Assembly (NCBI GenBank): GCA_001189195.1
Contig: LFCQ01000003.1
Span: forward strand, 141,645-205,644
Reading direction: 5' to 3'
Source: Parcubacteria bacterium C7867-007
Lineage (GTDB): Bacteria > Patescibacteriota > Minisyncoccia > Phycocordibacterales > Phycocordibacteraceae
DNA length: 64,000 nt
Below are positions 1-64,000 of this stretch, piece after piece. Below the pieces are notes generated by a model. It had not been told where the DNA came from. It saw only the letters and a list, made by a program, of their open reading frames with translations, and did not search any database. Made by a program: the position numbers and the translations under genes. How positions within the stretch are numbered: position 1 is the stretch's first letter; the number at the start of each line of letters is the position of its first letter.

Positions 1-329
1 GCCACACCAAAGTGGTCTGCTGAGACACAAGCAACTTCCAGCCCATTCGAGTTCTCGATGAACTGTTCTGTAATCAAAACCAGAAAAGGTTCCCTTGCCA
101 TCAAGCGTATCTCGCTCGTTAGGCGGCGTATAAGTTCAGGCGCTTGATCAGGCTTGGTTGTGCAATCGAGAATGATTACACGGTAATTGTCGTGGGGAAG
201 CATGCACAAAGCATGGGAAACCCCATCTACCACATTATGCGTGTAACCTCCCTGGATAATCGCACTACGAACGGTTCCCAGGTGTACCGCCTTGTGGATC
301 GGTCCCTGGTGAATTAGAAGAACTTTCAT
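1..329 (-). CDS. CheY-like receiver-domain protein (degenerate; 5' start inside window, 3' end runs off window)
   Basis: Minus-strand ATG at 327-329. Translation MKVLLIHQGPIHK...YRVIILDCTTKPD...FLVLITEQ has the receiver-domain layout (central Asp in ILD, conserved Thr) but lacks the N-terminal acidic pair. Confidence 0.4.
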   Translation of the reverse strand, partial: MKVLLIHQGPIHKAVHLGTVRSAIIQGGYTHNVVDGVSHALCMLPHDNYRVIILDCTTKPDQAPELIRRLTSEIRLMAREPFLVLITEQFIENSNGLEVACVSADHFGV

Positions 330-361
330 ATGCTTCCCCAAAATCTGTTTCTAGGATCTGC

Positions 362-949
362 ATGCAGATAATCACAGAAGCTAGTTTGGGTCAAAAGAGG
401 TATGGCATACTTAGAGAAATGGACGCCATAAACAATATTGGACTTCAAGTGACAGACTTTGCTTCAAGCGGAGCAGCTAATGCCCAAGTATGGGCAGGGA
501 ACTTCCTGGCACTACTAATCCTGTTCGGGATCATGATTGCTTTTTCCTATAAGGCAGGGCGTGGTGGAATTATTTCACTCCTCGTCGCGTTCTATGCAGG
601 ATACGCCATCTACTCACTATTCCCATTCACCTTAGCGATCATTAATGCGGGTGGTACCCCGATCATGAAGGCAGTCATCAGTATTGTGATCTACGGTATT
701 TGTACGTATATTCCATTCCATTTCATACAGCGCCTCACCACAGGTGGCTTCGGGGTGCTTTCCTTCGTGCCCCGTTTCGTTCTTTCATTCCTTGGTGCTG
801 CATTCCTTCTTGCTCTCGGGTATCACGTATTCCATGTGAGCAACATATACACGTTCCCGGAACCACTGAATACTATATTTGGTCCAGATCAGTATTTCTT
901 CTGGTGGTTCATTGCACCCCTCATAGGACTCATCTTTCTCGTTCATTAG
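362..949 (+). CDS. hypothetical multi-pass membrane protein
   Basis: 195-aa ORF with several hydrophobic helices (LALLILFGIMIAF, ISLLVAFYAGYAIYSLF, FFWWFIAPLIGLIFLV). No recognisable catalytic motif. Confidence 0.5.
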   Translation: MQIITEASLGQKRYGILREMDAINNIGLQVTDFASSGAANAQVWAGNFLALLILFGIMIAFSYKAGRGGIISLLVAFYAGYAIYSLFPFTLAIINAGGTPIMKAVISIVIYGICTYIPFHFIQRLTTGGFGVLSFVPRFVLSFLGAAFLLALGYHVFHVSNIYTFPEPLNTIFGPDQYFFWWFIAPLIGLIFLVH

Positions 950-980
950 TACATACTGGCCGTGGTATAGTCGTCCCTAT

Positions 981-2228
981 ATGGACCTTGCTCAGGAACT
1001 CACCGCACGCGGCCTCATTGAACACACTTCAGCGGATCTCTCAGAGATTCTTAAGACCAAGCGTACGGTCTATTTGGGTGTAGATCCAAGCGCTGATTCT
1101 ATGCAGGCTGGGAACCTTGTGGTGGTATTGCTGATGAAGCGCCTTGCCGACGCAGGACACAAGATCATCCTTTTGGTGGGTGGTGGCACTGGTATGATTG
1201 GAGATCCTCGTGAGAAGGGGGAACGCGCACTTGCAGATAAGAAGATCGTCGAGCGAAACAAGAAAGCAATTAAGGCACAGATGCAGCGCATCATTGGCAC
1301 AAAAGTAACACTCGTTGATAACGCAGACTGGCTCTTAAAGATTAAACTTGTGGACTTTCTCCGTGACATTGGCAAGCATTTCACGGTGAACGAACTAATT
1401 AAGCGTGACATTATCAAGCGTCGTCTTGAGAATCCAGACGATAGCATTTCATACACAGAATTTGCATACAGCCTCCTTCAAGGCTATGACTACATGCACC
1501 TGAATCAAAAGTATGGTGCTGACCTACAGATTGGTGCATCGGATCAGTGGACTAACATTCTTTCAGGGGTTGAATTGATTCGACGCAAGCTTGGAAAAGA
1601 AGCGTTTGCGGTATGCACTCCTCTCATCACAGATGCAAACGGAAAGAAGTTCGGAAAGTCCGAGGGTAACGCGGTGTGGCTTGATGCACACAAGACATCT
1701 CCGTATGCCTTCTACCAGTTCTGGCTTAATCAGCCAGATGAGGTAGTGGAGCGATACTTGAAGTCATACACCTTCATGCAGGTGATGGAGATTGATGCAC
1801 TATGCGAGCTCCATCGTCGCAATCCAGGACGTCGTGAGGCACAGAAGATGCTTGCGCATCAGGTGACTGAAATAGTACACGGAAAAGATGCAGCACTCCG
1901 CAGTATTGCCGTGTCAGAGGCGCTGTATGGTGAACGCACACTCAGTACACTTTCTAAAGAGGAACAAGCTATGGTTCTAGAGGAGGCACCAAGCCTTACT
2001 ATCTCAACTGCAGATCTCGCATACGGATACACAATCATTGATGCGCTCACCAACAGCAACCTCGTGTCATCCAAGTCTGAAGCGCGACGTCTTATTGAAT
2101 CTAAAGGGGTAACGTTGAACGATGAAAAGGTTGATTCCGTGGAAGCAACGCTGTCATCGGAAAACTTCCAAAATGGTCTTGCCATGTTAAAGCGTGGCAA
2201 ACAGATCTCAATTCTTTCACTCTCATAG
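981..2228 (+). CDS. tyrS: tyrosyl-tRNA synthetase
   Basis: 415 aa. Class I motifs include the GGTGMIGDP TyrRS signature, a KMSKS-like KFGKS, and a C-terminal S4-like domain. Confidence 0.93.
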   Translation: MDLAQELTARGLIEHTSADLSEILKTKRTVYLGVDPSADSMQAGNLVVVLLMKRLADAGHKIILLVGGGTGMIGDPREKGERALADKKIVERNKKAIKAQMQRIIGTKVTLVDNADWLLKIKLVDFLRDIGKHFTVNELIKRDIIKRRLENPDDSISYTEFAYSLLQGYDYMHLNQKYGADLQIGASDQWTNILSGVELIRRKLGKEAFAVCTPLITDANGKKFGKSEGNAVWLDAHKTSPYAFYQFWLNQPDEVVERYLKSYTFMQVMEIDALCELHRRNPGRREAQKMLAHQVTEIVHGKDAALRSIAVSEALYGERTLSTLSKEEQAMVLEEAPSLTISTADLAYGYTIIDALTNSNLVSSKSEARRLIESKGVTLNDEKVDSVEATLSSENFQNGLAMLKRGKQISILSLS

Positions 2229-2249
2229 TCAGGTTTTCTTTATAAAAAT

Positions 2250-2936
2250 TTGATCATCTCATTATGGCTTATTTGTCATAGTGAGTGCGTGACTGCTCTC
2301 ACACTAACTCAACAATGTTCAGCAATTAAACTCTACCAGGGCGGCATGAGTGCACCGATGATTGCTAAACATTTTTTGGTGAGCACTGATGCAATTTATT
2401 ACACGCTTCGACACCACAACATTCCTCGACGTTCTCCATCAATGAATAGTGCAATTTGGTTTGCTGCAAAACCACTTTCATATGAGCTCAAGAAACATTT
2501 AACCTATTCAGAGGAACAATTAAAACTTGCAGCAATAATGCTGTACTGGGCAGAAGGGTACAAAGTGGGAAAGCAAACCTGCGTTGATTTCACCAATTCT
2601 GACCCAGATATGCTAGTCGTATTTCTGAGATTTCTCAGAGAGATTTGTAGAGTAGACAGCTTGAGAATTCGAGCAGCGATGTATTGTTATGAAGATCAAA
2701 ATGTTATTGCACTAACTCAATTCTGGTCTGAACTGTTGTCTATTCCTGAAAATCAGTTCACGAAGCCGTATGTAAAAAAGCAGGTGGCTCCTGGCCGCCA
2801 GGGGCCACGCATGATCCATGGCCTTGTACATATCCGGTATTGTGATAAAAAGTTACTACGACAGATACTGAATTGGATAGATGAGTATCGTGCCGAATGC
2901 GTCGGTGGTAGAGTGGTCAATTACACGACACTGTAA
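2250..2936 (+). CDS. LAGLIDADG-like homing-endonuclease-type protein with N-terminal HTH; 3' end overlaps tRNA-Tyr
   Basis: 228-aa ORF. The N-terminal HTH-like segment is AIKLYQGGMSAPMIAKHFLVSTDAIYYTLRHHNI. The segment LKLAAIMLYWAEGYKVGKQTCVDFTNSDPDMLVVFLRFLREI resembles a LAGLIDADG motif plus the downstream beta/alpha core of single-motif homing endonucleases. The stop codon TAA at 2934-2936 is the UAA inside the tRNA-Tyr anticodon loop (cUGUAAa). Confidence 0.5.
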   Translation: MIISLWLICHSECVTALTLTQQCSAIKLYQGGMSAPMIAKHFLVSTDAIYYTLRHHNIPRRSPSMNSAIWFAAKPLSYELKKHLTYSEEQLKLAAIMLYWAEGYKVGKQTCVDFTNSDPDMLVVFLRFLREICRVDSLRIRAAMYCYEDQNVIALTQFWSELLSIPENQFTKPYVKKQVAPGRQGPRMIHGLVHIRYCDKKLLRQILNWIDEYRAECVGGRVVNYTTL

Positions 2937-2984
2937 ATGTCGCGGCTTCGGCCTACGAAGGTTCGAATCCTTCCCGGCGCACCA
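2899..2984 (+). tRNA. tRNA-Tyr (anticodon GTA), type II with long variable arm, CCA encoded
   Basis: The cloverleaf folds by hand. Acceptor GCGUCGG pairs with CCGGCGC (one G-U). U8 is present. D-stem GUAG pairs with UUAC, and the D-loop has A14 and GG. Anticodon stem CGACA pairs with UGUCG, and the loop CUGUAAA has U33, anticodon GUA and A37. The variable arm is a GGC-UUCG-GCC hairpin. The T-arm GAAGG-UUCGAAU-CCUUC is identical to the E. coli tRNA-Tyr T-arm. Discriminator A is followed by CCA. Confidence 0.9.
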
Positions 2985-2992
2985 AAGTGTAT

Positions 2993-3034
2993 GAAGAATG
3001 GCAGGCCCTAAAGCTTGCCATTCTTCTGTTTTAT
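2993..3034 (+). terminator. rho-independent terminator after tRNA-Tyr
   Basis: Perfect 11-bp stem gaagaatggca/tgccattcttc with a 12-nt loop, followed by tgttttat. Confidence 0.7.
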
Positions 3035-3106
3035 CCTATTATGTCAATACGGCCCGAGGGGTCGTTTTAAGTTACTTTTTGGGGAGAATACCAGGTGGAA
3101 TCAACT

Positions 3107-3670
3107 ATGAAAGGTCCGGTAACGGAAGCCGGCTATCGGCGGCAGGAGTGCCGTGTGAATACGGCGAAGACTATCCTCAACCGGTGCACCGATGAACTCA
3201 CCGGCGACCGCTGCGGGGAAAACTCCACAGGGGAGGGAAAGGCCATCGACCGCGCTTGCGCGGGCACTGAGCGGGATACCGCTCGGGCGAGATGGGAGGC
3301 TGAAGTGAGAACACTGAACAGCATCTCGATCGCTCAGGAACCCACCGCCAACTGCCACGTGTGCACCGGGCATCCGGTGACCATCAAGTGGATCGATCCA
3401 CCGGCCAAGAAAAAGGTTGGGGAGACCGAAACGGTGATCCTGGGTGGCTTCGGCGAGAGCTGGGACAACGTGGACCACGACGGCACCGTGCTGGGCCCTC
3501 CAACACGGAGCTATAATTCGCCGTTCGGTTCGGCTCTGAAGGGAGCTGCTATGGGCGACGAGCCCTACTTCATGGGTCCTGGCCACAATGGGTCTCGACC
3601 TGTCGAGCTCTGTTTCAAGGTTCTTGCGATCGGCGAAACACGCATCGCCGAGCTGCAGGCTGCAGCGTAA
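3107..3670 (+). CDS. hypothetical protein encoded on a GC-rich (~60%) island
   Basis: ATG at 3107 sits 8 nt downstream of AGGTGG; the upstream GTG at 3095 lies inside the RBS. The frame shows strong GC3 periodicity, unlike the flanking genes. The opposite-strand ORF 3101-3694 is Arg/Ser/Leu-rich antisense noise. The protein has 4 Cys in the first 70 aa and an NCHVCTGHP segment. No family recognised. Confidence 0.5.
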   Translation: MKGPVTEAGYRRQECRVNTAKTILNRCTDELTGDRCGENSTGEGKAIDRACAGTERDTARARWEAEVRTLNSISIAQEPTANCHVCTGHPVTIKWIDPPAKKKVGETETVILGGFGESWDNVDHDGTVLGPPTRSYNSPFGSALKGAAMGDEPYFMGPGHNGSRPVELCFKVLAIGETRIAELQAAA

Positions 3671-3689
3671 GCTGCCTGTCCAGAAGGAC

Positions 3690-3728
3690 AACATATGTGC
3701 GCCGCGGATCGTTGGGGTCCGCGGCGTT
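3690..3728 (+). terminator. rho-independent terminator closing the GC-rich island, 37 nt upstream of trpS
   Basis: 9-bp stem cgccgcgga/tccgcggcg with a 9-nt loop, followed by ttctctttttt. Confidence 0.6.
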
Positions 3729-3764
3729 CTCTTTTTTATATTCAGCCTGTGCTATCGTAGGGTC

Positions 3765-4718
3765 ATGAACGCAGACAAGCTTGTACTCCTCTCCGGCATT
3801 AAGCCAACTGGTGAGATTCATATTGGTAACTATTTTGGTGCTATTAAGCAATTCGTTGAACTCCTTAATGATGATTCTCATCAGGGATTTGTATTTATTG
3901 CGGACTACCACGCACTTAATTTCATACAGGATGCTGCAGAGATGAAGCGCCTTACGCGGAATCTCGCACGCACCTATATCGCTTGCGGCCTTGATCCAGA
4001 GAGGGTTGTTCTCTTTAAACAGTCTGATGTTTCAGCACATACGGAGCTTGCGTGGATCTTCGACACCATAACCACCATGCCATATCTCATGCGTGCACAT
4101 GCATTCAAAGACGCGGAGGCAAAGAACAAGGAGATTGTGGTGGGTACCTTTAACTACCCAATGCTCATGGCAGCAGATATTCTTCTCTATAACGCATCAG
4201 TGGTACCTGTGGGACAAGACCAGAAGCAGCATATTGAATACGCACGTGATACTGCAGAGAAGTTCAATCGTATCTTTGGTGAAACATTCCGTCTTCCGGA
4301 ACCACATATTCTTTTAGACGTTGCAGTGGTACCAGGTATCGATGGACGCAAGATGAGCAAGAGCTACGAGAACACTATCCCGCTGTTTGCATCTCGTGAT
4401 GAGATCACTGAGGCAGTTATGGGCATCGTCACTGACTCTAGTGGTGACCGTCCTGAAAACGTATACGCAATCCATCGCCTTATTAAGACCGACGAAGAAC
4501 TTGCGTCGCTGTATGAAGAACACAAGGGCAAGTACAAAGCACTGAAGGAAGCACTCATCGAGGATCTTGATACATTCATTGCGCCAATGCGCGAGCGATT
4601 TGAAGCACTCACTACAGATGCAGAAATAGATGAGATTCTTCACAAAGGAGGTGCCCTTGCGCGTGAGCGTGCTGAGGCTAAGATGGATGAAGTCCGTCGA
4701 GCAATCGGCGTCCGCTAG
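3765..4718 (+). CDS. trpS: tryptophanyl-tRNA synthetase
   Basis: Start taken at MNADKLVLLSGIKPTGEIHIGNYFGA (HIGH-type motif IHIGN), with KMSKS at KMSKSYEN. The 5' in-frame extension back to 3588 overlaps the upstream terminator and GC-rich gene, so I rejected it. Confidence 0.88.
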   Translation: MNADKLVLLSGIKPTGEIHIGNYFGAIKQFVELLNDDSHQGFVFIADYHALNFIQDAAEMKRLTRNLARTYIACGLDPERVVLFKQSDVSAHTELAWIFDTITTMPYLMRAHAFKDAEAKNKEIVVGTFNYPMLMAADILLYNASVVPVGQDQKQHIEYARDTAEKFNRIFGETFRLPEPHILLDVAVVPGIDGRKMSKSYENTIPLFASRDEITEAVMGIVTDSSGDRPENVYAIHRLIKTDEELASLYEEHKGKYKALKEALIEDLDTFIAPMRERFEALTTDAEIDEILHKGGALARERAEAKMDEVRRAIGVR

Positions 4719-4730
4719 AGGAGGTCTTTC

Positions 4731-4934
4731 GTGCCCCAAGTTACATTCACTGGTGAGAATCACTATGGTCAATTGGCCAGGTGGCGCACGTCGATGGCGA
4801 GCCGTTTCGAAGGCTTTGCCATTCTTGAACACAGGAACAAGGTAGGGACGGTTACGGTCGACTACTTCATCCCTGAAGATTCAGCCACCACAGACACCAC
4901 TTGTCCCTGCTGCGGCAGGGGGCCCGGAGCCTAG
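4731..4934 (+). CDS. small hypothetical protein (67 aa) with Cys-rich C-terminus, GTG start
   Basis: GAGGAGG lies 7 nt upstream of GTG at 4731, directly after the trpS stop. GC3-rich frame. The C-terminus is TTDTTCPCCGRGPGA. The stop codon lies in the loop of a downstream hairpin. Confidence 0.45.
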   Translation: MPQVTFTGENHYGQLARWRTSMASRFEGFAILEHRNKVGTVTVDYFIPEDSATTDTTCPCCGRGPGA

Positions 4935-4955
4935 CGGTTCCGGGTCCTACTTTTA
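4923..4955 (+). terminator. putative rho-independent terminator
   Basis: cccgga-(10 nt loop)-tccggg, followed by tcctacttttac. Confidence 0.45.
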
Positions 4956-4974
4956 CATGCTATTTTAGTGATAT

Positions 4975-6306
4975 ATGGAACGAACGCTCATAGGGGAGCT
5001 TAGCAGCAAAGCAGGCGAAACTATCACTATCAACGGATCAGTGGATGTTCGCCGTGATCAGGGCAAGCTCGTATTCTTCGACTTCCGGGACCGCTCAGGC
5101 ACCGTGCAGGGAGTCGTGCTTCCTGGCAATGAGGTTCTTATGGAGATTGCAAAGACCGTTCGCAACGAATTCATCGTGAGTGTTAGCGGTATCGTTAACA
5201 AGCGCCCTGAGAAGAACATCCAAGCTGATAAACAGAACGGAGACATTGAGCTTGAGATTAAGGAGATCGAGGTACTTTCTTCTGCAGACATACTACCCTT
5301 TGAGCTTGATGCGGAACTCAACCTCGACACCTATCTCGACTATCTTCCACTAACTCTTCGTACTAAGCGGGCTCGCGCTATATTCAAGGTGCAGTCTGAG
5401 ATTGCTCGTTCATACCGCGCATTCCTTAACAGCGAAGGGTTTATTGAATTCCAGGCACCAAAACTTATTGGTGATGATGCAGAGGGAAGTGGAGAAGTGT
5501 TTGAGGTTCCGTACTTCTACGGAAAGACAGCACACCTTGCAACAAGCCCGCAGCTCTATAAGCAGATCATGGTGGGTGCGCTCGAGCGCGTATTCAGCAT
5601 CGGCATCGTATTCCGTGCAGAGAAACACAGTACCGCTCGTCACCTGAACGAATACACATCTATGGATGTGGAAATGGGATACATCACCGATCATCGTGAT
5701 GTGATGAAGATGGAGAACCGTCTCATGCAGTATATTGCTGCCGACCTGCAGAAGAACTGCTCTGCAGAATTCACTCTCCTGGGAGCAGAAGTACCCGTGG
5801 TGCCAGACGAGATTCCTTCTATGAAGTTACGCGCGGCACAGGAACTAATCTTTAAAGAAACAGGGAAGGATAATCGTAACGAACCAGATCTTGAGCCTGA
5901 GGATGAACGTTGGCTTTGTGAATGGTCAAAGAAAGTACATGATTCTGATTTCGTATTCGTAACACACTATCCTGTTTCAAAGCGTCCCATGTACACCACG
6001 GAGGACCAGACTGACCCTGGCTTCACCAATGGGTTTGATCTTCTGTTCCGTGGTGTTGAGATCACTACGGGTGGGCAGCGACGTCATGAGTATCAGAATC
6101 TTATAGACGGTATCAAAATGAAAGGCCTTGATCCTGAGAAGTTCTCGTACTACCTTCAAGCCTTCAAGTACGGTATTCCTCCTCATGGGGGATGGGGAAT
6201 GGGCCTTGAGCGCCTCACCGCAAAGTTCCTTGGTCTTGCAAACGTAAAGGAAGCAACGCTATTCCCTCGTGACATCAACCGTATCGACACGCTTCTTTCA
6301 GACTAA
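4975..6306 (+). CDS. aspS: aspartyl-tRNA synthetase, archaeal/eukaryotic-type class IIb (possibly non-discriminating)
   Basis: 443 aa with an N-terminal OB fold. Motif 2 is FRAEKHSTARHLNEYTSMDVEM and motif 3 is GGWGMGLERL. Its length and motifs fit the short AspRS form rather than the long bacterial form. Confidence 0.82.
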   Translation: MERTLIGELSSKAGETITINGSVDVRRDQGKLVFFDFRDRSGTVQGVVLPGNEVLMEIAKTVRNEFIVSVSGIVNKRPEKNIQADKQNGDIELEIKEIEVLSSADILPFELDAELNLDTYLDYLPLTLRTKRARAIFKVQSEIARSYRAFLNSEGFIEFQAPKLIGDDAEGSGEVFEVPYFYGKTAHLATSPQLYKQIMVGALERVFSIGIVFRAEKHSTARHLNEYTSMDVEMGYITDHRDVMKMENRLMQYIAADLQKNCSAEFTLLGAEVPVVPDEIPSMKLRAAQELIFKETGKDNRNEPDLEPEDERWLCEWSKKVHDSDFVFVTHYPVSKRPMYTTEDQTDPGFTNGFDLLFRGVEITTGGQRRHEYQNLIDGIKMKGLDPEKFSYYLQAFKYGIPPHGGWGMGLERLTAKFLGLANVKEATLFPRDINRIDTLLSD

Positions 6307-6312
6307 CCACTC

Positions 6313-7059
6313 ATGGACACCGTCACCGAACAGGAAGTGCGGACACCATTCACGATACAGACGAGCGGCCATGAAGGTCCACTTGAGCTGATTCTTGAAC
6401 TCATCGAGAAGCGCAAGCTGCAAGTAAATGAACTATCACTTTCACAAGTCACTGACGACTTCATAACCTACGTGCGCACACATGAGGCATTCCCCATGGA
6501 GGACGCTTCGAACTTCATTGGTGTCGCAGCAACACTTCTTCTTATAAAGTCTCGATCTCTTATTCCTGAGATCGAACTCTCAACGGACGAGGAGCAGGAT
6601 GTTGATGATCTTAAGCGTCGCCTAGAGCAATATGAAAAGGCTCGTGAGGCATCACGAGCACTCGCACAATTGTTTGGCAGGAACGTGATGGTATCAGCAG
6701 GGGAGAAGGCGCCCGAAGTGATGTTTGCACCAAGCCGAGATCTCAATCTTGAAACACTACAACAGGCACTCACGACTGCGCTCACCGCTCTTGAAAAGGA
6801 AGAAAGGCTTCCTGAAGTACGGGTAAAACCTACCATCTCACTTGAAGATATGATGGATGACCTTAAGCGTCGTGTTGAACGGGCCATGACCATGTCCTTC
6901 AAAGAGTTCACGGGAGAGAAAACAGAGCGTGTGGAAATGATTGTCTCATTCCTTGCACTCCTTGAGTTGGTCAAGCAGGGGCATGTGGAAACGGAACAAT
7001 TTGGTGCCTTTGGTGATATTCGTATCACTAATACGAGTTCGAACGTGCCACGGTATTAA
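6313..7059 (+). CDS. scpA: segregation and condensation protein A
   Basis: N-terminal ELILELIEKRKLQVNELSLSQVTDDF is the typical ScpA kleisin N-terminus. It is followed directly by scpB. Confidence 0.8.
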   Translation: MDTVTEQEVRTPFTIQTSGHEGPLELILELIEKRKLQVNELSLSQVTDDFITYVRTHEAFPMEDASNFIGVAATLLLIKSRSLIPEIELSTDEEQDVDDLKRRLEQYEKAREASRALAQLFGRNVMVSAGEKAPEVMFAPSRDLNLETLQQALTTALTALEKEERLPEVRVKPTISLEDMMDDLKRRVERAMTMSFKEFTGEKTERVEMIVSFLALLELVKQGHVETEQFGAFGDIRITNTSSNVPRY

Positions 7060-7106
7060 TTTACTTGCCTAGACATTCCCCCAAAATATAGCTTTCCAGA
7101 GACTGT

Positions 7107-7676
7107 ATGGTGCGGTATTCTAAGCACTATATGGCGCTTTCCCCTGCAGCCACTTTGGAGGCCGTACTATTTGCGTCCGGTGAGTCTATGAGCAAAGAAC
7201 GCCTGGCCACCATGCTAGGTGTTACAGGAGACCTACTTGAGGCAGGGCTTGCTGAGCTCGGCAAAACCCTCCATGGGCGTGGATTGGCTCTCATTGATTC
7301 AGGAGCTGAGGTGGAACTACGCACAGCACCCGAAGCAGCAGATATTATTCGCAAACTGCGTGAGAGCGAACTGTCTCGGGATCTTGGGAAAGCTGGTCTA
7401 GAAGCACTTGCACTTATTCTGTACAAGGGGGGTGCAACCCGCAGTGAGGTGGATTGGGTACGTGGAGTTAACTCAACCGCTGCAATTCGATCACTCCTTA
7501 TGCGTGGATTGATTGAACGCAGTGAAGACACAGGAGATCGCCGTCGTGCACGATACACCGCAACGGTGGACGCGCTTGCGCACTTGGGGGTACGCACCAA
7601 GGAAGAACTCCCACACTTTGCAGACATGCAGGCTGCATTTGCTGTACATGAAACTCAAGAAGAGCCGAACGCATGA
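7107..7676 (+). CDS. scpB: segregation and condensation protein B
   Basis: LEAVLFASGESMSKERLATMLGV winged-helix ScpB signature, positioned after scpA. Confidence 0.8.
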   Translation: MVRYSKHYMALSPAATLEAVLFASGESMSKERLATMLGVTGDLLEAGLAELGKTLHGRGLALIDSGAEVELRTAPEAADIIRKLRESELSRDLGKAGLEALALILYKGGATRSEVDWVRGVNSTAAIRSLLMRGLIERSEDTGDRRRARYTATVDALAHLGVRTKEELPHFADMQAAFAVHETQEEPNA

Positions 7677-8635
7677 ACCTGAACGAAACACCATTCTTCG
7701 AGAGACACAAAGATCTCCTTCAGTCGGGGAGTGTATTGCTTGTGGGTACCGTACTACTTACCGGAGCAGCCGTGGCAGCACTATCCTCATTTGAAACAAT
7801 ACCTGAACCAGTACAAACGGCTGCTGCAGTGAATGCACTCCCTGCACCAGATGCCTATGAAAACATGCGTCTCATAGCAGACTCTGCAATCGTCTACGAC
7901 CTCGTAACAGGGGAGGTTTTGTATTCAAAAGATGCAGACCGTTCGCTACCACTTGCCTCAATCACAAAGCTCCTCACGATGTACGCTGCAGCAGGCACGC
8001 TGCAAGATGCGTCACCTGTTTCAATAACCCTTGATGCTCTCGAGGAAGAAGGGGAGAGCGGGTTTATTGAGGGAGAGACCTTTATGTTCAAGGATCTTGC
8101 ACGCCTAACCCTCGTTGCTTCCTCTAACGATGGGGCAGCAGCAATTGCCCATGCCGCTGCCTCTAGCAAGAATACCGATGATGAACAGCTCCTTGCTGAT
8201 GCAGCATCGGTTGCAGGCCTAAGTCACACACGTGCCGCAAATGGAACAGGGCTTGATATTGATACTACTGAAGCCGGTGCGTACGGTTCTGCACGAGATG
8301 TTGCAACTCTTGCAGGCAAACTATTAGCTAAAGCTCCTGCAATTGCCGGCAGTACTGTTGCACGCTCTATTACGGTTCGTTCACAAGATGGAACGGTACA
8401 CACACTACCCAACACCAACCAAGACGTGGTGCAGGTACCTGGCATCCTTCTTTCAAAGACCGGATACACAGACCTCGCAGGAGGCAATCTTGTGGTGGTA
8501 TACGACGCAGGATTTGGTCATCCAATAGCCGTAGTGGTGCTTGGCTCAACACGGAACGGACGTTTTATTGATGTTGAAAGCCTGATTCGTGCTACCGGGG
8601 CGCACTTTGCAGGCGTTAGTGATAGTTATAGATAA
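7673..8635 (+). CDS. D-alanyl-D-alanine carboxypeptidase (S11, PBP5/6-like)
   Basis: SxxK motif in LPLASITKLLT, SxN in VASSNDG and KTG in SKTGYT. Start overlaps the scpB stop (ATGA). Confidence 0.8.
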   Translation: MNLNETPFFERHKDLLQSGSVLLVGTVLLTGAAVAALSSFETIPEPVQTAAAVNALPAPDAYENMRLIADSAIVYDLVTGEVLYSKDADRSLPLASITKLLTMYAAAGTLQDASPVSITLDALEEEGESGFIEGETFMFKDLARLTLVASSNDGAAAIAHAAASSKNTDDEQLLADAASVAGLSHTRAANGTGLDIDTTEAGAYGSARDVATLAGKLLAKAPAIAGSTVARSITVRSQDGTVHTLPNTNQDVVQVPGILLSKTGYTDLAGGNLVVVYDAGFGHPIAVVVLGSTRNGRFIDVESLIRATGAHFAGVSDSYR

Positions 8636-8636
8636 T

Positions 8637-9701
8637 ATGCTTATCTTCGATGCAGCTCGTGTACTCATTCCATTCGTGATCTCCTTCGCGGTGGGTATTG
8701 CTGCTGCACCTCTCCTCACGCACTATCTATACAAACACAAGGCATGGAAGAAGAAGGGGGGTAAAGGGAAAGGGATGGGTGATGATACCGGCACACCTCT
8801 ATTTGATGGCCTCCATAAGGAGCGTGAGGTCTCCACACCACGCATGGGAGGCATCTTGGTATGGGGCACGGTACTTGCAACAGTACTAGGTCTCGCTATT
8901 TTAGGATGGGTCGTCCCAGAACCCTTTGCGGCTCTGGACTTCGTTAATCGTGGACAAACATGGCTTCCTCTCTTCGCGCTTATCGTGGGAGGTCTTGCAG
9001 GACTTGCTGATGACGTTCTTGAGGTAACAAAGAGTGCAGGGGGTCTTTCACTGAAGTGGCGCCTTCTTATCGTTGCAACCTTCGGTCTATTCGCAGGCTG
9101 GTGGTTCTACGCAAAACTTGGTGTTTCAGCCGTAGGACTTCCTTTTGTTGGAGCAATACCGCTTGGTGCGTTCTTTATCCCATTCTTTATATTGGTAGTG
9201 CTGGCTATCTACGCCAGTGGGGTCATTGATGGTATCGATGGCCTTGCAGGAGGAATCTTCGCCATTATCTTTATGGCATATGCAGGAATAGCTTTTGCAC
9301 AGAATCAGGTAGCGCTTGCAGCACTTTCAGCAAGTATTTCAGGTGCAACCTTTGCCTTCCTCTGGTTCAATATTCCACCTGCCCGATTCTATTTATCTGA
9401 AACAGGCAGTATGGCGCTCACCATGACACTTGCGGTCATTGCATTCTCCGCAGACGTACTGGGTGATGGAGTGGGTGTTGCCGTGCTTCCGATCATCGCA
9501 TTCCCCCTATTCATAACTGTGGTGACCAGCATGCTCCAGGTATTCTGGAAGAAAGTATTTAAAAAGAAACTGTTCCATATCGCTCCCATCCATCATCATT
9601 TTGAAGTACTGGGTTGGCCTGCATACAAGGTTACGATGCGCTATTGGATAATTACGATCATTGCAAGTATCTTCGGTATTGCCATTGCGCTTCTTAAGTA
9701 G
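8637..9701 (+). CDS. mraY: phospho-N-acetylmuramoyl-pentapeptide transferase
   Basis: Multi-TM protein with the HHHFE signature (IAPIHHHFEVLGW). Start chosen at MLIFDAARV just after the upstream stop. Confidence 0.88.
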   Translation: MLIFDAARVLIPFVISFAVGIAAAPLLTHYLYKHKAWKKKGGKGKGMGDDTGTPLFDGLHKEREVSTPRMGGILVWGTVLATVLGLAILGWVVPEPFAALDFVNRGQTWLPLFALIVGGLAGLADDVLEVTKSAGGLSLKWRLLIVATFGLFAGWWFYAKLGVSAVGLPFVGAIPLGAFFIPFFILVVLAIYASGVIDGIDGLAGGIFAIIFMAYAGIAFAQNQVALAALSASISGATFAFLWFNIPPARFYLSETGSMALTMTLAVIAFSADVLGDGVGVAVLPIIAFPLFITVVTSMLQVFWKKVFKKKLFHIAPIHHHFEVLGWPAYKVTMRYWIITIIASIFGIAIALLK

Positions 9702-9739
9702 GGGATAGGTGGCCCTACACAAATGCTACAGTAGGTAGC

Positions 9740-10861
9740 ATGAAAGCCCTGCGCTTTAGTCTTTCCGGTGATCGCGTCTTTGCGAGCATCGTACTCATAC
9801 TGGTAGTTGCAGGAATTGCCATCTTTGCGAGCGCGGCGCTTGGTCTTCTTGCTCGTGCCGGTGCTGCACCAGGAAGAATTGCGCTCACACAGATACTCCT
9901 CGGTCTCATACCGGGCATCATTGCATTGTTTGGACTACGTTTCCTGGCACCGAAACTTCTATTGAAGTTCGTTCTGCCCGTGTATGTGGTTACGATTATC
10001 CTCACCCTCCTTACCTTTACGCCACTGGGCGTAACCATCAACGGTGCGACACGCTGGATTGAGCTTGGGTTCACCACGGTTCAACCAGGAGAGTTCCTTA
10101 AGGTGTCTGTGATCCTCATGATGGCTGCATACCTCGCCCATGCAAAGCAAAAGATCACCGATTATCGACATGGACTCATTCCATTTGCAGCAATTGTGGG
10201 TATCCCTAGCATGATTCTCCTCCTGCAACCAAACACTTCAACGGTGCTTATTGTTGGAGGGGCCTGTGTGGTCATGTATTTCCTTGCAGGCGCCCCATGG
10301 AGAGACTTTGCGATCATTGCTGTCTGTACACTTGTTGCCCTTACCGCACTGGTGTTTATGAGGCCGTACCTAATGAACCGTGTGATGACCTTCATTAACC
10401 CCGCGGCAAATGCGCACACGAGTGGGTATCAGATTCAGCAGTCACTTATCGCCATTGGCTCTGGAGGATTGTTAGGAAGAGGGTTTGGACAAAGTGTACA
10501 GAAGTTTAACTATCTCCCCGAACCCGTTGGAGACTCGATCTTTGCGGTATACGGCGAAGAGTTTGGGTTCCTTGGTACCGTCTTACTCATCTTGTTATTT
10601 GTTGCATTTGCTATGCGTGGCTTAATGATTGCGGCTGAAGCCTCCACACAATTTGGGGCACTAGCGGTGACAGGTCTTACCCTTATTATTACCTTTTCCG
10701 CATTCTTAAATATTGGAGCCATGCTCAGTATTCTTCCACTCACTGGTTTACCTCTACCCTTCATTAGTCATGGAGGAACTGCCCTTATGTCTGCACTTGC
10801 CTCAGTGGGTATCATTCTCAACGTGGCTGCGCATCGTACAAAGAAAAGAGCTGCTCTATAG
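9740..10861 (+). CDS. ftsW: SEDS-family cell division protein FtsW
   Basis: 373-aa polytopic membrane protein of the FtsW/RodA family, sitting between mraY and murG. Confidence 0.8.
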   Translation: MKALRFSLSGDRVFASIVLILVVAGIAIFASAALGLLARAGAAPGRIALTQILLGLIPGIIALFGLRFLAPKLLLKFVLPVYVVTIILTLLTFTPLGVTINGATRWIELGFTTVQPGEFLKVSVILMMAAYLAHAKQKITDYRHGLIPFAAIVGIPSMILLLQPNTSTVLIVGGACVVMYFLAGAPWRDFAIIAVCTLVALTALVFMRPYLMNRVMTFINPAANAHTSGYQIQQSLIAIGSGGLLGRGFGQSVQKFNYLPEPVGDSIFAVYGEEFGFLGTVLLILLFVAFAMRGLMIAAEASTQFGALAVTGLTLIITFSAFLNIGAMLSILPLTGLPLPFISHGGTALMSALASVGIILNVAAHRTKKRAAL

Positions 10862-10863
10862 CT

Positions 10864-11298
10864 ATGGAATGCCGTAAAGGGATCGATTATACAGGAATCA
10901 GTGTTGCGTTTTCATGTCACGATGGTGAAGGGAATTATCTTCTCTCCAAAAGAACAGACCAGTGCCGAGATGAGCATGGAAGATGGGAGTCAGGAAGTGG
11001 TGCGGTAGATCTTGGTGAGGATGTTATAGAAGCTTTAATTAAAGAGATTTCTGAGGAATACGGAACCAAACCCATCAGTTATGAGTTTATAGGGTTCCGT
11101 GACCTGCATCGAGAGCATAATGGAGAACAAACTCATTGGCTCGCCATAGACTTTAAGGTACTGATTGATCCAGCCACAGTGATTAACGCTGAGCCACACA
11201 AACATGATGAGATTGGGTGGTTCAAGTTGGGTGCATTTCCAGAGCCGCTTCACTCGCAACACCCAGCATATTTAAAGAAATACGAAGAAATCCTCTAA
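10864..11298 (+). CDS. NUDIX hydrolase
   Basis: Nudix box GSGAVDLGEDVIEALIKEISEEYG matches GX5EX7REUXEEXGU. Confidence 0.8.
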   Translation: MECRKGIDYTGISVAFSCHDGEGNYLLSKRTDQCRDEHGRWESGSGAVDLGEDVIEALIKEISEEYGTKPISYEFIGFRDLHREHNGEQTHWLAIDFKVLIDPATVINAEPHKHDEIGWFKLGAFPEPLHSQHPAYLKKYEEIL

Positions 11299-11335
11299 GG
11301 ATCAGTGCACCGTGGTATAATCGTGTAAATTACTT

Positions 11336-12511
11336 ATGAAAATCGTGTTTACGGGCGGCGGCACTGGCGGACATTTCTATCCTATTATTGCGGTTGCTGA
11401 AGCCGTACAGAAGATCGTTGTGGAGGAGCGGTTGCTCCCTCCAACCATGTACTACATTGCACCCGTTCCCTATGATGAGCAGGCATTGTTCGAAAACAAC
11501 GTTCAGTTCATTGCATGCCCGGCAGGGAAGCTGCGACGCTATTTCTCAGTGAAGAACTTCACCGACTTCTTTGTTACACTCTCAGGATTCATTCGTGCTT
11601 TTTTCACGCTCCTAAAGATCTATCCTGATGTGGTCTTTTCAAAGGGAGGCTACGCTAGCGTACCAACTGTATTGGCAGCGCATCTCCTTCGTATTCCAAT
11701 TATTATTCATGAGTCTGACTCAAAACCAGGAAAGGCAAACCTCCTTGCTGCTAAGTATGCATACCGTATTGCAGTGACATTCAACTCTTCAATACCGATG
11801 TTCCCACCGAAGACGCGTGAGAATATTGCACGCACTGGTATTCCTATCCGTGCGGCACTTGCAACACCACTTCCGCAAGGAGCTGCACAGGAACTCGGTC
11901 TCGACACCACTGTCCCTACCATTTTCATTCTTGGAGGTTCAACAGGTTCCAAGAAGATTAATGAGGTGGTACTTCAGGCATTACCTGGCTTAGTGAGTTT
12001 TGCCAATGTTATTCATCAAACTGGCAAGGATAATTTCGTTGAGGCAGAAGGTACCGCAAAAGTAGTGTTGGGTTCAAGTGAGCATGCTAATCGCTATCAT
12101 GTATTTCCATTCCTAGGACGAGACGCCATGCGTATGGCAGCGGGTGCTGCGTCGCTAGTTATCTCACGCGCAGGAGCAACCTCCATTACAGAGATCTCAC
12201 TCTGGCACAAACCCTCGATTCTCATTCCTATTCCTGAATCGGTGAGCCACGATCAACGCACCAATGCATACGCCTATGCACATACAGGTGCTGCGGTAGT
12301 GCTAGAGGAGCACAATATGACTCCCCACATCTTTGCGTCTGAAGCTCGTCGTATCCTCGGTGATCAGAACGTGTGGCAAACCATGGCTAATAACACTATG
12401 AGCTTTGCTAATGCAGACGCAGCAGCGTTGATTGCCACAGAACTTATACGTATTGGTAAGTCACACAACCCAACAGAAGCTGCTACTGCTGCAGCACAAA
12501 CACCCGTATGA
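11336..12511 (+). CDS. murG: undecaprenyl-PP-MurNAc-pentapeptide-UDP-GlcNAc GlcNAc transferase
   Basis: N-terminus MKIVFTGGGTGGHFYPIIAV is the MurG G-loop 1. GT-B fold length. Confidence 0.88.
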   Translation: MKIVFTGGGTGGHFYPIIAVAEAVQKIVVEERLLPPTMYYIAPVPYDEQALFENNVQFIACPAGKLRRYFSVKNFTDFFVTLSGFIRAFFTLLKIYPDVVFSKGGYASVPTVLAAHLLRIPIIIHESDSKPGKANLLAAKYAYRIAVTFNSSIPMFPPKTRENIARTGIPIRAALATPLPQGAAQELGLDTTVPTIFILGGSTGSKKINEVVLQALPGLVSFANVIHQTGKDNFVEAEGTAKVVLGSSEHANRYHVFPFLGRDAMRMAAGAASLVISRAGATSITEISLWHKPSILIPIPESVSHDQRTNAYAYAHTGAAVVLEEHNMTPHIFASEARRILGDQNVWQTMANNTMSFANADAAALIATELIRIGKSHNPTEAATAAAQTPV

Positions 12512-13827
12512 CCGTAAAGACCCGTATCGCTCCTAGTCCCACAGGGTGGCTCCATATTGGAACCGCACGCACAGCATTATTCTGCTATCTCTATGCAAAA
12601 CACCATGGCGGAAAGTTTGCTATTCGTAGTGAAGATACCGATCGTGCACGTAGTCTTCCTGAATATGAGGAAGAGATTCTCGCGGGTCTTGCATGGCTCG
12701 GTCTTGAACATGATGAGTTCGTACGTCAAAGTGAACGGGTATCACGACATCAGGAACTTCTTGAGAAACTCGTTGAAGAAGGCAAAGCGTATGTATCTGA
12801 GGAAGAGAGCAAGAGTGAGGCAGGGAAGATGGTACAGATTGTACGACTTAAGAATCCTGGCAAGAGTGTAACGTTCACTGACCTTGTTCGCGGTGAGATA
12901 ACCTTTGATACTTCAGACCTAGGGGACTTCGTTATTGCACGTGCCATTGATGATCCGCTCTATCATTTTGCGGTAGTGGTAGACGATATGGATATGGAGA
13001 TAACTCATGTGATTCGTGGTGAAGACCATATTTCAAACACCCCACGCCAGATTCTTATTCAAGAAGCACTGGGTGCTCCTCGTCCTGCATACGCACACCT
13101 TCCGCTAATCCTGGCACCAGACCGTACCAAACTATCTAAACGTCATGGTGCGACCTCAATCGCAGACTATCGCTCCGAGGGTTTTCTCCCAGAAGCATTT
13201 GTTAACTACATCGGTATGCTTGGGTGGAATCCCGGCAATGATAGGGAGGAATATTCACTTGCTGAATTTGTTGAGGCATTTGAGCTTGATGGGGTACAGA
13301 AGCATGGGGCAATCTGGAATCGCGAGAAACTGCTTGATGTGAATCAACAGTGGATGCGAAAGCTTTCTGATGAGGACTTTATAGTTCAAGGAGGCATCAC
13401 TGCGCCAGACGATACAAAACTTCGTATGATCGTTCCACTTCTCAAGGAACGGGCAAAAACATTTAAAGAGGCACGTGACATGATCACGGGTGAGCTCGCG
13501 TGTATGTTCAGTGCCCCAACTCTAGACACAGCGCTCCTCACCGTAAAGGATGTGGGTGGAAATACTGCTACACACTTACAGAGGCTTTTAAATCTGTTTC
13601 CTGACCTTCATGAGGGAATGACTGCAGATGAGATTAAAGCGGTACTCATGCCCTACGCAGACACTGTTTCAAAAGAAGAGGGGGGACGTGGGGCAGCTCT
13701 TTGGCCCCTACGCTATGCGCTTTCAGGCGAGGAACGGTCACCAGACCCCTTTACACTCATTTCTATTCTTGGAGCAGGAGAAAGTGGCGTGCGCATCCAA
13801 AATGCCCTTGATATACTGAAAGGATGA
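12508..13827 (+). CDS. gltX: glutamyl-tRNA synthetase
   Basis: HIGH motif in PSPTGWLHIGTART and KMSKS as KLSKRHG. Start overlaps the murG stop. Confidence 0.88.
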   Translation: MTVKTRIAPSPTGWLHIGTARTALFCYLYAKHHGGKFAIRSEDTDRARSLPEYEEEILAGLAWLGLEHDEFVRQSERVSRHQELLEKLVEEGKAYVSEEESKSEAGKMVQIVRLKNPGKSVTFTDLVRGEITFDTSDLGDFVIARAIDDPLYHFAVVVDDMDMEITHVIRGEDHISNTPRQILIQEALGAPRPAYAHLPLILAPDRTKLSKRHGATSIADYRSEGFLPEAFVNYIGMLGWNPGNDREEYSLAEFVEAFELDGVQKHGAIWNREKLLDVNQQWMRKLSDEDFIVQGGITAPDDTKLRMIVPLLKERAKTFKEARDMITGELACMFSAPTLDTALLTVKDVGGNTATHLQRLLNLFPDLHEGMTADEIKAVLMPYADTVSKEEGGRGAALWPLRYALSGEERSPDPFTLISILGAGESGVRIQNALDILKG

Positions 13828-15194
13828 GTTCCTTCAGTACCATTGTTTCAACTAAAAATGTAGGCCGCGGTATTGTTGGTGTGCTTTGTTTGCTCGTACT
13901 CGCAAGCAGTGCACCCGAGAATCTGGTGTTTGCGCAAACCGCAACAGAAGTACAAGAAAAGATTGATGATCACAATGCGAAGATCAAAGCGCTTGATGCA
14001 GAGATAGCTGCATATCAACAGCAGCTCAATGTATTAGGGGGACAGAAGCAAACCCTGACTTCAGCTATTAAATCAATTGATGTTTCTCGTCAACAAACCA
14101 CTACTCAAGTGAAGGTGACGGAAAATAGGATTGGTGCCACTGACCTACAGCTTTCGCAGATACGTCGTGAAATCGCCACCAAGCAGGATCTCATTGAGCT
14201 AGACCGTGATGCGGTTGCTCAGGCTCTTCGTAATATGCAGTTGGCGAATCACACTACGCTTGTAGAGCAAATACTTGGCGCTGACACCCTCACAGAGGCC
14301 TGGACCGACATAGATCGCTTCACTAGTATCACGGACGCATTACGTGCCCAGGTAGAAGCTCTTTCAGGAGCAAAGATTGCTCTTGCGGGAGAAGAAAATA
14401 ATGCAGCTGCGGCCCGTGAAAAGCTTGCATCTCTGCAGAAAGAATTGGTGACTCAACAGAAAGCACTTGATGCAAATAAAGCAGCTAAGGCTGCTCTCCT
14501 TACGCAAACAAAGAATCAGGAAGGAACATACCAATCTCTCATTGCAAAGAAGCGTGCAGAGCAGAAAGCATTCGAAGCAGAGCTCTCTGCACTTGAAGAT
14601 AGTCTTAGGGTGACGGTTAACACAGGCAGCATTCCTCATGTAGGAAGCGGGGTACTTGCATGGCCATTCTCAACCACCTTTGCACAAAGCTGTCTTGGAA
14701 AGGCGGGCGCACTCAAGAACAACTTCTGTATCACTCAGTATTTCGGTACCACTCCTTTCTCAACTGCGAATCCACAGGTATATAACGGCTCAGGCCACAA
14801 TGCGATCGATATCGGTATGCCGGTTGGTACACCGGTACTTGCGGCTCTTTCCGGTACGGTATTAGGTACAGGAAACACTGATGCGGTACCTGGTTGCTAC
14901 TCATTTGGTAAGTGGGCACTAGTTAAACATGCTAATGGACTTGCGACACTGTACTCACACCTCTCACAGGTTTCTGTAGCAGCAGGGCAGGCAGTTTCAA
15001 CTGGTGACGCTGTTGGATACTCGGGCATGACCGGCTATGCAACCGGACCACATCTCCACTTTGGTGTGTATGTATCTCAAGCAACACAGATTATGACGCT
15101 TCAAGCATATCGTGGGGCAACCACTCCTTGTGCAAATGCACGTATGCCTGTTGCTCCTAAGGATGCGTACTTGAATCCGATGTCGTACCTATAA
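13824..15194 (+). CDS. M23 family peptidase with N-terminal coiled coil (EnvC-like)
   Basis: Signal/TM N-terminus and a long coiled coil. C-terminal M23 motifs HNAIDIGMPVGTPV and HLHFGVY. Start overlaps the gltX stop. Confidence 0.8.
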   Translation: MSSFSTIVSTKNVGRGIVGVLCLLVLASSAPENLVFAQTATEVQEKIDDHNAKIKALDAEIAAYQQQLNVLGGQKQTLTSAIKSIDVSRQQTTTQVKVTENRIGATDLQLSQIRREIATKQDLIELDRDAVAQALRNMQLANHTTLVEQILGADTLTEAWTDIDRFTSITDALRAQVEALSGAKIALAGEENNAAAAREKLASLQKELVTQQKALDANKAAKAALLTQTKNQEGTYQSLIAKKRAEQKAFEAELSALEDSLRVTVNTGSIPHVGSGVLAWPFSTTFAQSCLGKAGALKNNFCITQYFGTTPFSTANPQVYNGSGHNAIDIGMPVGTPVLAALSGTVLGTGNTDAVPGCYSFGKWALVKHANGLATLYSHLSQVSVAAGQAVSTGDAVGYSGMTGYATGPHLHFGVYVSQATQIMTLQAYRGATTPCANARMPVAPKDAYLNPMSYL

Positions 15195-15204
15195 AAAGAA
15201 AAGA

Positions 15205-15241
15205 GCCGACGCGCGGACGAACTAGTCGTCTTTGCGTCGGC
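15205..15241. terminator. hairpin between convergent genes (likely terminator, mainly for the minus-strand gene)
   Basis: gccgacgc...gcgtcggc 8-bp stem with an inner gacg/cgtc stem. T-rich run on the minus-strand side. Confidence 0.45.
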
Positions 15242-15263
15242 CCTGTTTCGCCGCTGGTATCCG

Positions 15264-15752
15264 TCAGACCTTCCTGTTGGTGTTGACCTCGCCTCTACCA
15301 AGCATTGGCTGAAGACCTATAGGCCAATCAACAACTTGTAAGTTACCGGGCGAGAGATCCCACCCAGCCCGATACATCACGAACTGGACCGTGTATCCGT
15401 CCAAGGTCGTGTGTTTCAAGGTAACAAACATGAGCTTATGATGCTCATCATGGAATGCCACCGGAATTGCATCCAGGTTAATCCGTAGATCAACGAGTTG
15501 AGACCGTGCTCTCTTCCACGCACCTCCACGGAACTGCTTGATCTCCTTATGCGGATGATGTGGATCTGGACGAACTCGAGGTCCTCCCACAATCATGTGC
15601 ACATCGGAAATCCTGAGATGCTTTTCTTGGAGAAATAGATCGATTGTTGCTCCTTGAAAGAGTCCTGTTTGGAGACCCTCCGCCAAGTTGCGGAATGGCT
15701 GCCCCAGAGCAAACAGTTCCAAATCGTTAGGAACGAGCGTGTTCATGTGCAT
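15264..15752 (-). CDS. hypothetical protein
   Basis: 162-aa ORF with His-rich segments (PDPHHPHKE, FHDEHHKLM). No family recognised with confidence. Confidence 0.45.
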   Translation of the reverse strand: MHMNTLVPNDLELFALGQPFRNLAEGLQTGLFQGATIDLFLQEKHLRISDVHMIVGGPRVRPDPHHPHKEIKQFRGGAWKRARSQLVDLRINLDAIPVAFHDEHHKLMFVTLKHTTLDGYTVQFVMYRAGWDLSPGNLQVVDWPIGLQPMLGRGEVNTNRKV

Positions 15753-15853
15753 TACCCCTATTGAATCTAATATCTTTATAACCTGTTTAATTTAAAATGT
15801 CAATTTAGTGAATTTCATCGGTGCGTAATACGTATGTGCTAGGGTTTATACAT

Positions 15854-16759
15854 ATGCAAAAAATCATCCCTCATCTCTGGTTTGATACTCAAGCAAAGGA
15901 AGCAGCAGAGTTTTATGTCTCTGCATTTAAGGATTCAAAGATTACGAACATAACCACACTGCAGGATACTCCTTCTGGGGATGCCGATACCGTGTCATTC
16001 AATCTTTCAGGGTACTCGTTTATGGCCATAAGTGCTGGACCATACTTCACACTGAATCCGTCTATCTCATTCATGGTGAACTTTGATCCATCACGAGATG
16101 AGCACGCAGAAACATATCTTCGTGAACTATGGAGCAAACTTTCTGAGGGTGGTAAGGATCTCATGCCACTTCAGGAGTATCCATTCAGCAAACTATATGG
16201 ATGGACTCAGGATAAGTTCGGAGTATCGTGGCAGCTCATTCTCTCAGATTCTGATGGTGAACCCCGACCATTTATAATTCCATCGCTCCTGTTCGTTGGC
16301 GACGTGTGCGGCAAGGCAGAGGAAGCAGGGGACTTCTATCTTTCCGTATTTAAGGATGCAACGCGTGGAATTATTGCTCGATATCCTTCGGGCATGGATC
16401 CAGAGAAAGAAGGCACACTTATGTTTAGCGACCTTCAACTTGAAGGACAGTGGTTCACGGCAATGGATAGTGCGCAGGATCATAAGTTCGCTTTTAGCGA
16501 AGCGGTATCATTTATCGTGAATTGCGATTCCCAGGAAGAAATTGATTACTATTGGGACAAACTCTCAGCGGTCCCAGAGTCTGAGCAGTGTGGCTGGCTT
16601 AAGGATAAGTTCGGAGTATCGTGGCAGATTGTTCCCGCAATAATGAATGAAATGATGCGCGATGGCTCTCCAGAACAAATCAAACGTGTTACCGAAGCAT
16701 TCTTGAAAATGAAGAAGTTTGATATTGCAACACTTGAAGAGGCGTACAAAGGTGGGTAG
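15854..16759 (+). CDS. tandem PhnB-like/VOC (3-demethylubiquinone-9 3-methyltransferase-domain) protein
   Basis: Two repeats of the IIPxLWF...YGWxxDKFGVSWQ(L/I) signature typical of PhnB-like glyoxalase-fold proteins. Confidence 0.65.
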   Translation: MQKIIPHLWFDTQAKEAAEFYVSAFKDSKITNITTLQDTPSGDADTVSFNLSGYSFMAISAGPYFTLNPSISFMVNFDPSRDEHAETYLRELWSKLSEGGKDLMPLQEYPFSKLYGWTQDKFGVSWQLILSDSDGEPRPFIIPSLLFVGDVCGKAEEAGDFYLSVFKDATRGIIARYPSGMDPEKEGTLMFSDLQLEGQWFTAMDSAQDHKFAFSEAVSFIVNCDSQEEIDYYWDKLSAVPESEQCGWLKDKFGVSWQIVPAIMNEMMRDGSPEQIKRVTEAFLKMKKFDIATLEEAYKGG

Positions 16760-16809
16760 GGGAGTTATGTACACACAGAGAACAAGAGTTCTCTTGTATA
16801 CTCAACGTA

Positions 16810-17376
16810 ATGCGAAAGACAAAGTACGCACGCGCGCTTGAGCATCTTGAGTGGGATGTAGTGATTATTATATTCAGTATTCTTCTTGCACTTCTCCTTG
16901 TAGAGGTGGGGGTATTTGAACGCTTCCTAAGCTTTGCGCAGGGGTTGGATCTTGTTGCTGCGTTCATTGCAGGGATCTTCTTCACTTCCACGTTCACCAT
17001 CGCACCCGCCACAATCGCCTTTGTCGAAATAGGCACTACGGCAAACATGATCCCTGTCTCTATCGCAGGCGCACTGGGTGCGGTATGTGGAGACATGATT
17101 ATCTTCCTCTTTATCCGCGACACCATTATGGAGGACCTCAAAACAGTGCTCCGAAAAAGGAACTACCACAAAATCATCGCCTTTACGCATGGAGGCATCA
17201 TGCGTTGGCTCTCTCCTGTTATTGGTGCGCTTATCATCGCCTCGCCACTTCCAGACGAATTCGGACTAACGATAATGGGAATGTCTAAAATGCGCTCGAT
17301 CTATCTTATTCCAATTGCCTTTGTTATGAACTTCCTGGGTATCTGGGCGGTCATATCTATTGCTACTGCACTTTAA
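16810..17376 (+). CDS. hypothetical membrane protein
   Basis: 188 aa with 5-6 hydrophobic helices. Confidence 0.5.
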   Translation: MRKTKYARALEHLEWDVVIIIFSILLALLLVEVGVFERFLSFAQGLDLVAAFIAGIFFTSTFTIAPATIAFVEIGTTANMIPVSIAGALGAVCGDMIIFLFIRDTIMEDLKTVLRKRNYHKIIAFTHGGIMRWLSPVIGALIIASPLPDEFGLTIMGMSKMRSIYLIPIAFVMNFLGIWAVISIATAL

Positions 17377-17434
17377 TTTGATTTTAGATATAAACGTGTT
17401 ATAAACACTTTAGACGCAAGCAAAGGAGCCAGCA

Positions 17435-17980
17435 ATGGCCGTTGAAAACATTGCCGATCTGGTTCCTGTGCTGGGACCACATTTTCCTCGTCGCTTGACC
17501 TTTTTTACCGCAGGAGTGATGACGCCAAGTTCTGAACCAGGCCACTGGGAAATTCCTCTGACGCATACCGCAAGTGGACGCCGTCCCTTTACCCTGATGC
17601 TGCGCTGGGATGGGCATCTCAAGCTTAAGGGCTACATTCATATCGACAACGTGGTGCCAGCCCCCTATGCTGCGATGCTTGACTACAAACTTAAAGAAAT
17701 ATCAGTGTTACTTCCCCCAGCGACAGAGGGAAGGTCGTACAGTCTGGAAGTGGGGATCGACAACAAGACCTCGACCAGTACGCTGGTTCAACTAAGTTTC
17801 TGGTTACATATGTCTCCCTCACTTGAAGCAGTGTTTGTTTCTGGTCGACCGTTCAGTGATTTCCAGAAGGACCTCTTCTTCGGCTGGCTGGATCCTTACA
17901 TGAATCGCATGAGCGTATACGGGGCTCTGATCTACAACCTACACAACGAACTCAAGAACAAGACTAGTTCACTCAGCTAA
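17435..17980 (+). CDS. hypothetical protein
   Basis: AAGGAG RBS 6 nt upstream of ATG. 181-aa ORF with no recognised motif. A bidirectional terminator hairpin follows at 17981-18031. Confidence 0.5.
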   Translation: MAVENIADLVPVLGPHFPRRLTFFTAGVMTPSSEPGHWEIPLTHTASGRRPFTLMLRWDGHLKLKGYIHIDNVVPAPYAAMLDYKLKEISVLLPPATEGRSYSLEVGIDNKTSTSTLVQLSFWLHMSPSLEAVFVSGRPFSDFQKDLFFGWLDPYMNRMSVYGALIYNLHNELKNKTSSLS

Positions 17981-18031
17981 TCAGCAAGGTAACCTTGCAC
18001 TATCGGCTTCCTCTTTCTGAGGTGGCCGATT

Positions 18032-18676
18032 TTATTTAGTATCACGAACACGCCACAACACTCGACTCGCAAAAGTACGATGTGGTGACCATTTTGCTGC
18101 AATGACCTCAAGCTGTTTCACAGGTACATCTTTGGGCAGATTATAGAGCTGCTCAATGGAGCGGCGCAGACCAAGATCACCCGGTGAGAATACATCTTCT
18201 CGTTCTAGTGCAAACATTAGAAACATTTCTGCGGTCCAACGACCAATACCCCACACAGAACTCAATTGAACGATTGCTTCCTCCTCAGGGATCTTCTTTA
18301 ACTTCTCCAGCTTTAATTCACCAGAAAGTATTACCTTGGAAAGTTCTTTAAGGGATTTGACCTTTGCTGCTGAGAGACCTGCCTTGCGTAGGGTGGGGGT
18401 ACGAAGTTTGGTTATAGCTTCAGGAGATACTTGGCCCCCACATGCAGTTTTAAGGCGCTCCCATATAGTGTCTGCTGCTTTTGTTGATAGTTGTTGTCCC
18501 ACAATTGCCCCTGCCAGTGCCTCAAACAACTTCTTATAGGAACGACGGTGACCTTTCCGATTCAGGATCTCATCTGCATGGGGCAGGGAAGCGGCATAAA
18601 GGATGGGGTCTACTGCTCGCAAGTGAAGTATGGGAGGAGCACCCTTTCCCCCTCTACTGGCTTTCGCTGACTTCAT
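18032..18676 (-). CDS. HhH-GPD DNA glycosylase (AlkA-like 3-methyladenine DNA glycosylase)
   Basis: IVGQQLSTKAA segment, helix-hairpin-helix VWGIGRWTAEMFLMFAL, and catalytic Asp in FSPGDLGLRR. Confidence 0.78.
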   Translation of the reverse strand: MKSAKASRGGKGAPPILHLRAVDPILYAASLPHADEILNRKGHRRSYKKLFEALAGAIVGQQLSTKAADTIWERLKTACGGQVSPEAITKLRTPTLRKAGLSAAKVKSLKELSKVILSGELKLEKLKKIPEEEAIVQLSSVWGIGRWTAEMFLMFALEREDVFSPGDLGLRRSIEQLYNLPKDVPVKQLEVIAAKWSPHRTFASRVLWRVRDTK

Positions 18677-18698
18677 AGGGCCAGTATACTGGATCTAT

Positions 18699-18905
18699 AT
18701 GGTACGTCTTATTGTCTGGGTCGTGGTGGGCCTGTTGGCTCTGTCTTTCTTCGGAGTATCTTTACGAAGCCTCGTAGAATCACCTACCAACCAGGAGAAT
18801 ATCTCTTTTGTCTCGCAACTCCTTAAGCAAGGCTGGGGTTCAATAAGCATGTGGGTACATGCAGTGATTGATCCGATCATGAGCTTCATACGCCTACCTT
18901 TCTAA
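18699..18905 (+). CDS. small hypothetical membrane protein
   Basis: Start chosen at MVRLIVWVVVGLLAL to avoid overlap with the upstream minus-strand gene. One TM helix. Confidence 0.35.
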   Translation: MVRLIVWVVVGLLALSFFGVSLRSLVESPTNQENISFVSQLLKQGWGSISMWVHAVIDPIMSFIRLPF

Positions 18906-18906
18906 T

Positions 18907-19155
18907 ATGGAAGAGAAACCTATCTCCATAACCATTCCTCAAGAAGCTCGACCGTCCTTTTCTAATGCTACACAGGTGACTGTTTCTGATGATTCAGTGG
19001 TGCTTCAATTTGCATACGTACGTCCAGACCACACCACCGGCCAACTTGTTTCTGAAGTAGTGCTTTCTCCTAAGCATGCGATTGATTTTAGTCGTGCACT
19101 TGATGCAACTATTAAGCAGCACTTCACTCGACACCTCGAGGATCTTGGTCTATAG
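18907..19155 (+). CDS. small hypothetical protein (DUF3467-like pattern)
   Basis: 82 aa, start-coupled to the previous ORF. The NATQVTVSDDSVVLQFAYVRP segment resembles DUF3467 family proteins, but weakly. Confidence 0.4.
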   Translation: MEEKPISITIPQEARPSFSNATQVTVSDDSVVLQFAYVRPDHTTGQLVSEVVLSPKHAIDFSRALDATIKQHFTRHLEDLGL

Positions 19156-19263
19156 ACCGCCTCATAAGGCCCTTTCTGGTCTTCATGAAATACACAGCAC
19201 TGAAAGCGTATAAACACAGTAGTCAGTAGCAACTCACTGACACTCATTAATTTACTGATAGAT

Positions 19264-19497
19264 ATGAAAACGCTACTTTTCGGTGCTCTCGCATTAGCTG
19301 CTGTTGTCGCTGCTCCAAGCGCTTCATACGCACTAACATATGCCTACGTTAACCAAAGCGGTGAAGTAATGACCATGGAGGCGGCAAACCCAAACCAGGC
19401 CATTATGACCGCCCCAAACATCGGACTTCACAGTGGTGTGATGCTGCTTACCGACAGCTCAGACCCCGTGATAGGTGATTCAGTAGACGGCGTCTAG
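19264..19497 (+). CDS. small secreted protein
   Basis: Signal peptide MKTLLFGALALAAVVAAPSASYA, 77 aa, followed by a strong terminator. Confidence 0.5.
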   Translation: MKTLLFGALALAAVVAAPSASYALTYAYVNQSGEVMTMEAANPNQAIMTAPNIGLHSGVMLLTDSSDPVIGDSVDGV

Positions 19498-19524
19498 CTC
19501 TTTCTGCTCTTTGGGTAGTACAAA

Positions 19525-19548
19525 GGGGGCCGGCTTCGCCGGCCCCCT
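19525..19548. terminator. strong hairpin terminator (GGGGGCCGGC-UUCG-GCCGGCCCCC)
   Basis: Perfect 10-bp GC stem with a UUCG tetraloop, flanked by gtacaaa/ttgtac. Confidence 0.7.
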
Positions 19549-19612
19549 TGTACATTTACTTCATGAAGAAATTGTTTTCTATTTTGGGCACCTTGATACA
19601 CTACTAACATAT

Positions 19613-20671
19613 ATGAAATACGCACCCCTACTTCTCATCCTCCTCATCAGTGTGCCGTTTGGTGCAGACGCAGCATCAAAAAGGCCATCATGTGAGCTTA
19701 CTGTTACGTCATCACATGGAGAAACATCATTTAGCAAAAAGGCTACCGTATTCGCCACCCAAGGCGAGACGATCACTCTTGCATGGGAGAGTGAGAATGC
19801 AACAAGTGCAAAAGATTCAGACGGCGAATCAATATCACGTTCTGGTTCTCGCTCAATAACAGTGACTGATGATGAGTCATACACATATACCTTTAATACG
19901 GGTAGCAAGAAGGTATCGTGTTCAGTGAACGTTCTCATTGCCGAGGGAGCATTTGATAGCAGCTCACTATCAAATGCTAGTGCAAAGCCCACCGTTACAG
20001 GCACTGCGGAAGGTACCAAGATTGTTCGTGTTGTTATTAGTGAAAAAGAGGGTAACCATATTGTCTTTACCAGCAAAGATATACGGGTGAAAAGAGGAGA
20101 GTGGTCTGTGAAGCTCAACAAGTCATTGGATAATGACACCTACGACATATCCTTATATGGCGATAAGCGGTACAAACTTAATAAGCTCGCAGATGGAACA
20201 TTGGGTATTGGAACGAAAGTGTCTGCTTCAGCAGGAACGGGCACAGGAAGTCTCAGCGCAAGCATGCTGCCACTTCTGAGTGGTGGGTCTGCAGGCCCAT
20301 ACGGTTCAGTACCTGTTGCATATCTCAAAGTCACTAATACAAGCCCATCAGTGGCATTTCTTGCAGGCGTAACCCTTAAACAAAATGGGAGCGCGAATGT
20401 ATCAAGTGTTACGAGCTTCAGTACCGTGGATGACAAAGCGCTCAACCGCTCAAGCGCTATAGCAAACTTTAGAAACAATGTTGCGTATATACCACTCAAC
20501 GCAAGTATTCTTGCTGGCCAGACCCGTATATACAGCATCAAGGCACAGCTTGGACAAAACCTCGCTCCAGGAGCATCACTTATACTTGATGTACAATCGC
20601 TTGATACAAAGAGTTCTCTGAACGCTTCACTCCCTCTACGGGGTGTTACGTGGGTACTTCGTGGCTATTAG
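19613..20671 (+). CDS. secreted Ser/Thr-rich beta-rich surface protein (hypothetical)
   Basis: Start at MKYAPLLLILLISVPFGADA (signal peptide). The upstream in-frame extension from 19511 overlaps the terminator, so I rejected it. No catalytic motif. Confidence 0.55.
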   Translation: MKYAPLLLILLISVPFGADAASKRPSCELTVTSSHGETSFSKKATVFATQGETITLAWESENATSAKDSDGESISRSGSRSITVTDDESYTYTFNTGSKKVSCSVNVLIAEGAFDSSSLSNASAKPTVTGTAEGTKIVRVVISEKEGNHIVFTSKDIRVKRGEWSVKLNKSLDNDTYDISLYGDKRYKLNKLADGTLGIGTKVSASAGTGTGSLSASMLPLLSGGSAGPYGSVPVAYLKVTNTSPSVAFLAGVTLKQNGSANVSSVTSFSTVDDKALNRSSAIANFRNNVAYIPLNASILAGQTRIYSIKAQLGQNLAPGASLILDVQSLDTKSSLNASLPLRGVTWVLRGY

Positions 20672-20746
20672 GCACTTCAGGCCGTTGTACGGAGTGCGAT
20701 TAGGATTTATCCTATAGGTATATTATCCAACGTTAGCTCTTTACTC

Positions 20747-21970
20747 ATGACTCGTACCACTATCTCTTCCGCTGCCGGAATTATGTTCTTCACCATTGCT
20801 GCAGTGGTGTCTGTTCCAACAACCTCAGAAGCAGCAACCAGCTGCACCTTCTCTCGAGATCTCGCACTTGGTGCTGAGGGTGAAGATGTGCGCTGTCTGC
20901 AGAAATACCTGAACGATTCAGGGTTCACCATCGCAGCAACGGGCGTGGGTTCTCCAGGGTACGAGACAACTCAGATGAAAGATCTAACGGTGAAGGCTCT
21001 CACCAAGTGGCAGGAAGCAAACAGCATCTCTCCTGCAACAGGAGCATTCGGTCCAAAGTCTCGTGCTGCATTTGCTGCACTTGCTGGTGGCGTAAGCAGT
21101 CCAAAGCCAACCACCACACCGACAACGGTTGATACAGAGGCAAAAACAAAGCTTGAAACCCTCCTCCTACAATTGAAAGCACTGCAAGCAGCAACACCTC
21201 CTGTTTCCAACACCCCAAAGCCAACCACAAGCAACTCTGGAGTACAGAAGACCATTCTAGATACCCTAGAGATGATTGATGATGCAGAGGATCAGATTGA
21301 TAAGGCAGCAACAGACGCAAACCTTATAAGTGCAAAGGAAGAACTGAGTGATGCTAAAGAGGATTTGTTTGATGCTATCCGCGCATACTTTAAGGGAGAC
21401 ATGACACGTGCTGCCAAAGATGCAGAGAACGCTCTTGATAATGCGCGTGATTCCTTTGAAGATGCGGGGGGTGAATCTGAGGACGATAAGGTAGAAAGGG
21501 ATCTCGATGACGTAGAAGAACTTATTGAGCAGGTAGAGGATGCCATCGATGATGCTGACGATGATGGCAAGAATGTATCTGAAGCACGAAAGCTTATAAA
21601 GAAGGCGCAGACAGAACTTGATAAGGGGTATACAGCGTACGAAGACGAAGAGTATGAGGAAGCTGAGGACCTTGCAGACGAAGCACGCGAACTAGCAAAC
21701 GATGCGGAAGATGAGATTGGAAGTGATAACAAAGCAGACGCAAAAGCTGAGATCCGTGATGCACAAGATGCTATTGATGATGCTGAAGCAGCAGTAGAAG
21801 ATGCAGAGGATGACGATGATGATATTGGAGATGCAAAGTCATACCTAAGCAAAGCAAAGAAAGCGCTTGATAATGCTGAAAATAGCTACGATGACGAAGA
21901 GTATGACGATGCAATTGAACATGCAGAGGATGCTCAGGATTACGCGAAGGATGCAGAAGACGAACTGTAG
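20747..21970 (+). CDS. secreted protein with a peptidoglycan-binding domain, Pro/Thr linker and highly acidic repetitive C-terminal region
   Basis: Signal peptide, then a PG_binding_1-like segment (CLQKYLNDSGFTIAATGVG...ALTKWQEANS), a PT-rich linker and about 230 aa of D/E-rich imperfect repeats (DDAEDxIDKA..., EDAEDDDDDIGDAK). Confidence 0.65.
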   Translation: MTRTTISSAAGIMFFTIAAVVSVPTTSEAATSCTFSRDLALGAEGEDVRCLQKYLNDSGFTIAATGVGSPGYETTQMKDLTVKALTKWQEANSISPATGAFGPKSRAAFAALAGGVSSPKPTTTPTTVDTEAKTKLETLLLQLKALQAATPPVSNTPKPTTSNSGVQKTILDTLEMIDDAEDQIDKAATDANLISAKEELSDAKEDLFDAIRAYFKGDMTRAAKDAENALDNARDSFEDAGGESEDDKVERDLDDVEELIEQVEDAIDDADDDGKNVSEARKLIKKAQTELDKGYTAYEDEEYEEAEDLADEARELANDAEDEIGSDNKADAKAEIRDAQDAIDDAEAAVEDAEDDDDDIGDAKSYLSKAKKALDNAENSYDDEEYDDAIEHAEDAQDYAKDAEDEL

Positions 21971-21984
21971 GGTATGCTGGGCTG

Positions 21985-22194
21985 ATGCAGGAAGTCGTAC
22001 ACAATAAGGTTAGTGAATACCGCACTGCGGCCAACATAACCCAGGAAGAACTTGCTGTAGCTATTGGAGTTAGCAGACAAACAGTCATAGCTATTGAAAA
22101 AGGGAACTATGCACCCTCAGTCTTGCTAGCACTTAAAATAGCGCGATACTTTAAGAAACCCCTTGAAACAATATTCACTCTCCGCCATGCCTAA
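21985..22194 (+). CDS. XRE-family (Cro/C1-type) HTH transcriptional regulator
   Basis: 69 aa. NITQEELAVAIGVSRQTVIAIEKGNYAPSVLLALKIARYF is a canonical Cro/C1 HTH. Confidence 0.8.
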   Translation: MQEVVHNKVSEYRTAANITQEELAVAIGVSRQTVIAIEKGNYAPSVLLALKIARYFKKPLETIFTLRHA

Positions 22195-22552
22195 CGCCAT
22201 GACTCTCCAGGTACTTTCCAGTCTTGTGCTTTTTGCACTAGGCGTTGCATTCCTTAATCCCTTTCATCTGTGGATGACCACCATGACTCATATGGTCATA
22301 TTAGGGTTCCTCGTTGCTGCATTCGGGGTATTCGCCGCACTACTTCTTCGTGAGCAAGCAGGGGATGAGCGAGAAACAACACACCGTATGCTTGCAGGAC
22401 GTGGCGCATTCTTAGTGGGCGCCACTATTCTCTTGGTGGGTATTGTTTGGCAAGCCTATACAGGTTCGGTAGACACATGGCTTGTTCTCGCCTTGTGTGG
22501 CATGGTGTTAGCCAAAACCGCTATTCGCTTCTACGGAGATCGCCGGATGTAG
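22187..22552 (+). CDS. membrane protein partner of the XRE regulator (DUF2975-like arrangement)
   Basis: 4 TM helices, overlaps the XRE stop. The start is ambiguous (22163, 22187 or 22199). Confidence 0.5.
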   Translation: MPNAMTLQVLSSLVLFALGVAFLNPFHLWMTTMTHMVILGFLVAAFGVFAALLLREQAGDERETTHRMLAGRGAFLVGATILLVGIVWQAYTGSVDTWLVLALCGMVLAKTAIRFYGDRRM

Positions 22553-22631
22553 CTGGGGATAAACATGTAAAGTAGACTTTACATGCATTCATAAAGGGAT
22601 ATCATATATTCATTAGCTACTAAGCAATTTT

Positions 22632-22910
22632 ATGATGAACAAGCAAGCAATCTGGATCGTACTTATTATTATCGTTCTTGTCGGAGGTGCAGCGGCATAC
22701 GCGATGAGCGAAAAGTCCAAGATGGAAAAGATGGAGGCAGAAAAAATGATGATGGAGGGTGATGCAATGATGGCAAGCACCTCAGATGCGATGATGCAGG
22801 GAGAAGACAAAATGATGCAGGGTGATGCAATGATGAAAGCCGAAGGCACGATGATGAAAGGAGACGATGCCATGATGAAGGCAGAGGGCGGTGCGATGAT
22901 GGCTCAGTAA
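22632..22910 (+). CDS. secreted methionine-rich repeat protein (~24% Met)
   Basis: N-terminal TM/signal IWIVLIIIVLVGGAAAYA followed by tandem GDAMM(K/A)xEG-type repeats. About 22 Met in 92 aa, and the nucleotide sequence shows tandem 27-30 nt repeats. Confidence 0.6.
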   Translation: MMNKQAIWIVLIIIVLVGGAAAYAMSEKSKMEKMEAEKMMMEGDAMMASTSDAMMQGEDKMMQGDAMMKAEGTMMKGDDAMMKAEGGAMMAQ

Positions 22911-22916
22911 CACACA

Positions 22917-24659
22917 ATGACACTCCTCTTCATATCGTTCATAGCGGGGTTGCTAACGGTGCTTGCACCCTGCATTCTGCCGCTATTGCCGGTAGTGGTG
23001 GGGAGTTCAGCCGCAGGGCGCAGCCGCCTCACTCCCTACGTGGTAGTGGGGTCGCTTGCGGTATCAGTGATCCTGTTTACCTACCTCCTAAAGGTATCGA
23101 CCGCATTCATTACGATCCCACCCTATGTGTGGACGATCATTTCTGGTGGTGTACTGATCTTCTTTGGTCTAACGCTCGTATTTCCCGCACTGTGGGAAAG
23201 AATTCCTGGAGTTGCAAAACTTTCTAGCGAAGGCAACAAGCTGGCAGGGAAAGGGTACCAGAAAAAGAGCTTTGCCGGTGACGTACTCATTGGAGCTGCA
23301 CTTGGTCCTGTGTTCTCAAGTTGTTCACCAACGTACTTTGTGATCCTTGCATCGGTACTCCCTGCAAGTTTCGCACTGGGTACTCTGTATTTGCTCGCGT
23401 ACGTGTCAGGTCTTTCAATCTCACTCCTTGCCATCGCGCTTCTTGGTCAGCGGTTTGCAGATAAACTTTCTGGAATTGCTGATCCTAAGTCTCGTGTAAA
23501 ACGTACAATCGGTGTCCTCTTCGTTATATTAGGCCTCCTTATCGTCACAGGTATCGAGAAGAAAATCGAAGCAGGCATTATAACAAGTGGTTTCTTTGAC
23601 ATTACGAAAGTTGAGCAGTTCCTCTTGAAAGCATCAGATGGTATGGGTATGGAAAACAAGGGTACCGCAATCGGTATGCTCACCCAGGGTGAGAAAGCAA
23701 TGCGTTATCAGGAGGTTCCTGAACTAGTGTCTCCGGACACATACCTAAACACAGGTGGTCAATCTATTAACCTCGCACAATACAAGGGTAACAGTGTGGT
23801 ACTTGTCGACTTCTGGACATATAGCTGTATTAACTGCCAACGTACAACTCCATACCTCACTCAGTGGCATGGAAAATATAAAGATAAGGGTCTCGTAATT
23901 ATCGGTGTACACACTCCAGAATTTGCCTTCGAGAAAGATAAGACAAACGTGGAGAAGGCTCTTAAGGAGTTCGGTATCGAATACCCGGTTATTCTTGATA
24001 ATGAATACAAGACTTGGAATGCCTTTGGTAACCGTTATTGGCCACATAAATATCTAATCGATATCGATGGATACATTGTGTATGACCACATAGGGGAAGG
24101 GGAGTATGACGTAACTGAAAAGGCGATTCAGGCAGCACTTGCAGAACGAGCAGCACGTCTTGGAGAATCTGTAGACAGTATTGACTCAGGCATTGTGTCT
24201 GTAGACGGAGTCGAGGGTTCACGTGCACAGAGTCCAGAAACGTATTTTGGTAGCGACCGCAATCAATACCTCAGCAATGGTATGTCGCGAAGACAGGGGA
24301 TTCAGACCCTTACCTTCCCAACCACCAATACACTCAATGCGCTATTCCTGCAGGGGGTATGGAATTTCTCTCCTGAGTATGCGGTCCCGGCATCTGGTGC
24401 CCGTGTCCGCTACACATACAATGCACGCGACATATACTTTGTTGCGAGCGCATCATCACCCGTAACAATCAAGGTACTGCGGGATGGTGAACCCGTAGGA
24501 ACCTTCGCAGGAAGTGATGTCGATCCAAAGACTTCAACCGTCACGGTTAACCGAGATGGTCTCTATAAGCTCATCCATGATGAGTCAGTAGGTGTTCACA
24601 CTATTGAACTAATCATTAATGGTGACGGTCTAAAAGCATTCACGTTCACGTTTGGATAA
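22917..24659 (+). CDS. CcdA/DsbD-like membrane thiol-disulfide transporter fused to a TlpA/ResA-like thioredoxin domain and a C-terminal beta domain
   Basis: CcdA conserved cysteines (LAPCILPLLP and GPVFSSCSPTY), about 6 TM helices, and the thioredoxin WCxxC motif in DFWTYSCINCQRT. Confidence 0.78.
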   Translation: MTLLFISFIAGLLTVLAPCILPLLPVVVGSSAAGRSRLTPYVVVGSLAVSVILFTYLLKVSTAFITIPPYVWTIISGGVLIFFGLTLVFPALWERIPGVAKLSSEGNKLAGKGYQKKSFAGDVLIGAALGPVFSSCSPTYFVILASVLPASFALGTLYLLAYVSGLSISLLAIALLGQRFADKLSGIADPKSRVKRTIGVLFVILGLLIVTGIEKKIEAGIITSGFFDITKVEQFLLKASDGMGMENKGTAIGMLTQGEKAMRYQEVPELVSPDTYLNTGGQSINLAQYKGNSVVLVDFWTYSCINCQRTTPYLTQWHGKYKDKGLVIIGVHTPEFAFEKDKTNVEKALKEFGIEYPVILDNEYKTWNAFGNRYWPHKYLIDIDGYIVYDHIGEGEYDVTEKAIQAALAERAARLGESVDSIDSGIVSVDGVEGSRAQSPETYFGSDRNQYLSNGMSRRQGIQTLTFPTTNTLNALFLQGVWNFSPEYAVPASGARVRYTYNARDIYFVASASSPVTIKVLRDGEPVGTFAGSDVDPKTSTVTVNRDGLYKLIHDESVGVHTIELIINGDGLKAFTFTFG

Positions 24660-24727
24660 CTAATTTCTTGGGTTCTTGTACACACCGCACCCTTAGTGCG
24701 GTGTTTGCGTACTATAGAATAAGAACT

Positions 24728-24961
24728 ATGAAGAATACTAAACGAAGGGAGGGTCGTACGTGGACGATGCTCAAAAGATTGGTCTCACCAAAGACCCCTC
24801 TTGGCGGCGCACTGATCGGTGGTGCCTGTGTGGTTCTATTATTCATATCGTATTCACTTGTCAGTGGACAAAGTCCTGAGGAATCTCGTACTAAGTTCGT
24901 AGAGAAGTATCAGTCTATTAACCAGACTGCATATCGTGCCTCTGCAAAGAATTCCCGTTAA
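24728..24961 (+). CDS. small membrane-anchored hypothetical protein
   Basis: Weak RBS. One TM helix (LGGALIGGACVVLLFISYSLV). Immediately upstream of the pilin gene. Confidence 0.3.
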   Translation: MKNTKRREGRTWTMLKRLVSPKTPLGGALIGGACVVLLFISYSLVSGQSPEESRTKFVEKYQSINQTAYRASAKNSR

Positions 24962-24965
24962 TACT

Positions 24966-25691
24966 ATGAAAAAAACTCTACGAAGTAATCGCGGCTTTAC
25001 ACTCATTGAACTCTTGGTGGTGATTTCGATCATTTCACTGGTAGCAAGCCTTACCTTTGCAAACATAACTAGCGCTCGTACAAAGGCACTTGATACTCGC
25101 AAGAAGGCAGACCTCACCACCATTCGTACGGCGATTCAGTCATACACCTTGGATAAGGGTCGTGCTCCAAACAACTATGATTGCACGGGTGGTACCTGTG
25201 TGGTCAACAATGCACGCACAACCATTGCTATTGAAGATGCTCCTGGTGCAGCAGCAACCGAAAGCGGCCAAGCATACAATGCAGCAATGCAGGAGCTTGT
25301 CACCAACAAGTATCTTCCCGCAGTACCACGATCCCCGGGTGGTGCAGGCTACGCCTATTACAACTATGGTTCAGGCACTTCTGCAGGAGCCGTAATTGCA
25401 ACATCACTTGATGCTGAGGTTGCTTCTGAAAAAGGTGCAACGGGTAGCTGTCGCCCATTCCCTGGAGCTGGTGGTAGCGGTTCAGGTGGTGAGATAGGGG
25501 GAGGTGGTGGAGGAGGGGGAGGTTTTGAACTAGACCCCCTTGATCCAGGTGAACTGGGTGGAGACATCTGCTTGTACTTTGATGGTGATGTTCTGTATGA
25601 AGGACCCTGTCCTCTTGGCTTTGACTCAGATGCACCAAACATCTGCAGCGCATCACTCTCGAAAGACTTTTGTCTCTGCAGCACGTACTAA
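24966..25691 (+). CDS. type IV pilin/pseudopilin (prepilin-type N-terminal cleavage/methylation domain)
   Basis: MKKTLRSNRG|FTLIELLVVISIISLVA class III signal. Has a Gly run (GGGGGGGGG) and a Cys-rich C-terminus. Confidence 0.8.
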   Translation: MKKTLRSNRGFTLIELLVVISIISLVASLTFANITSARTKALDTRKKADLTTIRTAIQSYTLDKGRAPNNYDCTGGTCVVNNARTTIAIEDAPGAAATESGQAYNAAMQELVTNKYLPAVPRSPGGAGYAYYNYGSGTSAGAVIATSLDAEVASEKGATGSCRPFPGAGGSGSGGEIGGGGGGGGGFELDPLDPGELGGDICLYFDGDVLYEGPCPLGFDSDAPNICSASLSKDFCLCSTY

Positions 25692-25702
25692 AGAGTTAAA
25701 AA

Positions 25703-25741
25703 CAAAAGAACCTAGTTATGCTAGGTTCTTTTGTTTTTTAT
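25703..25741 (+). terminator. rho-independent terminator after the pilin gene
   Basis: Perfect 13-bp stem caaaagaacctag/ctaggttcttttg with loop ttatg, followed by ttttttat. Confidence 0.8.
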
Positions 25742-25791
25742 AGACGAGAATGATTGTTCTATGCTCTAATACTTTTGGAAAGGAGATCGTT

Positions 25792-26028
25792 ATGGGCTCA
25801 TGGAAAAATGCACACACCAGCGCACTCCGGGCTAGGGATGCTCTTCAAGGACCGCACCAGGTCGCACACCATGCACCAGGACGTATTACAGACTTCGCCA
25901 TCGGTGATTTGGTTCGCGTTGTAAAGACTGGTGTCACCGCACGAGTGACAGGCAAGACATCCTGGGGTGACCATTATCTCGAGGGACTTCCTAACTTCTA
26001 CTCGGGCTCTCAGCTAGAGAAGGCCTGA
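25792..26028 (+). CDS. small hypothetical protein (78 aa)
   Basis: AAGGAG 7 nt upstream of ATG. Moderately GC-rich. Contains a GDLVRVVKTGVTARVTGKT segment. An 11-bp-stem terminator follows at 26043-26069. Confidence 0.45.
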   Translation: MGSWKNAHTSALRARDALQGPHQVAHHAPGRITDFAIGDLVRVVKTGVTARVTGKTSWGDHYLEGLPNFYSGSQLEKA

Positions 26029-26173
26029 GAAGATGACCAGAATCCCTGGTATGGGCGCCTTTGCTCAACAAAGGCGCCCTCTATCGTCACTTTTGACTTT
26101 CTATAAAAAATCATTATTATAAGTTTCAGTACCAGAGTTCCTATCAACAACATAGACCGAAAGGACATGCTTG

Positions 26174-27622
26174 ATGCACCGCATCATTCCCGATTGGACC
26201 AGATGGGCGGTACCCATACTAGGGATACTTTCCATTCTGGTCTTTGTGCCCTCGCTGATCTACTTCAGCCGGGCAAACGATCACCAGGACTACAGCAAGG
26301 TTCCTGCACTCACCCCAGCACAATACACTGCTGAGGTGAAGGCAATCGTTGCCGCTACATACGCGGCTCCGACTGAGGACCCTGCGGACTACTACCGTAC
26401 GGCGATTCGCGCTCAGAACTTCAACGTTATGGAGGAGCGCTTCCGTCGTGATCACCCTGCCGAATGGCAGAGACTCGCGCACAAGCGTTCCGCCAGCATG
26501 ACGTTCAACGTCGGGCTCTTGATGAATGAGTACGAACAGAAGTTCGGCCATTCAACAATGGTGGATACTGCGGACCGTATGCGTCCGTGGATGAACGAGC
26601 AGATCGGATCGATTTCAGCACCCCCGGACCAAGTCCGGCTGGACAAGGCAGGCTGGTGGTTCGTTCGTGGATACATCATGTGTGTTCTGCTCAGCGTGCT
26701 GTTCTACATGGCGCGTCTCAAGCAGGAAGGCATGCTGATCTGGCCCGAGATGACCACAGGCTTCCTGTTCTTGGCCGCGTTCACTGGCCTTGGCGTCGTC
26801 ATGATCTACCCTCGGAACATCGATCCAATCGTGCAGATCAAGCGGGCCTGGCGATTCATCGCTGGTCTCGCTGCTGGTTCCATCTCGCTTGCGGGAATGG
26901 CTGGCATGGCTAACGCGCGAGAACGTCTGGAAAGCAGCGCGGCCGAGAACGCCAAGGTGTTTATCCTTCCGTTCGTTCCGATGCCTGAGTTCTCGTTCTC
27001 AAGTGGTGTCATGTCGTCAAAGGTGACTGGCAACGGCACCCGCGTCAACGATGGCATCACGTACACCGGTGGTGTGCACGCAGCCTTCGCTGGTGGCGTG
27101 GACTTGGATCTGTCCGGCACCAGGCAAGCTACGGGCAACGCGTCGGATGAGATCGACTACACCATCTCGAAGACGATGAAAGGAAAGGCAGGGTCGGTTA
27201 CGGCCGGCTTCGCCTATTTCGATATCGTCCCGGTGGGCAGAAGCAAGGGAGGCGACATGATCTCCCCCTTCATCAGTCTCGAGCACAAGCTCGGGTACGG
27301 CCTGACGGCCTTCGCGAAGGCGGACGGATACTTCCTAACGCACGGACCTCCAACCAACAATGGCTTCGACGTGATTGCCGGACTCAAGGGAAGCACGCAA
27401 GTGCGCTCTCTGAGGTTCGATCACTCCGTCTCGGCCGTTCTGAGCGACGGTCCGTTCGGACAGTCTGCAGGCACGACCCTGCGCTTCGACGAGGCAATCT
27501 CAGTGCCCGTCACAAAGCGTCTGCGGGCTTCCACCAATTTCAAGCTCTTCGTTCCTATCCAAGGATCGAAAGGTCGAGAAATGGACGTCTCTGGCGGCCT
27601 CGGTCTGAACTACGCGTTCTAA
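26174..27622 (+). CDS. GC-rich (~58%) hypothetical membrane protein with a beta-rich C-terminal domain ending in an OMP-like aromatic residue
   Basis: AAAGGA RBS. N-terminal TM plus three central TM helices. The C-terminal ~230 aa show alternating hydrophobic beta pattern and end in GLGLNYAF. GC3-rich codons. Confidence 0.55.
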   Translation: MHRIIPDWTRWAVPILGILSILVFVPSLIYFSRANDHQDYSKVPALTPAQYTAEVKAIVAATYAAPTEDPADYYRTAIRAQNFNVMEERFRRDHPAEWQRLAHKRSASMTFNVGLLMNEYEQKFGHSTMVDTADRMRPWMNEQIGSISAPPDQVRLDKAGWWFVRGYIMCVLLSVLFYMARLKQEGMLIWPEMTTGFLFLAAFTGLGVVMIYPRNIDPIVQIKRAWRFIAGLAAGSISLAGMAGMANARERLESSAAENAKVFILPFVPMPEFSFSSGVMSSKVTGNGTRVNDGITYTGGVHAAFAGGVDLDLSGTRQATGNASDEIDYTISKTMKGKAGSVTAGFAYFDIVPVGRSKGGDMISPFISLEHKLGYGLTAFAKADGYFLTHGPPTNNGFDVIAGLKGSTQVRSLRFDHSVSAVLSDGPFGQSAGTTLRFDEAISVPVTKRLRASTNFKLFVPIQGSKGREMDVSGGLGLNYAF

Positions 27623-27645
27623 CCGATCAACAGCTTCGACTACTG

Positions 27646-27681
27646 ATCTACTTGGGCCCGGCAACAAAAGCCGGGCCCTTT
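27646..27681 (+). terminator. rho-independent terminator
   Basis: gggcccggc-aacaaaa-gccgggccc followed by ttttcattta. Confidence 0.7.
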
Positions 27682-27894
27682 TCATTTATATACACACAAG
27701 AAAAGAGGGAAGTGAGCTCCCCTATCCGAGATAAAATGTGGCCCACTTTATAAATAGGATTGGGAGGGAAGCCGATCTCGGATAGACACACTGGCATCCG
27801 AGATTAATAAACAATAGCAATGTCCTGGTCAGGAGGGTCTGCAGGGAGGTACTCAGTACTTCGTAGATGATAAAGAAGGGACAATGATCAAGTC

Positions 27895-28113
27895 ATGAGC
27901 TCAATCCAGCCGCATTTGTATATGTGGGACGTGAAAGATATATTGTACGACGTACTAGTATCAAAGGCCCCTGCTGATTCAATAAAGAAATTTACTCCAA
28001 CCAACTTCTGTACTTTGTGCCCTTCTCTTCCCTGTTACGGGTGTGCGGTCATCGGAGATGAACTTGCTCACGTCTATGCAAAATATTTCTGTATCACTAA
28101 TTTCACAAAATGA
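27895..28113 (+). CDS. possible small Cys-rich ORF in a long AT-rich intergenic region (low confidence)
   Basis: 72-aa ORF containing CTLCPSLPCYGC. Weak RBS, so it may be non-coding. Confidence 0.2.
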   Translation: MSSIQPHLYMWDVKDILYDVLVSKAPADSIKKFTPTNFCTLCPSLPCYGCAVIGDELAHVYAKYFCITNFTK

Positions 28114-28185
28114 ACCACTTCCCCGAAAATCACTTTTTACCGGTGGGGAAGACCTTATATAGGTAATTTATAAAATGAGAAAAGG

Positions 28186-28216
28186 GAGCGTCCGCTCCCC
28201 TGCTCTCTGCCTTTTA
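28186..28216 (-). terminator. rho-independent terminator for the LOG-family gene
   Basis: Minus-strand read gggagcggacgctccc followed by ttttctcatttt. Confidence 0.6.
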
Positions 28217-28224
28217 TGAAGACT

Positions 28225-29016
28225 TTAGCAGCTTGTCACATTCTTCTGAATATATGCCATGGCATCATCTACGCTGTCTGTGAGGAAGTAGAGATCGAGG
28301 TCTGAAGCATCGATAGCGCCATGCTCAGCAAGAAGCTTTGTCTTGAAGAACTCTATGAGTGGCTGCCAGTACTCAACACCAAAGAGAACGATTGGAATAG
28401 GACGGATCTTTTTAGTCTGTACGAGTGTAATGATCTCTGTGAACTCATCGAGCGTGCCATATCCTCCTGGGAAGAAAATGTATACATCTGAAGAGTATGC
28501 AAGCATCACCTTACGTACGAAAAAGTGATCGAATGAAACAGTATCGGTAAGGTACTGATTGAGACCCTGCTTGATACCAAGATTAATGTTGAGACCAACA
28601 GAGGCACCCCCAGCTTGATGTGCTCCCTTGTTAGCGGCTTCCATGATACCGGCACTTCCTCCCGTAATAACTGCATATCCCGCCTTGGCGAGACGGCCTG
28701 CTAACTCGGTTGCTGCTTCATAGAAGACTGGTTCAAATGTCTGACGCGCCGTACCAAAGAAGCTTGCGGCAAGACCATACTTTCCGATGAGTTCGAAACC
28801 ACTGACAAACTCGGCCATGATCTTAAACACACGCCAACTCTCAAGCTGTGCTGGCTTGCACACTAATGGCTGATGTACCTCAGGTACCTCCCTCTTCCCT
28901 GTTTGGATTGCTTGGGCAAGTTTCTGTCCCATCACTTCGTGATGTTCTTCAAGCAACGGCAACACAGGCGGAACGACGCTCGGTTCCGTTTGTTCAGGCA
29001 CTAAATGTTCGTCCAT
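28225..29016 (-). CDS. LOG family protein (cytokinin riboside 5'-monophosphate phosphoribohydrolase-like, TIGR00730)
   Basis: PGGYGTLDE motif, GxGxxG-like AVITGGSAGIMEAANKG, and an N-terminal extension of about 75 aa. Confidence 0.78.
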   Translation of the reverse strand: MDEHLVPEQTEPSVVPPVLPLLEEHHEVMGQKLAQAIQTGKREVPEVHQPLVCKPAQLESWRVFKIMAEFVSGFELIGKYGLAASFFGTARQTFEPVFYEAATELAGRLAKAGYAVITGGSAGIMEAANKGAHQAGGASVGLNINLGIKQGLNQYLTDTVSFDHFFVRKVMLAYSSDVYIFFPGGYGTLDEFTEIITLVQTKKIRPIPIVLFGVEYWQPLIEFFKTKLLAEHGAIDASDLDLYFLTDSVDDAMAYIQKNVTSC

Positions 29017-29597
29017 GGTATCGAATACGTTTCAAACTCCGGTAATAGAGTTTTAGTATACGCCATGCGTGAGAACACTTCGGCATGGGATAACGCACCC
29101 GTGAGTGCGTTATGTGGTTTTGGTTCTTCAGGAATGCCGCAGTACTTCAGAACAGCATCTAAATTAAGAGCCGAGTGGTTATGCGCGGTTGGTGGTATGA
29201 CGCCGTTCAGCGTCATGTGAGTCCACGCAAGAGTGTGCACATCTAGGGTTCTTTGTGCGAATGCTGATTCCACTCCTGCACGACGTGCTGCGGCACGAAT
29301 AAATGAAGCGTCGAATGCAACATTCTGTGCGAGAAGGGTTCTGTTCTGTGGACGATCCATTGCCCATGCAATGAATGCAGTTACCAGCTCGGCTTCAGAC
29401 TTCTTAGTTGGATCTATTGCCTCTTCCTTACTAAAGCCATTCACGGCAAGTGCTTCATCTGTAATATGAGCACCGTCCCAGATACGGCATTCGTCATAGA
29501 ACTGGTTAGAAGGGTTATCGGTATCAACGGCACCAATTGAAAGAATAGATGCCTTGGCAGGATCTATACCACTTCCCTCGATATCAACCGCGATCAT
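29001..29597 (-). CDS. DEDD-type 3'-5' exonuclease (DnaQ/RNase T-like)
   Basis: Exo I motif MIAVDIEGSGIDP (DxE), and a downstream YxxxD-like segment. Confidence 0.7.
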   Translation of the reverse strand: MIAVDIEGSGIDPAKASILSIGAVDTDNPSNQFYDECRIWDGAHITDEALAVNGFSKEEAIDPTKKSEAELVTAFIAWAMDRPQNRTLLAQNVAFDASFIRAAARRAGVESAFAQRTLDVHTLAWTHMTLNGVIPPTAHNHSALNLDAVLKYCGIPEEPKPHNALTGALSHAEVFSRMAYTKTLLPEFETYSIPWTNI

Positions 29598-29618
29598 TCC
29601 CTAAGTATACCAATCTCT

Positions 29619-30020
29619 CTAGAGCCCCTTACAGTTCTTGGCTGCTCGATATCCTGCCGCTTCTGCCTCAGCCCGTGATGCAAAGGTTACAAGTTTTTCA
29701 GGAGTGATACGCTTTGCTGCTGAACACGTTGGGAGGTAGTAGACCTCACCTGTTTTAGACGCAACCACAATCCCGTCAACAGGAGCAGCTGGTTTAGGCG
29801 CGATAGCTGCTGCAGCGGCTGCAGCCTGAGTGGGTATTCCAGGGACAGAGCTAGTAGTGGTCGCTGGACCTATTCCCCGCTGCTCTGGAGTGAGGTTTTC
29901 GATCCAAAGCTGATCCTGCTGTGCCCCATTTTCCCGTTCGATCAGTATTCCTAAACCTATACCACTGAGAATGGCTAAGATGAGAGCCCCAGCCCAAAAA
30001 GCATCCTTTGGGATCCTCAT
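29619..30020 (-). CDS. membrane-anchored protein with an Ada-like Cys4 metal-binding C-terminal domain
   Basis: Start at MRIPKDAFWAGALILAILSGIGLGIL with GGGGAG RBS. The C-terminal segment KTGEVYYLPTCSAAKRITPEKLVTFASRAEAEAAGYRAAKNC resembles the Ada N-terminal zinc-binding domain pattern. Confidence 0.45.
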   Translation of the reverse strand: MRIPKDAFWAGALILAILSGIGLGILIERENGAQQDQLWIENLTPEQRGIGPATTTSSVPGIPTQAAAAAAAIAPKPAAPVDGIVVASKTGEVYYLPTCSAAKRITPEKLVTFASRAEAEAAGYRAAKNCKGL

Positions 30021-30115
30021 AGCGAGCTCCCCTACCCTACTGGCCAGGGAACGGCCTGAACCCTTGTCTGGTGCCTGAGGTTCTGCTATAGTCATGAGAC
30101 TAAAGAATAGCATCT

Positions 30116-30397
30116 ATGGCACATACAAAGGCTGGAGGATCAACAAAGAACGGACGCGACTCAAACCCTAAATTCCTCGGGGTGAAGCTCGCTGCAGGCC
30201 AGGAGGCACGTCCAGGCATGGTTATCGTACGCCAGCGCGGTACCAAGGTTATGGCAGGTCAGAACGTGAAGGTCGGAAAAGACCACACACTTTACTCTAT
30301 GATTTCGGGTATCGTCTCTTTCCGCGACAAGCGTAAGACCAATTTTGATGGTCGTGTGGTACGCCGTAAGGTGGTAGACGTCCTCGCTTCCGCATAA
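30116..30397 (+). CDS. rpmA: 50S ribosomal protein L27
   Basis: [24 protein letters not shown]...IVRQRGTK...GKDHTLY is the canonical L27 sequence. Confidence 0.92.
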
Positions 30398-30421
30398 GGA
30401 AAACCTGGAGTTTTAGTCAAA

Positions 30422-30465
30422 AAGACCCCTGTCTCAATACGAGACAGGGGTCTTGACTCTTTGTC
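30422..30465 (+). terminator. terminator hairpin after rpmA
   Basis: 14-bp stem aagacccctgtctc/gagacaggggtctt with loop aatac, and a weak T tract. Confidence 0.6.
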
Positions 30466-30545
30466 AAGAATGTGATAATCTCCTGCCAGAACCCGGAATG
30501 TGCGAATTCCGTCAGTGGTTCTTTGCAAACCAAAATAGGTGTCTA

Positions 30546-31754
30546 ATGCAAAGTGTCCGAAACTGGTGGACGCTAGCTTTCAGCGTCTTCACCCTCATCC
30601 TGATGCTAAGCCTTCCCGGCTTGGCAGAAGCCAAAGATCTCGGTCCAAACGGCCTCAGGGCCGCCTGCACCACCGACCTGCTCAAGCACGTCGGCATGAA
30701 TAACGAGGAGGCCAGACGCCTTCCCGTTGGATTCAAGGTGAGCTACATGAACCGGGAGTTCAAGCTCACCAAGAGTCCGCCGAAGTCCCTCTGGGGCGTC
30801 TGTGAGATCCTCGTCAAAGACGGGGTCTACACCAACGCGAACGTCTTGCATAGCACTGCACCGGCGAAGCCTCCGATTCCGGAAGCGAAGCCTGTGCCTG
30901 CTCCCAAGCCGCCCGTGGCCGCAACGCCGCCGGCACCTGAAGCTGCTCCTGTGGCGCCTTCTCCGCCGAAAGCCGAAACGCCCGTCGCTGAGCCGCCCAA
31001 AGCAGCAAAAGCGCCGGAACCGACGGCTGACACGCCGCCTGTATACGGATCGCCCACCATCGTCGACAAGATGTGGTTCGCGACCCGTGACTTCTTCGGT
31101 GGACTGAACGATTGGCGGAAGCAACATCCCGTCATCGCATCGTCCATCGGAATACTGATCATTCTGATTCTGATCGGTCTCTTCTTCTTCATAAAATGGC
31201 GGGGCGAAGGTTCGGCTGAAACTGATGAGGAAGATGAAGATGAGGTGGAGCAGACTCACGATGAGAACGCTCCTGACTACGTCGACTACGAAACCATACT
31301 CCCGATTGCCGCAGCTGAAGAAGCTGCACTCGAACAACCGCCGATCCCGCACTACATGGTGCTCTCGGACGACGAGTTCGAGAGACAAGCCGTGGCTGCA
31401 GGTTTCGGTCCCAAGGCATCCGAAACAACCCAGAAGCGCTATCGCGCAGGGCTCGCTGTGATCGGTTTCCGTCCGGACAAGGAGGAAGCCCAACGACGAG
31501 GAAAGCTCGTCGACTCGCGCAGCGTGGAAGAGGAGTTCGATTTCCAGGACGCTAACGACAATGACGAAGTCACCACCGAAGCTCCTTCGATCGAACCCTT
31601 GCCTGATCTACCCCCTCTCACCGATCAAGAGCGGGCGGCGATCGGCGAAGACCTTGCTGCTGCCAGAATGATCGTCAACGAACATAAGGCCGCAACTCGC
31701 GGTACCGGTGTTCCGGAACCGTTTTCCGACAAGCTGGCCGGCAAGCCCATCTGA
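30546..31754 (+). CDS. GC-rich (~60%) single-pass membrane protein with a Pro/Ala-rich linker and an acidic C-terminal tail
   Basis: Start at MQSVRNWWTLAFSVFTLILMLSLPGLAEA (signal peptide). A PAPKPP/PEA-rich linker, TM helix VIASSIGILIILILIGLFFFIKW, then a D/E-rich tail. Confidence 0.55.
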   Translation: MQSVRNWWTLAFSVFTLILMLSLPGLAEAKDLGPNGLRAACTTDLLKHVGMNNEEARRLPVGFKVSYMNREFKLTKSPPKSLWGVCEILVKDGVYTNANVLHSTAPAKPPIPEAKPVPAPKPPVAATPPAPEAAPVAPSPPKAETPVAEPPKAAKAPEPTADTPPVYGSPTIVDKMWFATRDFFGGLNDWRKQHPVIASSIGILIILILIGLFFFIKWRGEGSAETDEEDEDEVEQTHDENAPDYVDYETILPIAAAEEAALEQPPIPHYMVLSDDEFERQAVAAGFGPKASETTQKRYRAGLAVIGFRPDKEEAQRRGKLVDSRSVEEEFDFQDANDNDEVTTEAPSIEPLPDLPPLTDQERAAIGEDLAAARMIVNEHKAATRGTGVPEPFSDKLAGKPI

Positions 31755-31816
31755 GCCCTAGGCTCACTCGCAGACACCTATTTCGCAGCATAGAGCTGCA
31801 CTCGCACACAAAGAAG

Positions 31817-31852
31817 GCGACGCTCCCCCGTGGGACCGTCGCCTTTTCTTAT
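31817..31852. terminator. bidirectional terminator hairpin between convergent genes
   Basis: ggcgacg-(14 nt)-cgtcgcc followed by ttttctta on plus. A T tract is also present on the minus side. Confidence 0.6.
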
Positions 31853-31867
31853 ACCCTATGAGGAATA

Positions 31868-32293
31868 TTACTCAGCCTCAATTGAGATGGTGATGGAACC
31901 AAAGTTCTCACCGTATGCAACAGGGATATCAAATGATCCAAGTTCCTTGATAGGCTTCTCGAGCTTAATTGCTTCGAGGGGAAGCTTTGCCTCTTCCGCG
32001 ATCTCTTTTGCATCAACGGCATCATATAGGTGACCCTGTTCATTTGCCTTCTTTAGGATAGATACACGAGTCTCAGCGAGTGCTGAAAGGCGCTCTTCGA
32101 TAAGCTTTGCTTCAACAGAGCGCTTCTCATCAGACTGCTGTTTAACACCTTCAGCGCGCTTGATAGCTGCAGGGGTGGCAAGAACGGCAAGACCGCGTGG
32201 AATAAGCATGTTTAGACCATGTCCATCAGACACATCTAGCACGCTGCCTGCACGGCCCATATCACGAACATCTTTGAGTAGTACGACTTTCAT
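31868..32293 (-). CDS. rplI: 50S ribosomal protein L9
   Basis: MKVVLLKDVRDMGRAGSVLDVSDGHGLNMLIPRGLA is the L9 N-domain signature. Start taken at MKVVLL. Confidence 0.85.
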   Translation of the reverse strand: MKVVLLKDVRDMGRAGSVLDVSDGHGLNMLIPRGLAVLATPAAIKRAEGVKQQSDEKRSVEAKLIEERLSALAETRVSILKKANEQGHLYDAVDAKEIAEEAKLPLEAIKLEKPIKELGSFDIPVAYGENFGSITISIEAE

Positions 32294-32379
32294 ATAGGTG
32301 TATCCTAGCGTTTTGCGGCCCATCCCGCAACCCACCGTAGTTGACAATATACTTATATATTTCTTATTTACATTCCGGG

Positions 32380-33672
32380 TTAAGAGCCGGTATTGAGGAA
32401 CAGAATTGCCCGATCCATCTGTGGATCCTTGTCTGCTTTAAAATCTTCAAAAGTGCGCTCCACTTTTATATCTGGCAGTACGCCTCCATTAGAGATTGAA
32501 CGACCTGAAGGGGTGAGCCAGCGTGCGATAGTCACTTTGAGTGATCCTTTTCCAATCTTAACGAGTTCCTGAACAGATCCTTTTCCAAATGAGTGGGTAC
32601 CAACAATCGTAGCGACTTTTGCATCCTGAAGTGCCCCAGCAAGAATCTCTGATGCTGATGCTGAACCTTGATCTTGGAGTATCACTACCTGTATGCCTGC
32701 AGGAACTCCTCCTGATCCACTGCTCTTGTGTACAATGTTCTCTTCCTTACCTTTATAGTCTTCCGTTACGATCGGGGTACCACTTGGAAGGAAGTGGCTT
32801 CCAATAGCTACCGCCGCATCCAGATACCCTCCTGGGTTACCGCGTAGATCAATGATGAGTTTCTTCGCTCCATTCTTACGCATGTCTGCAAGTGCTCCCT
32901 CAAACAGATCGGCGGAGTTGGCGGTGAAGGTGTAGAGCGCAATGGTATAGATACCTGTCTTAGCATCGTATTCAGTATCAATAGTTGGTACGTTGATCAC
33001 GTCTCGTACTACTGGTATTTCAAGTGTTCCCTCATCTCGATAAATCGTGAAAGTGACCGTGGTCCCCTTCTTTCCACGAATCTGTTGAACTGCTTCCTCA
33101 ACGGAGATGTTCTCTGTGGAGTTCCCATTAATTTCTATAATCAAATCACCGGGACGGAGTCCTGCACGCTCTGCAGGTGACTCCTTAAGGGGCGCAATGA
33201 TGGTGAGTACCCCTTCTTTGCTCAACCCAATCTCAGCACCAATACCATCAAAGTTTCCTGCAATGTCATCCTCGAAGATCTTTGACTCTTCTGGAGGGAA
33301 GAAGGTGGTATATGGATCTCCATAGGCGGTGGTGAGACCCTGAATAGCTCCCCATACAATTTCTTGCTTGGTAGGTGGTGTGCTGGTTGCGTGTGTTTCA
33401 ACAAAACGCGCATTAAGCACGTTATATACCTTCCAAAAATCAGTGAAGTCTATTGATTCATCAGGAGTTGCGCTAAGTCCGTCACCAATGAGGGGGATGT
33501 TAGAAAATACTCTGGTTCCTCCTGTTGAACCAACCGTTAGTCCTGCTGCAAATCCAAGTGCAAGCACCAATAGAATAATCAACACGTTCCGTACGGTACG
33601 TGTGTATTTCTTCTGCGGTGCAGGAGCAGCATCGAAGGCTGATTCGTCTTCGGTAAACGGCACTTCATCCAT
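32380..33672 (-). CDS. S41 carboxyl-terminal processing protease (PDZ domain)
   Basis: N-terminal TM, PDZ, and LIIDLRGNPGGYLDAAVAI S41 active-site region. Confidence 0.82.
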   Translation of the reverse strand: MDEVPFTEDESAFDAAPAPQKKYTRTVRNVLIILLVLALGFAAGLTVGSTGGTRVFSNIPLIGDGLSATPDESIDFTDFWKVYNVLNARFVETHATSTPPTKQEIVWGAIQGLTTAYGDPYTTFFPPEESKIFEDDIAGNFDGIGAEIGLSKEGVLTIIAPLKESPAERAGLRPGDLIIEINGNSTENISVEEAVQQIRGKKGTTVTFTIYRDEGTLEIPVVRDVINVPTIDTEYDAKTGIYTIALYTFTANSADLFEGALADMRKNGAKKLIIDLRGNPGGYLDAAVAIGSHFLPSGTPIVTEDYKGKEENIVHKSSGSGGVPAGIQVVILQDQGSASASEILAGALQDAKVATIVGTHSFGKGSVQELVKIGKGSLKVTIARWLTPSGRSISNGGVLPDIKVERTFEDFKADKDPQMDRAILFLNTGS

Positions 33673-33753
33673 AGCGGCAATGGTAGCATGTGACCACTTA
33701 AATCACGTGTGTATTAAACATCTATTCACACGTGTGCAGGCTATACTGTCTAC

Positions 33754-34671
33754 ATGCTTACTCGCCACACCCGCAACGGCGTCACGTGGGTTGATCTTGA
33801 ATCTCCAACTCGTCAGGAACTGCAGAGTGTTGTTGCTGAGTTCGATATTGATACACGTATTGAAGAGGAAATCATTACTCCTACCGCCTATCCGTTAATT
33901 GTTGCCTCTGAAAAGTACGTATATCTAATACTGCACTTCCCCACCACTGATCCCCGAGGAGGTGCAAAGAATCAAGAGATAGACTTCATTGTTGGAAAGC
34001 ATTTCATGATTACCGCGAGGTATGAAGTGATTGATTCCATTCATAATCTGCAGAAAGTATTTGAAGCAGAAGAGCTCCTTGGTCTTCCCGATAAGCATAC
34101 GAATGCAGAAGGGTTACTGGAGCGCCTGCTGCGCCACCTCTATGCCGCACTAGGCGAAGAAACAGAGCATGTGGCCCGCATGCTCGAACGTATCGAACAT
34201 GATATATACACCGGCAAAGAACGTGAGACTGTTATCAATTTATCTAAGGTTAGTCGTGTGCTTCTCCGCTTCGATACCGCACTCACGCGCCACTCTGATT
34301 CACTTACCAGCTTCCTCAACGAGCTCACTTCGCCATCATTCTTTGGAAAAGAATTTAGGGAACATATTAATCACATTGAGGCAGAGCGCAGTCACGCTGC
34401 AGGACTTGTATCAAACTACCGTGCCGTCACCACTGAACTTCGTCGCACCAACGACTCTCTCCTCACCACCAAGCAGAACGCCATTGTTACGCGCCTCACC
34501 ATCATGGCATTCGCAACGTTCCCCCTTACCGTTATTGCAGGTATCTTCGGTATGAATACCGTTAATATGCCATTCGTGGAGTCTCCATGGGGTTTCTGGA
34601 TCATCCTTGGCATCATGGCACTCACCGTTCTTGGCTTCGTATCATTCTTTAGGTTTAGGAAGTGGTTGTAG
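33754..34671 (+). CDS. corA: CorA-family Mg2+/Co2+ transporter
   Basis: Two C-terminal TM helices with the GMN motif (IFGMNTVNMPF). Confidence 0.82.
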   Translation: MLTRHTRNGVTWVDLESPTRQELQSVVAEFDIDTRIEEEIITPTAYPLIVASEKYVYLILHFPTTDPRGGAKNQEIDFIVGKHFMITARYEVIDSIHNLQKVFEAEELLGLPDKHTNAEGLLERLLRHLYAALGEETEHVARMLERIEHDIYTGKERETVINLSKVSRVLLRFDTALTRHSDSLTSFLNELTSPSFFGKEFREHINHIEAERSHAAGLVSNYRAVTTELRRTNDSLLTTKQNAIVTRLTIMAFATFPLTVIAGIFGMNTVNMPFVESPWGFWIILGIMALTVLGFVSFFRFRKWL

Positions 34672-34677
34672 AGGTAC

Positions 34678-35358
34678 ATGAATAAGAAGACACTTTCAAT
34701 CAGCACTATCGCTGTGTTGGCGATAGTGCTGCTATTTGTAATCGAGCAATTTATACAAGCGAGCTATGTTGTTAAGACGGGTTTGAAAGTTTTACTGCTT
34801 CTGATCATTCCGCTTGCATGGGCATTCATGTATGAACGAAGTCAGATTAGTACCATTCTTGGGCTTCGTACATTCAGAAGCAAAGAACTTCTTCCTGGTC
34901 TTTTGATTGGAGCAGGCTCATTTATCATTATCATTGCAGCATACGCGATACTTGGACCCTTTATTGATTTCTCAAACATCGCACACAATCTTGAGACTAA
35001 GCTTGGCATAAACGCTTCAAATTTCTTGTTTGTTGGTCTCTATGTAATATTCATTAATTCACTCCTTGAAGAATTCTTCTTTAGAGGGTTTATGTTCTTG
35101 AATCTGAAAGATCGCATTAGCGTGTGGACAGCGTACATACTTTCAGCGGGTGCATTTGCTATTTACCATGTCGCAATCATAAAGGGTTGGTTTAACCCAG
35201 CCCTTATGGCACTGGCCCTACTCTCCCTTTTTGTAATTGGACTTGTATTTAATAAATTGAATAGTCGGTCGGGACACTTCCTAAATTCCTGGATTGCACA
35301 CGCAATGGCAGACAGTGCAATAATCTTGGTTGGTTGCAGAATATTTGGAATATTATAG
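34678..35358 (+). CDS. CPBP/CAAX-family intramembrane metalloprotease
   Basis: EEFFFRGFM (EExxxR motif), FxxxH in AIYHVAII, and a second His in AHAMADS. Multi-TM. Confidence 0.72.
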   Translation: MNKKTLSISTIAVLAIVLLFVIEQFIQASYVVKTGLKVLLLLIIPLAWAFMYERSQISTILGLRTFRSKELLPGLLIGAGSFIIIIAAYAILGPFIDFSNIAHNLETKLGINASNFLFVGLYVIFINSLLEEFFFRGFMFLNLKDRISVWTAYILSAGAFAIYHVAIIKGWFNPALMALALLSLFVIGLVFNKLNSRSGHFLNSWIAHAMADSAIILVGCRIFGIL

Positions 35359-35395
35359 GTCTGAAAATGTAGCATGGATATGCTACCGTATACCC

Positions 35396-36877
35396 ATGTG
35401 GCCATTTCGTTCAGGTAAGCAGAGTGCTCTGTTGGAGACACCTATCTTTTTTACCAATACCCTCAGTGGCAAGAAAGAACTCTTTGCCCCCCTTCGTCCA
35501 GGAAATGTGACGATGTATTCATGCGGACCAACGGTATATAACCGTGCTCATATCGGTAACCTACGTCCATACGTGTTCTCAGATCTCATTGCACGAGTAC
35601 TCGAGCAACGCGGTTTTCGAGTACGTCGTGTAATTAATATTACGGATGTTGGCCATCTCGTTTCAGACGCAGATGATGGTGAAGACAAGATGGAGAAGCG
35701 TGCACGTGAGACCGGTGAATCTGCAGAAGATATTGCTGCTAAATATACTTCTCTCTTTCAAGAAGATATTGCTGCATTAAATATTGATACCGGTAGTATT
35801 CTCTTCCCTCGTGCAACACAGTACATCCCTGAACAGATTGCCATCATACAAACCCTTGAGAAAAAGGGTCTCACGTACCGCATTAGTGACGGTATATATT
35901 TTGATACCAGTATGTTTCATGGATATGGAAAGCTTGGCGGCATCCCCGTCTCCCACATAAAGGATGGTTCTGCAGCTTCGTTAGAAGACCGCATTGATCT
36001 TGCAGCGCGTGGACGCATTGCAAAGAATGATCAGAAGCGTAATCCTGCAGACTTTGCACTCTGGAAATCTTCTCCTGCCGGTATGCAGCGTCGACAGCAG
36101 GAATGGCAGAGTCCATGGGGTATGGGCTTCCCTGGTTGGCACATTGAGTGTTCTGCCATGAGCAAGGCATTGCTCGGTGAACAAATAGATATTCATACCG
36201 GAGGAATGGACCACATCCCCATTCATCACAACAACGAGATTGCACAATCTGAAGCAGCGAGTGGTCGAACCTTTTCTAGATTCTGGATACACAATGCCTT
36301 CCTCACTATGGAGCATGAAAAGGTTTCTAAGTCTTTGGGGAATGTTATTTATCTCTCAGAAATAATTGAAAAGGGATACGATCCATTAGCACTGCGCTAC
36401 CTCTTCCTACAAGCACATTACCGCAGCCCCGTCTCATTCACCTGGGATTCCCTTACCGCGTCTCATGAGGCATTGGTACGTCTCCGCAAAGGGGTTGCTG
36501 AACTTAAGGAGGCAGCAAAAGGAATAAGTGCCCCTTCTGAACTTCAAGACCGCATGATCACTCTCATGCGTGATGATCTAGGTACCCCCCAAGCACTTGC
36601 GCTTCTTTGGGAGACGGTTAAGGATGAAGACCTTCCACCAAAACAGGCCTGGGGAGTTGTTGAGGTGGCAGAAGCAGTACTTGGTCTCAATCTTATAGAG
36701 GGACAAAGCGCAACCGATATTCCTAAAGAGATCCAAGAACTCGCACAGAAGCGCCTACATGCTCGTCTTTCTGGTGATTATGCTGAGGCAGATCGGATTC
36801 GTATCCACATTGAAAACAGTGGATATCTTGTGGATGACACCCCTTCTGGGCCAGTGTTGACGAAGAAGCTCCGGTGA
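35396..36877 (+). CDS. cysS: cysteinyl-tRNA synthetase
   Basis: MYSCGPTVYNRAHIGN (HIGH) and KMSKSLGN. The exact start is uncertain; I chose the ATG at 35396. Confidence 0.83.
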   Translation: MWPFRSGKQSALLETPIFFTNTLSGKKELFAPLRPGNVTMYSCGPTVYNRAHIGNLRPYVFSDLIARVLEQRGFRVRRVINITDVGHLVSDADDGEDKMEKRARETGESAEDIAAKYTSLFQEDIAALNIDTGSILFPRATQYIPEQIAIIQTLEKKGLTYRISDGIYFDTSMFHGYGKLGGIPVSHIKDGSAASLEDRIDLAARGRIAKNDQKRNPADFALWKSSPAGMQRRQQEWQSPWGMGFPGWHIECSAMSKALLGEQIDIHTGGMDHIPIHHNNEIAQSEAASGRTFSRFWIHNAFLTMEHEKVSKSLGNVIYLSEIIEKGYDPLALRYLFLQAHYRSPVSFTWDSLTASHEALVRLRKGVAELKEAAKGISAPSELQDRMITLMRDDLGTPQALALLWETVKDEDLPPKQAWGVVEVAEAVLGLNLIEGQSATDIPKEIQELAQKRLHARLSGDYAEADRIRIHIENSGYLVDDTPSGPVLTKKLR

Positions 36878-36889
36878 TAGAATAGGGTA

Positions 36890-38251
36890 ATGTCTGACCA
36901 CCTCGTACGCATCCCGCCACAAAGCCTCGATGCAGAACGTGGACTTCTTGGTTCCCTTCTCCTTAAACCTGATGCTCTGCATGATGTCTCTGACATTGTT
37001 AAATATGATTCTTTTTATGCAGAGAAACACCGCATCATATTTGAAGCGATGCGTGATCTTTCAGATCGAGGTGATCCCATAGATATCCTCTCACTCTCAG
37101 AGCGTCTTGTTGCAAAGAGTGCTCTTGAACGTGCTGGCGGTCGTGCATACATTGCTGAACTGGCAAATAACGCACCGGCACCGGGCAACTACTCCCACTA
37201 CGCAGAGCTCGTCGCAAAGAAGCATGTGATGCGTGCACTTATTGATACTGCACATGAAATCACTGAGGCTGCATACGATGAAGGGCAAGAGACCGCTCAA
37301 GTGCTTGATAGCGCGGAGAAAGCAATCTACGCCATTGGTAACTCATCCTCCGCTCACAAGTTCGTAGCGATTGCTGATAAGTTGGATGCAACCTGGGATC
37401 GTATTGAAACCCTTTCCAAGAGTGATGGTGCTATTCGTGGTACTCCAACCGGGTTCCCTGAACTTGATACTCTGCTTTCTGGTCTCCATCCATCAGATCT
37501 CATCATTCTTGCCGCACGTCCTTCCGTTGGTAAGACGACACTCGCACTCGATATTGCGCGCAACACTGCCATTCGCCACGGTACCCCTGTTGGTATCTTC
37601 TCACTTGAAATGAGTGCGGAGCAGTTGATTGATCGTATGCTTTCTGCAGAGTCGTACGTTAATGCATGGAAGATTCGCACCGGTACCGTGAAGGCAGAAG
37701 AAGATTTTGCACGTATACGCGATGCGCTTGAATCCCTTTCTAAGGCACCGATCTACATTGATGATAAAGCGGGAAACAACATTCTTGCCATGCGTGCTGT
37801 TGCTCGTCGCCTTAAACGTGAACGAGGCATTGGTCTCATCATAGTTGACTACCTACAGCTCATGGCACCCACCAACACAAAGAACTCTGAATCTATGGTG
37901 CAGCAGGTTACGGAAATCTCACGTTCCCTTAAGTCTCTTGCACGCGAGCTTGAAGTACCGGTCCTTGCCCTCTCACAGCTCTCTCGTGCCGTGGAGCAGC
38001 GTGGTGGCAAGCCACGTCTTTCAGACCTTCGTGATTCGGGAAGTATTGAACAGGATGCGGACGTGGTGATGTTCATTCACCGTGAAGATAAGAATAATAA
38101 AGAAAGTGATCGGCCCGGTATCGCAGAAATACTTATTGAGAAGCATCGTAACGGACCAACTGGTTCTGTTGAACTCTTCTTTGATGACAAGCGTTCAACC
38201 TTCCAGTCTATAGATAAGTCTGGGTACGGTGAGTTTGCGAACGAATTCTAA
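36890..38251 (+). CDS. dnaB: replicative DNA helicase
   Basis: DnaB N-terminal domain, Walker A ARPSVGKTTLALDIA, and a RecA-like C-terminal domain. Confidence 0.9.
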   Translation: MSDHLVRIPPQSLDAERGLLGSLLLKPDALHDVSDIVKYDSFYAEKHRIIFEAMRDLSDRGDPIDILSLSERLVAKSALERAGGRAYIAELANNAPAPGNYSHYAELVAKKHVMRALIDTAHEITEAAYDEGQETAQVLDSAEKAIYAIGNSSSAHKFVAIADKLDATWDRIETLSKSDGAIRGTPTGFPELDTLLSGLHPSDLIILAARPSVGKTTLALDIARNTAIRHGTPVGIFSLEMSAEQLIDRMLSAESYVNAWKIRTGTVKAEEDFARIRDALESLSKAPIYIDDKAGNNILAMRAVARRLKRERGIGLIIVDYLQLMAPTNTKNSESMVQQVTEISRSLKSLARELEVPVLALSQLSRAVEQRGGKPRLSDLRDSGSIEQDADVVMFIHREDKNNKESDRPGIAEILIEKHRNGPTGSVELFFDDKRSTFQSIDKSGYGEFANEF

Positions 38252-38252
38252 T

Positions 38253-38852
38253 ATGGATAGAGTCGATGATCTTGCCCGTGCATTTGAGCGATTCCCTGGC
38301 ATTGGTCCACGCCAGGCAAAGCGCTTTGTATATCATCTCCTTTCCACTAACGTGAACGATCGCAGTCGCCTTGCAGACCTTATCGCACGCATTGGCGAAA
38401 GCGTTGCGCAGTGCCGTGAGTGTATGCGGTACTGGAGTGGTTCTGGTGAGCTTTGCATATACTGTGCAGATCGTTCACGAGATGACTCAATGTTAATGGT
38501 GGTTGAAAAGGATCAGGACCTTGCTGCTATTGAGCGCACCGGCGCATATCGTGGTCGCTATTTTGTACTAGGTGGTGTTCTTACCCTTTCTGGTAAGGGC
38601 GCTATTCGTGAGGCTGAACTTATTCAGCGTGTGGAGCGACGAACCCATGAGGGACTGCAGGAGATCATCCTTGCTCTTTCAGCTACGAGTGAGGGTGAAC
38701 ATACCGGAGATCATTTGCGTGAACGTCTCTCACCACTGCGTGAGCACGTGAAGTTAACGGTACTGGGTCGTGGACTCTCAACAGGTTCTGAACTTGAATA
38801 CGCAGACTCCCCCACTCTTTCAAGTGCATTGCAGAATCGGAAGGAGACGTAA
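38253..38852 (+). CDS. recR: recombination protein RecR
   Basis: FERFPGIGPRQAKRF HhH, C4 zinc finger (CRECMRYWSGSGELCIYC), and Toprim domain. Confidence 0.85.
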   Translation: MDRVDDLARAFERFPGIGPRQAKRFVYHLLSTNVNDRSRLADLIARIGESVAQCRECMRYWSGSGELCIYCADRSRDDSMLMVVEKDQDLAAIERTGAYRGRYFVLGGVLTLSGKGAIREAELIQRVERRTHEGLQEIILALSATSEGEHTGDHLRERLSPLREHVKLTVLGRGLSTGSELEYADSPTLSSALQNRKET

Positions 38853-39749
38853 TTAGGAAAACTGTTCTCGTGTTTGATTAACAATCTCAAGCCGCACTGG
38901 GTCATTCTTCAGTTCCCCTACGTCAATATTCTGTTTCTCCGCACGAACGTTCTGTATTGCATCGTACGCTTGTTTATACGCCTGAGCAGTCTCAAGCTGG
39001 CCAAGTCGTACCGCGTATTGATGCATCTTAGTTAGCTGGAACCCTATCTGATCAACAATGAGACGTTGTACAGGATGAATGCCAAGTGCTTTATTGTTAT
39101 TAGCCATCCATAGTCCTGCAACCTCCTCTACAACTGGTTGCCCGACACCTACCACCGTACGTGCAACATGCAATCGAGGACTCTTATCGGTTGAATCCTG
39201 GTTTCTAAAGTATTGAATAGACCCCAGATCTCCTCGTTCTATTTCATTACGAATTGCAGCAATCTTTTTTGCAATATCACTTGTGCCAAAGGTCACATCC
39301 ACGGCAAGTGCGAGTACCTGCGAATCTTGCTCAGGAAGATTCCATTCAACAACCATATCTACTTTGTTTACGAAATCATCATACGGAGCAGTGCGCAGTG
39401 TACTCGCATTACTTCCAAGCCATTCACTCATCTCAGACTGCATAAGCACTATCGCTTCAAAGGTATCTGCAATCTTCTTCGAATTAATCTCTGGTATAGA
39501 ACGTTCACTAGCGAATTTACGTTTGAGACGATCACCCAGTGCGATGTCGCTTTGCACGCGTCCCACACCATATTCTTTTATAAAATCCTTCTCTTGAATT
39601 CCATAGTCTGGGTTAGAAAGCACTTCAGACTCTGCGCGTGCGTAGGCACTCTCCATGAGCGGTGAAAGTTCAACTCGTCGTTCACGTTTGTGATCAATCG
39701 AACGTATGAGCGATTGCTCAGGGTTATACATGTAATTAGTATAGTGCAT
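38853..39749 (-). CDS. hypothetical protein (ORFan, 298 aa)
   Basis: Long ORF with plausible composition and no recognisable motif. Terminated by a perfect 15-bp-stem hairpin region shared with rplU. Confidence 0.45.
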   Translation of the reverse strand: MHYTNYMYNPEQSLIRSIDHKRERRVELSPLMESAYARAESEVLSNPDYGIQEKDFIKEYGVGRVQSDIALGDRLKRKFASERSIPEINSKKIADTFEAIVLMQSEMSEWLGSNASTLRTAPYDDFVNKVDMVVEWNLPEQDSQVLALAVDVTFGTSDIAKKIAAIRNEIERGDLGSIQYFRNQDSTDKSPRLHVARTVVGVGQPVVEEVAGLWMANNNKALGIHPVQRLIVDQIGFQLTKMHQYAVRLGQLETAQAYKQAYDAIQNVRAEKQNIDVGELKNDPVRLEIVNQTREQFS

Positions 39750-39750
39750 A

Positions 39751-39785
39751 AAGAAAGAAGCCCGCGAGGTGCGGGCTTCTTTCTT
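39751..39785 (-). terminator. terminator hairpin downstream of rplU
   Basis: Perfect 15-bp stem aagaaagaagcccgc/gcgggcttctttctt with a 5-nt loop. Confidence 0.7.
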
Positions 39786-40112
39786 TTATCCGATCGAATC
39801 GATCTTAACTTTCACGTGAGGCTGGCGGTGACCGCGGCGCTTGAGGTATCGGCTCTTTGCCTTGTACTTCACCACGTCAATCTTCTTTGCGCGTCCAACT
39901 ACTGAAACGGTACCGGTTACGGTAGCGCCCTTTACGAGAGGTGCACCAACATTGGTGGTCTTGCCATCATCGGTAAGGAGAACCTGGTCGAAGACAATAG
40001 AATCACCCTTCTTGGTGTCTACGGGACCACGAGCAAGCTTCTCAATGGTAATGACGGCGCCTGGAGCGACGACATACTGCTTCCCTCCGGTCTTGATAAC
40101 AGCGTACTGCAT
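39786..40112 (-). CDS. rplU: 50S ribosomal protein L21
   Basis: MQYAVIKTGGKQYVV is the canonical L21 start. Confidence 0.9.
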   Translation of the reverse strand: MQYAVIKTGGKQYVVAPGAVITIEKLARGPVDTKKGDSIVFDQVLLTDDGKTTNVGAPLVKGATVTGTVSVVGRAKKIDVVKYKAKSRYLKRRGHRQPHVKVKIDSIG

Positions 40113-40136
40113 ATAAAGGCCATACTAGGCTATTTC

Positions 40137-40172
40137 CCATAAAAAGCAAGGCCGCCCGGGATCCGGGCGGCC
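40137..40172 (-). terminator. GC-rich palindromic hairpin (ggccgcccgg-gat-ccgggcggcc) with a T tract on the minus strand, upstream of rplU
   Basis: 10-bp perfect GC stem. Minus-strand downstream sequence ttgctttttat. Could be a terminator or attenuator between rmuC and rplU. Confidence 0.5.
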
Positions 40173-40182
40173 AGGTGGGCGC

Positions 40183-40377
40183 CTATGCAAGTTTGCACGC
40201 ATGAACCCTGTAGCAGAAGCTTGGCTGCACCTCAATGACAGCCCGTTCTGAGCTCTTGTATGGGTGGATTCCTGTCTTGCTAAGCAGGAATATGAGGCCT
40301 ACAAGGCCCATTAGAATCAGTAGGGCGATGAGCAGCGGGTCGAAACGGTATTTACGGGGATCTTGCATAATGAGCAC
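40183..40377 (-). CDS. possible small membrane protein (64 aa)
   Basis: GGAG-like RBS 8 nt upstream. One TM helix LLIALLILMGLVGLIFLL. Low confidence. Confidence 0.3.
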   Translation of the reverse strand: MLIMQDPRKYRFDPLLIALLILMGLVGLIFLLSKTGIHPYKSSERAVIEVQPSFCYRVHACKLA

Positions 40378-40446
40378 TCCGACTCAAAAGCGTGGCGAAC
40401 CACGAATACTCCCTCCACAATAACTGTATACCCCTTTGGGTTATGT

Positions 40447-41511
40447 TCAATCGTCCTCACTGCCTGGCTTATCAAGCAACAGGGGGTCTAGACCAATCTT
40501 TGCACCATCGATACGGAATACGTCTTTCTCAATCTTTCCGAGCTCCTTAGTACCACTATTATAGTGACTTACGGCGGTACCGAGTGCATTCCCAAGTTTC
40601 TTATAGTATTCCTCGTATGAGCCGATGTGTTTTCCAAGCTCCCCCACTCGCTTCTGAATCTCAACAGCTTTCTGCTCAATCTCAAGTGCTTTAAGTCCCT
40701 GCATCACCGTCTGGAGGTATGCGAGGAATGAAGTTGGAGAAACAATGATCACTTTGTATTTAGATGCGGCACGTTGAATCAGGTTCTCGTCTTCTCCTGC
40801 ACCCACTTGGTTCGTGAGGAGATCGTAGTAGATACCTTCTGAAGGAATGAACATGAAAGCGAAGTCCATGGTGTCTTCGTCTGGACGAATGTACTTTGCG
40901 GTTTCCGTTATGCGCAGCTTAAGATCGTTCACAAAAGCCTTTTCAGCATTTGCTCGCTCAACACTTCCCACCGGAGTTCCTACGAAGCGATTGTAGTTAT
41001 CGAGGGAGAACTTTGAGTCCACGGGCACTAACTTCTTATTGATCACGATTACCGCATCAACAACTTCTCCATTCTTGAATGGGTACTGGATTCTGTAGTC
41101 TTCCGGAGACATAACATTCTTAAGAACCGTCTCAAGATAATACTCACCGAGAATACCGCGCTGCTTTGGGTTCTTGAGAAGGTCTTGGAGGGACTGCAAT
41201 TGTTCAGCATAGGTTTGTGTCTGTCGTCCAATCTCCTTCACTGAGGTGAGTTCTTCTGTGATCTCACGAATAAGTCGCATGGACTGATTCCCTTGCTCTC
41301 GCATGGTTTCGTGTACCTGTTTAGAGGATTCGTTCATACGAGCATCGAGCGCACGTTCCAACTTTTCAATCTGTCCCTGCATCATCATGAAGCCAGTACC
41401 CTCATCCTTAGGGAGACGATTCTTTTCGTTCTGACGCATGATGAGCCAGAGACCAATACCTTGTATGAAAACGAGTGCCAGCACGATAAGTCCGATTGAA
41501 AGTGGATCCAT
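40447..41511 (-). CDS. rmuC: DNA recombination protein RmuC
   Basis: N-terminal TM, long coiled coil, and a C-terminal RmuC domain pattern. Confidence 0.8.
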   Translation of the reverse strand: MDPLSIGLIVLALVFIQGIGLWLIMRQNEKNRLPKDEGTGFMMMQGQIEKLERALDARMNESSKQVHETMREQGNQSMRLIREITEELTSVKEIGRQTQTYAEQLQSLQDLLKNPKQRGILGEYYLETVLKNVMSPEDYRIQYPFKNGEVVDAVIVINKKLVPVDSKFSLDNYNRFVGTPVGSVERANAEKAFVNDLKLRITETAKYIRPDEDTMDFAFMFIPSEGIYYDLLTNQVGAGEDENLIQRAASKYKVIIVSPTSFLAYLQTVMQGLKALEIEQKAVEIQKRVGELGKHIGSYEEYYKKLGNALGTAVSHYNSGTKELGKIEKDVFRIDGAKIGLDPLLLDKPGSEDD

Positions 41512-41575
41512 AGAGAGATTATACGATGCTGCCCCACCGCTGCGCTATCGAACAGGCACGTGATACACTCTCCCC

Positions 41576-42031
41576 ATGACCCTCCACGAAACACTTAAGA
41601 AAGGCATCCCGGACGCACTTCGCGCCAAGGATGAAGTACGCCTTCGCACTCTCCGTTCTGTTGTTACCCTTATGACCAACGAAGTGGTGGCAAAGAAGCG
41701 TAAGCCAGATGAATTCCTCACGGACGAGGAAGCACTCGCGGTACTTAAACGTGCCGCAAATCAGCGCAAGGATTCTATTGAGCAATTCACCGCAGGTGGA
41801 CGTCCTGAACTTGCAGAACCTGAGATCGTTGAGCTTGAGGTTATCAACTCTTTCCTCCCCACTCTTATGTCTCGTGAAGAGATTGAACCCATTGTTAAAG
41901 CAAAGATTGCTGAGCTTGGTGTAACCGATAAATCAGGTGCCGGAAAACTCACAGGTTCACTAATGCAGGAACTCAAGGGAAAAGCAGACGGTGGCGATGT
42001 GAAGGCGGTTGTGGACGCACTCCTTTCATAA
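41576..42031 (+). CDS. GatB/YqeY domain protein
   Basis: 151 aa. LKKGIPDALRAKDEVRLRTLRSV...LSREEIEPIV matches the YqeY family pattern. Confidence 0.75.
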   Translation: MTLHETLKKGIPDALRAKDEVRLRTLRSVVTLMTNEVVAKKRKPDEFLTDEEALAVLKRAANQRKDSIEQFTAGGRPELAEPEIVELEVINSFLPTLMSREEIEPIVKAKIAELGVTDKSGAGKLTGSLMQELKGKADGGDVKAVVDALLS

Positions 42032-42035
42032 TCCT

Positions 42036-42063
42036 TTGACTTTTAGTGCGTCGGCACTATTAT
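42036..42063 (+). promoter_or_regulatory. sigma70-like promoter (TTGACT-16-TATTAT)
   Basis: Near-consensus -35 and -10 with 16-nt spacing, immediately downstream of the yqeY stop. Confidence 0.45.
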
Positions 42064-42095
42064 ACCGACAGTACCCACGGCGACGGAGAATTCCG

Positions 42096-42479
42096 GTGAC
42101 CAGGTTCGTTCCCTACAGTGAAGTTACCCGCGAAGAAATTCGTACGGGCATTAAGCACGCAAGCTCGAAGCATCATCTGATGTTCAGTCTTGAAGAAGAC
42201 AAGGCACGGAGAATTGCCAACCGAGCGGGCAGAAATATGCACGAGAGGAACTGGAAACGCGATCGGGCGATACCAGAAGCTGTTCAAAGCGTGCTTGCTC
42301 CCGACTCGCGCAGCGGGATCTATGCTAAGGCGTACAATTCTGTCGTTTCGAAGATCTTCAGCGACCGAAGCGCCAAGGCTCGCAAACACGCAGCTTTGCT
42401 TCGCCGCCAAGCGAGTGCACCGTATCGGCCTCCAGTGCAACTGAGCTTCCGCTTTGTACTGGACAAGCCTCTTCGGTGA
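42096..42479 (+). CDS. small basic (Arg/Lys-rich) hypothetical protein; start uncertain (GTG at 42096 with GGAG RBS, or ATG at 42180)
   Basis: Self-contained unit with promoter, RBS, ORF and terminator hairpin (ggccgc...gcggcc followed by tttctcg at 42483-42510). GC-richer than its neighbours. Confidence 0.35.
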   Translation: MTRFVPYSEVTREEIRTGIKHASSKHHLMFSLEEDKARRIANRAGRNMHERNWKRDRAIPEAVQSVLAPDSRSGIYAKAYNSVVSKIFSDRSAKARKHAALLRRQASAPYRPPVQLSFRFVLDKPLR

Positions 42480-42533
42480 GAATTGATGGCCGCTGTCTTT
42501 GGACGGCGGCCTTTCTCGTACTACAGTAGGGGG

Positions 42534-43343
42534 ATGAAGAAGTACGTAGTACTACACAAAAGAATAGGTCAGACACCTCTCGAGACCATTCAAGAGTGGC
42601 AGGAGAGGAATCCTAAATACTCTGATATACCTGCCACCTACGCAGGACGTCTTGATCCTATGGCTAGTGGTGTATTGCTCGTGCTACTTGGAGAGGAGTG
42701 CAAGAAGAAAGATAAGTATCTTGGGTTAGACAAAGAGTATGAGATTGAAATACTTCTAGACCTTTCAAGTGACACAGGTGATGTGCTTGGTATTATTTCA
42801 GATACAGAGACATGCAGTACTCCATCTCTTAATGAAGTGCAGAAGGCATGCAAAAAGGAAGTTGGTTCTCAAACACTCCCCTACCCTGCCTTCTCTTCTA
42901 AAACAGTTGATGGTGTTCCACTATTCCTCCACTCACTTCGGGGAACGCTAAGTAGTATTGAGATCCCAACGCACACTGAAACATTTCATTCAATTAAAGT
43001 TAGCTCTTTAGCAAACATTACGAGCGAACAACTACAGAAGCGTGTTACCGAAATGCTTGCGGTAGTTCCTCATTCAGACGAACCTACGAAAGAGCTAGGG
43101 GCTGATTTCCGTATACATGCTGTTCGGAACTCATGGACTACCGTCCTCCTTCAACCTGAACGAACCTTCACTCTTATTCGTCTACGGGTTACTTGTGGTT
43201 CTGGTGCGTATATGCGTACTCTTGCAGAACGCATCGGTGTCTCTCTTGGTACTACAGCACTCGCACTGTCTATTCATCGAACCCGTATGGGTACCCGTAC
43301 CTCCTTTGGTCCCCTATCTGTTTGGACAAAGCTGTATTCCTAA
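42534..43343 (+). CDS. truB: tRNA pseudouridine(55) synthase TruB-like
   Basis: Catalytic Asp motif AGRLDPMASGVLLVLLGE. Confidence 0.82.
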   Translation: MKKYVVLHKRIGQTPLETIQEWQERNPKYSDIPATYAGRLDPMASGVLLVLLGEECKKKDKYLGLDKEYEIEILLDLSSDTGDVLGIISDTETCSTPSLNEVQKACKKEVGSQTLPYPAFSSKTVDGVPLFLHSLRGTLSSIEIPTHTETFHSIKVSSLANITSEQLQKRVTEMLAVVPHSDEPTKELGADFRIHAVRNSWTTVLLQPERTFTLIRLRVTCGSGAYMRTLAERIGVSLGTTALALSIHRTRMGTRTSFGPLSVWTKLYS

Positions 43344-43345
43344 CA

Positions 43346-43375
43346 TTGACATTTATTAAATACAGGGTGTATAAT
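43346..43375 (+). promoter_or_regulatory. consensus sigma70 promoter (TTGACA-18-TATAAT)
   Basis: Exact consensus hexamers, directly after the truB stop and 22 nt upstream of the RBS of the small gene. Confidence 0.6.
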
Positions 43376-43397
43376 ACTTGCAGGTTAGGAGCACGCT

Positions 43398-43595
43398 ATG
43401 GATATGAAGGAGCTACAAGAGATTGTCTCTCGCGCCTTCAGCGGGAGCGTCTCATCAGACGACCCGATCACCAAAGCCATCGCGGTAGTGGTGATCATAG
43501 TTATTTTCGTGTGGGCAGGGACTTCGTCCCACACCCGCGTTAAGAAGCAGCGTGAACACGCAAAACGCGGGTATTATGACTTTCGCAGGAAGTAA
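43398..43595 (+). CDS. small single-TM protein (65 aa)
   Basis: AGGAG 7 nt upstream of ATG. Hydrophobic core AIAVVVIIVIFVWAG and a basic C-terminus. Followed by a terminator. Confidence 0.55.
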   Translation: MDMKELQEIVSRAFSGSVSSDDPITKAIAVVVIIVIFVWAGTSSHTRVKKQREHAKRGYYDFRRK

Positions 43596-43601
43596 CTGCT
43601 G

Positions 43602-43640
43602 CCCCCAGACAACTGTCTGGGGGTTATCGTTTCCCTTTGA
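43602..43640 (+). terminator. rho-independent terminator
   Basis: 10-bp stem cccccagaca/tgtctggggg followed by a T-rich tract. Confidence 0.7.
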
Positions 43641-43703
43641 CCGTTTATACAAATAATTGTATATTCACAGCGGACGTTTTTCACAACTTGAGGGGTATCA
43701 CCC

Positions 43704-45578
43704 ATGAAACTCATCGCAATCTTAGTGATACTCTTCTCCCTGTTCAATGTGGAGGTGAGCTACGCGAAGGACAAGCCGATCGGTGGCCTCTGTGGAGGTT
43801 CGTTTGTTGGCTCCAACACCTGCGTATGGAATGAAGACACTCACGAGTGGACCGAAACGTACGTGGGCTGGGACAACTGGGAATGGCAAGCTATCTCCGA
43901 TCAGCCTGAACGAGCGGACACCATCCGCCGGATGCATCTTCCCCGGCAGGTGCCGGTCGAGAAGAAATACTCGGTCAGCCTGAACACGGAAGCGTGCCTG
44001 AAGCCGGAGTATCAGCTCCTGCTTAGCGCTGCGGTTCTGCTACCTTCGAATCGAAAACCAATCACGGCTTCGCGTCGTGTGGTGATCATAAACGTTGAAG
44101 GTGGAGATTGGCCTGAAGAATCTCGCATCTGGCCGCACCTCGGTATCAACTACGTGGGCACAGTCGCGAAGCAAGAAGGATACGAGGTTGTTCTGTACGA
44201 TGAACTCATTCAAGGGCGCAAGCCACTGAAGGAGATTGTTCGTCCGGGAGACATCGTTGGCCTGAGCCTTGTGACCACCGGCATCGAGCGCGGCGTTATC
44301 GTCGCACAAGAAGCCAAGGTGCTCGGCGCCTGCTATGTGATCGCTGGAAATGACTCCGCAATGTTCCGTGCCAGACAGCTCCTTGAGCTACCTGGTCGGC
44401 CCATTGATGCCGTCTTCACCAGCAACAGTGTCGTCACCATCCGGGAGTTCTTCCGGAATGCCGACGCAGTGATCGCAGATTCAATGCAGATCGAACAAGT
44501 GGCAACAGCGCCTGAACAGGTACCATACGTTTCCAACGAGCATGACGGAGTTGCGCTCGAACGGAAAGCATACACCGCAGAAGACTTCTTCTTGGTCCCT
44601 GATCTCTCGCTCTTCAGCGACGAGTACTGGGAACTCGTTCGCGCTGCGTATCGTTCGCAGTTCGGACACAAGCACCAAGACTCTGCTAACGTTCACAATG
44701 CCATCGCACTTCTCGCGCAAGGCTGTGGACGAGCAGGTATGGGAGACATCTGTGACTACTGCACCATCCGCCACGTGGCGAATGTGGTTCAACCCTCGCC
44801 TGGGTATCTTGAGGAAACTCTCGCTACATACCGGGCACACGGCGTGAACACGTTCTTCAATGTGACAGACTCGGCCTTTGAGATGGGAGTGCTCGCAAAA
44901 CAGCTCGAAGAAGCTGGTCCTGTGGATACACTCATCATCTACGGTCGGGCGCAGGCTATCGCGCAGCGTCCTGATCTTCTTGAACGCTGGAAGAGTTGTG
45001 TGAGCGAACGACTGCTCATCAACTGCGGTATGGACTCAGGAGATGAACGTATCCTGCAAACCGGCATTCACAAGTCCGGAAGCAAGGTTGGGTCTCGTCT
45101 CCAGGAAAACTATAGGACTCTCGCTAATATTAAGGCGGCGGGACCTAAGGTTCATCTGCATTTCTCGGTGATCTTCGGTTCTCCCGGAGAGACCCATGAG
45201 TCGTGCGAAGCCACACTGCAGTTTGTACAGCATGCTATCGACACACTGGGTGAACAACTCGATGTCGTTGAGGGCGATGTCTTCTGGGTTAACTTCGGAG
45301 CACCGTGCAGCGAAATCTTCACGAACTACGAAGCGACACAGAAGCGTGCTGCACTTGCTGGGAAAACTATCTCCCAGGATGAGTGGCAACAGTGCTTTGG
45401 TCGTCACGCAGACGAACTTGTCGTGCCGGAGGAGTCCCAACAAGCTTGGTATGCCTTCTTCACGAACATCACCATCGAAGATGCGTGGGCATACAACGCT
45501 CAAGTTCGTGAGATGCTGACGCAAGTTCCTGGACATATCACGGGCCGTGAATATGCGTTCAGACCACCAACGGTGTGA
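43704..45578 (+). CDS. B12-binding-domain radical SAM-like protein (class B family) with an N-terminal signal-peptide-like segment and an atypical Cys motif
   Basis: GAGGGG RBS. N-terminus MKLIAILVILFSLFNVEVSYA. B12-binding-like Rossmann segment VVIINVEGGDWPEESRIWPHLGINYVGTVAKQEGYEVVLYD. Cys triad AQGCGRAGMGDICDYC (CX9CX2C rather than CX3CX2C). Class-B radical SAM downstream motifs INCGMDSGDERILQTGIHKSGS and AAGPKVHLHFSVIFGSPGETHESCEATLQF. GC about 55%. Confidence 0.6.
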   Translation: MKLIAILVILFSLFNVEVSYAKDKPIGGLCGGSFVGSNTCVWNEDTHEWTETYVGWDNWEWQAISDQPERADTIRRMHLPRQVPVEKKYSVSLNTEACLKPEYQLLLSAAVLLPSNRKPITASRRVVIINVEGGDWPEESRIWPHLGINYVGTVAKQEGYEVVLYDELIQGRKPLKEIVRPGDIVGLSLVTTGIERGVIVAQEAKVLGACYVIAGNDSAMFRARQLLELPGRPIDAVFTSNSVVTIREFFRNADAVIADSMQIEQVATAPEQVPYVSNEHDGVALERKAYTAEDFFLVPDLSLFSDEYWELVRAAYRSQFGHKHQDSANVHNAIALLAQGCGRAGMGDICDYCTIRHVANVVQPSPGYLEETLATYRAHGVNTFFNVTDSAFEMGVLAKQLEEAGPVDTLIIYGRAQAIAQRPDLLERWKSCVSERLLINCGMDSGDERILQTGIHKSGSKVGSRLQENYRTLANIKAAGPKVHLHFSVIFGSPGETHESCEATLQFVQHAIDTLGEQLDVVEGDVFWVNFGAPCSEIFTNYEATQKRAALAGKTISQDEWQQCFGRHADELVVPEESQQAWYAFFTNITIEDAWAYNAQVREMLTQVPGHITGREYAFRPPTV

Positions 45579-45598
45579 GTGAATATAGATAACTGACC

Positions 45599-45630
45599 CC
45601 GCGTCTTTATGGCGTGGGGTTCTTTGTATA
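45599..45630 (+). terminator. rho-independent terminator after the radical SAM gene
   Basis: ccccgcg-(9 nt)-cgtgggg followed by ttctttgta. Confidence 0.55.
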
Positions 45631-45680
45631 AAAGATGAGATTCAAATGCAAAAGCCGCCTTTCGGCGGTATTTGCTCGTG

Positions 45681-45752
45681 TGACCCTACGGGGAATCGAA
45701 CCCCGATTTCCTGCGTGAGAGGCGGGCGTCCTAACCGTTAGACGATAGGGCC
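45681..45752 (-). tRNA. tRNA-Glu (anticodon CTC), CCA not encoded
   Basis: Reverse complement GGCCCTATCGTCTAACGGTTAGGACGCCCGCCTCTCACGCAGGAAATCGGGGTTCGATTCCCCGTAGGGTCA. The acceptor pairs 7/7 (one G-U). tRNA-Glu-type D-arm. Anticodon loop CUCUCAC (U33, CUC, A37) with one C-A mismatch in the anticodon stem. T-arm CGGGG-UUCGAUU-CCCCG. A hairpin gccgcc-tttc-ggcggt followed by a T tract lies downstream on the minus strand. Confidence 0.75.
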
Positions 45753-45832
45753 ATGCAATTGGTTATACCAGAGAAGTGAGTACAAGAAAAGTGACGCACC
45801 ATTCAGGCGCGCCACATTCTTCACTACTTAGC

Positions 45833-46138
45833 TTAGCGTTGGTACCGCCGCATTCGGCAAGGCGATACCTGTCCTTCGAAATCTCTCAGGATCATGTACC
45901 CCGAGGGAAGGATCTCGAGGATCTCATACCCAGTACCGGGCGCATTGAGAAACACCGCTGATCCCCCAACCCTAAACCCCTGTACTTCGATGGCGGCCAA
46001 GCGTGCATCACGCAATGAGCCAACCTTTGGTCCAGAAGGTTTTCGAAGCTGCTCATCCACCGTGCGGAAAGTGAGAGAAGTTACCATCTCTCGAAACTGC
46101 CCTCTACCGTTAGTCTTGTACATCTTTGCGAACCCCAT
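45833..46138 (-). CDS. hypothetical protein adjacent to tRNA-Glu
   Basis: GGAGAG RBS before the second ATG. About 101 aa with no recognised family. Confidence 0.35.
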   Translation of the reverse strand: MGFAKMYKTNGRGQFREMVTSLTFRTVDEQLRKPSGPKVGSLRDARLAAIEVQGFRVGGSAVFLNAPGTGYEILEILPSGYMILRDFEGQVSPCRMRRYQR

Positions 46139-46200
46139 TACGTTTCTCTCCAACTAACCTACCGGGCACTATACTCCCCTTTCAGTATTTGTATAGCAAC

Positions 46201-47493
46201 TTATATACTCTTCCACTGCTTGCTCTGACGAACCAGATGTTCTTGATCTTCTGAAGTGCTGAGGAGTGCTTCGGTGATACGTTCGGTACGAATCGACTGA
46301 GAGCCTTTAATGAGTACAACGTCTCCCTTTCCGATAAGCTCCGCAAGCATCGGTGCCGCTTCCTCAGAGGTACTAAATTGCTGTATGGAGGTTTCTGGCA
46401 TACCTGCTTCTAGTGCAGCAGCGGCAATACCACGTGCACGAACTCCAATCGTAACGAGAAGATCTGTTTGTCTTGCTGCAAGAGTACCAATACGCTCATG
46501 CTCCTCAAAGGAATACCTGCCAAGCTCAAGCATGTCTCCGAGTACCGCTATACGTCGTAGTTTTCGTTCACCAGCAACAAGATTGAGGGACGCGAGTGCC
46601 TCAACCGTGGCTGCGGGAGAAGCGTTATATGAATCATCAATGAGCGTTGATCCATTTTTGCCATTTAAAATACGAGCACGGCCTGGAGGCGGAGCATACG
46701 ACGTAAGGCCTTTAAGAGCTTCGGGTACCGTGAGACCTAGAGCGATGGCTGTTGCTATTGCAGCGGCAGGCGCATACAGCGCTGGCTGACCAACAGTACC
46801 CGGTACCGTGAGCAGGTGTTCTTCAGAACCAATGTGAAGTAGTGCCTCCATACCTACAATGTTTCCATCTTCAACATGTACCTTCGGCTGGGTTATGCGC
46901 ACATCTGCATGTTCGCTTACACCAAACGTCATAGTGCGCGCCGTTAAGCGCGCACTCATCGCAATCGCATACTCATCCTCTGCATTCATGATGAGTGGCA
47001 TACCCTCGTCAAGTGCATAGGCAGGATAGAATTCCTCCTCGCGTACTGCAGCAGGTGTTGGATAGGCTTCAACATGTACCGGAACTTCAGGAAGCTTTGT
47101 TACAACAACCGCATCTGGTAGTGCGATCTTCATAATCTTTGCGAGGTCCCCAGGACGATCTGCACCTACTTCAAGCACTAGCATGTTTGGGTAGTGACTT
47201 GGGAAGAAACGGAGCGCAAATGCTTCACCAAATACCTTGAGCCATGCGCCTGGGTTTGCCCAAGGACTGTCTACGCCAACAATGGTAAGTGGTACTCCAA
47301 ACTCACTGTTATAACTCTTGTCACTCTTTCGTACTAAATAGATTCCCGACAATGCTGCAGCAACCGCGTCCTTTGTTGATGTCTTCCCCACACTTCCCGT
47401 CACCATCACAATCTTCGGCTTGTACTTGCGAACGATACCGGCAGCAAGCCAGCCTAGTACCGATGCGAAGATGCTACGAAGAAGTGTTTTCAT
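46201..47493 (-). CDS. murF: UDP-N-acetylmuramoyl-tripeptide--D-alanyl-D-alanine ligase
   Basis: VTGSVGKTSTK P-loop, NSEFGVPLT motif, and Mur ligase layout. Confidence 0.82.
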   Translation of the reverse strand: MKTLLRSIFASVLGWLAAGIVRKYKPKIVMVTGSVGKTSTKDAVAAALSGIYLVRKSDKSYNSEFGVPLTIVGVDSPWANPGAWLKVFGEAFALRFFPSHYPNMLVLEVGADRPGDLAKIMKIALPDAVVVTKLPEVPVHVEAYPTPAAVREEEFYPAYALDEGMPLIMNAEDEYAIAMSARLTARTMTFGVSEHADVRITQPKVHVEDGNIVGMEALLHIGSEEHLLTVPGTVGQPALYAPAAAIATAIALGLTVPEALKGLTSYAPPPGRARILNGKNGSTLIDDSYNASPAATVEALASLNLVAGERKLRRIAVLGDMLELGRYSFEEHERIGTLAARQTDLLVTIGVRARGIAAAALEAGMPETSIQQFSTSEEAAPMLAELIGKGDVVLIKGSQSIRTERITEALLSTSEDQEHLVRQSKQWKSI

Positions 47494-47499
47494 AAATGG

Positions 47500-49227
47500 T
47501 TATCGTGTGTAGGTCGCCCGATCTGGTGGTACATCATAATAATTGATCAGGAAGTGCGTAAGATCCATGAAGGGGTGCGTGAGGGTTTCAGATGCATACT
47601 GTACACCCTGCGGCTTCTTGGTATAGAGCAGAATGATGTACTTGGGGTCAGATGCGGGGAAATAGCCAAAGAATGAGTGGAAGTATAGGTTTGCGTAGTA
47701 CTTCCCATCAGGACCCGCAATTTGTGCCGTACCTGTCTTTGCCGCTACACTCATCTCCGGAATCTTCACCGTACCATTACTCAGCTTCTCGTCCACCACC
47801 TTCACGAGCATACGAGTGGTGTCATCTACGGCTGCAGGACTAAATACCTGCTGTGGATCTCCCCATGTTAGTTTCTTAACCACCCCAGACTCAAGACGAA
47901 TGGCCGTTGCTAGGTGCGGTGTTACGACCTTCCCATGGTTCGCAAGTGCTCCCAGTCCACGAATGGTTGCAATAGGGGTAGTTGCAATACCCTGCCCGAA
48001 GGAAGCCGTATCATATTCCACGTCACGGGGACTCTCTAGGTTATGAATGTCACCGCGAATTTCACTTGGTAGGTCGATACCTGTTTCAGTACCAAAACCA
48101 AGCTTTGTGAAATATGTACGGAATCCGGAGTGCCCGAGCTTTGTTGCAATAAATGACGCACCAACGTTTAGCGATTGCGAGAGAATCTCCTGCATGGGTG
48201 TGGTACCACGTGCCTTGAGGTCGTGGTTACAGATGCGCTTCTTATTCACTTCAATACAGCCTGTGTCGTTATATACCGTCTCGGGTGTTATCACTCCTGC
48301 ATCAAGTCCTGACGCCATGGTGAGTGCTTTAATAATGGACCCGAACTCATACCGACTCTCTACTAGATGGTTACTGAAGTAGTTACTATTTTCGTTCTGG
48401 AAATTGTTTGGATCAAAGGAAGGATACACATCAAGTGCAATAATCTCTCCAGTTTCAGGATCCATGATAATACCTCCTGTTTCTTCACTGCCATACTGGT
48501 CATTAATTGCCTTAAGGGTTTGATCAAGCTTCTCTTGTACGATTGGCTCGATAGACGTGATCACATCTCCCTGCCGAGCAGTTTTCGGATCAGAGACAAC
48601 GCTATCAAGGTTTGCAAACAATTCCGCAAAGAAATTACCAAACGCACCTTCACCTTGCTGGTGCAGTACGTCATCATAGTACCGCTCCAGACCAAAGCGA
48701 CCTGCGATGGTGTTGTCATCTAGGTATCCGGTGAAGCCAACAGACTGGGCTCCCTTTGATCCTGCAGGATAGGTGCGCCATCGTTCACGCTCCACAATTA
48801 CTCCTGGGATATCTTTTGCAGAGAGCGCACGCCCTGCTTCATCACTAATCTTGTGGCCAATAACTTCATAGGGGTCCTCTTTCTTTGCTGCAGAGGCGAA
48901 GAATTCCTCTCGGCTGGCATCGGGTACTGCCTCAAGAATTGCAGTGTACGCAACCTCTGGGTCTTCTAGGTGTGAAGGGTCAATGGCTATAAGGAATCCA
49001 GTTGCCACGGTTGCTGCTGATAGATAGGTACCGTCCTTTCGAGTAAAGAGGATGGAACCACGATCATACAATTCCTGACTTGAGCTCACATACTGACGTT
49101 CAGCACGTAGTGAGTATTCATGTGCATGTACGATCTGTACAAAATAGAGACGAAGTACGAGAAAGAGCGCCAGGAAAATAATGACGCCAGAAACGATACG
49201 TAATCGCAATCTGAACGCCCTTCGCAT
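47500..49227 (-). CDS. ftsI: class B penicillin-binding protein (FtsI-like transpeptidase)
   Basis: N-terminal TM. SxxK (GSIIKALT), SxN (SQSLNVG) and KTG (KTGTAQ). Positioned between ftsL and murF. Confidence 0.82.
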   Translation of the reverse strand: MRRAFRLRLRIVSGVIIFLALFLVLRLYFVQIVHAHEYSLRAERQYVSSSQELYDRGSILFTRKDGTYLSAATVATGFLIAIDPSHLEDPEVAYTAILEAVPDASREEFFASAAKKEDPYEVIGHKISDEAGRALSAKDIPGVIVERERWRTYPAGSKGAQSVGFTGYLDDNTIAGRFGLERYYDDVLHQQGEGAFGNFFAELFANLDSVVSDPKTARQGDVITSIEPIVQEKLDQTLKAINDQYGSEETGGIIMDPETGEIIALDVYPSFDPNNFQNENSNYFSNHLVESRYEFGSIIKALTMASGLDAGVITPETVYNDTGCIEVNKKRICNHDLKARGTTPMQEILSQSLNVGASFIATKLGHSGFRTYFTKLGFGTETGIDLPSEIRGDIHNLESPRDVEYDTASFGQGIATTPIATIRGLGALANHGKVVTPHLATAIRLESGVVKKLTWGDPQQVFSPAAVDDTTRMLVKVVDEKLSNGTVKIPEMSVAAKTGTAQIAGPDGKYYANLYFHSFFGYFPASDPKYIILLYTKKPQGVQYASETLTHPFMDLTHFLINYYDVPPDRATYTR

Positions 49228-49228
49228 A

Positions 49229-49522
49229 TTAGCGGCCAGCGAACGTGAGTCCGTCTGGAAGATTAGCTCCTGCTACATACTGCACGTTGGTGGGGCGAAC
49301 AAATCCGAGTGAATAGGGGTTCGTTGAATCAAGAGTTCCGATTGCTACATAGTACTTGCTTTCAAGCGTACCAATTGCTGCCTGTGCATCACGAATAGAG
49401 CTGAGTGCTTGTGTTTGCCACGTGGCAAACAGGATCGTGGCGACGATCAGACCGAGGTATACCATCACCAACACCCCTGCAGAGATGGAGAGAACGGGGA
49501 TGAGGCGTGTTGGCATGGTCAT
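49229..49522 (-). CDS. ftsL: cell division protein FtsL-like small membrane protein
   Basis: Single TM (VLSISAGVLVMVYLGLIVATILF), positioned between rsmH and ftsI. The 5' extension overlapping rsmH was rejected. Confidence 0.5.
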   Translation of the reverse strand: MTMPTRLIPVLSISAGVLVMVYLGLIVATILFATWQTQALSSIRDAQAAIGTLESKYYVAIGTLDSTNPYSLGFVRPTNVQYVAGANLPDGLTFAGR

Positions 49523-49527
49523 AGGTG

Positions 49528-50475
49528 TTACGCGAGTGATAATGCGGATCGATCGAATGCTTCTGTACATTCAATCTGTCCATTGCAACGCTCAAAGACA
49601 CGAAGCTTTGCGCTACGTGAGCGCGGATTCTTTGTCATCTCTGCAGTGCTGGGTACCAGTGGTTTCTTGTTCACTAGCTTCCCTGTTCCCTGATACACCG
49701 CATCACGAAACATACCCTTCACAATGCGATCTTCAATACTGTGGAAGGTGATGACGGCAATGCGGCCCCCGGGAGCGAGGTGTGTGAGTGCACCAGTGAG
49801 GCCTGCACGAAGTGCACCAAGTTCATCATTAACTGCAATGCGGAGCGCTTGGAAAGTCTTTGTTGCAGGGTGCAGGCGGCGGTGCTGATACCAGCCAGGT
49901 GTTCCTGCTGTTACCGCCTCAGCAAGTTCTGAGGTGGTGAGTATGGGGCTGTTCTTTCGGGTTAGTACAATGGAGCGTGCAATACCACGTGCAAAGCGTT
50001 CTTCTCCGTACGTAAAGATAATATCTGCGAGTTCTTCTTCTGTTGCAGAGTTAACAAGGTCTGCTGCTGTCTTGCCCTCTTCTGGTGAACCATAGGTCAT
50101 GTACAAAGGTTCTTCTGTCTTAAATGAGAATCCGCGGCCTGCAGAAAGATGGAAGCTGCTCCATCCAAGATCAAAGAGTGCTTTGTCTATAGACTCAATA
50201 CCTTCATGTTCAAGGATGGCTTCCAGGTTACGGAAGTTGTTGTGCGCAAGAATAGTGCGTGGTCCCTCTGCATTCGACACCACTTGTGCAGCGCGTCCAA
50301 TAGCATCCTCATCAGCATCGATACCAATGAGTGTTCCTTCTGCACCAAGGCGACTACGCAGCTCACGGAAGTGCCCTGCCCCACCAATGGTTCCGTCCAC
50401 CACCACATCATCTGGTTGAATATCTAGAGTTTCTAGACATTCTGTTAGAAGGACGCTCTCGTGGACCTGTTCCAT
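49528..50475 (-). CDS. rsmH: 16S rRNA (cytosine1402-N4)-methyltransferase RsmH (MraW)
   Basis: SAM motif VDGTIGGAGHF and a conserved C-terminal region. Sits downstream of mraZ. Confidence 0.88.
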   Translation of the reverse strand: MEQVHESVLLTECLETLDIQPDDVVVDGTIGGAGHFRELRSRLGAEGTLIGIDADEDAIGRAAQVVSNAEGPRTILAHNNFRNLEAILEHEGIESIDKALFDLGWSSFHLSAGRGFSFKTEEPLYMTYGSPEEGKTAADLVNSATEEELADIIFTYGEERFARGIARSIVLTRKNSPILTTSELAEAVTAGTPGWYQHRRLHPATKTFQALRIAVNDELGALRAGLTGALTHLAPGGRIAVITFHSIEDRIVKGMFRDAVYQGTGKLVNKKPLVPSTAEMTKNPRSRSAKLRVFERCNGQIECTEAFDRSALSLA

Positions 50476-50477
50476 AC

Positions 50478-50897
50478 TTATGCAAGCGTCTCCGCTAGTT
50501 CGTCTGCGGTACTCTCAATTTCCTTTGTGTATGTCTCCCACGCTACTTCGTCCCAAATCTCAACACGCTCATTTACGCCCGCAATAACGCTCTTCACACT
50601 GAGCGCGGCAAAGCTCTTTAGATAATCAGGAACAAGGATACGCCCCGCTGAATCGACATCTGCTTCATTTGCTCCAGCAAGCATTAATCGTGAGAGACCT
50701 CGTCCTGCCTTGCTTCCTGTGGAGTGTGCTGCCAACTTAGCTGCTTCCTTCTTCCATGCCGTCTTTGGATACACAAAGAGACAGTGATCAAGACCGCGCG
50801 TAACGATAACGGAGCTACCAAGTTCCTTCCGGAATTTAGCCGGAAGTGAAATGCGATTCTTCGCATCGAACGTGTGACGATATTCTCCGATGAACAT
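50478..50897 (-). CDS. mraZ: transcriptional regulator MraZ
   Basis: MFIGEYRHTFDAKNRISLPAKFRKELG is the canonical MraZ start, with a duplicated domain. Confidence 0.9.
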   Translation of the reverse strand: MFIGEYRHTFDAKNRISLPAKFRKELGSSVIVTRGLDHCLFVYPKTAWKKEAAKLAAHSTGSKAGRGLSRLMLAGANEADVDSAGRILVPDYLKSFAALSVKSVIAGVNERVEIWDEVAWETYTKEIESTADELAETLA

Positions 50898-50935
50898 TAG
50901 TGTTGTGGCAGCGGTTTAAGGGGAATGCAATTCAT

Positions 50936-50982
50936 TCCCACTTCATCCCACTAGAGTGTAAGTATATGACACAACTTCCCAC
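50936..50982 (-). promoter_or_regulatory. putative MraZ-box direct repeats (GTGGGA x3 on the mraZ strand) in the mraZ promoter region
   Basis: tcccac appears at 50936, 50946 and 50977 on the plus strand. The first two are spaced exactly 10 nt apart, as in known MraZ operator repeats. Confidence 0.4.
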
Positions 50983-51167
50983 CCTGCCCTATTTATCCCC
51001 ACAACTAAGGGTTATTTGTCCTTTGACAGTAGTGCTCTAAGCAATGTATGCTGGGAACACATGGTTTCATACGTCCGTTACTTTATCTTCAAGCATATCT
51101 TCGGCCTAACCCCGGTCGAGGTTTCGATTGAGATTTCTAAGTAGCAGGACTTCCCCACAGAAATTTG

Positions 51168-51202
51168 AATCGAGGCTTTGACCACCGGTCAAAGCCTCGA
51201 TT
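51168..51202. repeat. 35-bp perfect palindrome (16-bp arms, 3-nt centre), a candidate operator or RNA hairpin
   Basis: AATCGAGGCTTTGACC-ACC-GGTCAAAGCCTCGATT, located about 40 nt upstream of the 51242 ORF in the mraZ-divergent intergenic region. Confidence 0.55.
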
Positions 51203-51241
51203 CGTTTGTACCTTCATAGCAGAAGAAGAGGGAGAAAAGTA

Positions 51242-51763
51242 ATGTTGCAACAAGTTGAGTATGCAATTTCGTTGATTGACCTCAGGGCAATGGCGGTATA
51301 CGGCCGCCTAGCAGAGACACTGGGGCAAATGGTTGCCTTCTATAACCAGGGAGAGCTGAGCCAGCATGTGCAGCTACAGCTGATCGAAGAGGATGAGAGT
51401 GGCGAACTAGCTCCTGCTCCGACCAGTTCCGTTGCGCTGTTCACGTGCACCACGATACACACATTCCCGAATAGGTTCTTTAGGGTTATTACACCCGCAA
51501 ACCGTGACGGCACAGCAAGTCGCGCGGCGTTAGGTCCTCACGTTCCGGAATGGGCGAGATCTTCTCGGATTCAAGTGGCGATTAATCCTGGAGTGAGTCT
51601 GGACAGGGTCGACAAGACCTTAAGGCGTCCTTGTCTCGATATCGCGTGCAGGCATCTGCACCGCGACTTGGGAGGGGTATCGCAACCCAAGAAGAAACGT
51701 GTTCCCTACTCTTCGGGGCATCGTGCACAACGCGATCGACCCTACTTCTTTGAACTGTGCTGA
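51242..51763 (+). CDS. hypothetical protein (GC-rich ORFan, 173 aa)
   Basis: GGGAGAAAAG RBS before ATG at 51242. Followed by a strong terminator at 51789-51821 (gatggcgccc-tttgc-gggcgccatc followed by a T run). Confidence 0.45.
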   Translation: MLQQVEYAISLIDLRAMAVYGRLAETLGQMVAFYNQGELSQHVQLQLIEEDESGELAPAPTSSVALFTCTTIHTFPNRFFRVITPANRDGTASRAALGPHVPEWARSSRIQVAINPGVSLDRVDKTLRRPCLDIACRHLHRDLGGVSQPKKKRVPYSSGHRAQRDRPYFFELC

Positions 51764-51788
51764 CTTTCTTGTCTCTACGAATAAAAGC

Positions 51789-51821
51789 GATGGCGCCCTT
51801 TGCGGGCGCCATCTTCTTTTT
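51789..51821. terminator. bidirectional rho-independent terminator
   Basis: 10-bp perfect stem and a T-run of 8 on plus. Also T-rich on the minus side, serving lysS. Confidence 0.75.
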
Positions 51822-51824
51822 GTA

Positions 51825-53294
51825 TTAGTCGCTACGAGGTCTCATGAGTGGGAAGATCTGTCCTTCACGAATAGATACTCCTTCCATGACACTGAAGAGT
51901 CTTTCAGATACTCCGAAACCGAATGCGGGTGGCATACCGTATTCAAGAGCCTCCACGTATGAGATGTCATTCATCTGCGCTTCGTCATCACCCTGGTCAC
52001 GCAGTTCCTGCTGATGTGCAAAACGTCCTGCCTGATCGATAGGATCATTGAGTTCAGTGAATCCCTTGCCCATCTCAGAACCTCCAAGGATCACTTGGAA
52101 TCGCTCCACCACACGATCATCTTCCTTGCTGCGCTTTGCCAATGGCTCCATGTATGCAGGGACACCAATGAGGAAACCAGGACCAGAGAGTCCTTTGCGT
52201 ATCTGCTTCCAGAGGAGATCGATACCTCGTTCCTTATTGAATCCATCTTCAGGAACAGGAATACCCGCCTTCTCCATTGCTTTCCCCACTTCCGCTGCAT
52301 CAGTTTCAAGCGGATCAACACCGAAGGATTCTTTGATAAGAGCGCAATAGTTATAAGTCTGCCATGCAGCACCGAAGTCCACCTCCACATCCTTGATGGT
52401 GAAGATACGAGTGCCATATACCTCATCAGCAATAGTGCGGTACAGGTCGGTGATCATGTTCATGCCGTGGCGATAGTCTTCAAACGCTTCGTAGAATTCA
52501 AGTTGGGTGTAGTCCTGAGCATGTTCAAAGGACATACCCTCGTTACGGAAGATACGACCGATCTCAAAAACTTTAGGGAGTCCAGCCACCATCAATCGCT
52601 TCTGCCAGAGCTCACCTGCTGAAATACGGAGATACACATCGATGTCGAGTGCGTTGTGATGGGTAACAAAGGGGCGCGCATCTGCCCCACCTGTAGTAGT
52701 TTCAAGTACCGGTGTCTCAACTTCAACAAACCCCTTCTTAAGGAGGTACGTACGAATAACATTCCAGAATAGGGAGCGACGGCGAATACGATCTGCTGTT
52801 TCTTTGGAGAGAAGAATATCCAAATATCGCTTTCGGAAGCGTTCATCTTCATCTTTAATACCGTAGAACTCGTCTGGTACGGGAGTAAGAGACTTCGCAA
52901 GCATGCGCCAACTTGCTGCTTGCAGTGAACGCATACCACGCTTGGTGGTGAATGCAAAACCAGGTACCTCGATGATATCTCCCGTATCAACCGCCTGTTT
53001 AAATAGTTCAAACAACTCCTGCTTGAGATCTGCGTCTTGTTGAAGGACCACTTGAGCTTTCTCAGTACCATCAAAGAGATCAACGAACATAACTCCTCCT
53101 TGATCACGGATGCTCATGATGCGTCCTGCGATTGTAATAAGTGCGTGTTCACGCTCAAGCGCCTGATGCTTGTACATGAAATCACTGAGGGTATGCGAGC
53201 GGTTCACCTGTGCAGGATATGCCTCCATCCCCGCCTCTTTAAGCGTCTCTATCTTAGCGAGCCGCTCTTTGCGGATCGTTTCTACATCTGCCAT
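51825..53294 (-). CDS. lysS: lysyl-tRNA synthetase (class II)
   Basis: Start at MADVETIRKERLAKIETLKEAGMEAYP. OB fold plus class II motifs. Confidence 0.88.
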   Translation of the reverse strand: MADVETIRKERLAKIETLKEAGMEAYPAQVNRSHTLSDFMYKHQALEREHALITIAGRIMSIRDQGGVMFVDLFDGTEKAQVVLQQDADLKQELFELFKQAVDTGDIIEVPGFAFTTKRGMRSLQAASWRMLAKSLTPVPDEFYGIKDEDERFRKRYLDILLSKETADRIRRRSLFWNVIRTYLLKKGFVEVETPVLETTTGGADARPFVTHHNALDIDVYLRISAGELWQKRLMVAGLPKVFEIGRIFRNEGMSFEHAQDYTQLEFYEAFEDYRHGMNMITDLYRTIADEVYGTRIFTIKDVEVDFGAAWQTYNYCALIKESFGVDPLETDAAEVGKAMEKAGIPVPEDGFNKERGIDLLWKQIRKGLSGPGFLIGVPAYMEPLAKRSKEDDRVVERFQVILGGSEMGKGFTELNDPIDQAGRFAHQQELRDQGDDEAQMNDISYVEALEYGMPPAFGFGVSERLFSVMEGVSIREGQIFPLMRPRSD

Positions 53295-53388
53295 ATGTCC
53301 CCAGATTAGCACATGTTGCGTTCCATTTGTTTAGTTGTATGGTTCCTATAGAGGCCAGCACTCGGCAGGCACCTCCAGGAGGAACAAG

Positions 53389-53592
53389 ATGCTGAAGGTC
53401 TTCTTTTGTACTTTACTGCTGTCTCTGGCGTGCCTGATTGGCTTCGTCATCAGCACCATTTCGCCGGCGGCCCTGTTCGCCCCCATCAAGGAACCGACGC
53501 TTCTGTGGTCTGGCATGATCTTCTTCTCCACGATCGCCGCGGTCTGTGGTTCCCTATACCTGATCAAGATGGAGCTGAGCAAGCCAAAATAG
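53389..53592 (+). CDS. small two-TM membrane protein (67 aa), GC-rich
   Basis: AGGAGG RBS 6 nt upstream of ATG. Followed by the bidirectional terminator 53610-53655 (aacctccgcg-ttaacac-cgcggaggtt). Confidence 0.5.
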   Translation: MLKVFFCTLLLSLACLIGFVISTISPAALFAPIKEPTLLWSGMIFFSTIAAVCGSLYLIKMELSKPK

Positions 53593-53662
53593 AAGGCAGT
53601 GGCCTCCAATCAAAAAGAAAACCTCCGCGTTAACACCGCGGAGGTTCCTTCTTTACATTGTG

Positions 53663-54136
53663 TTATGCAACCTTCTCTACGTGATAGGTCTGCTTTCCGT
53701 TTGGAGTTTCAAAGGTGAAGCTATCTCCCTTCTTCTTCCCCATTAGTGCAGCACCGAGTGGTGAAACGTGTGAGAGCTTGTGTGCGCGCATGTCTGCTTC
53801 TTCTGAGCCAACGATCATGTACTCGTGCATATCAGAACCACCATCTTTCTTGATAACAACTGATGAGCCGAATCCAACAACATCCTTCTTCTTGCCGTCA
53901 GTTACGATCTTTGCACGCTTAACAAGTTCCTCAAGCTTTCGGATACGTTCTTCAGTTGCAGCCTGAAGATCTCGTGCCTCCTGGTATTCAGCGTTCTCAG
54001 AGAGATCACCAAGCGATCGAGCATACTCAAGATTCTTTGCTATTTCGGTACGACGAACCGTCTTAAGGTTTTCTAGTTCCTTAACCATTTCATCGAACTT
54101 CTCCTGGCTCACCATTGTTTCTAATTCTGTCGTCAT
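53663..54136 (-). CDS. greA: transcription elongation factor GreA
   Basis: GDLSENAEYQEA motif in the coiled-coil N-domain, plus the FKBP-like C-domain. Confidence 0.9.
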   Translation of the reverse strand: MTTELETMVSQEKFDEMVKELENLKTVRRTEIAKNLEYARSLGDLSENAEYQEARDLQAATEERIRKLEELVKRAKIVTDGKKKDVVGFGSSVVIKKDGGSDMHEYMIVGSEEADMRAHKLSHVSPLGAALMGKKKGDSFTFETPNGKQTYHVEKVA

Positions 54137-54198
54137 GTGAAAATAAAGTGAAAGTAACCGTATTGTACGTGGCTCAGTCTGCGCGTCAACAACCCAGA

Positions 54199-55863
54199 TT
54201 ATTTGAAAAAGTCAGGTGAAGCAGCACGAAGGTTCGTGAAGAAATGATGCATTGCGTAGATACCACCAATACTGGTTCCTGCAGGACCCTTCTCCATTAC
54301 CACTGCGTATACATATTTAGGGTTTTCGTATGGGAAGAATCCCACTGCCCATGTGTTATAGAACTCATTACGAAACCCAAGTTGGGCGGTGCCGGTTTTC
54401 CCGGCAATCCGTACAAAAGAAAGGTCATTCAACCCCAGGGACGTTCCTTCAGTGACACCAAGACGCATACCTTCGCGTGCCACCTGGAGTGCTGCCTGGC
54501 TCACAGGAATACTCTGCCCTGCTAGCGGTGGGTCTTTTATTAGTGTTGGCTTCACAAGCTTCCCTCCATTTGCAACAGCAGCAATAGAGCGAGCTGCTGC
54601 AAGTGGAGTGATCTGCATAGCATACTGGCCGATGCCTGTGTGGTAGGTGTTGCCAATACGCCATGGCTCTTTAAGTGTTTCTTCCTTCCACGCTGGTGAA
54701 GGGACAAATCCACTCTTTTCTCCCGCTAGTTCAATACCGGTTGGCTTCGTGAGACCAAATGCCTCATACCAATACTTAAGACGCTCGATTCCAAGGCCCT
54801 TCTGGGCACCAAAACCGCCCGTTACGCTATAGAAATAGACGTCAGAGGACCAAGCGATGGCATGACGCATATCCATGGCACCTAGCGCCTTCCAGTCCTT
54901 AAAGACCGTTGGGTTTTTGGGATCATAGGGGTTAGGGATAGAGATTGAGCCACTTGAATAGATTGAAGTTTCTGGCGCAATAATACCGTCGGTCATAGCA
55001 CCGCTTGTAATGAGGGGCTTAACAATGGAGCCTGGGGTATAGAGACCATTCACGGGACGATCAAGGTATGGCTGACGCGAGTCACGTGAGTAACTGGCAA
55101 TGATGTCAGAGGGTCCTCCACTAGATAGTACGTTTGGATCGTATTCAGGGTATGAGACCAGTGCAATAACTTCTCCCGTATTTACATCCATCAACACACC
55201 CGCACCACCTTGATACGGTACTTTGTCTGCCGTCTCTTTAATGGCGTCATAGAATGCCCGCTGTGCATGCGCATCGATGGAAAGAGTGAGTGATTCACCA
55301 TGCTGTGCAGGCTTCACACTTCCCTGACTCTGCACATGACCAAGAGCATCCTCTTCAACAAGGAGGGTTCCATTCTCTCCTGAGAGTGTTTCATTGAAAG
55401 CAGATTCAACTCCTGCAAGTCCGGTGATTACGGTGTCATAGTAGTGACCTGAAGAGTCCTTCTTCGGATAAGAAACATATCCGAGCAAATGACCAAAGCC
55501 TGGTGATTCATACGTCCTCTTTACTGATCCATCGTCACTTTCAACATTAGACACTAGAGAAACTCCATTGCGATCGAGAATAGCACCCCGCTGTGCGAAG
55601 AGGACTTCAGGACGCAAGCGATTACGTTCGCTCTGACTCGCATACTTGCTTCCTTGTATAAGTTCGAGGTTTGCAGCTTGCGCAACAAGTGCGCCAAAGA
55701 TCAGGAAGGAAACGATAAACAGTCCCAGATAGGTTGATTGACCAATGGGTTTTTCGAGACGACCCTCTAGACTGCTTTGATTGAATTCAGGCAGGTTCGT
55801 AGCATCCAGGAAGATGTCATCCGGATTGAGTTCTGGATCCTTATAATGCCTTCTGCCAAACAT
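54199..55863 (-). CDS. mrdA: class B penicillin-binding protein 2 (elongasome transpeptidase)
   Basis: SxxK (GSIVKPLI), SxD (WSSDVYF) and KTG (KTGTAQ). Downstream of mreBCD. Confidence 0.8.
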   Translation of the reverse strand: MFGRRHYKDPELNPDDIFLDATNLPEFNQSSLEGRLEKPIGQSTYLGLFIVSFLIFGALVAQAANLELIQGSKYASQSERNRLRPEVLFAQRGAILDRNGVSLVSNVESDDGSVKRTYESPGFGHLLGYVSYPKKDSSGHYYDTVITGLAGVESAFNETLSGENGTLLVEEDALGHVQSQGSVKPAQHGESLTLSIDAHAQRAFYDAIKETADKVPYQGGAGVLMDVNTGEVIALVSYPEYDPNVLSSGGPSDIIASYSRDSRQPYLDRPVNGLYTPGSIVKPLITSGAMTDGIIAPETSIYSSGSISIPNPYDPKNPTVFKDWKALGAMDMRHAIAWSSDVYFYSVTGGFGAQKGLGIERLKYWYEAFGLTKPTGIELAGEKSGFVPSPAWKEETLKEPWRIGNTYHTGIGQYAMQITPLAAARSIAAVANGGKLVKPTLIKDPPLAGQSIPVSQAALQVAREGMRLGVTEGTSLGLNDLSFVRIAGKTGTAQLGFRNEFYNTWAVGFFPYENPKYVYAVVMEKGPAGTSIGGIYAMHHFFTNLRAASPDFFK

Positions 55864-55865
55864 GC

Positions 55866-56126
55866 TTACATAATACGTGTTTTGAGGAATGAACGCACGA
55901 AAAAGACCGAAACGCAGATTATTAGACCGAATATGCTTGCGAAGGGCAAATAGCCGGTTGGTTCATAGAGGAGATCTGTTAGCATCCCTATAACAATTGC
56001 AATGGGTGGAAAGATGAAGGCTGCACATACGGCAAGAATAGCCGTTATCACACTTGGAAAAAGAAAGGGTGAGATGCAGGCAACGGCGATAATGCCAATG
56101 CGTGCTGCAGGTGGTATGTGCATCAT
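55866..56126 (-). CDS. mreD: rod shape-determining protein MreD-like small membrane protein
   Basis: 86 aa with 3 TM helices, positioned between mreC and PBP2. Confidence 0.5.
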   Translation of the reverse strand: MMHIPPAARIGIIAVACISPFLFPSVITAILAVCAAFIFPPIAIVIGMLTDLLYEPTGYLPFASIFGLIICVSVFFVRSFLKTRIM

Positions 56127-56926
56127 GGATTCATTCGTTCGATGGTGACCCAGGTTAGGGAGAAAGGGTTCAGATAGGGATGCACATGCAGCACAACATT
56201 CGGTGAAGATGGAGAACTGTCTATACGTGCCACCTGACCAACGGGAAGCGCTCCCGCACCTGCAATGTATACTCCCTGCCCCTCCATGACTCCTGCTGCT
56301 TTGGATAGTTCGGCGGTGAAGCCACCGGAACCAGAACCTTTTAGCATAACGGGAACACGGGTATCACCGGTCCACGCTGCAGTTTCAAGACCAGGATTTG
56401 AGTACAGGGTGATACGTGATGAGCGCGTAGAGACACTTGCAACGGTTCCTAGTGGCGTACCCCCAGGTCCGTAGGCTATAGCACCCAGTGACACACCAGA
56501 GGAGGTGCCCTGATCTATGATAAGCACGTCATATGGTGCTACAGGTGGTCTCGCCAATACTGCAGCAAGAATACCGGCGGTTGCCTCTGTGCGTGAGCCA
56601 AGCAATGCCTGCAAATCTTGTGCGCGGGTATTCAATCGGAGATTTTCAGCCTGCAGTGCCACATTCTCCGTGAGCAAACGATCACGTTCCCTTCCAAGCA
56701 TTTCTGCACTAGAGAATCCTCGTGTTACATACTGCACCCCTCCGGAAAAGTACGCACCCACATGCCATACCGGTGAAGCAATGGCAATAAATACTCCTGG
56801 TGCCGCGAACCGTATGATCGCCAGCACTACCATCATTAAAATAAGCACGCCCGCAATTACCTGCCCTGGAGTGGCAAGCGCGTTGCGACTACGAGCACTA
56901 GTTCTGCGTAAGGACGGCCTCTTCAT
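56123..56926 (-). CDS. mreC: rod shape-determining protein MreC
   Basis: Start taken at MKRPSLRR. The longer predicted ORF overlaps mreB. N-terminal TM, coiled coil and beta domains. Confidence 0.7.
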   Translation of the reverse strand: MKRPSLRRTSARSRNALATPGQVIAGVLILMMVVLAIIRFAAPGVFIAIASPVWHVGAYFSGGVQYVTRGFSSAEMLGRERDRLLTENVALQAENLRLNTRAQDLQALLGSRTEATAGILAAVLARPPVAPYDVLIIDQGTSSGVSLGAIAYGPGGTPLGTVASVSTRSSRITLYSNPGLETAAWTGDTRVPVMLKGSGSGGFTAELSKAAGVMEGQGVYIAGAGALPVGQVARIDSSPSSPNVVLHVHPYLNPFSLTWVTIERMNP

Positions 56927-57953
56927 GCATGAATGATTCTTCCCACATTCGTGGATTCTCAGTAACAATACCCGTACCCCGTACCACTGCAGTGAGTGGA
57001 TCATCTGCAACAAATACAGGTACTCCAAGCATCTTTGCGAGAAGCTCGGGAAGTCCGCGCAGCAATGCACCTCCCCCAAACACTGTTACGCCTCGCTCCA
57101 GTACATCTGAAAGTAGTTCTGGCGGTGTGCGTTCAATCACATCTTTCATTGCCTCCATTAAGCTATCCATGGAAGGTGCAAGTGCTTCACGTATATGTGC
57201 ATCAGTGAGAATGACTTCTCGAGGCAGTCCTGTTGCAAGATCACGTCCACGAATCGGACGCTCTAATATTTCATCAAGAGGTAGCACGGCGCCAATGGCA
57301 ATCTTTGCGTCCTCTGCGGTACGCTCACCAATTGCCAGAGAGAACTCACTGCGGACAAAATCAATAATATTATCGTTCAAACGATCGCCAGCCACCTGTG
57401 AACTCTTTCCTGCAACCGTTCCCCCAAGGGCGATCACGGCAATGTCTGTGGTACCTGCGCCAATATCCAGCACCATGGTACCAATTGCTTCATTAATAGG
57501 CAGCTTAGATCCAATTGCACCTGCCATCGGTTCCTCAAGAATATATACTTCACGTGCACCGCTGGTGAGTGCTGCATCACGTACTGCACGGCTTTCTACA
57601 TTCGTTACACCCGTTGGAACACCCACCACTACACGCGGTCCGAACAATCGAGTGCGACCACTTTGTGCCTTATGAATAAGGTATGCAAGAAGTTCCTGGG
57701 TCACTTCGAAGTCGGAAATAACCCCATGAGAAAGGGGCCGTACTGCTTTAATGTGCGGTGGTGTTTTCCCAAGCATAGCCTTAGCTGCATTACCCACCGC
57801 AACTACTTGTCCTGTTTTCTCATTCACCGTTACTACAGAAGGTTCATTAATAACTATGCCGCGTCCACGTACATACACCAGTGTGTTACCCGTACCGAGA
57901 TCGATACCAATATCGCTCGAGAAGAGTGAGTTAGTACTAAAACGCTTTGCCAT
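56898..57953 (-). CDS. mreB: rod shape-determining protein MreB (actin homologue)
   Basis: DLGTGNTLVYVRGRGIV phosphate-1 motif, and actin-fold motifs throughout. Confidence 0.92.
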   Translation of the reverse strand: MAKRFSTNSLFSSDIGIDLGTGNTLVYVRGRGIVINEPSVVTVNEKTGQVVAVGNAAKAMLGKTPPHIKAVRPLSHGVISDFEVTQELLAYLIHKAQSGRTRLFGPRVVVGVPTGVTNVESRAVRDAALTSGAREVYILEEPMAGAIGSKLPINEAIGTMVLDIGAGTTDIAVIALGGTVAGKSSQVAGDRLNDNIIDFVRSEFSLAIGERTAEDAKIAIGAVLPLDEILERPIRGRDLATGLPREVILTDAHIREALAPSMDSLMEAMKDVIERTPPELLSDVLERGVTVFGGGALLRGLPELLAKMLGVPVFVADDPLTAVVRGTGIVTENPRMWEESFMHEEAVLTQN

Positions 57954-57958
57954 AAAAG

Positions 57959-59221
57959 TTATGTGGAAACTGAGCCCATGTGTGAGAGGAGCTCGGTACG
58001 AGTTACCTTCTTCACTTCTCCTGTTGCACGGTCTACAACCTCAACCAACCCACTCGAGATGGTGTCCTTTCCAACAAGAATACGTGTTGGGATACCAATC
58101 AGATCACTGTCAGCCAACTTCTCACCTGCACGCGCATCGCGATCATCATAGAGAACCTCAACACCAACTGCAGTTAGTTCTTCATACAGAGAATCTGCGT
58201 AAGCGACCACCACTTCATCATTTGCTACGAGTGAAAGAAGATGAATACCATACGGCGCAACTGACGCTGGCCATACAATTCCCTTATCGTCTGAAAGTAG
58301 TTCAACAATAGTTCCCATCAAGCGACCGATACCAATACCGTACGCACCGAATACTGCTGGCTTATCAATACCGTCCTCATCTTTGAATGTAACACCAAGC
58401 TCCTTGGTATACCGTGTTCCGTACTTGAATATGTTACCCACCTCAATAGACTTTGCTTCACGCAGGGTCTCGCGCTTTACACCAAGTCCCTCCAGGATGT
58501 CGTCCTTCATCACCTCTTCGTTCACGGCGATGTTCTGAGAGTCATCAATGTATATGATATCTTCTCCTGCATCACAGACCGTTTGGAACTCATGACTAAA
58601 CTGAGAGAACATGCCGCCTGATGCGAATGTTACGAACGTCTTGTCTCCGATACCAGCACGATCATATACGTTCTTGTATGCCTGAATAGCCTTCTCATAG
58701 AATGCATCAAGTTCTTCTTCGGTGCGATTGAAAGAATACATATCTTTCATCATGAATTCTCGGCCACGCATGATACCGCTCTTTGCGCGTAGTTCATTAC
58801 GGAACTTAGTCTGGAACTGGTAGGTGTATTTTGGGAGATCACGATATGAGTTCACATGATCACGCATCATACGTGCCATTGGTTCTTCGTGAGTACAACC
58901 AAGACCAAGTTCGGTATCATTCTTTAGTTTTGTCTTAAACCAAACATCAACTTTCTCATCATCCCAACGATCCGTAGCCTTCCAGATCTCTGGATCCTGA
59001 AGCGCAGTGAGAGAAAGTTCCTGACCACCAATGGCATTCATCTCCTCACGGATTACTCCCTTGATCTTCTCTATCACACGCATACCAAGAGGCAGATAGT
59101 CATATGCACCTGCCATTTCCTTATGAACGTAGCCTGCACGAATTAGGAGTTGTGCATTCTTTGATACTTCATCTGCCGGTGCTTCCCGGCGAGTCTTTGT
59201 GAAAAGGTGTGTTTGCCGCAT
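57959..59221 (-). CDS. proS: prolyl-tRNA synthetase, short form lacking the INS editing domain
   Basis: N-terminus AQLLIRAGYV...AGAYDYLPLG is typical of ProRS. Class II core plus anticodon-binding domain. Only 420 aa. Confidence 0.75.
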   Translation of the reverse strand: MRQTHLFTKTRREAPADEVSKNAQLLIRAGYVHKEMAGAYDYLPLGMRVIEKIKGVIREEMNAIGGQELSLTALQDPEIWKATDRWDDEKVDVWFKTKLKNDTELGLGCTHEEPMARMMRDHVNSYRDLPKYTYQFQTKFRNELRAKSGIMRGREFMMKDMYSFNRTEEELDAFYEKAIQAYKNVYDRAGIGDKTFVTFASGGMFSQFSHEFQTVCDAGEDIIYIDDSQNIAVNEEVMKDDILEGLGVKRETLREAKSIEVGNIFKYGTRYTKELGVTFKDEDGIDKPAVFGAYGIGIGRLMGTIVELLSDDKGIVWPASVAPYGIHLLSLVANDEVVVAYADSLYEELTAVGVEVLYDDRDARAGEKLADSDLIGIPTRILVGKDTISSGLVEVVDRATGEVKKVTRTELLSHMGSVST

Positions 59222-59325
59222 TCCCCACAGTATACGGCTCTTAGTTCCCTTCGCAAAAGGTGTTTGCCAGTCTGTAGTAAGTGTTGTACGGTCAGAGTAG
59301 ATTCAACACAGGCGGGAGCCAGAAA

Positions 59326-59835
59326 ATGTATTCCTTCACTGACAAGACTGTTCTCGTCCTTACGCGAGGAGGTTCTTTCGATAAGATCTATCCTGAGGGC
59401 AAAGGAACATATGAATTTGTCTTTCCAAAGAAAAGCGCCGTATACGAAATTATCGAAAGAATGCGTTTAACAAACATTCGTGTTCACTCCATGAATCCGA
59501 TGGACAGCCTGGACATGGATGTATCTGATTATCGAGCAACTGCACGGCAATGTATAACTGAACCTGAAGAAAGACAGGTAATAGTCCACGGCACTGACGG
59601 TATAATTGAGGTAGCTTCACGTATCACGCAGCATGATCTTCCCAAGACTATCGTGGTCACAGGTTCATCATTACCTGCGTGCGTTCGCGGTTCAGATGCA
59701 GACACCAATTTTGCTGGGGCTATTTGTGCAGTACGAATTCTTCCTTATGGCGTATACATACACATGCATGGGAGAACCTTCCGGTGGGATGAGTGCGAGA
59801 AAAACGACCTGGGTCAATTTGTTCCACTACCATGA
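59326..59835 (+). CDS. asparaginase/glutaminase-like N-terminal-domain protein (short)
   Basis: KTVLVLTRGGSF and VIVHGTDGIIEVASRI resemble the type I asparaginase TGGT and hGTDT motifs, but the catalytic Thr of the first motif is replaced. Confidence 0.4.
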   Translation: MYSFTDKTVLVLTRGGSFDKIYPEGKGTYEFVFPKKSAVYEIIERMRLTNIRVHSMNPMDSLDMDVSDYRATARQCITEPEERQVIVHGTDGIIEVASRITQHDLPKTIVVTGSSLPACVRGSDADTNFAGAICAVRILPYGVYIHMHGRTFRWDECEKNDLGQFVPLP

Positions 59836-59870
59836 AATTGATCGAGCGCCCATAGTGGCGCTCGATACTT

Positions 59871-60962
59871 TTATGCGAAGAGTTTAAACACGTCGTGTGC
59901 AGATACGACAATCATCAGTAGAATCAGGAATGCAAATCCAATGGTGTTAACGGTACGTCCCACCCCAGCATTAATGGGCCTTCGCGTAACAGTTTCAATA
60001 AGCACAAAGAGGAGGCGGCCCCCATCTAGAGCAGGGATTGGAATGAGGTTTATGAGTGCAAGGTTGATGGAAATGATAGCCGTGATAACAAGAAGCGCCG
60101 TTAATCCATTGTCTGCAGCACTTCCCACTGCCCCAGCAATACCTATAGGGCCTGTCACCTGTGCGAGGTTCGTGGAGAACGTAAAGATACCTCCAAAGAA
60201 ATGCGCAAGACCAATTGCAGTTTGTTTCGTGAGTTCCCAAGTTAGAACTGCCCCTTGAATGGGTGCTTCATACCACGTAACAGCAACAGTACCCACCGAA
60301 GAAACGGCCACACCCAAACCAATGCGCCATGGCTCCGCTGCAATAACACCACTCTGTGGAGTTGCCACAATGGTTATGGGTTCATTGTTTCGTTCAACTT
60401 CAAACGTGAGAGGAGTGAGGGTACGATCATCTGCAACATATGCAGTGAATGCATCAGTTCCTGCCCCCGTAAAGGTTCCATTCTTTCCTTCAACAGAACG
60501 AATCAGGTCTCCCGGCATAAATCCTGCTTCTGCTGCAGGACTTCCTGGAAGTACATCGGCAACAGCAATAACGGCATTAGGGTCCCGCATCGCCTCTTCA
60601 TCAGTGAGTGCACGCTGTGTTCCAAGACCCAGTGACACCACAATAAGTACGTATGCAAACAACAGGTTCATTGCAATACCTGCCACCAACGTTAACGCTT
60701 GAAGAATTTTTGGTCGTGCACTGAATGCATCTCCTCCAGAGGCATCATTAGCGTCTTCCCCATATATACGTACGAAACCACCAAACGGTATCCAGTTAAG
60801 CGTATATTCTGTGCCTCCTTTCTTAAAACCCCAGGCACGCGGAGGGTATCCAATACCAAATTCATCAACGCGCATGCCCGAAAGTTTTGCAACGACAAAG
60901 TGACCAAACTCATGCGCAACGATAAGTGCGACGAGTACGAGGATGAAAAGGATGACTGACAT
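59871..60962 (-). CDS. rseP: RseP-like site-2 protease (M50 zinc metalloprotease with PDZ)
   Basis: HEFGHFVVA HExxH in TM1, a PDZ domain, and a C-terminal LDGG motif. Confidence 0.85.
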   Translation of the reverse strand: MSVILFILVLVALIVAHEFGHFVVAKLSGMRVDEFGIGYPPRAWGFKKGGTEYTLNWIPFGGFVRIYGEDANDASGGDAFSARPKILQALTLVAGIAMNLLFAYVLIVVSLGLGTQRALTDEEAMRDPNAVIAVADVLPGSPAAEAGFMPGDLIRSVEGKNGTFTGAGTDAFTAYVADDRTLTPLTFEVERNNEPITIVATPQSGVIAAEPWRIGLGVAVSSVGTVAVTWYEAPIQGAVLTWELTKQTAIGLAHFFGGIFTFSTNLAQVTGPIGIAGAVGSAADNGLTALLVITAIISINLALINLIPIPALDGGRLLFVLIETVTRRPINAGVGRTVNTIGFAFLILLMIVVSAHDVFKLFA

Positions 60963-61075
60963 TCCCCCAGTTTACACTACCTACATAAATAAGTTCTAAA
61001 ATTCTAACTAAGCTATCTCAGGCTATTCAGCACTAAACTGTCCCTATATTACTCTGTGCGTTCGACTATTAAGTA

Positions 61076-61483
61076 ATGGGTAGCAAGTACGGTCTTAGCG
61101 CGTGGCACAAAATAAAGCATTGGTTGAATACAATGCGTCCTGACCAAACACTCTATTTTAATGAGCGGGAGGTTTGGTTTTGCTACTTGGGGGCAAATGT
61201 AGGGTATGAACAGAATGGACGCGGAAGAGAGTTTTTGAGACCTGTGATAATTGTAAAGAAATACAATAAAAATCTATTTCTTGGTATTCCGTTGACGAGC
61301 AAGGTCAAAAGTACGCCGTATTATTTTCCTCTTGGTGTTATACGTGGATCTACTTCAGCAGCTATTTTAATCCAAACAAGATCACTCAGCTCAAGAAGGC
61401 TTATCAATAAAATTGCGAAGATTGATGTGTGTACGTTTAATAAAATGAAAACAGCCGCCATGACCTGTGTCTTTGGCGACTGA
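61076..61483 (+). CDS. PemK/MazF-family endoribonuclease toxin-like protein (no upstream antitoxin ORF found)
   Basis: REVWFCYLGANVGYEQNGRGREFLRPVIIVKKYNKNLFLGIPLTS aligns by eye to the MazF/EndoA core ([25 protein letters not shown]...). About 35% GC. Confidence 0.65.
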   Translation: MGSKYGLSAWHKIKHWLNTMRPDQTLYFNEREVWFCYLGANVGYEQNGRGREFLRPVIIVKKYNKNLFLGIPLTSKVKSTPYYFPLGVIRGSTSAAILIQTRSLSSRRLINKIAKIDVCTFNKMKTAAMTCVFGD

Positions 61484-61591
61484 TTTCTTTCCCCCCTTTA
61501 GGGGGAGACGACAGGTTTCCCTGAAGCCCAATTGCCTCATCTAATGAGACTGAGGAGAGTGTACCAAATCTTCCTGACCTACTCAACTAAT

Positions 61592-62143
61592 TTACAGCGC
61601 AATCTCTTCGTGCTTTCGCTTGGTCTGTGCCTCAAGCATTTCCACACCTTTGTCTATAAACTTCTGTACTTCTTCCTTTAGCCGCTTTAATTCATCAGCA
61701 CCCATGCCACCCTCTTTCTCAGCTGCCTCAATCTCCTTTATGGCATCGGTACGGTGACCACGTAGTGTTATCTTTGCCTGTTCTGTTTTTTCACCAGCAA
61801 GTTTCTGGAGCATGGTTCGTCGTTCTGCCGTAAGCATTGGGAAGATCACACGAAGACCTGTATCATCCACAGCAACAGAAACACCGAGATCTGCTTCGTT
61901 AATAGCACGCTCAACATCCTTGGTGATCGATTTATCCCAGGGAACGATTCGAAGAGTACGGGCATCTTCAATCGTTACACTCGCTACTGAGGGGATCGGG
62001 GTGCGCGCTCCATAAATCTCTGGCTTGATGGAATCCAGAAGTGTAGGGGTTGCCCGTCCAGTACGAATGTTTGACATCTCGCGCTGAAGCCACTCCTCAG
62101 TCTCCTGGATGTTCGCCTTTAGTTTGGAAAAGTCATATGCCAT
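61592..62143 (-). CDS. frr: ribosome recycling factor
   Basis: MSNIRTGRATPTLLDSIKPEIYG signature. Start chosen at MAYDFSKL. Confidence 0.85.
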   Translation of the reverse strand: MAYDFSKLKANIQETEEWLQREMSNIRTGRATPTLLDSIKPEIYGARTPIPSVASVTIEDARTLRIVPWDKSITKDVERAINEADLGVSVAVDDTGLRVIFPMLTAERRTMLQKLAGEKTEQAKITLRGHRTDAIKEIEAAEKEGGMGADELKRLKEEVQKFIDKGVEMLEAQTKRKHEEIAL

Positions 62144-62217
62144 ATAGAGGGAGTGTAGCAGAAGTGGTGACGGTATAAAAGAATGAGCTGCCCGGACTTC
62201 GCCGGACAGCCACATAT

Positions 62218-62706
62218 TCAGGCGGCTCTTGTTCTGAGCCATGGTTCGGGATATTCCATTACTGGTATCCCATATTCCTGAGCAAACTCACGCTCCTTGC
62301 ATGCTCCAGTTGAACTCTCCCAACCAGGCAAGAACAGCAGCTGCTGGACTAACCCAGACTGAAATAGCGGACCATAGAAGTTAGTGAGGATTCCCATGTT
62401 GTACGGACCGCCACGGTGATGATCAGTGATACGAATGATCACTTTCTGGAACGGGATTTGATTGAACGTTACGTAACTTCTTTCCCGTGCCATCTTCACG
62501 GCATACGCGAATAGGTCCATGTTGGCTTCAAGTGTGCCCAGTCCTCCTGTGGTCATAGGTCCACAGATCTGGTTCACCAACCCGAACTTGCGTAGTTCGG
62601 TTAGCATCTCAATGCCATGGGTAACCGCATCGGCGAATGTTTCGTGAACATCCAGTCGTGCTAGATGTTCCTCTGTCCAGTGATCGTGTTGCACTACACC
62701 CTCCAT
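62218..62706 (-). CDS. hypothetical protein (DUF4406/nucleoside 2-deoxyribosyltransferase-like pattern)
   Basis: QICGPMTTG resembles the YISGPxTG motif of DUF4406 proteins. Weak call. Confidence 0.4.
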   Translation of the reverse strand: MEGVVQHDHWTEEHLARLDVHETFADAVTHGIEMLTELRKFGLVNQICGPMTTGGLGTLEANMDLFAYAVKMARERSYVTFNQIPFQKVIIRITDHHRGGPYNMGILTNFYGPLFQSGLVQQLLFLPGWESSTGACKEREFAQEYGIPVMEYPEPWLRTRAA

Positions 62707-62867
62707 TCCCTGTTAACTCCACTATTCAGGATATAAGCCACTGGAAGATTAGTAAATAAAGTAAGCATAAACAGACTATAAAATATGGCTTTAGTGGCTG
62801 AGTGGGTATACCTACTTAATTCAGCACTATATAAAGCCCGATCTCGTAGCATGAATTATAAGACTTC

Positions 62868-64000
62868 ATGCAAACGGATATACAAGATCTTCTTCGGCGA
62901 AATCCCATCCCTATCGTGCTATTAGTAGATGCGCTTATTGTATCTGCCTACGCACTACGCGCATCTGACATTCATGTTGCACCCGGAACGCACGCACTCC
63001 TTATTCGATTCCGTATTGATGGTCATCTTATTGATGCGCATCAGCTACCACTCACAGTGCACGCTGAAGTGATTGCTCGACTAAAGATACTTGCTGGACT
63101 ACGAACTGATGAACACCAAACCGCACAAGACGGACGGTTTCGTTTCGAACAAGAAGACAAACTAATCGACATTCGTGTTTCCATAGCTCCTACCTATACC
63201 GGTGAGAATGCAGTATTACGTTTGCTTCCGATAGTGGCTACTGCTCCTTCCCTCTCTACATTGGGGTTTTCTGAAGCACAGCAAACTCTCATTCATAAAG
63301 CACTTGCACGCCCGTATGGAATGATACTCACCACGGGTCCCACGGGTTCGGGAAAGACCACGACTCTGTACACACTTCTTACGCAACTTGCAAAGCGTGA
63401 TGTATCGGTAGTTACCATCGAGGATCCTGTTGAGTATGCTCTGGAAGGTATTACTCAAATCCAAACAAATGAACGTACAGGCATAACCTTTGCAGGTGGG
63501 CTACGCAGTATCCTCCGCCAGGATCCAGATGTGTTACTTGTGGGAGAGATTCGTGATACCGAAACTGCCCGCATTGCTACAAATGCAGCACTAACTGGTC
63601 ACCAAGTTCTCTCTACGTTGCATGCGAACAATGCGATTGCAGCCTTTATACGACTTCGTGATTTAGGTGTTGAAAGTTATTTACTTGCATCGACCATATC
63701 ACTAGTTATTGCGCAACGACTCGTTCGTGTGAATTGTACACACTGCGTGGTTCCCATGTTTGCAGATGAAGCCACTACCGCCCTCTTCGATATCACCATT
63801 TACATGAGAAGTGGTGGGTGCAAGCAATGCAACGGTACTGGATTTTCAGGAAGAGTTGGCATCTTCGAACTACTTCTCGTAGACTCCACGATTCGTGACT
63901 GTATTGGGGATGACGATCTGGAAACTCTGTTAGAAGTTGCTATAGGGAGCGGCAGCTTCGTGCCACTCCCTGTTGCGGGGATGCATTTGGTTCATGAAGG
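62868..64000 (+). CDS. pilB: GspE/PilB-family type IV pilus assembly ATPase (3' partial, short N-terminus)
   Basis: Open frame from ATG 62868 to the window end. Walker A TGPTGSGKTTTL, Asp/His boxes, and the tetracysteine motif CTHC...CKQC typical of PilB/GspE rather than PilT. Confidence 0.8.
   Translation, partial: MQTDIQDLLRRNPIPIVLLVDALIVSAYALRASDIHVAPGTHALLIRFRIDGHLIDAHQLPLTVHAEVIARLKILAGLRTDEHQTAQDGRFRFEQEDKLIDIRVSIAPTYTGENAVLRLLPIVATAPSLSTLGFSEAQQTLIHKALARPYGMILTTGPTGSGKTTTLYTLLTQLAKRDVSVVTIEDPVEYALEGITQIQTNERTGITFAGGLRSILRQDPDVLLVGEIRDTETARIATNAALTGHQVLSTLHANNAIAAFIRLRDLGVESYLLASTISLVIAQRLVRVNCTHCVVPMFADEATTALFDITIYMRSGGCKQCNGTGFSGRVGIFELLLVDSTIRDCIGDDDLETLLEVAIGSGSFVPLPVAGMHLVHE

Follow-up and report, generated by a model that had tools for sequence, protein, structure and literature searches.

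A probable fast-evolving Gre-factor paralogue in a GC-rich cassette between tRNA-Tyr and trpS of a Parcubacteria genome

The GC-rich open reading frame (ORF) at 3107-3670 on the plus strand of the window, by which we mean the whole 64-kb stretch of DNA analysed here, probably encodes a lineage-restricted paralogue of the Gre transcription factors (GreA/GreB/Gfh1) that evolves very fast. This gene (187 aa, AB202_00840) counts as an extra paralogue because the genome also carries a canonical greA, at 53663-54136 on the minus strand (PF01272, 3e-23; PF03449, 3e-22; tip GDLSENAEY; GC3 0.44). It represents an unusual version of a known family rather than a recent arrival from a distant high-GC donor, and its GC excess appears to be inherent in the coding sequence of the Gre-like family, not the footprint of a recent distant import. 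That the gene was called hypothetical is due solely to an evolution too fast for single-sequence searches. Small genomes are often said to have GreA as their sole secondary-channel factor (PMC4598747). That this symbiont-type genome of 0.7 Mb retains a second Gre paralogue, heavily modified and equipped with expression signals of its own, suggests a level of RNA polymerase (RNAP) regulation that has gone unrecognised in bacteria of the Candidate Phyla Radiation (CPR). The locus also counsels caution, as a sharp GC and GC3 anomaly beside a tRNA had the look of a classic foreign island but is a trait inherited within a gene family. Because extreme divergence, uncoupling from trpS and a persistent GC3 excess combine at this locus, it is a useful place to weigh recombination or biased gene conversion against selection in uncultured bacteria.

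An earlier note, made from the sequence alone, had found nothing recognisable in the protein, but it is a homologue of the Gre factors. A word-indexed protein search matched the query only to itself, single-sequence phmmer against the PDB gave one chance fimbrial match and nothing else, and the query alone did not reach the cut-offs of Pfam and NCBIfam (14.3 bits where 26.9 were required). An exhaustive phmmer search over 1.84 billion representatives recovered 14 relatives with 28-38% identity (E = 2e-17 to 8e-5), on which the family alignment A1 (15 members) was built. Against the PDB, the A1 profile matched Gfh1 (4e-9), GreA (3e-7) and, over positions 6-166, GreB (4e-6). PF01272 is matched by 15/15 family members (best E = 5e-12) and the NCBIfam GreA and GreB models by 11-14 of the 15, while the N-terminal Pfam model PF03449 matches none of them. 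Profile-profile alignment of A1 with canonical GreA (hhalign) reached a probability of 99.1% (E = 1e-18) over 158 columns and is co-linear from residue 1.

The predicted structure agrees with this assignment. AlphaFold gave a pLDDT of only 32.6 on the single sequence and of 87.8 (AF2) with A1, and in Foldseek the latter model matched GreA 9a7t_B and RNAP-bound Gfh1 3aoi_X best (target-normalised TM 0.76), with GreB and GreA 1grj next; the superpositions on GreA, Gfh1 and GreB are full-length, with 177-187 aligned columns. In the model, residues 7-72 (3125-3322) form an N-terminal antiparallel coiled coil of two helices, 7-32 and 43-72, with a non-canonical tip (residues 33-48, GDRCGENSTGEGKAID; 3203-3250), and residues 84-176 (3356-3634) form a C-terminal globular domain homologous to PF01272, presumably the RNAP-docking domain. 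Sequence profiles and model together show the two-domain Gre architecture, with a predicted full-length antiparallel coiled coil, of the kind that in Gre factors (about 75 residues) is long enough to span the secondary channel, and a PF01272-type C-terminal domain (CTD). Conservation is uneven, with a mean pairwise identity within the family of 22% in the N-terminal domain (NTD) versus 39% in the CTD, where the motifs ETxILGGxGExD and SPxGxAL.G..xGD are conserved. The four N-terminal cysteines pointed out in the earlier note are present, as is a CHVC motif, but neither is conserved in the family; zinc binding through the cluster or the motif is ruled out, as these residues vary among members. 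No consistent signal of defence or phage genes came from PADLOC or PHROGs, each of which weakly matched 1/15 members.

Resemblance is closest to GreA/GreB (PF03449 + PF01272), with which the protein shares its size, the two domains, the length of the coiled coil, an N-terminal (L/W)TxxG motif and two C-terminal motifs: IVG..EAD of GreA corresponds to ILGGxGExD, and SPLGKAL.G..VGD is common to both. It differs from them in its tip, in an NTD that PF03449 does not recognise, in extreme divergence between close relatives, in a short C-terminal extension usually ending in AA, and in being an additional copy alongside canonical greA. Gfh1 of Thermus/Deinococcus is the best PDB sequence match and, in its form bound to the RNAP secondary channel (3aoi_X), the best structural match; like Gfh1 and Rv3788 (Mycobacterium), the Gre-like protein is a paralogue with an altered acidic tip beside a canonical GreA. 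However, identity to Gfh1 is only ~23%, so that the protein is not an orthologue of Gfh1 or Rv3788, and Gfh1 belongs to an unrelated phylum and has another tip sequence. The predicted conformation, moreover, resembles GreA rather than free Gfh1. The short Gre-like RNAP binder Rnk (regulator of nucleoside diphosphate kinase) has a homologous CTD (3bmb, E = 0.034), and its model NF004548 matches 10/15 Gre-like members, but this match is restricted to the CTD and the Gre-like coiled coil is full length, whereas that of Rnk is markedly shorter (PMC4598747). DksA/TraR would insert a coiled coil into the same channel, and the query likewise has several cysteines; these factors nevertheless have another C-terminal fold and a 4-Cys zinc finger, the cysteines of the query are not conserved, and neither the query nor the A1 profile matched any DksA/TraR model or structure.

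The gene is furnished with expression signals of its own, all on the plus strand. On its left lies tRNA-Tyr (GTA) at 2899-2984 (ARAGORN; Rfam 57.5 bits), the conserved left anchor of the slot, which is also found directly 5' of the Gre-like gene in the related loci L003, L010, L011 and L012. The tRNA is followed at 2993-3026 by a terminator hairpin with 14-bp arms and TGTTTTAT (-23.6 kcal/mol), whose position is kept in L003, L010 and L012 as well as where the slot is empty, and whose 3' arm contains the Gre-like gene's -35 box. This predicted sigma-70-type promoter (3015-3042; 10/12 matches in a promoter scan) consists of TTGCCA at 3015-3020, a 16-nt spacer and TATTAT at 3037-3042, and the pattern TTGCyn, 16-nt spacer and TAyTAT is common to L003, L010 and L012 (alignment A3). 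At or near the predicted transcript start, the leader folds into a hairpin (ACGGCCC-GAG-GGGTCGT, 3049-3065), conserved between the window locus, L003 and L010, which may play a role in mRNA stability or attenuation. Further downstream follows a conserved leader motif, GGGGAGAA at 3081-3088, whose counterparts in A3 are GGGAGAA in L010 and GGGCAAGA in L003. The Shine-Dalgarno (SD) sequence AGGTGG (3093-3098) is placed 8 nt 5' of the ATG at 3107; such a strong SD is rare in the host (3/60 ORFs). Beyond the stop codon, an intrinsic terminator at 3699-3737 (-25.6 kcal/mol) combines perfect 9-bp arms (3700-3708/3718-3726), extended to a GC-rich stem of 12 pairs at 3699-3727, with a T-run, TCTCTTTTTT. 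A ribosome-binding site and a terminator proper to the gene, and boundaries formed by the tRNA terminator upstream and by the 9-bp-arm hairpin with its T-run downstream, had all been proposed before and are borne out. On sequence grounds, these signals support a single plus-strand protein gene that forms a self-contained unit with its own promoter, SD and terminator.

The contrast in base composition is likewise real. The ORF has 61.3% GC and the region 3040-3745 has 59.1%, against 48.7% in the whole window; relative to all 564-bp segments (mean 0.487, sd 0.034) the ORF lies at z = 3.7, and the most GC-rich of these segments (0.619) begins at 3161. The strong GC3 periodicity noted earlier in the plus frame is confirmed by GC1/GC2/GC3 values of 0.61/0.53/0.71. 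Throughout the ORF GC3 is flat at 0.72-0.74, and it shifts abruptly at both ends, with trpS at 0.38 over its first 50 codons. Only the ORF (0.613) and the 3' UTR with the terminator (0.582) show the GC excess; in the promoter stretch (0.375) and leader (0.483), GC is like that of the host. Contrary to the picture of a lone GC-rich gene, two others of comparable composition occur in the window (26171-27622 and 30453-31754), and codon usage of the ORF correlates with that of the window's other GC3-rich genes at r = 0.76 versus r = 0.43 with host core genes. Translational selection is an unlikely source of the high GC3, given that ribosomal protein L9 and canonical greA have GC3 values of only 0.43-0.44. 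In 11 of 12 host genomes the Gre-like gene exceeds its own locus in GC, and because the excess recurs in this way we regard the composition as a family trait; its size is greatest where host GC is lowest.

Related loci, gathered with TrpS as anchor, show that the gene occupies a variable slot. The position between tRNA-Tyr and trpS stood up to comparison: across the 38 related genomes in which trpS is preceded by tRNA-Tyr, the intergenic gap ranges from 25 to 3768 bp, with 10 slots empty (<300 bp; 25-273 bp) and about 25 holding unrelated cargo, which is GC-poorer than its hosts. Presence or absence in sister genomes, suggested earlier as a check, gives a divided answer, as these empty slots lack the Gre-like gene while 6/6 members of the window's own TrpS clade carry it at the slot; outside this clade its occurrence is patchy. 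The gene order of the window (tyrS, tRNA-Tyr, Gre-like, trpS, aspS, scpA, scpB, peptidase S11, mraY, ftsW) recurs, as far as contigs reach, in L001, L003 and L007, and in L002, L010, L011 and L012 the Gre-like gene lies immediately upstream of trpS. All close family members recovered sit among Parcubacteria-type neighbours, and none closer was found elsewhere. The comparison supports the view that the gene is an accessory cassette, complete in itself, at a site that is flanked by a tRNA and variable in content.

How the alleles in this slot descend from one another is less straightforward. Among the compared loci, Gre-like proteins are 13-46% identical, versus 67-88% for trpS; in L003, L010 and L013, for instance, TrpS is 87-88% identical and the Gre-like protein 19-26%. 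Over all pairs, Gre-like similarity does not track TrpS similarity (Mantel rho 0.145, p 0.24), so that purely vertical descent is not demonstrated, although this non-correlation is weak evidence because identities of 20-30% are near saturation. One possible, if somewhat unlikely, account is that the allele came from a GC-richer Parcubacteria relative by homologous recombination through tRNA-Tyr and the 5' end of trpS, or that GC-biased gene conversion during repeated recombination maintains the high GC of the locus. Besides the uncoupling from TrpS, this would fit a slot that is a hotspot of gain and loss, a 3' half of tRNA-Tyr that is identical between the genomes compared, the abrupt GC3 step at the ORF ends, and the larger GC excess in the lowest-GC hosts. 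It fits less well with the host-like GC of leader and promoter and with the GC-poor character of the other slot cargo, and among the compared loci no pair of alleles is closer than 47% identity. The allele nearest to that of the window is 38% identical in the phmmer search of the 1.84 billion representatives, or 44% over a local alignment of 122 residues; with alleles so distant, no donor or recent event can be shown. The function of the protein would be the same whether the allele was exchanged or not, and only the origin of its composition differs.

With regard to function, the tip sequence GDLSENxEY, which carries the two acidic residues important for canonical GreA/GreB activity, is invariant in the canonical GreA set A2 and in the host's own GreA, but absent from the Gre-like coiled-coil tip, which has S40, E43 and D48 (S-x-x-E...D) in its place. 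Over the 15 members, position 43 is acidic in 13, position 48 in all 15, and position 40 is Ser in nine. In the hhalign register a Ser or variable residue lies opposite the first catalytic Asp and E43 opposite E44 of GreA, while D48, the second conserved acid, follows a 2-residue insertion relative to GreA; equivalence of S40 to D41 is uncertain, because model confidence is lowest at the tip (pLDDT ~68, residues 31-40), which carries this 2-residue indel. The loop of the window protein has two further potential substitutes, D34 and E38.

Homology of the docking domain and the superposition on 3aoi_X suggest that the CTD would dock at the entrance of the RNAP secondary channel, from where the coiled coil would extend toward the active site. 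By analogy with Gfh1 and Rv3788, Gre homologues that inhibit RNAP and act as competitors or inhibitors beside a canonical GreA (PMC4598747), the Gre-like protein might compete with GreA or modulate or inhibit catalysis, but its likeness to these inhibitors is circumstantial, the pH-dependent domain flip being a feature of Gfh1. Since the first catalytic Asp is not conserved, a modulator or competitor is more likely than a standard cleavage factor. That the gene encodes a second genuine transcript-cleavage factor, with a GreB-like division of labour and other acidic residues of the enlarged tip loop acting in catalysis, we consider fairly unlikely. Its full-length coiled coil, E43 opposite E44 of GreA, the recurrent acids at positions 43 and 48, the extra D34 and E38, and a predicted orientation like that of active GreA and RNAP-bound Gfh1 (TM 0.76, versus 0.38-0.43 for free Gfh1) would suit such a role; the loss of GDLSENxEY, the Ser or variable residue facing the first catalytic Asp and the poorly conserved NTD argue against it, and an acidic tip is no guarantee of cleavage activity, as Gfh1 shows (PMC4598747).

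The C-terminus of the Gre-like protein deserves mention as well. It closes with Ala-Ala-Ala (3659-3667), and -AA termini are usual in the family (10/15 members of A1, as well as L001, L007, L013, L017 and L023); such an end may give a short-lived protein, a degron role being speculative. A bolder proposal, which we regard as distinctly improbable, is a hypervariable RNAP secondary-channel factor under diversifying selection at the tRNA-Tyr/trpS slot, whose deeply diverged alleles, with their non-canonical tip, would move between related Parcubacteria through the conserved flanks as one cassette from promoter to terminator, with recombination-associated GC-biased conversion leading to the persistent GC3 excess and with a conflict- or partner-specific role instead of housekeeping proofreading. 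Possible partners of such a factor are phage- or host-derived effectors that target RNAP, and its -AA tail is ssrA-like.

Horizontal acquisition from a high-GC donor, as the earlier note had it, is very improbable in the form of a recent foreign island integrated beside the tRNA. The excess in GC and GC3, the codon usage closer to GC3-rich genes than to host core genes, the tRNA-adjacent site with its empty counterparts in some relatives, and an SD-led translation start atypical for the host would all accord with such an event. Import from a distant donor is unsupported, however, because the GC excess is family-wide (11/12 genomes) and because 6/6 clade members have the gene at the same site; the family, its site and its orientation are also shared with several other Parcubacteria, relatives have the promoter, leader hairpin and GGGAGAA motif in common with this locus, and nothing closer than members in Parcubacteria contexts turned up elsewhere. 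Indeed, the locus resembles tRNA-linked islands in its tRNA adjacency, its deviant composition and its occupied, empty or differently filled sites, but it differs from them in consisting of one 0.7-kb gene, in a cargo that is GC-richer and not AT-richer than the host, in its fixation in the host clade, and in having neither integrase nor att duplication. Only one ORF lies between tRNA-Tyr and trpS, with no integrase gene, and a search for att sites or direct repeats around the island returned repeats of at most 12 nt, attributable to chance, with no repeat of the tRNA downstream. A classical integrative island was rejected, as only short chance repeats were found.

That the locus is no plus-strand protein gene at all, but a structured RNA or the antisense ORF at 3101-3694 (197 codons, codon-aligned with the plus-strand gene and open in full length at 7/9 homologous loci), has a negligible probability given the full-length homology to Gre factors and confident fold of the plus frame, the plus-strand promoter, SD and terminator, the Rfam scan of 2000-5000, which matched no RNA family besides the tRNA and led us to reject the RNA reading, and the closure of the antisense frame in L003 and L012. 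The latter frame is open only because the gene avoids the A-ending Leu and Ser codons TTA, CTA and TCA, whose complete absence has P ~0.26 given the codon usage of the other GC3-rich genes in the window, and it had already been dismissed as noise in the first reading, correctly so.

The right edge of the slot is formed by trpS (3765-4718, plus strand; PF00579, E = 8e-58), the conserved right anchor, whose product is 64-79% identical across 80 related genomes. An extended -10 box, TGCTATCGT at 3750-3758, lies only 6 nt 5' of its ATG, from which we predict that trpS is leaderless; our literature searches returned nothing on leaderless genes in Parcubacteria or on Gre factors in CPR bacteria. Boxes of the TGGTATCGT type occur at the matching position in L014, L025, L026, L036, L055, L057 and L077.

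The product of the ORF at 3107-3670 (plus strand; 187 aa), which lies between tRNA-Tyr and trpS, is identical to AB202_00840 of Parcubacteria bacterium C7867-007, a "hypothetical protein". Single-sequence methods nearly fail on it: queried alone, it reached 14.3 bits against the Pfam GreA_GreB C-terminal model (cut-off 26.9) and E = 0.028 against the NCBIfam GreA model, a word-indexed protein search returned only the query itself, a single-sequence PDB search gave nothing meaningful, and AlphaFold from the single sequence yielded a pLDDT of 33. When 1.84 billion representatives were scanned exhaustively with phmmer, 14 relatives with lengths of 141-210 aa and 28-38% identity were recovered. 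The alignment of these 15 sequences displays the motifs WTxxGxxR, R-G-G-x-x-S-x-x-E-G-K-x-x-D, ETxILGGxGExD, S(C)xSPLGKALxGxxVGD and YxVxIxxI, and its profile matched PDB entries of Gfh1 (4e-9), GreA (3e-7), GreB (4e-6; positions 6-166) and, with a weak hit, Rnk, as well as canonical GreA proteins of a large database. All 15 members match PF01272, 11-14 of them match the NCBIfam GreA and GreB models, and hhalign aligned the family with canonical GreA over 158 co-linear columns (99.1% probability, E = 1e-18). With the family alignment as input, AlphaFold produced a model (pLDDT 87.8, pTM 0.74) in which helices at 7-32 and 43-72 precede a beta-rich domain. Its best Foldseek matches in the PDB were GreA (9a7t_B) and RNAP-bound Gfh1 (3aoi_X), with a target-normalised TM of 0.76 each, followed by GreB and GreA 1grj; free Gfh1, in which the C-terminal domain is flipped, superposes poorly (TM 0.38-0.43). 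The protein, which according to the earlier note matched nothing recognisable, thus clearly belongs to the Gre-factor family. This assignment is in itself ordinary, and some homologues carry automatic annotations as GreA/GreB family proteins. The cysteines pointed out in the same note are present but not conserved across the family.

The same genome encodes a canonical greA at 53663-54136 (minus strand), which has the GDLSENAEY tip, matches both Pfam domains and shows an ordinary GC3 of 0.44; this makes the gene at 3107-3670 an extra Gre paralogue. The two differ at the tip. In the hhalign alignment, S40 stands opposite the first acid of the invariant GreA motif GDLSENxEY; Ser occupies this position in 9 of the 15 members, and the others vary. 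E43 (acidic in 13 of 15) falls opposite the second acid and, after an insertion of two residues, D48 (acidic in 15 of 15) opposite the next Glu of GreA. The gene is a new, lineage-restricted Gre-factor variant with a non-canonical tip. Mean pairwise identity within the family is 22% in the coiled-coil domain versus 39% in the docking domain. Ten of the 15 members, and likewise the homologues at the related loci L001, L007, L013, L017 and L023, end in -AA-COOH (Ala codons at 3659-3667 in the window) after an otherwise variable tail; such an end resembles the ssrA-type C-terminal degron recognised by ClpXP. Secondary-channel factors bind RNAP with their C-terminal domain and insert the coiled coil into the channel, where two acidic residues at its tip matter for function. 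Among Gre homologues, Gfh1 and Rv3788 inhibit RNAP instead of cleaving (PMC4598747). By analogy, the protein would dock on RNAP as Gre factors do, and a role as competitor or modulator would be likelier than that of a standard cleavage factor.

On contigs encoding family members, the shared gene order, judged as far as each contig reaches, is tyrS, tRNA-Tyr, the Gre-like gene, 0-3 small genes, trpS, aspS, scpA, scpB, peptidase S11, mraY and ftsW. L001, L003 and L007 follow it over the extent of their contigs, the Gre-like gene is immediately 5' of trpS in L002 and L010-L012, tRNA-Tyr is immediately upstream of it in L003 and L010-L012, and L008 is the only contig with a different context. Among 80 species-representative genomes gathered through TrpS, 38 have tRNA-Tyr upstream of trpS, nearly always closely preceded by tyrS. 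The interval between tRNA-Tyr and trpS (the slot) measures 25 to 3768 bp in these 38 genomes; ten slots are empty (<300 bp), holding merely the tRNA terminator and the trpS promoter, and about 25 carry genes without a match to Gre profiles. The variability of the slot is thus real, and across this wider range of genomes the gene is accessory. Gre-like genes also occupy the slots of L013 and L023, and occur in L017, L018 and L035, whose flanks showed no tRNA. In the neighbour-joining tree of TrpS, the gene is present in all six members of the window's clade (L023,(W,(L012,(L003,(L010,L013))))), where W is the window itself, and is patchy elsewhere. Within this lineage the gene is passed on at one constant site, together with regulatory DNA that is conserved. 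Of the foreign, high-GC island proposed in the earlier note, what stands is an accessory cassette, self-contained and lying at a variable site flanked by a tRNA; a recent arrival from a distant donor is not supported, given the gene's presence throughout its own clade and a search around it that found neither integrase nor att-like repeat.

Gre-like proteins share only 13-46% pairwise identity, versus 67-88% in the adjacent TrpS; L003, L010 and L013 are 87-88% identical in TrpS and merely 19-26% in the Gre-like protein. Gre-like identity is uncorrelated with that of TrpS (Mantel rho 0.145, p 0.24), in a test that comes close to saturation at values this low. The pattern may reflect either a very fast, non-clock-like divergence or a swapping of deeply diverged alleles by way of the conserved flanks; the closest allele to that of the window shares only 38-44% identity with it.

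The host MAG (702 kb, 48% GC) originates from oxic Hanford groundwater (PMC4508563). Recomputation bore out the rise in GC content from about 48% to about 60%: 3040-3745 has 59.1% GC and the ORF 61.3%, compared with 48.7% for the window; the ORF lies 3.7 sd over the mean of all ORF-sized segments and contains the window maximum. The elevation is limited to the ORF (0.613) and the terminator region (0.582); promoter (0.375) and leader (0.483) are host-like. GC3 is 0.71 and uniform along the ORF (0.72-0.74), compared with 0.38 in the first block of trpS. Other GC3-rich genes occur on the plus strand at 26171-27622 (483-aa membrane protein, GC3 0.71), 30453-31754 (433-aa Pro/Ala-rich membrane-anchored protein, 0.64), both without Pfam match, and 43704-45578 (B12-binding/radical-SAM protein, 0.60). 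The pooled codon usage of the window's other GC3-rich genes correlates with that of the Gre-like gene (r = 0.76), so that the anomaly is that of a gene class and not of a single island. In 11 of the 12 genomes compared, the GC content of the Gre-like gene is above that of the rest of its locus (difference +0.03 to +0.13; GC3 0.57-0.755 in these 11), most so in the lowest-GC hosts (+0.128 in the window, +0.102 in L023), and unrelated genes in the same slot are mostly GC-poorer than the host. Recombination-associated biased conversion could possibly keep GC3 high in this fast-evolving gene, and import from GC-richer relatives is likewise possible. Translational selection is an unlikely cause, because GC3 is low in the window's L9 and canonical greA genes.

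The earlier description of a single-gene unit with its own ribosome binding site and terminator beside tRNA-Tyr was verified. tRNA-Tyr (2899-2984) is followed by its terminator hairpin (2993-3026), and a predicted sigma-70-type promoter (TTGCCA, 16-nt spacer, TATTAT; 3015-3042) begins within the 3' arm of this hairpin, an arrangement also present in L003, L010 and L012. A leader hairpin ACGGCC...GGTCGT (3049-3065) is conserved in the window, L003 and L010; the leader motif GGGAGAA is common to the window and L010, its counterpart in L003 being GGGCAAGA. The Shine-Dalgarno (SD) sequence AGGTGG (3093-3098) lies 8 nt 5' of the ATG at 3107, and a 12-pair stem (3699-3727) followed by a T-run terminates the unit ahead of trpS (3765-4718). 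Such a strong SD is atypical: among 60 window ORFs, merely 11 have an SD-like 4-mer and three a strong SD, while in 23 a -10-like box (TAnnnT) lies no more than 18 nt from the start codon, a sign of leaderless mRNAs. From these sequence signals, the host appears to initiate translation mostly in a leaderless or SD-less manner, a mode for which our literature search found no description in Parcubacteria. Before trpS, an extended -10 box TGnTATCGT precedes the ATG by 6-8 nt (6 nt in the window, within 3750-3764) and is kept in at least seven related genomes. The antisense ORF, called noise in the earlier note, is the codon-aligned antisense frame of the gene; it is open simply because the gene uses no TTA, CTA or TCA codons (P ~ 0.26 under GC3-rich codon usage). 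A structured RNA in place of a coding region finds no backing in an Rfam scan, which gave no RNA family at the ORF. Taken together, the hypervariability, the persistent GC3 excess, the conserved -AA tail and a dedicated SD-led expression where most of the genome is leaderless merit follow-up.

Several neighbouring genes were also observed. The low-GC ORF AB202_00830 (2250-2936, plus strand; GC 0.42) encodes an N-terminal HTH, past which Pfam, PDB and PHROG searches gave no assignment, and overlaps tRNA-Tyr, its stop TAA (2934-2936) covering the last two anticodon bases (TA of GTA) and the following A. Its homologues in Parcubacteria and Kaiserbacteria number more than 380, with identities of 56-67%. 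Genes of this type lie between tyrS and tRNA-Tyr in the window, L013, L020, L021, L031 and L064, are absent from L003 and many others, and enter the tRNA gene with their 3' end wherever a contig holds both ends; AB202_00830 may be a selfish, homing-type gene. Regulators of the MucR/Ros family are encoded near the Gre-like gene in L001 (2-211, upstream) and L008 (3292-3693, downstream), and none was identified among the window ORFs between tyrS and trpS. The window genome has neither a second Gre-like ORF nor a C-terminal-domain-like minigene after the Gre-like gene. In L001, a second ORF 3' of it (1213-1743; 176 aa, ending in IAA) looks Gre-like from translation alone, and an HMM search with it gave no match. 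An 81-89-aa minigene resembling a stand-alone Gre C-terminal domain follows the Gre-like gene in L003 (8700-8969), L007 (792-1043) and L008 (2940-3185), the copies of L003 and L008 being 46% identical, and the slot of L027 holds only such a C-terminal-domain-like ORF.

Follow-up and report, generated by a model that had tools for sequence, protein, structure and literature searches.

Ten GC-rich segments of a 64,000-nucleotide stretch of the Parcubacteria bacterium C7867-007 genome (hereafter, the window) correspond to eleven stand-alone protein-coding genes, most of them monocistronic, in the spaces that separate conserved housekeeping operons. The genome, 702 kb long with 48% GC (PMC4508563), is a small one from groundwater. 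We favour, with some reserve, the reading that these genes (units 1 to 10, with 7a and 7b sharing one segment) are fast-turnover, lineage-specific occupants of slots, whose GC richness is supplied or maintained by exchange or recombination within a GC-richer Paceibacteria pool. The original prediction had proposed repeated piecemeal acquisition from a high-GC source, perhaps an actinobacterial host, and had named lineage-specific novel genes as the alternative. The alternative fits most units; of the acquisition reading, the distinct, discrete and lineage-restricted units stand, and the recent high-GC import does not.

The GC contrast itself was correctly described: the segments range from 52.8 to 59.1% GC against 47.7% outside them, with 55.6% inside them taken together and 48.65% in the window overall (Table 1). 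Each was ranked against same-length windows lying entirely outside the listed segments, and the resulting percentiles are flattered by segment borders that the earlier reader had picked: four segments (3040-3745, 26174-27690, 30546-31800 and 43346-45640) are richer than any window outside, four (4719-4960, 25792-26090, 42032-42510 and 51242-51820) lie at the 99.3-99.7th percentile, in the top 1%, and two (45833-46140 and 53389-53655) stay within ordinary variance. All eight runs of at least 58% GC (300-nt windows) fall inside the segments. The excess is limited to the ORFs, the promoter spacers being AT-rich, and lies mostly at third codon positions, where backbone genes (n = 61) have a GC3 of 0.445 ± 0.056 with a maximum of 0.59; unit 3 is the weakest compositional case, and unit 7a combines a high ORF GC3 with a segment that is just 48% GC as a whole. 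It amounts to a general move to G- and C-ending codons that resembles Paceibacteria of 55-60% GC, island RSCU correlating at r = 0.84 with the core genes of relatives in that range and at 0.56 with the window's own backbone.

Promoter-like sites, RBSs and hairpins bear out the expectation that most units would carry their own promoter or RBS and a terminator. Among promoter-like matches of at least 10/12 in the first 60 kb, six of the best eleven (those at 3015, 26093, 42036, 43346, 43637 and 51023) lie directly 5' of island ORFs; clear GGAG-type RBSs precede nine of the eleven ORFs, with weaker ones at units 4 and 5; and hairpins of 9-13 pairs with a T-run terminate units 1, 2, 4, 6, 7a, 7b, 8, 9 and 10. 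Unit 2 is probably co-transcribed with the TrpRS gene (3765-4718). That the products are ORFan, membrane or secreted proteins was roughly right, hydrophobic segments occurring in 5 of the 11, except that the GreA-like and radical-SAM proteins are not ORFans.

Table 1. GC-rich segments, units and neighbouring features of the window, with GC content and third-position GC of the ORFs
Feature	Position	Strand	GC	GC3 (window/sister)	Details
tRNA-Tyr (GUA)	2899-2984	+			ARAGORN, Rfam; directly 5' of unit 1
Terminator-like hairpin	2993-3026				after tRNA-Tyr
Segment 1	3040-3745		59.1%
Unit 1	3015-3727	+
Promoter-like site	3015-3042				TTGCCA-16-TATTAT
ORF	3107-3670	+	0.61	0.71 (z = 4.7)	187 aa, soluble, GreA-like paralogue
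Terminator hairpin	3699-3727
Segment 2	4719-4960		55.8%
Unit 2	4719-4948	+
RBS	4720-4724				GGAGG
ORF	4731-4934	+		0.63	GTG start, 67 aa
Terminator hairpin	4919-4948				overlaps stop codon
Segment 3	25792-26090		54.8%
Unit 3 ORF	25792-26028	+	0.55	0.51	78 aa (92 aa from start at 25750), soluble, no known family
Segment 4	26174-27690		57.4%
Unit 4	26093-27678	+
Promoter-like site	26093-26120				TTGACT-16-TATTAT
ORF	26174-27622	+		0.71 (z = 4.7)	482 aa, near-ORFan, four TM-like segments
Terminator	27654-27678
Segment 5	30546-31800		58.6%
Unit 5 ORF	30546-31754	+	0.587	0.66/0.67	402 aa, between L27 and L9 genes
Segment 6	42032-42510		54.5%
Unit 6	42036-42511	+
Promoter-like site	42036-42063				TTGACT-16-TATTAT
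ORF	42096-42479	+		0.57/0.61	GTG start, 127 aa, 21% Lys+Arg (small basic protein)
Terminator	42488-42511
Segment 7	43346-45640		53.1%
Unit 7a	43346-43624	+
Promoter, perfect consensus	43346-43375				TTGACA-18-TATAAT (12/12)
ORF	43398-43595	+		0.65	65 aa, one TM segment; JGI gene call
Terminator	43601-43624
Unit 7b	43637-45621	+
Promoter-like site	43637-43665
ORF	43704-45578	+		0.60/0.66	624 aa, B12-binding/radical-SAM-like enzyme
Terminator	45595-45621
tRNA-Glu (CUC)	45680-45752	-			between units 7b and 8; same position in sister
Segment 8	45833-46140		53.2%
Unit 8	45791-46195	-
Promoter-like site	46195-46168	-
ORF	46138-45833	-		0.57/0.54	101 aa, soluble
Terminator	45815-45791	-
Promoter-like site	51023-51052				5' of unit 9
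Palindrome	51167-51203				17-bp arms; 5' of unit 9
Segment 9	51242-51820		53.5%
Unit 9	51242-51813	+
ORF	51242-51763	+		0.56/0.55	173 aa, soluble
Bidirectional terminator	51789-51813
Segment 10	53389-53655		52.8%
Unit 10	53389-53648	+
ORF	53389-53592	+		0.78 (z = 6.0; sampling SE about 0.06)	67 aa, two TM segments
Bidirectional terminator	53618-53648

The sister genome C7867-008 is collinear with the window, and its comparison, covering units 3-10, shows that most units were in place and GC-rich already in the common ancestor. Counterparts of units 5-10 occupy the same slots, equally GC-rich and highly diverged, at a backbone dS of 0.8 to more than 2 that puts synonymous sites near saturation; this means that the pattern has a long history or is being actively maintained. 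The orthologues of units 5, 6 and 7b are 36-38%, 66% and 88% identical, respectively. Promoter and terminator are conserved at unit 6, where differences between the two genomes run 28/25/75 by codon position, which marks it as coding and under purifying selection. At the DNA level unit 8 has no alignment in the sister, and its protein is 27-28% identical to the positional counterpart (E = 6e-4 in a 9-sequence search); the unit 9 counterpart (159-163 aa, same orientation) is 25% identical, with similar C-termini (E = 3e-6). At unit 7a, where the DNA again fails to align with the sister, a different small one-TM ORF is found, and the unit 10 slot holds a small, diverged ORF whose hydrophobic stretches were judged by eye. 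Divergence beyond DNA alignment between the two species falls on these loci: of six segments without an alignment, five are GC-rich. Only units 3-4 differ in content, implying that a gene was truly gained or lost there at least once. Unit 3 has no alignment in C7867-008, and in a 9-sequence search its protein shows weak similarity (E = 0.003) to the one encoded by unit 8 of the sister. The unit 4 gene is absent from C7867-008, which has a 183-aa ORF and a NUDIX gene in that slot; its protein, with Gly, Ser and Thr abundant in the C-terminal half, which ends in NYAF, has a single homologue among 5.8 billion proteins (46% identity), encoded on a 62% GC contig and adjoining AlaRS, and yields an unusable AlphaFold model (pLDDT 41).

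All island-protein relatives of known affiliation belong to the Patescibacteria. Relatives recovered through the LOG gene have loci of about 37-67% GC, mostly 50-63%; the Paceibacteria relatives of this genome are mostly GC-richer than it is (50-66%). The unit 5 protein, which comprises a signal peptide, a conserved two-cysteine N-terminal domain, a Pro/Ala-rich linker, one TM segment and an acidic C-terminal tail, shares its N-terminal domain with same-slot proteins in four loci (L019, L035, L018 and L015). In seven loci of relatives the L27-L9 slot exceeds the core genes by 2.5-7.5 GC points, and when the 193 non-core segments of 105 such loci are ranked by GC enrichment, its gene takes 7 of the first 14 places. 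Apart from that, non-core DNA there has a GC content 3.6 points below that of core genes and, in relatives with a core GC of 0.47-0.52, none of 49 non-core segments lies more than 5 points above core, which would not be expected from a GC-richer gene pool by itself. Homologues of the unit 7b protein number 191; all eight with organism names are CPR, to which the family appears to be confined. The radical-SAM gene is among the highest-GC3 genes in loci L172, L175 and L177, and is not GC3-rich in the more distant L173 and L174. The TrpRS-AspRS gap that houses unit 2 usually spans 8-70 nt in relatives, and sometimes 0.3-4.5 kb.

An epibiont genome that had recently and repeatedly received genes from a high-GC actinobacterial host would account for islands that are GC-rich chiefly at third codon positions, for the tRNA genes adjoining unit 1 and units 7/8, and for the difference between the sisters at units 3-4. 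High-GC Actinobacteria, however, typically have GC3 above about 0.85, well over the island range of 0.55-0.78. Moreover, units 5-10 being common to the sister, recent import does not fit, and a host origin is further opposed by the synteny of the GreA-like gene and the unit 5 family in more distant relatives; the window contains no integrase or transposase domains, and no direct repeats were found flanking the units. Every named homologue is patescibacterial and none actinobacterial, and the organism is a Parcubacterium (Paceibacteria) without known host (PMC4508563), not a Saccharibacterium. A host origin is thus already largely refuted, and we hold it to be highly improbable. The closest homologues do belong to the same lineage, yet their own composition is GC-rich, not normal. 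A dS-based two-state amelioration estimate, in which an ancestral GC3 of about 0.85 could decay to 0.55-0.65, leaves room for an old foreign origin, before the two species separated; a donor was found for none of the units. Scarcely credible is a scaffold spliced with co-resident GC-richer Parcubacteria (C7867-001, 53%; C7867-004, 56%): the window does come from a metagenome-assembled genome, with a JGI contig boundary near 30.1 kb, but independent assemblies (JGI contigs, a Logan contig) show islands between the same core genes, and these slots are filled in the sister too.

On another view, which combines ordinary variance with terminator hairpins of high GC, segments 2, 3, 8 and 10, the small ones, would be non-coding spacers or chance ORFs singled out by a reader in search of maxima. 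It covers segments 8 and 10 (percentiles 96.4 and 93.9) and draws on the 23 runs of at least 53% GC in core genes (300-nt windows), on open ORFs in both strands of GC-rich DNA and on the lack of Pfam or NCBIfam family matches for the small segments. Their RBS motifs, their positional counterparts in the sister, recognisable by protein similarity or as small hydrophobic ORFs like theirs, GC3 values in small ORFs of 0.63, 0.65 and 0.78, well over backbone, and a codon-usage shift correlating at 0.75 with that of the large islands nonetheless make it improbable, and units 1, 4, 5 and 7b would stay unexplained. Translational selection, with highly expressed units using G/C-ending optimal codons, is a very unlikely cause; the L27 and L21 genes do have the highest backbone GC3 (0.54 and 0.58) with low dS, and several islands have near-consensus promoters, but the islands' codon deviation from backbone follows that of ribosomal-protein genes only weakly (correlations of 0.28 and 0.05), and the codons enriched in islands (the NCG codons GCG, CCG and TCG, with CTG and CGG) are ones that ribosomal-protein genes avoid. 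It is also rather unlikely, if to be taken seriously, that no transfer was involved, the units being vertical, fast-evolving genes at recombination-prone loci whose GC3 is set by GC-biased gene conversion or gene-specific bias. Such an account agrees with GC3 values kept gene by gene between the sisters despite near-saturated dS, with the coincidence of GC richness and non-alignable segments, with a unit 5 family above backbone GC in many relatives, whose GC3 peaks in the conserved N-terminal domain in window and sister (0.77 and 0.80), and with the link between recombination and GC3 described in bacteria (PMC4450053). Against it, unit 4 occurs in one of the two sisters only, other fast-evolving lineage-specific genes are AT-rich (34678-35358, GC 0.40; 38853-39749, GC 0.44), and unit 7b homologues in relatives occupy a different, conserved neighbourhood, suggesting relocation or re-acquisition of the radical-SAM gene.

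Turnover within the Paceibacteria, the reading we favour, would make the gaps between operons slots for gene turnover or allele replacement, with contents exchanged or recombined within a gene pool whose average GC exceeds the 48% of this genome; such exchange may keep the genes GC-rich, possibly aided by GC-biased repair of recombination intermediates. In groundwater Patescibacteria, 83% of detected horizontal transfer events came from other Patescibacteria, and an Actinomycetota source was found in 1 of about 130 (PMC12455944). Genomic islets and compositionally atypical, horizontally acquired accessory genes, among them the intra-phylum transfers of groundwater Patescibacteria (PMC12455944), are likewise small separate units, one or two genes long and flanked by core genes, atypical in GC and codon usage, sometimes adjoining tRNA genes, variable in content or sequence among close relatives and with phylum-restricted homologues. 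The present units differ from islets in having no integrase, transposase or flanking repeats, in being mostly common to a sister near synonymous saturation and equally atypical there, and in being GC-richer than core where the non-core DNA of relatives is on average poorer. With recombination-linked GC3 enrichment (PMC4450053) they share a rise concentrated at third positions, located in the most exchanged- or diverged-looking loci and persisting over long divergence; that effect, however, is a modest genome-wide correlation, whereas the islands stand 10-25 GC3 points above background.

Two of the proteins can be compared with known families. The unit 7b product resembles class B (cobalamin-binding) radical-SAM enzymes in its weak B12-binding and radical-SAM matches (PF02310 and PF04055, both below curated cut-offs), which occur in the expected order, in weak NCBIfam matches to class B enzymes and in its richness in Cys (12 residues), but its cysteine cluster is C-x9-C-x2-C in place of the canonical CxxxCxxC, and its hydrophobic N-terminal segment and an additional region of about 100 aa, rich in Cys and Trp, also set it apart. 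Unit 2 has no match in Pfam, NCBIfam or, at E <= 1, Rfam, and its RNA fold z-score of -3.3 is compatible with either a coding or a non-coding nature. The unit 1 protein shares with the RNA-polymerase secondary-channel factors GreA, GreB and Gfh1 a C-terminal GreA/GreB-type domain, a helix-rich N-terminal half and a comparable length (about 160-190 aa). PF01272 (GreA_GreB C-terminal domain) is matched by 15 of 16 aligned family members, and an hhalign comparison with the genome's own GreA reaches 91% probability. Unlike those factors, the family is rare (15 representative sequences, each a cluster), and the window's copy is itself below the Pfam threshold (E = 0.043). Its one named homologue is from Paceibacterota, and a relative (locus L096) has the order TyrRS, tRNA-Tyr, GreA-like gene and TrpRS, the same slot as in the window. 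An antisense ORF (3101-3694) was rejected as a gene, being a by-product of the GC-rich coding sequence. A canonical GreA is also encoded, at 53663-54136.

The ten segments that the original prediction had singled out as GC-richer than their surroundings are indeed so, each measuring 52.8-59.1% GC and all together 55.6%, against 47.7% outside them and 48.65% in the whole window. They are set in a backbone of mostly housekeeping genes for aminoacyl-tRNA synthetases (TyrRS, TrpRS, AspRS, GluRS, CysRS), chromosome maintenance and replication (ScpA/B, DnaB, RecR, RmuC), cell wall synthesis and division (MraY, FtsW, MurG, MurE, PBPs, RsmH, MraZ, MreB/C), and others such as ribosomal proteins L27, L9 and L21, TruB, and GreA. 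Each segment was ranked against same-length windows lying wholly outside all ten, and two of them proved to be within ordinary variance (see Table). Runs of 300 nt with at least 53% GC occur 23 times in housekeeping genes, so that a cut-off of +5 points is not enough on its own to tell islands from core genes, while all eight runs of at least 58% fall in the ten segments. The 61 backbone ORFs have a GC content of 0.480 ± 0.028 and a third-position GC (GC3) of 0.445 ± 0.056, with a maximum of 0.59. Taking a deviation above 2-3 SD as the mark of compositional atypicality, and a reference set made up of only these 61 genes of the window, the islands are GC3-deviant genes, to the degrees listed for each ORF. 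The GC excess is limited to the ORFs, the spacers upstream having 41-45% GC, and the window also contains genes that are lineage-specific yet AT-rich (34678-35358, 40% GC; 38853-39749, 44%; 10864-11298, 44%).

Table. Eleven ORFs (units 1-10) of the ten GC-rich segments, with their GC3 in the window and in the sister species C7867-008 and the interruptions of the alignment between the two.
Unit	Segment	Segment GC rank among outside windows	ORF	Predicted product	GC3 (z)	Sister GC3	Alignment break
1	3040-3745	above every one	3107-3670	GreA-like	0.71 (4.7)		
2	4719-4960	99.3-99.7th percentile		65-67 aa, no known family	0.63 (3.4)		
3	25792-26090	99.3-99.7th percentile	25792-26028	small, no known family	0.51 (~1)		25519-27701 (with unit 4)
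4	26174-27690	above every one	26174-27622 (start ATG 26174)	482-aa membrane protein, four TM-like segments	0.71 (4.7)		25519-27701 (with unit 3)
5	30546-31800	above every one	30546-31754	402-aa secreted protein	0.66 (3.8)	0.67	30824-31752 (middle of unit)
6	42032-42510	99.3-99.7th percentile	42096-42479	127-aa basic protein	0.57 (~2)	0.61	
7a	43346-45640	above every one		65-67 aa, one TM segment, no known family	0.65 (3.7)		43331-43601
7b	43346-45640	above every one	43704-45578	B12-binding/radical-SAM-like	0.60 (2.7)	0.66	
8	45833-46140	96th percentile	45833-46138	small, no known family	0.57 (~2)	0.54	45797-46144
9	51242-51820	99.3-99.7th percentile		small, no known family	0.56 (~2)	0.55	51235-51784
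10	53389-53655	94th percentile		65-67 aa, two TM segments, no known family	0.78 (6.0)		53351-53614
Backbone					0.37-0.50	0.37-0.50	

The portrayal of the islands as transcription units in their own right was likewise borne out, with promoter-like sites, ribosome-binding sites (RBS) and terminator hairpins at most island ORFs. Six of the 11 best sigma-70-like matches (at least 10/12) in the first 60 kb stand directly upstream of island ORFs, among them a perfect consensus, TTGACA-18-TATAAT, at 43346; a clear GGAG-type RBS precedes nine of the 11 ORFs (those of units 4 and 5 being weaker), and nine of the 11 are closed by a hairpin of 9-13 pairs followed by a T-run. A reading of the GC-rich segments with both strands open (units 1, 2, 8, 10) as structured RNA, with unit 2 as a T-box leader for AspRS, was tried and rejected: Rfam searches of the whole window at the gathering threshold, and of 2800-5000 at E ≤ 1, matched only two tRNAs, and the RBS motifs and sister comparisons favor coding. 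For unit 6, whose sister orthologue is 66% identical, differences between the two species by codon position number 28/25/75, and it is therefore coding and under purifying selection. The orthologue deposited for C7867-008 (locus L086, LFCR01000004.1; 8426-8845, 139 aa) is in another frame than the conserved one, which lies at 8404-8784 (tblastn, 66% identity) and with which the codon-position differences agree, and the frame of the deposited annotation is probably wrong. At 51167-51203, between unit 9 and the region upstream of mraZ, there is a perfect palindrome, GAATCGAGGCTTTGACC-GGT-GGTCAAAGCCTCGATTC, whose arms measure 17 bp. It is downstream of the promoter-like site 51023-51052, falls inside a block alignable with the sister genome, and could serve as a bidirectional terminator, an insulator or a 5′-UTR structure.

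The original prediction took the pattern to suggest repeated piecemeal acquisition from a high-GC source, with an actinobacterial host as an attractive donor if the organism were an epibiont as Saccharibacteria are, and with lineage-specific novel genes as the alternative. The host version does not fit the organism, a member of the Parcubacteria whose syntenic relatives are Paceibacteria/Kaiserbacteria-type metagenome-assembled genomes (MAGs). C7867-007 (locus tags AB202_) is a 702 kb, 48% GC assembly from oxic Hanford groundwater, with no known host (PMC4508563). Eighty genomes in which the LOG-family gene has a close homologue belong to Parcubacteria, Paceibacteria or MAGs of the Kaiserbacteria type; their loci mostly have 50-63% GC (range about 37-67%), which places C7867-007 among the GC-poorer members of its clade. 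A TrpRS metagenome scan supplied 80 relatives that served for the analysis of slots.

Comparison with C7867-008, a sister from the same sample with 49% GC in the compared region, bears on the age of the islands. The two are collinear over 19.9-54.7 kb of the window at about 80% nucleotide identity, and the alignment is interrupted at exactly six places, all of them at islands. Of the six non-aligning segments, five are GC-rich in the window, unit 7a having 48%, and high GC is also found in the sister at the counterparts of units 5, 8, 9 and 10. The non-aligning slots hold in the sister a gene of like size, orientation and type that is just 23-36% identical, against 72-98% for the backbone; unit 4 is absent, its slot being occupied by a 183-aa ORF and a NUDIX gene. 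Thus, among units 3-10, which could be compared, units 5-10 have counterparts in the same sister slots and content differs only at units 3-4, contrary to recent piecemeal acquisition. Backbone dS between the two species is 0.8 to >2, near saturation, and despite this GC3 is conserved gene by gene, so the pattern predates the species split and has not decayed, and the GC3-rich signature is old or maintained. Two genes present in the sister are missing from the window, a NUDIX hydrolase by the LOG gene (locus L089, 7245-7682) and a 235-aa ORF in the GreA-PBP interval (L086, 20473-21180), and gene turnover at inter-operon slots therefore runs both ways. With the slots so matched between the two genomes, we give negligible weight to the islands being assembly chimeras.

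Codon usage speaks to the cause of the bias. The islands shift to all G- and C-ending codons, including GCG, CCG, TCG, CTG and CGG, which ribosomal-protein genes avoid, and on this evidence a bias driven by high expression is rejected as highly improbable; deviations from the backbone in islands and in ribosomal-protein genes correlate at 0.28 and 0.05. Relative synonymous codon usage of the islands correlates at 0.84 with core genes of relatives with 55-60% GC and at 0.56 with their own backbone, which points to a compositional cause and not to translational selection. Large and small islands undergo the same shift (r=0.75), suggesting one common cause for strong and marginal islands, and it is improbable, even with units 8 and 10 within ordinary GC variance, that the smallest units are chance ORFs or terminator hairpins.

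As to origin, every homologue with an organism name belongs to the Patescibacteria, and an actinobacterial host, finding no support in homologue taxonomy, recipient lineage or sister comparison, is an extremely improbable donor. Among transfers detected into groundwater Patescibacteria, 83% came from other Patescibacteria and only one from Actinomycetota (PMC12455944). Nor were integrase, recombinase or transposase Pfam domains found, in our own scans or in precomputed Pfam lists, in the window's genes ahead of the last four ORFs (59871-62706), or bracketing direct repeats of at least 14 nt at the islands. Some islands do adjoin tRNA genes, unit 1 following tRNA-Tyr and units 7b and 8 flanking tRNA-Glu, and the tRNA-Tyr then GreA-like gene arrangement recurs in a relative (locus L096). 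An ancient foreign origin, with GC3 of ~0.85, is allowed, being compatible with a rough two-state amelioration estimate from the window-sister dS. That recombination raises GC3 in bacteria is a published idea (PMC4450053), and GC-biased gene conversion (gBGC) acting without any transfer would be, in our judgment, an unlikely account. Across 105 relatives' loci, 193 non-core segments of at least 500 nt average 3.6 GC points below adjacent core genes, and merely 2% are more than 5 points richer; the L27-L9 slot, home of the unit 5 family, provides seven of the 14 most GC-enriched, and this family is therefore intrinsically GC-rich across genomes of 51-66% GC. Overall, we lean towards the islands being free-standing, lineage-restricted Patescibacterial genes in slots of turnover or allele replacement, their GC3 acquired by exchange or recombination within the Paceibacteria. 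Slots between conserved operons would undergo gene turnover or allele replacement, exchange or recombination with a GC-richer Paceibacteria gene pool would impart the GC3-rich signature, and GC-biased repair would possibly reinforce it. The predicted functions would comprise surface or partner interaction, a transcription factor, and methyl or alkyl chemistry.

Accessory DNA is usually AT-richer than core DNA. A bolder proposal, which we consider rather doubtful, is that this rule is reversed at defined inter-operon slots in this lineage of the CPR, where hypervariable surface, membrane and small-protein genes would be GC3-rich beyond synonymous saturation through allele-replacement hot spots with GC-biased repair. 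If true, GC3 islands would mark, from sequence alone, loci that are driven by recombination and possibly take part in host interaction in uncultured bacteria of ultra-small size. The tempting but unsupported story of actinobacterial host genes entering an epibiont gives way to one that can be tested. In this Parcubacteria genome of 700 kb, the genes changing fastest between sisters sit in fixed gaps between housekeeping operons, with their own promoters and terminators and a GC3-rich signature. Were this genome-wide, it would allow cheap listing of candidate cell-surface or partner-interaction genes in uncultured CPR bacteria, and offer a natural case for recombination-linked GC bias in bacteria whose DNA-repair sets are minimal. 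Accessory genes of atypical composition are already known as a kind of feature; unusual here are the GC-richer direction (non-core DNA of relatives being GC-poorer), the coincidence with hypervariable slots, and the persistence past synonymous saturation. The genome has been publicly available since 2015, “hypothetical proteins” included, and the text of the source paper does not describe the GC-rich island pattern (PMC4508563).

Units 4 and 5 have few detectable relatives. Among 5.8 billion proteins just one is homologous to unit 4; it is 46% identical and is encoded next to AlaRS on a 62% GC contig, and the contigs of 62% GC listed for this homologue are Ga0373488_0009633 and Ga0373489_0039609. 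The C-terminal ~210 aa of unit 4 abound in Gly, Ser, Thr and Asp, and its end, ...GLGLNYAF (...GLAYAFN in the homologue), resembles by eye the terminal strand of an outer-membrane beta-barrel, a structure that would be odd for a lineage thought to be single-membrane. An AlphaFold2 model from the 2-sequence alignment (mean pLDDT 41) was unusable. A 22-nt imperfect direct repeat (86%; 26255-26276 and 27643-27664) brackets most of the ORF and may be due to chance. Unit 5, in the gap between the L27 and L9 genes, has a signal peptide and a conserved domain with two cysteines, a linker rich in Pro and Ala, a single TM segment and an acidic tail; it has two detectable relatives (in a word-based search, the sister orthologue alone), its N-terminal domain is common to L27-L9 gap proteins in relatives' loci L019, L035, L018 and L015, and an identical-protein lookup with L27 returned the same genome only. 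Units 2, 3, 7a, 8, 9 and 10 encode proteins of 65-173 aa, and neither Pfam nor NCBIfam gave a match for units 2, 3, 6, 8, 9, 10 or their sister counterparts. A weak C-terminal motif (..GDLV.. / ..LEGFP.F.S..) is common to unit 3, unit 8 and sister unit 8 (L086, 12126-12434), with E-values of 6e-4 and 3e-3 in a 9-sequence search, and the three may be paralogous members of one small family whose proteins measure ~80-100 aa.

A second GreA-like factor and a CPR-wide, putatively membrane-anchored B12/radical-SAM enzyme are minor leads. The former, unit 1, belongs to a rare family (15 representative clusters, one member from Paceibacterota). Alone it matches PF01272, the C-terminal GreA/GreB domain, below the cut-off (E=0.043); 15 of the 16 aligned family members match this domain (best E=5e-12), and comparing the family profile with GreA of the same genome gives 91% probability (E=9e-7). 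GreA/GreB have an N-terminal coiled coil whose acidic tip residues reach the RNA-polymerase active site, and the N-terminal half is conserved in the family alignment. L096 (60% GC; TrpRS 70% identical) shares with the window the order TyrRS, tRNA-Tyr, GreA-like gene, TrpRS; the GreA-like gene has 61% GC in the window and 62.5% in L096, the backbones 48% and about 60-64%.

Unit 7b has 191 homologues, and all eight with organism names are from the CPR (Parcubacteria, Paceibacterota, Berkelbacteria, Uhrbacteria, Microgenomates, “Patescibacteria group”). It matches PF02310 (E=1e-4, 22.6 bits, under the cut-off of 32.1) and PF04055 (E=5.5e-4, 20.6 bits, under 29.5), weakly but in the class B order of B12-binding domain then radical-SAM core, and many homologues have precomputed matches to both. 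The CxxxCxxC motif of radical-SAM enzymes binds a [4Fe-4S] cluster; unlike canonical class B enzymes, unit 7b lacks this motif in its core, which reads ...GCGRAGMGDICDYC..., that is, C-x9-C-x2-C. Its N-terminus (43704-44000) has a signal-peptide-like or anchor segment (residues 1-22) and then a Cys/Trp-rich stretch of ~100 aa, a region probably missing from homologues that cover just 80-87% of the query. Anchoring in the membrane, or export, would be unusual for a radical-SAM enzyme. In the closer relatives L172, L175 and L177 the gene ranks with the GC3-richest of its locus, which it does not in two relatives that are more distant, and in these relatives it has a different, conserved neighborhood (CCA-adding enzyme, an Exo_endo_phos protein, TrmB, XerD, S15), implying that it was relocated or re-acquired in the 007/008 lineage. 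Scans of viral contigs for units 4 and 7b were negative.

Several observations concern the backbone itself. The mechanically called TrpRS ORF (3588-4718) is spuriously extended at its N-terminus by ~59 codons, which read across the terminator of unit 1; the true start is ATG 3765. ORF 2250-2936 runs into tRNA-Tyr, covering its first 38 nt, which makes it uncertain where the ORF truly ends or whether it is real; two relatives have a homologue of it (58-59% identity). Two class-IIb synthetase genes, 4975-6306 and 51825-53312, both with tRNA_anti-codon and tRNA-synt_2 domains, encode an AspRS-type and a second AsnRS/AspRS/LysRS-type enzyme that are ~25% identical, and 59281-59835 encodes a 184-aa protein with an asparaginase N-terminal domain only; all three may bear on Asn-tRNA synthesis in this reduced genome. 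Finally, JGI contigs J055_10000592 and J055_10002129, from the same sample, meet at ~30100-30157, where 29619-30113 (-) and the L27 gene have their divergent promoter region, which suggests an assembly-graph branch and, perhaps, strain variation a short way upstream of unit 5.

Follow-up and report, generated by a model that had tools for sequence, protein, structure and literature searches.

Genetic organization of the locus

The region described here lies in a 64-kb stretch of DNA from Parcubacteria bacterium C7867-007 (the window, by which the whole stretch analysed is meant). It comprises four genes, all on the + strand, in the order xre, membrane partner, Met-rich ORF and DipZ-like ORF, with the following features:

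21985..22194, + strand: CylR2-like single-domain XRE helix-turn-helix repressor, 69 aa (Pfam HTH_3, E 1.8e-15)
22187..22552, + strand: four-helix membrane partner, 121 aa, whose loop joining helices 2 and 3 carries a DER motif (from homologues)
22565..22584, no strand assigned: candidate operator, palindrome ATGTAAAGT-AG-ACTTTACAT (from its recurrence in related loci)
22578..22605, + strand: sigma-70-like promoter TTTACA-16 nt-TATCAT, for the Met-rich/dipZ operon (10 of 12 positions match)
22632-22910, + strand: Met-rich ORF, 92 aa, 22 of them Met (24%; ORF translation)
22632..22703, + strand: N-terminal signal peptide or membrane anchor MMNKQAIWIVLIIIVLVGGAAAYA (conserved in orthologues and in thioredoxin-fused partners)
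22704..22907, + strand: predicted extracytoplasmic Met-rich acidic low-complexity region, 68 aa (composition, repeats, orthologues)
22917-24659, + strand: DipZ-like ORF, starting 6 nt after the Met-rich stop
22917..23561, + strand: DipZ CcdA/DsbD-type membrane electron-transport domain (Pfam DsbD_2, E 1.3e-6; DsbD_TM)
23709..24146, + strand: DipZ extracytoplasmic thioredoxin-like (Redoxin/TlpA-ResA-like) domain (Pfam Redoxin, E 4.8e-15; AhpC-TSA)
23826-23837, + strand: DipZ active site C304-I-N-C307 (both Cys invariant among homologues)
24231..24659, + strand: DipZ C-terminal Thioredoxin_10 domain, running to the stop codon (PF17991, E 6.5e-31)

An earlier note on this DNA had described these four genes, and all of them were found as ORFs on the + strand. 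The XRE/membrane protein pair does lie upstream (21985-22194, with its HTH_3 domain, and 22187-22552), and the distance of 6 nt between the Met-rich and DipZ-like ORFs is exact when counted from stop to start. The genes flanking the module in the window (DNA repair, LOG, RNase T, pilin) bear no relation to redox functions.

The regulatory pair and its candidate operator

Judged by its sequence, the XRE protein is a homologue of CylR2 over its full length. A phmmer search against the PDB aligned its residues 7-65 with residues 4-62 of CylR2 (PDB 1UTX; E 1.1e-11), and 41 homologues of this regulator are encoded in DipZ loci. The stop codon of xre overlaps the start of the membrane partner gene by 8 nt, the latter being placed at ATG 22187 and not at TTG 22163 because its homologues begin with MPNA or MKNN. 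In DipZ loci, 37 homologues of the membrane partner adjoin an XRE gene; in an alignment (A4), D60, E61, R72 and K110 are invariant, while R62 is conserved in at least 90% of the sequences. No Pfam family matched this protein above threshold, the sub-threshold matches being DUF6442, DUF3796 and DUF2157. When a 32-sequence profile was compared with CylR1 by hhalign, the DER motifs were aligned, at a probability of just 5.7%.

Just upstream of the Met-rich gene there is a 20-bp palindrome of the general form ATGTAAAGT-NN-ACTTTACAT, which at this locus reads ATGTAAAGTAGACTTTACAT and has a single match in the 64-kb window, at 22565..22584. The palindrome was found in 46 of 85 related loci, typically at a distance of up to about 65 bp from the xre, thioredoxin, Met-rich, dipZ or msrA gene that it precedes. 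Its spacer is 2 nt long, and a scan with a 3-nt spacer gave no matches. The right half of the candidate operator coincides with the -35 hexamer, and a -10-like hexamer follows 17-18 nt past this half in 42 of the 54 sites from which the consensus was built. At the locus itself, TTTACA/TATCAT is the best promoter-like site within 20600-25000. Among the 79 loci with enough upstream sequence, 35 carry the XRE and membrane protein pair upstream of dipZ, and the operator is present in every one of these 35. The XRE protein is predicted to bind this palindrome. The cyl promoter sequence contains a similar half-site, TGTCAAGT, within a palindrome that we take to be the one bound by CylR2.

The DipZ protein

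The fusion of CcdA and thioredoxin domains can be recognized as a standard DipZ protein. Close homologues at NCBI are named "cytochrome c biogenesis protein DipZ", the ectodomain matches the structures of Mycobacterium tuberculosis DipZ (PDB 2HYX/5CYY) with an E-value of 1e-55, and the match to PF17991 spans positions 1-142 of the 142 in the profile. Cys19 (in a PC motif) and Cys136 (in CSPTYF) are invariant in 30 homologues. The NCBIfam ResA model scored the thioredoxin domain at E 1.5e-18, below its cutoff. Whereas the fusion proposed in the earlier note stands, with DsbD_2 and Redoxin domains, the WCxxC motif attributed to it does not, as the active-site context is FWTYSCINC and the motif itself CINC.

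The architecture (CcdA, thioredoxin and Thioredoxin_10) and the conserved cysteines are those of M. tuberculosis DipZ (Rv2874), from which this locus differs in its host, a Parcubacterium, and in its operon partners, a CylR2-like pair and a Met-rich peptide. The mycobacterial dipZ gene presumably adjoins the fasciclin genes mpt70/mpt83 under the control of SigK/RskA. Fasciclin proteins are also encoded directly upstream of dipZ in two of the related loci (L027 and L036), where they hold Met-rich linkers.

The Met-rich protein

The 22 methionines counted in the 92-aa ORF agree with the earlier figure of about 24%, and this enrichment is far beyond chance; the other ORFs of at least 40 aa in the window that reach 12% Met are all short (46-50 aa). 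The hydrophobic N-terminal segment, which ends in AYA, suggests that the protein is exported, and cleavage would take place after AYA. The remaining 68-aa mature part contains 29% Met and 32% charged residues (D/E/K/R), no His, Cys or aromatic residues, and eight MM doublets spaced about seven residues apart. Tandem Repeats Finder assigned to the gene a 21-nt period with 4.4 copies and 60% matches, so that the tandem repeats reported earlier exist, but as imperfect and not as regular units.

A word-index homologue search with this ORF returned no matches, and the Pfam and NCBIfam searches gave sub-threshold noise alone (MASE2, HemX). Against 1.84 billion representative proteins, phmmer yielded seven weak matches, six of them Met-rich and one spurious. 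Three of these were newly examined: two lie in operons with XRE, membrane protein and thioredoxin or DipZ genes, while the third has an operator-like site with 2 mismatches in front of it. Because sequence search is weak for such a protein, its conservation was shown through gene position and composition. Met makes up 16-24% of the orthologues, whose indels have lengths divisible by 3. The gene is kept intact beside dipZ in four genomes whose DipZ has diverged to 67% identity. The possibility that the ORF is low-complexity DNA without a protein product is not borne out, since all length differences between relatives preserve the frame. In the comparison of the window with the assembly of C7867-008 (GCA_001189215.1), the Met-rich region shows 67% identity and its neighbours 81-84%. 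When used as a query in tblastn and phmmer, the Met-rich region finds the linker of thioredoxin partners.

Related loci in Patescibacteria

The genetic linkage noted earlier is real: the XRE, membrane partner, Met-rich and DipZ genes recur together in relatives amid different flanking genes. In most Patescibacteria, the same anchor, followed by a Met-rich stretch, tethers a second thioredoxin (WCPxC), which is encoded directly upstream of dipZ. The Met-rich ORF corresponds to the anchor and tether of a partner thioredoxin that is absent in this lineage. Several thioredoxin partners have linkers that are not Met-rich. A CHRD-like domain was considered in the longer partners (L010, L038 and L058) and discarded, as Pfam gave the thioredoxin domain alone.

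Met-rich stretches are concentrated around dipZ. Of the exported-like proteins encoded next to this gene, 23 of 86 have one, compared with 5 of 162 encoded elsewhere (Fisher p 6e-8), and four of these five non-adjacent cases are the in-module thioredoxins of split dipZ loci. These co-occurrence statistics may be partly due to shared ancestry within Paceibacteria and not to independent selection. PG-binding proteins with Met-rich stretches are also preceded by the same operator.

The commonest families among the 146 genes downstream of dipZ are PMSR (MsrA, 13) and SelR (MsrB, 11), with the next family reaching 4, and MsrA/B genes follow dipZ in about a quarter of the related loci (18 of 75). 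Most of the Msr proteins encoded beside dipZ in relatives look cytoplasmic, while anchored or exported MsrB or MsrAB forms were counted in six loci (L017, L019, L020, L021, L058 and L068), by eye, the automatic "exported Msr" flag over-calling. The proposal of an oxidant sink that relies on thiol-based repair gains support from this prevalence of MsrA/MsrB, several of them anchored or exported, and from the common operator, which is also seen in front of msrA and of genes for further Met-rich proteins. The earlier note had suggested a search for Msr or copper ATPase genes nearby; the motif scan found neither in the window, whereas in related loci Msr genes do lie downstream of dipZ. In the window the operon also lacks a second thioredoxin gene.

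Comparison with known systems

The closest counterpart in composition and context is MrpX from Azospira suillum, a protein with a signal peptide, 20% Met and 44% charged residues, encoded with YedYZ (MsrPQ) under the control of SigF/NrsF (PMC4436054). Both are small proteins composed almost wholly of Met and charged residues, the one described here, whose export is predicted, having 24% Met over its full length and 29% in its mature part, and both belong to an operon whose regulator has a membrane partner, the MrpX operon being an oxidative-stress operon. In contrast to the MrpX system, the partner here is the thiol-based DipZ (with MsrA/B in relatives, although not in this operon) and not the molybdoenzyme MsrP, and the regulator is an XRE repressor instead of an ECF sigma factor. 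Furthermore, the peptide may remain anchored to the membrane, and most relatives carry the Met-rich stretch as part of a thioredoxin protein.

In streptococci, a pathway from CcdA to a surface thioredoxin and from there to MsrAB has been established (PMC3914529, PMC7034828). The locus resembles the CcdA-Etrx-MsrAB2 system of Streptococcus pneumoniae and S. gordonii in combining a CcdA-type transporter with an extracytoplasmic thioredoxin, and the related Patescibacteria loci (thioredoxin-DipZ-MsrA/MsrB) share the clustering with Msr. However, CcdA and thioredoxin form a single protein here, the operon in the window is devoid of Msr, and neither the Met-rich tether or peptide nor the CylR2-like regulator has a described counterpart in the streptococcal system.

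Regarding the regulators, CylR1/CylR2 of the Enterococcus faecalis cytolysin respond to CylLS'', a small secreted peptide of the regulated operon (PMC3709268). The pair described here shares with them a single-domain XRE protein of 66-70 aa, an adjoining gene for a small membrane protein of several helices, one of them followed by a DER motif, and a palindrome at the target promoter with half-site TGT(A/C)AAGT. It differs in gene order (xre is first here), in a 1-bp change in the spacer between the 8-mer half-sites, and in the membrane protein, which has four helices instead of the three of CylR1 and is likened to it by the DER motif at the low hhalign probability given above. The regulon would likewise differ, comprising envelope redox and Met repair functions and not a lantibiotic toxin. 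Proteins of the SilE/PcoE, CusF and CopC type hold MxM, MxxM or HxxM motifs, usually with His, that are absent here, and no linkage to copper or silver genes was found in the window or among the top 25 neighbour families.

A proposed sacrificial sink for oxidants in the envelope

We read the region as a compact envelope redox operon under repressor control in an ultra-small Parcubacterium. For its Met-rich product, we favour a role as a sacrificial, MrpX-like oxidant sink within a Met-oxidation defence regulon, and not as a copper binder, a reading to which we give about an even chance. According to this model, the XRE dimer would repress the Met-rich/dipZ promoter, and the DER-motif membrane protein would pass on an oxidative cue from the envelope that lifts repression, as proposed for CylR1/CylR2. 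DipZ would take electrons from cytoplasmic thioredoxin across the membrane to its outer face, where the Met-rich acidic peptide, either displayed or secreted, would scavenge HOCl, chloramines and H2O2, being converted to methionine sulfoxide. Catalytic thiols and the other proteins of the surface would thereby be protected, which is the part that MrpX plays in Proteobacteria. Where relatives encode MsrA/MsrB in the same operon, these could carry out the repair with electrons supplied by DipZ or thioredoxin. Since the operon of this lineage contains neither a thioredoxin partner nor Msr, the peptide would be either recycled by an Msr encoded elsewhere or consumed and replaced.

Met-richness could also reflect another need of a tether that spans the cell wall. 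A rival reading holds that the ORF was left over when the partner thioredoxin lost its catalytic domain, the stretch being an inert, flexible wall-spanning spacer without chemistry of its own. Such an origin would agree with the fact that in most loci the anchor and Met-rich stretch are a mere linker of a WCPxC thioredoxin, with the absence of the small gene from a close relative (L086) that keeps the other three genes, and with its faster evolution in comparison with its neighbours. A remnant, however, would hardly have stayed intact in the four genomes with diverged DipZ, with frame-preserving indels and 16-24% Met. Met has a single codon, so that its abundance would decay fast without selection. 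Moreover, versions without thioredoxin exist in distant lineages (L041, L063, L090 and L092), one of which (L090) encodes a free Met-rich peptide alongside a Met-rich-tethered thioredoxin. Met-rich stretches are also found on the operator-preceded PG-binding proteins and on the fasciclin proteins upstream of dipZ, while in these DipZ loci the remaining exported proteins have tethers without Met enrichment. We regard the inert remnant as possible but unlikely. Rather less probable is a function as metal ligand, the copper branch of the earlier note, in which the peptide, at the cell surface, would bind Cu(I) or Ag(I) through thioether clusters and buffer or hand over the metal, with DipZ keeping nearby thiols reduced under copper stress. 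Met-rich stretches are established ligands of Cu(I)/Ag(I), as in CusF, PcoC/CopC, SilE/PcoE and Ctr1, and the spacing of the MM doublets could bring the Met side chains into line along a single side of an induced helix. In Escherichia coli, copper stress has been linked to periplasmic Met oxidation (PMC9302797). Against this function, the peptide has neither His nor Cys and presents MM doublets in place of MxM, MxxM or HxxM. The motif scan detected no heavy-metal-associated motif or DKTGT ATPase in the window, and scans for Cu/Zn SOD, HMA and P-type ATPase motifs gave no support for copper. The P-type ATPases in four related loci have N-termini that, judged by eye, are not of the copper type, and the top 25 Pfam families of the 146 downstream neighbours, dominated by Msr, include no copper family.

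The peptide has also been considered as a redox signal, its sulfoxide form being sensed by the DER-motif membrane protein to release the XRE protein, so that Met oxidation would act as a "fuse" with positive feedback. The analogy with cytolysin is suggestive, given that a small membrane protein accompanies the regulator, itself a CylR2 homologue, that the cyl input is a small secreted peptide from the regulated operon (PMC3709268), and that the first regulated gene here likewise encodes a small exported peptide. Nevertheless, many loci have the pair and the operator without a Met-rich segment: 11 of the 35 loci with the pair lack an upstream thioredoxin, several thioredoxin linkers are not Met-rich, and L086 is entirely devoid of the peptide. 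This signalling role is most improbable. A broader proposal, that Patescibacteria run a Met-oxidation regulon on a phosphorelay-free CylR1/CylR2-type pair, with Met-rich peptides and tethers as a renewable surface antioxidant and the free peptide possibly acting as a signal read by the membrane partner via methionine sulfoxide, is very unlikely as a whole. Altogether, the interpretation of the earlier note is partly supported: the module is upheld, the oxidant sink gains support, and the copper branch does not.

Implications for Patescibacteria

Patescibacteria have tiny genomes and few recognizable stress defences. If the conserved regulon (regulator, operator, DipZ, tethered thioredoxin, Msr and Met-rich peptides) is real, it would be among their main envelope defences against oxidants. 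The idea of recycled sacrificial methionine, represented by MrpX, would then extend from the molybdoenzymes of Proteobacteria to distant, thiol-based DipZ systems, and the sink could be fused to a redox enzyme as its tether. It would also constitute the first non-toxin regulon for a regulator of the CylR2/CylR1 type. Should the peptide turn out to act as a signal, the locus would offer a tractable model for signalling from CylR1 to CylR2.

Layout of the Module and Its Putative Regulators

The four ORFs described in the earlier note were all confirmed in the window, in the same orientation. Together with a candidate operator, they are arranged as follows:

21985-22194: XRE helix-turn-helix protein (HTH_3, E 1.8e-15)
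from ATG 22187: membrane-partner gene, true start chosen from homologues, 8-nt overlap with the XRE stop
22565-22584: candidate operator palindrome, ATGTAAAGT-AG-ACTTTACAT
22632-22910: Met-rich ORF, 92 aa, 22 Met
6 nt after the Met-rich ORF: DipZ ORF, 580 aa

The XRE protein is homologous over its full length (E 1.1e-11) to CylR2, the repressor of the Enterococcus cytolysin. The partner of CylR2 is the small membrane protein CylR1, and the two work by a mechanism that does not involve a phosphorelay (PMC3709268). The membrane partner reported here shows four predicted helices, with an invariant D-E and then a near-invariant R in the loop following helix 2; the KKDER of CylR1 follows its first helix. 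In a profile comparison the two motifs align, with a match below significance.

Just 5' of xre is the gene (20747-21970) for an exported protein of 407 aa, which has a peptidoglycan-binding domain and an extensive, extremely acidic repeat region (D/E/A/K) that matches DUF4398. As this gene ends 14 nt before the xre start, both may be co-transcribed; no operator copy lies 5' of xre in the window.

Candidate Operator and Promoter

The palindrome, the sole such site in the window, overlaps the -35 element of the best promoter-like site (TTTACA-16-TATCAT). The same palindrome is present in 46 of 85 loci, among them all those having the XRE pair, typically about 65 bp or less 5' of xre, thioredoxin, Met-rich, dipZ or msrA genes (immediately 5' of msrA in L024, L026, and L049), and a -10-like hexamer appears 17-18 nt past it in 42 of 54 sites. 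The cyl promoter of the CylR2 system holds TGTCAAGTG-T-CACTTGACA, with the same half-site, and the XRE protein is predicted to bind the palindrome. Over the 54 sites from related loci, one mirrored position breaks the symmetry of the palindrome: its left half is nearly always TGTAAAGT, and its right half is ACTTTACA about as often as ACTTGACA. This asymmetry fits a double constraint by the repressor and the -35 hexamer.

The Met-Rich Gene

The hydrophobic N-terminal segment of the Met-rich protein ends in AYA and is followed by 68 aa. The underlying DNA repeat is imperfect (period of 21 nt, 4.4 copies, 60% matches), and the ORF has also been called as a gene in JGI data, on a contig of sample 3300001199. 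As for its conservation beside CcdA-thioredoxin homologues, which the earlier note had proposed to check, an ORF of 73-101 aa occupies the equivalent position in four relatives whose DipZ proteins are 83, 77, 67, and ~58% identical. The anchor is conserved in these orthologues, Met content is 16-24% (measured in the first three), and every length difference is a multiple of three, while the flanking genes vary from locus to locus. A word-index search with the ORF revealed no homologues, and phmmer against 1.84 billion representatives returned only seven matches. Besides the L084 orthologue (P0121), analyzed earlier, three of these loci were followed up: two are in operons of XRE, membrane partner, Met-rich gene and thioredoxin or DipZ, and the third encodes a Met-rich PG-binding protein with an operator-like site (two mismatches) upstream. 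The gene is real and conserved.

DipZ and Its Partner Proteins

The 580-aa protein, identical to an NCBI entry for Parcubacteria bacterium C7867-007, is identified by its domains as DipZ: a membrane domain of CcdA/DsbD type, a thioredoxin domain resembling Redoxin/ResA, and a complete Thioredoxin_10. Its ectodomain matches the M. tuberculosis DipZ structures 2HYX and 5CYY (E 1e-55), and its homologues, many of them named DipZ, number in the thousands. The catalytic cysteines C19, C136, C304, and C307 are invariant across 30 homologues; the active site, formerly read as WCxxC, is actually SCINC. In L086, a relative without the Met-rich gene, the annotated start of the 603-aa DipZ (P0004, 1479-3290) falls upstream of, or inside, the operator/promoter, and the true start is probably the methionine of MTLFFISF, giving ~579 aa.

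In 80 DipZ loci (one genome per species), the commonest gene directly 5' of dipZ encodes a membrane-anchored thioredoxin (WCPxC; Pfam Thioredoxin), and about half of these have a DAMMKK-like Met-rich stretch as the tether that joins the anchor to the thioredoxin domain. Since it is to anchor plus tether that the window peptide aligns, this lineage has retained the tether but not the thioredoxin. Distant lineages (L041, L063) likewise have versions lacking the thioredoxin, and in L090 the free peptide adjoins a thioredoxin on a Met-rich tether. Met-rich stretches are not a general feature of exported proteins in these organisms: they were found in 23 of 86 exported-like proteins adjoining dipZ, whereas at other positions in these loci the count was 5 of 162 (p 6e-8). 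Of the five, four come from split dipZ loci, where each is the thioredoxin of the module.

Other partners were also observed. Directly 5' of dipZ, L027 (3337-3903, assigned by similar sequence only) and L036 (2569-3762; Pfam Fasciclin, E 9e-75) encode fasciclin-domain proteins that have an anchor at the N-terminus and a linker rich in Met. This pairing recalls the fasciclin genes mpt70/mpt83 that flank dipZ in M. tuberculosis, so the dipZ-fasciclin link may be ancient. The partner proteins of L010 (3079-3999), L038 (3070-3987), and L058 (12-461) hold, between or beside Met-rich stretches, an extra ~130-aa domain with PAHIHxGxCP, for which Pfam gave no family in the L010 protein. In L070 (2823-3407) and L093 (730-1320), Met-rich proteins have PG_binding_1 instead of thioredoxin; the operator precedes each, and hence the XRE regulon seems to include wall-attached Met-rich proteins.

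Genetic Neighborhood

The genes flanking the module in the window are unrelated to it. The earlier note had suggested looking for MsrA/B or copper ATPase genes nearby in the full genome; a motif scan of the window detected no Msr, second thioredoxin, or copper genes. When the two genes 3' of dipZ in 73 loci were assigned to Pfam families in an unbiased census, MsrA (13) and MsrB (11) led far above other families, followed by glutaredoxin (4), and the 25 commonest families included none related to copper. Six Msr proteins are membrane-anchored or have a signal peptide; the majority of Msr genes adjoining dipZ in relatives look cytoplasmic.

In L092, a Fe/Mn superoxide dismutase gene (1827-2423) lies ~1 kb 5' of an XRE/membrane/Met-rich/DipZ module, and a MarR-like gene just 3' of it. 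In the window, 24936-25691 (3' of dipZ) encodes a type IV pilin-like protein with an N_methyl motif, a Gly run, and a Cys-rich C-terminus, its synteny being limited to the closest relative. G+C reaches 54-55.5% at 26001-28000 and 30001-32000 against ~47-49% elsewhere; these stretches may be foreign DNA, and Pfam matched neither the 483-aa ORF (26171-27622) nor the 433-aa ORF (30453-31754).

Proposed Function

By analogy, the best reading of the Met-rich peptide is a sacrificial oxidant sink like MrpX, a signal-peptide protein that shares with a Met sulfoxide reductase a regulator having a membrane partner (PMC4436054). MrpX contains 20% Met and 44% charged residues, compared with 29% and 32% in the 68-aa part of the peptide, which is devoid of His, Cys, and aromatics and shows MM doublets spaced ~7 residues. 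Streptococci have an established thiol-based counterpart of the MrpX system, in which CcdA is linked through a surface thioredoxin to MsrAB (PMC3914529, PMC7034828).

Three other roles are considered well below that of an oxidant sink: a metal ligand, an inert leftover of the tether to which the peptide aligns, and a redox signal peptide for the CylR1-like membrane partner. The copper- or oxidative-stress system envisaged before is supported in part: its oxidative/repair branch holds, with MsrA and MsrB as top dipZ neighbors, and its copper branch does not, with no copper family among the commonest in the census and no copper genes in the motif scan of the window.

Judging from its sequence, the module is an operon for thiol reduction in the envelope, controlled by a CylR2-like repressor, and it is interpreted as part of a Patescibacteria-wide regulon directed at methionine oxidation. 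All of its components come from known families, and a literature search yielded no paper connecting methionine-rich proteins to Patescibacteria. What is new is their combination, found across Patescibacteria: DipZ with a tether or peptide rich in Met and with a regulator of CylR2/CylR1 type that has a defined operator.
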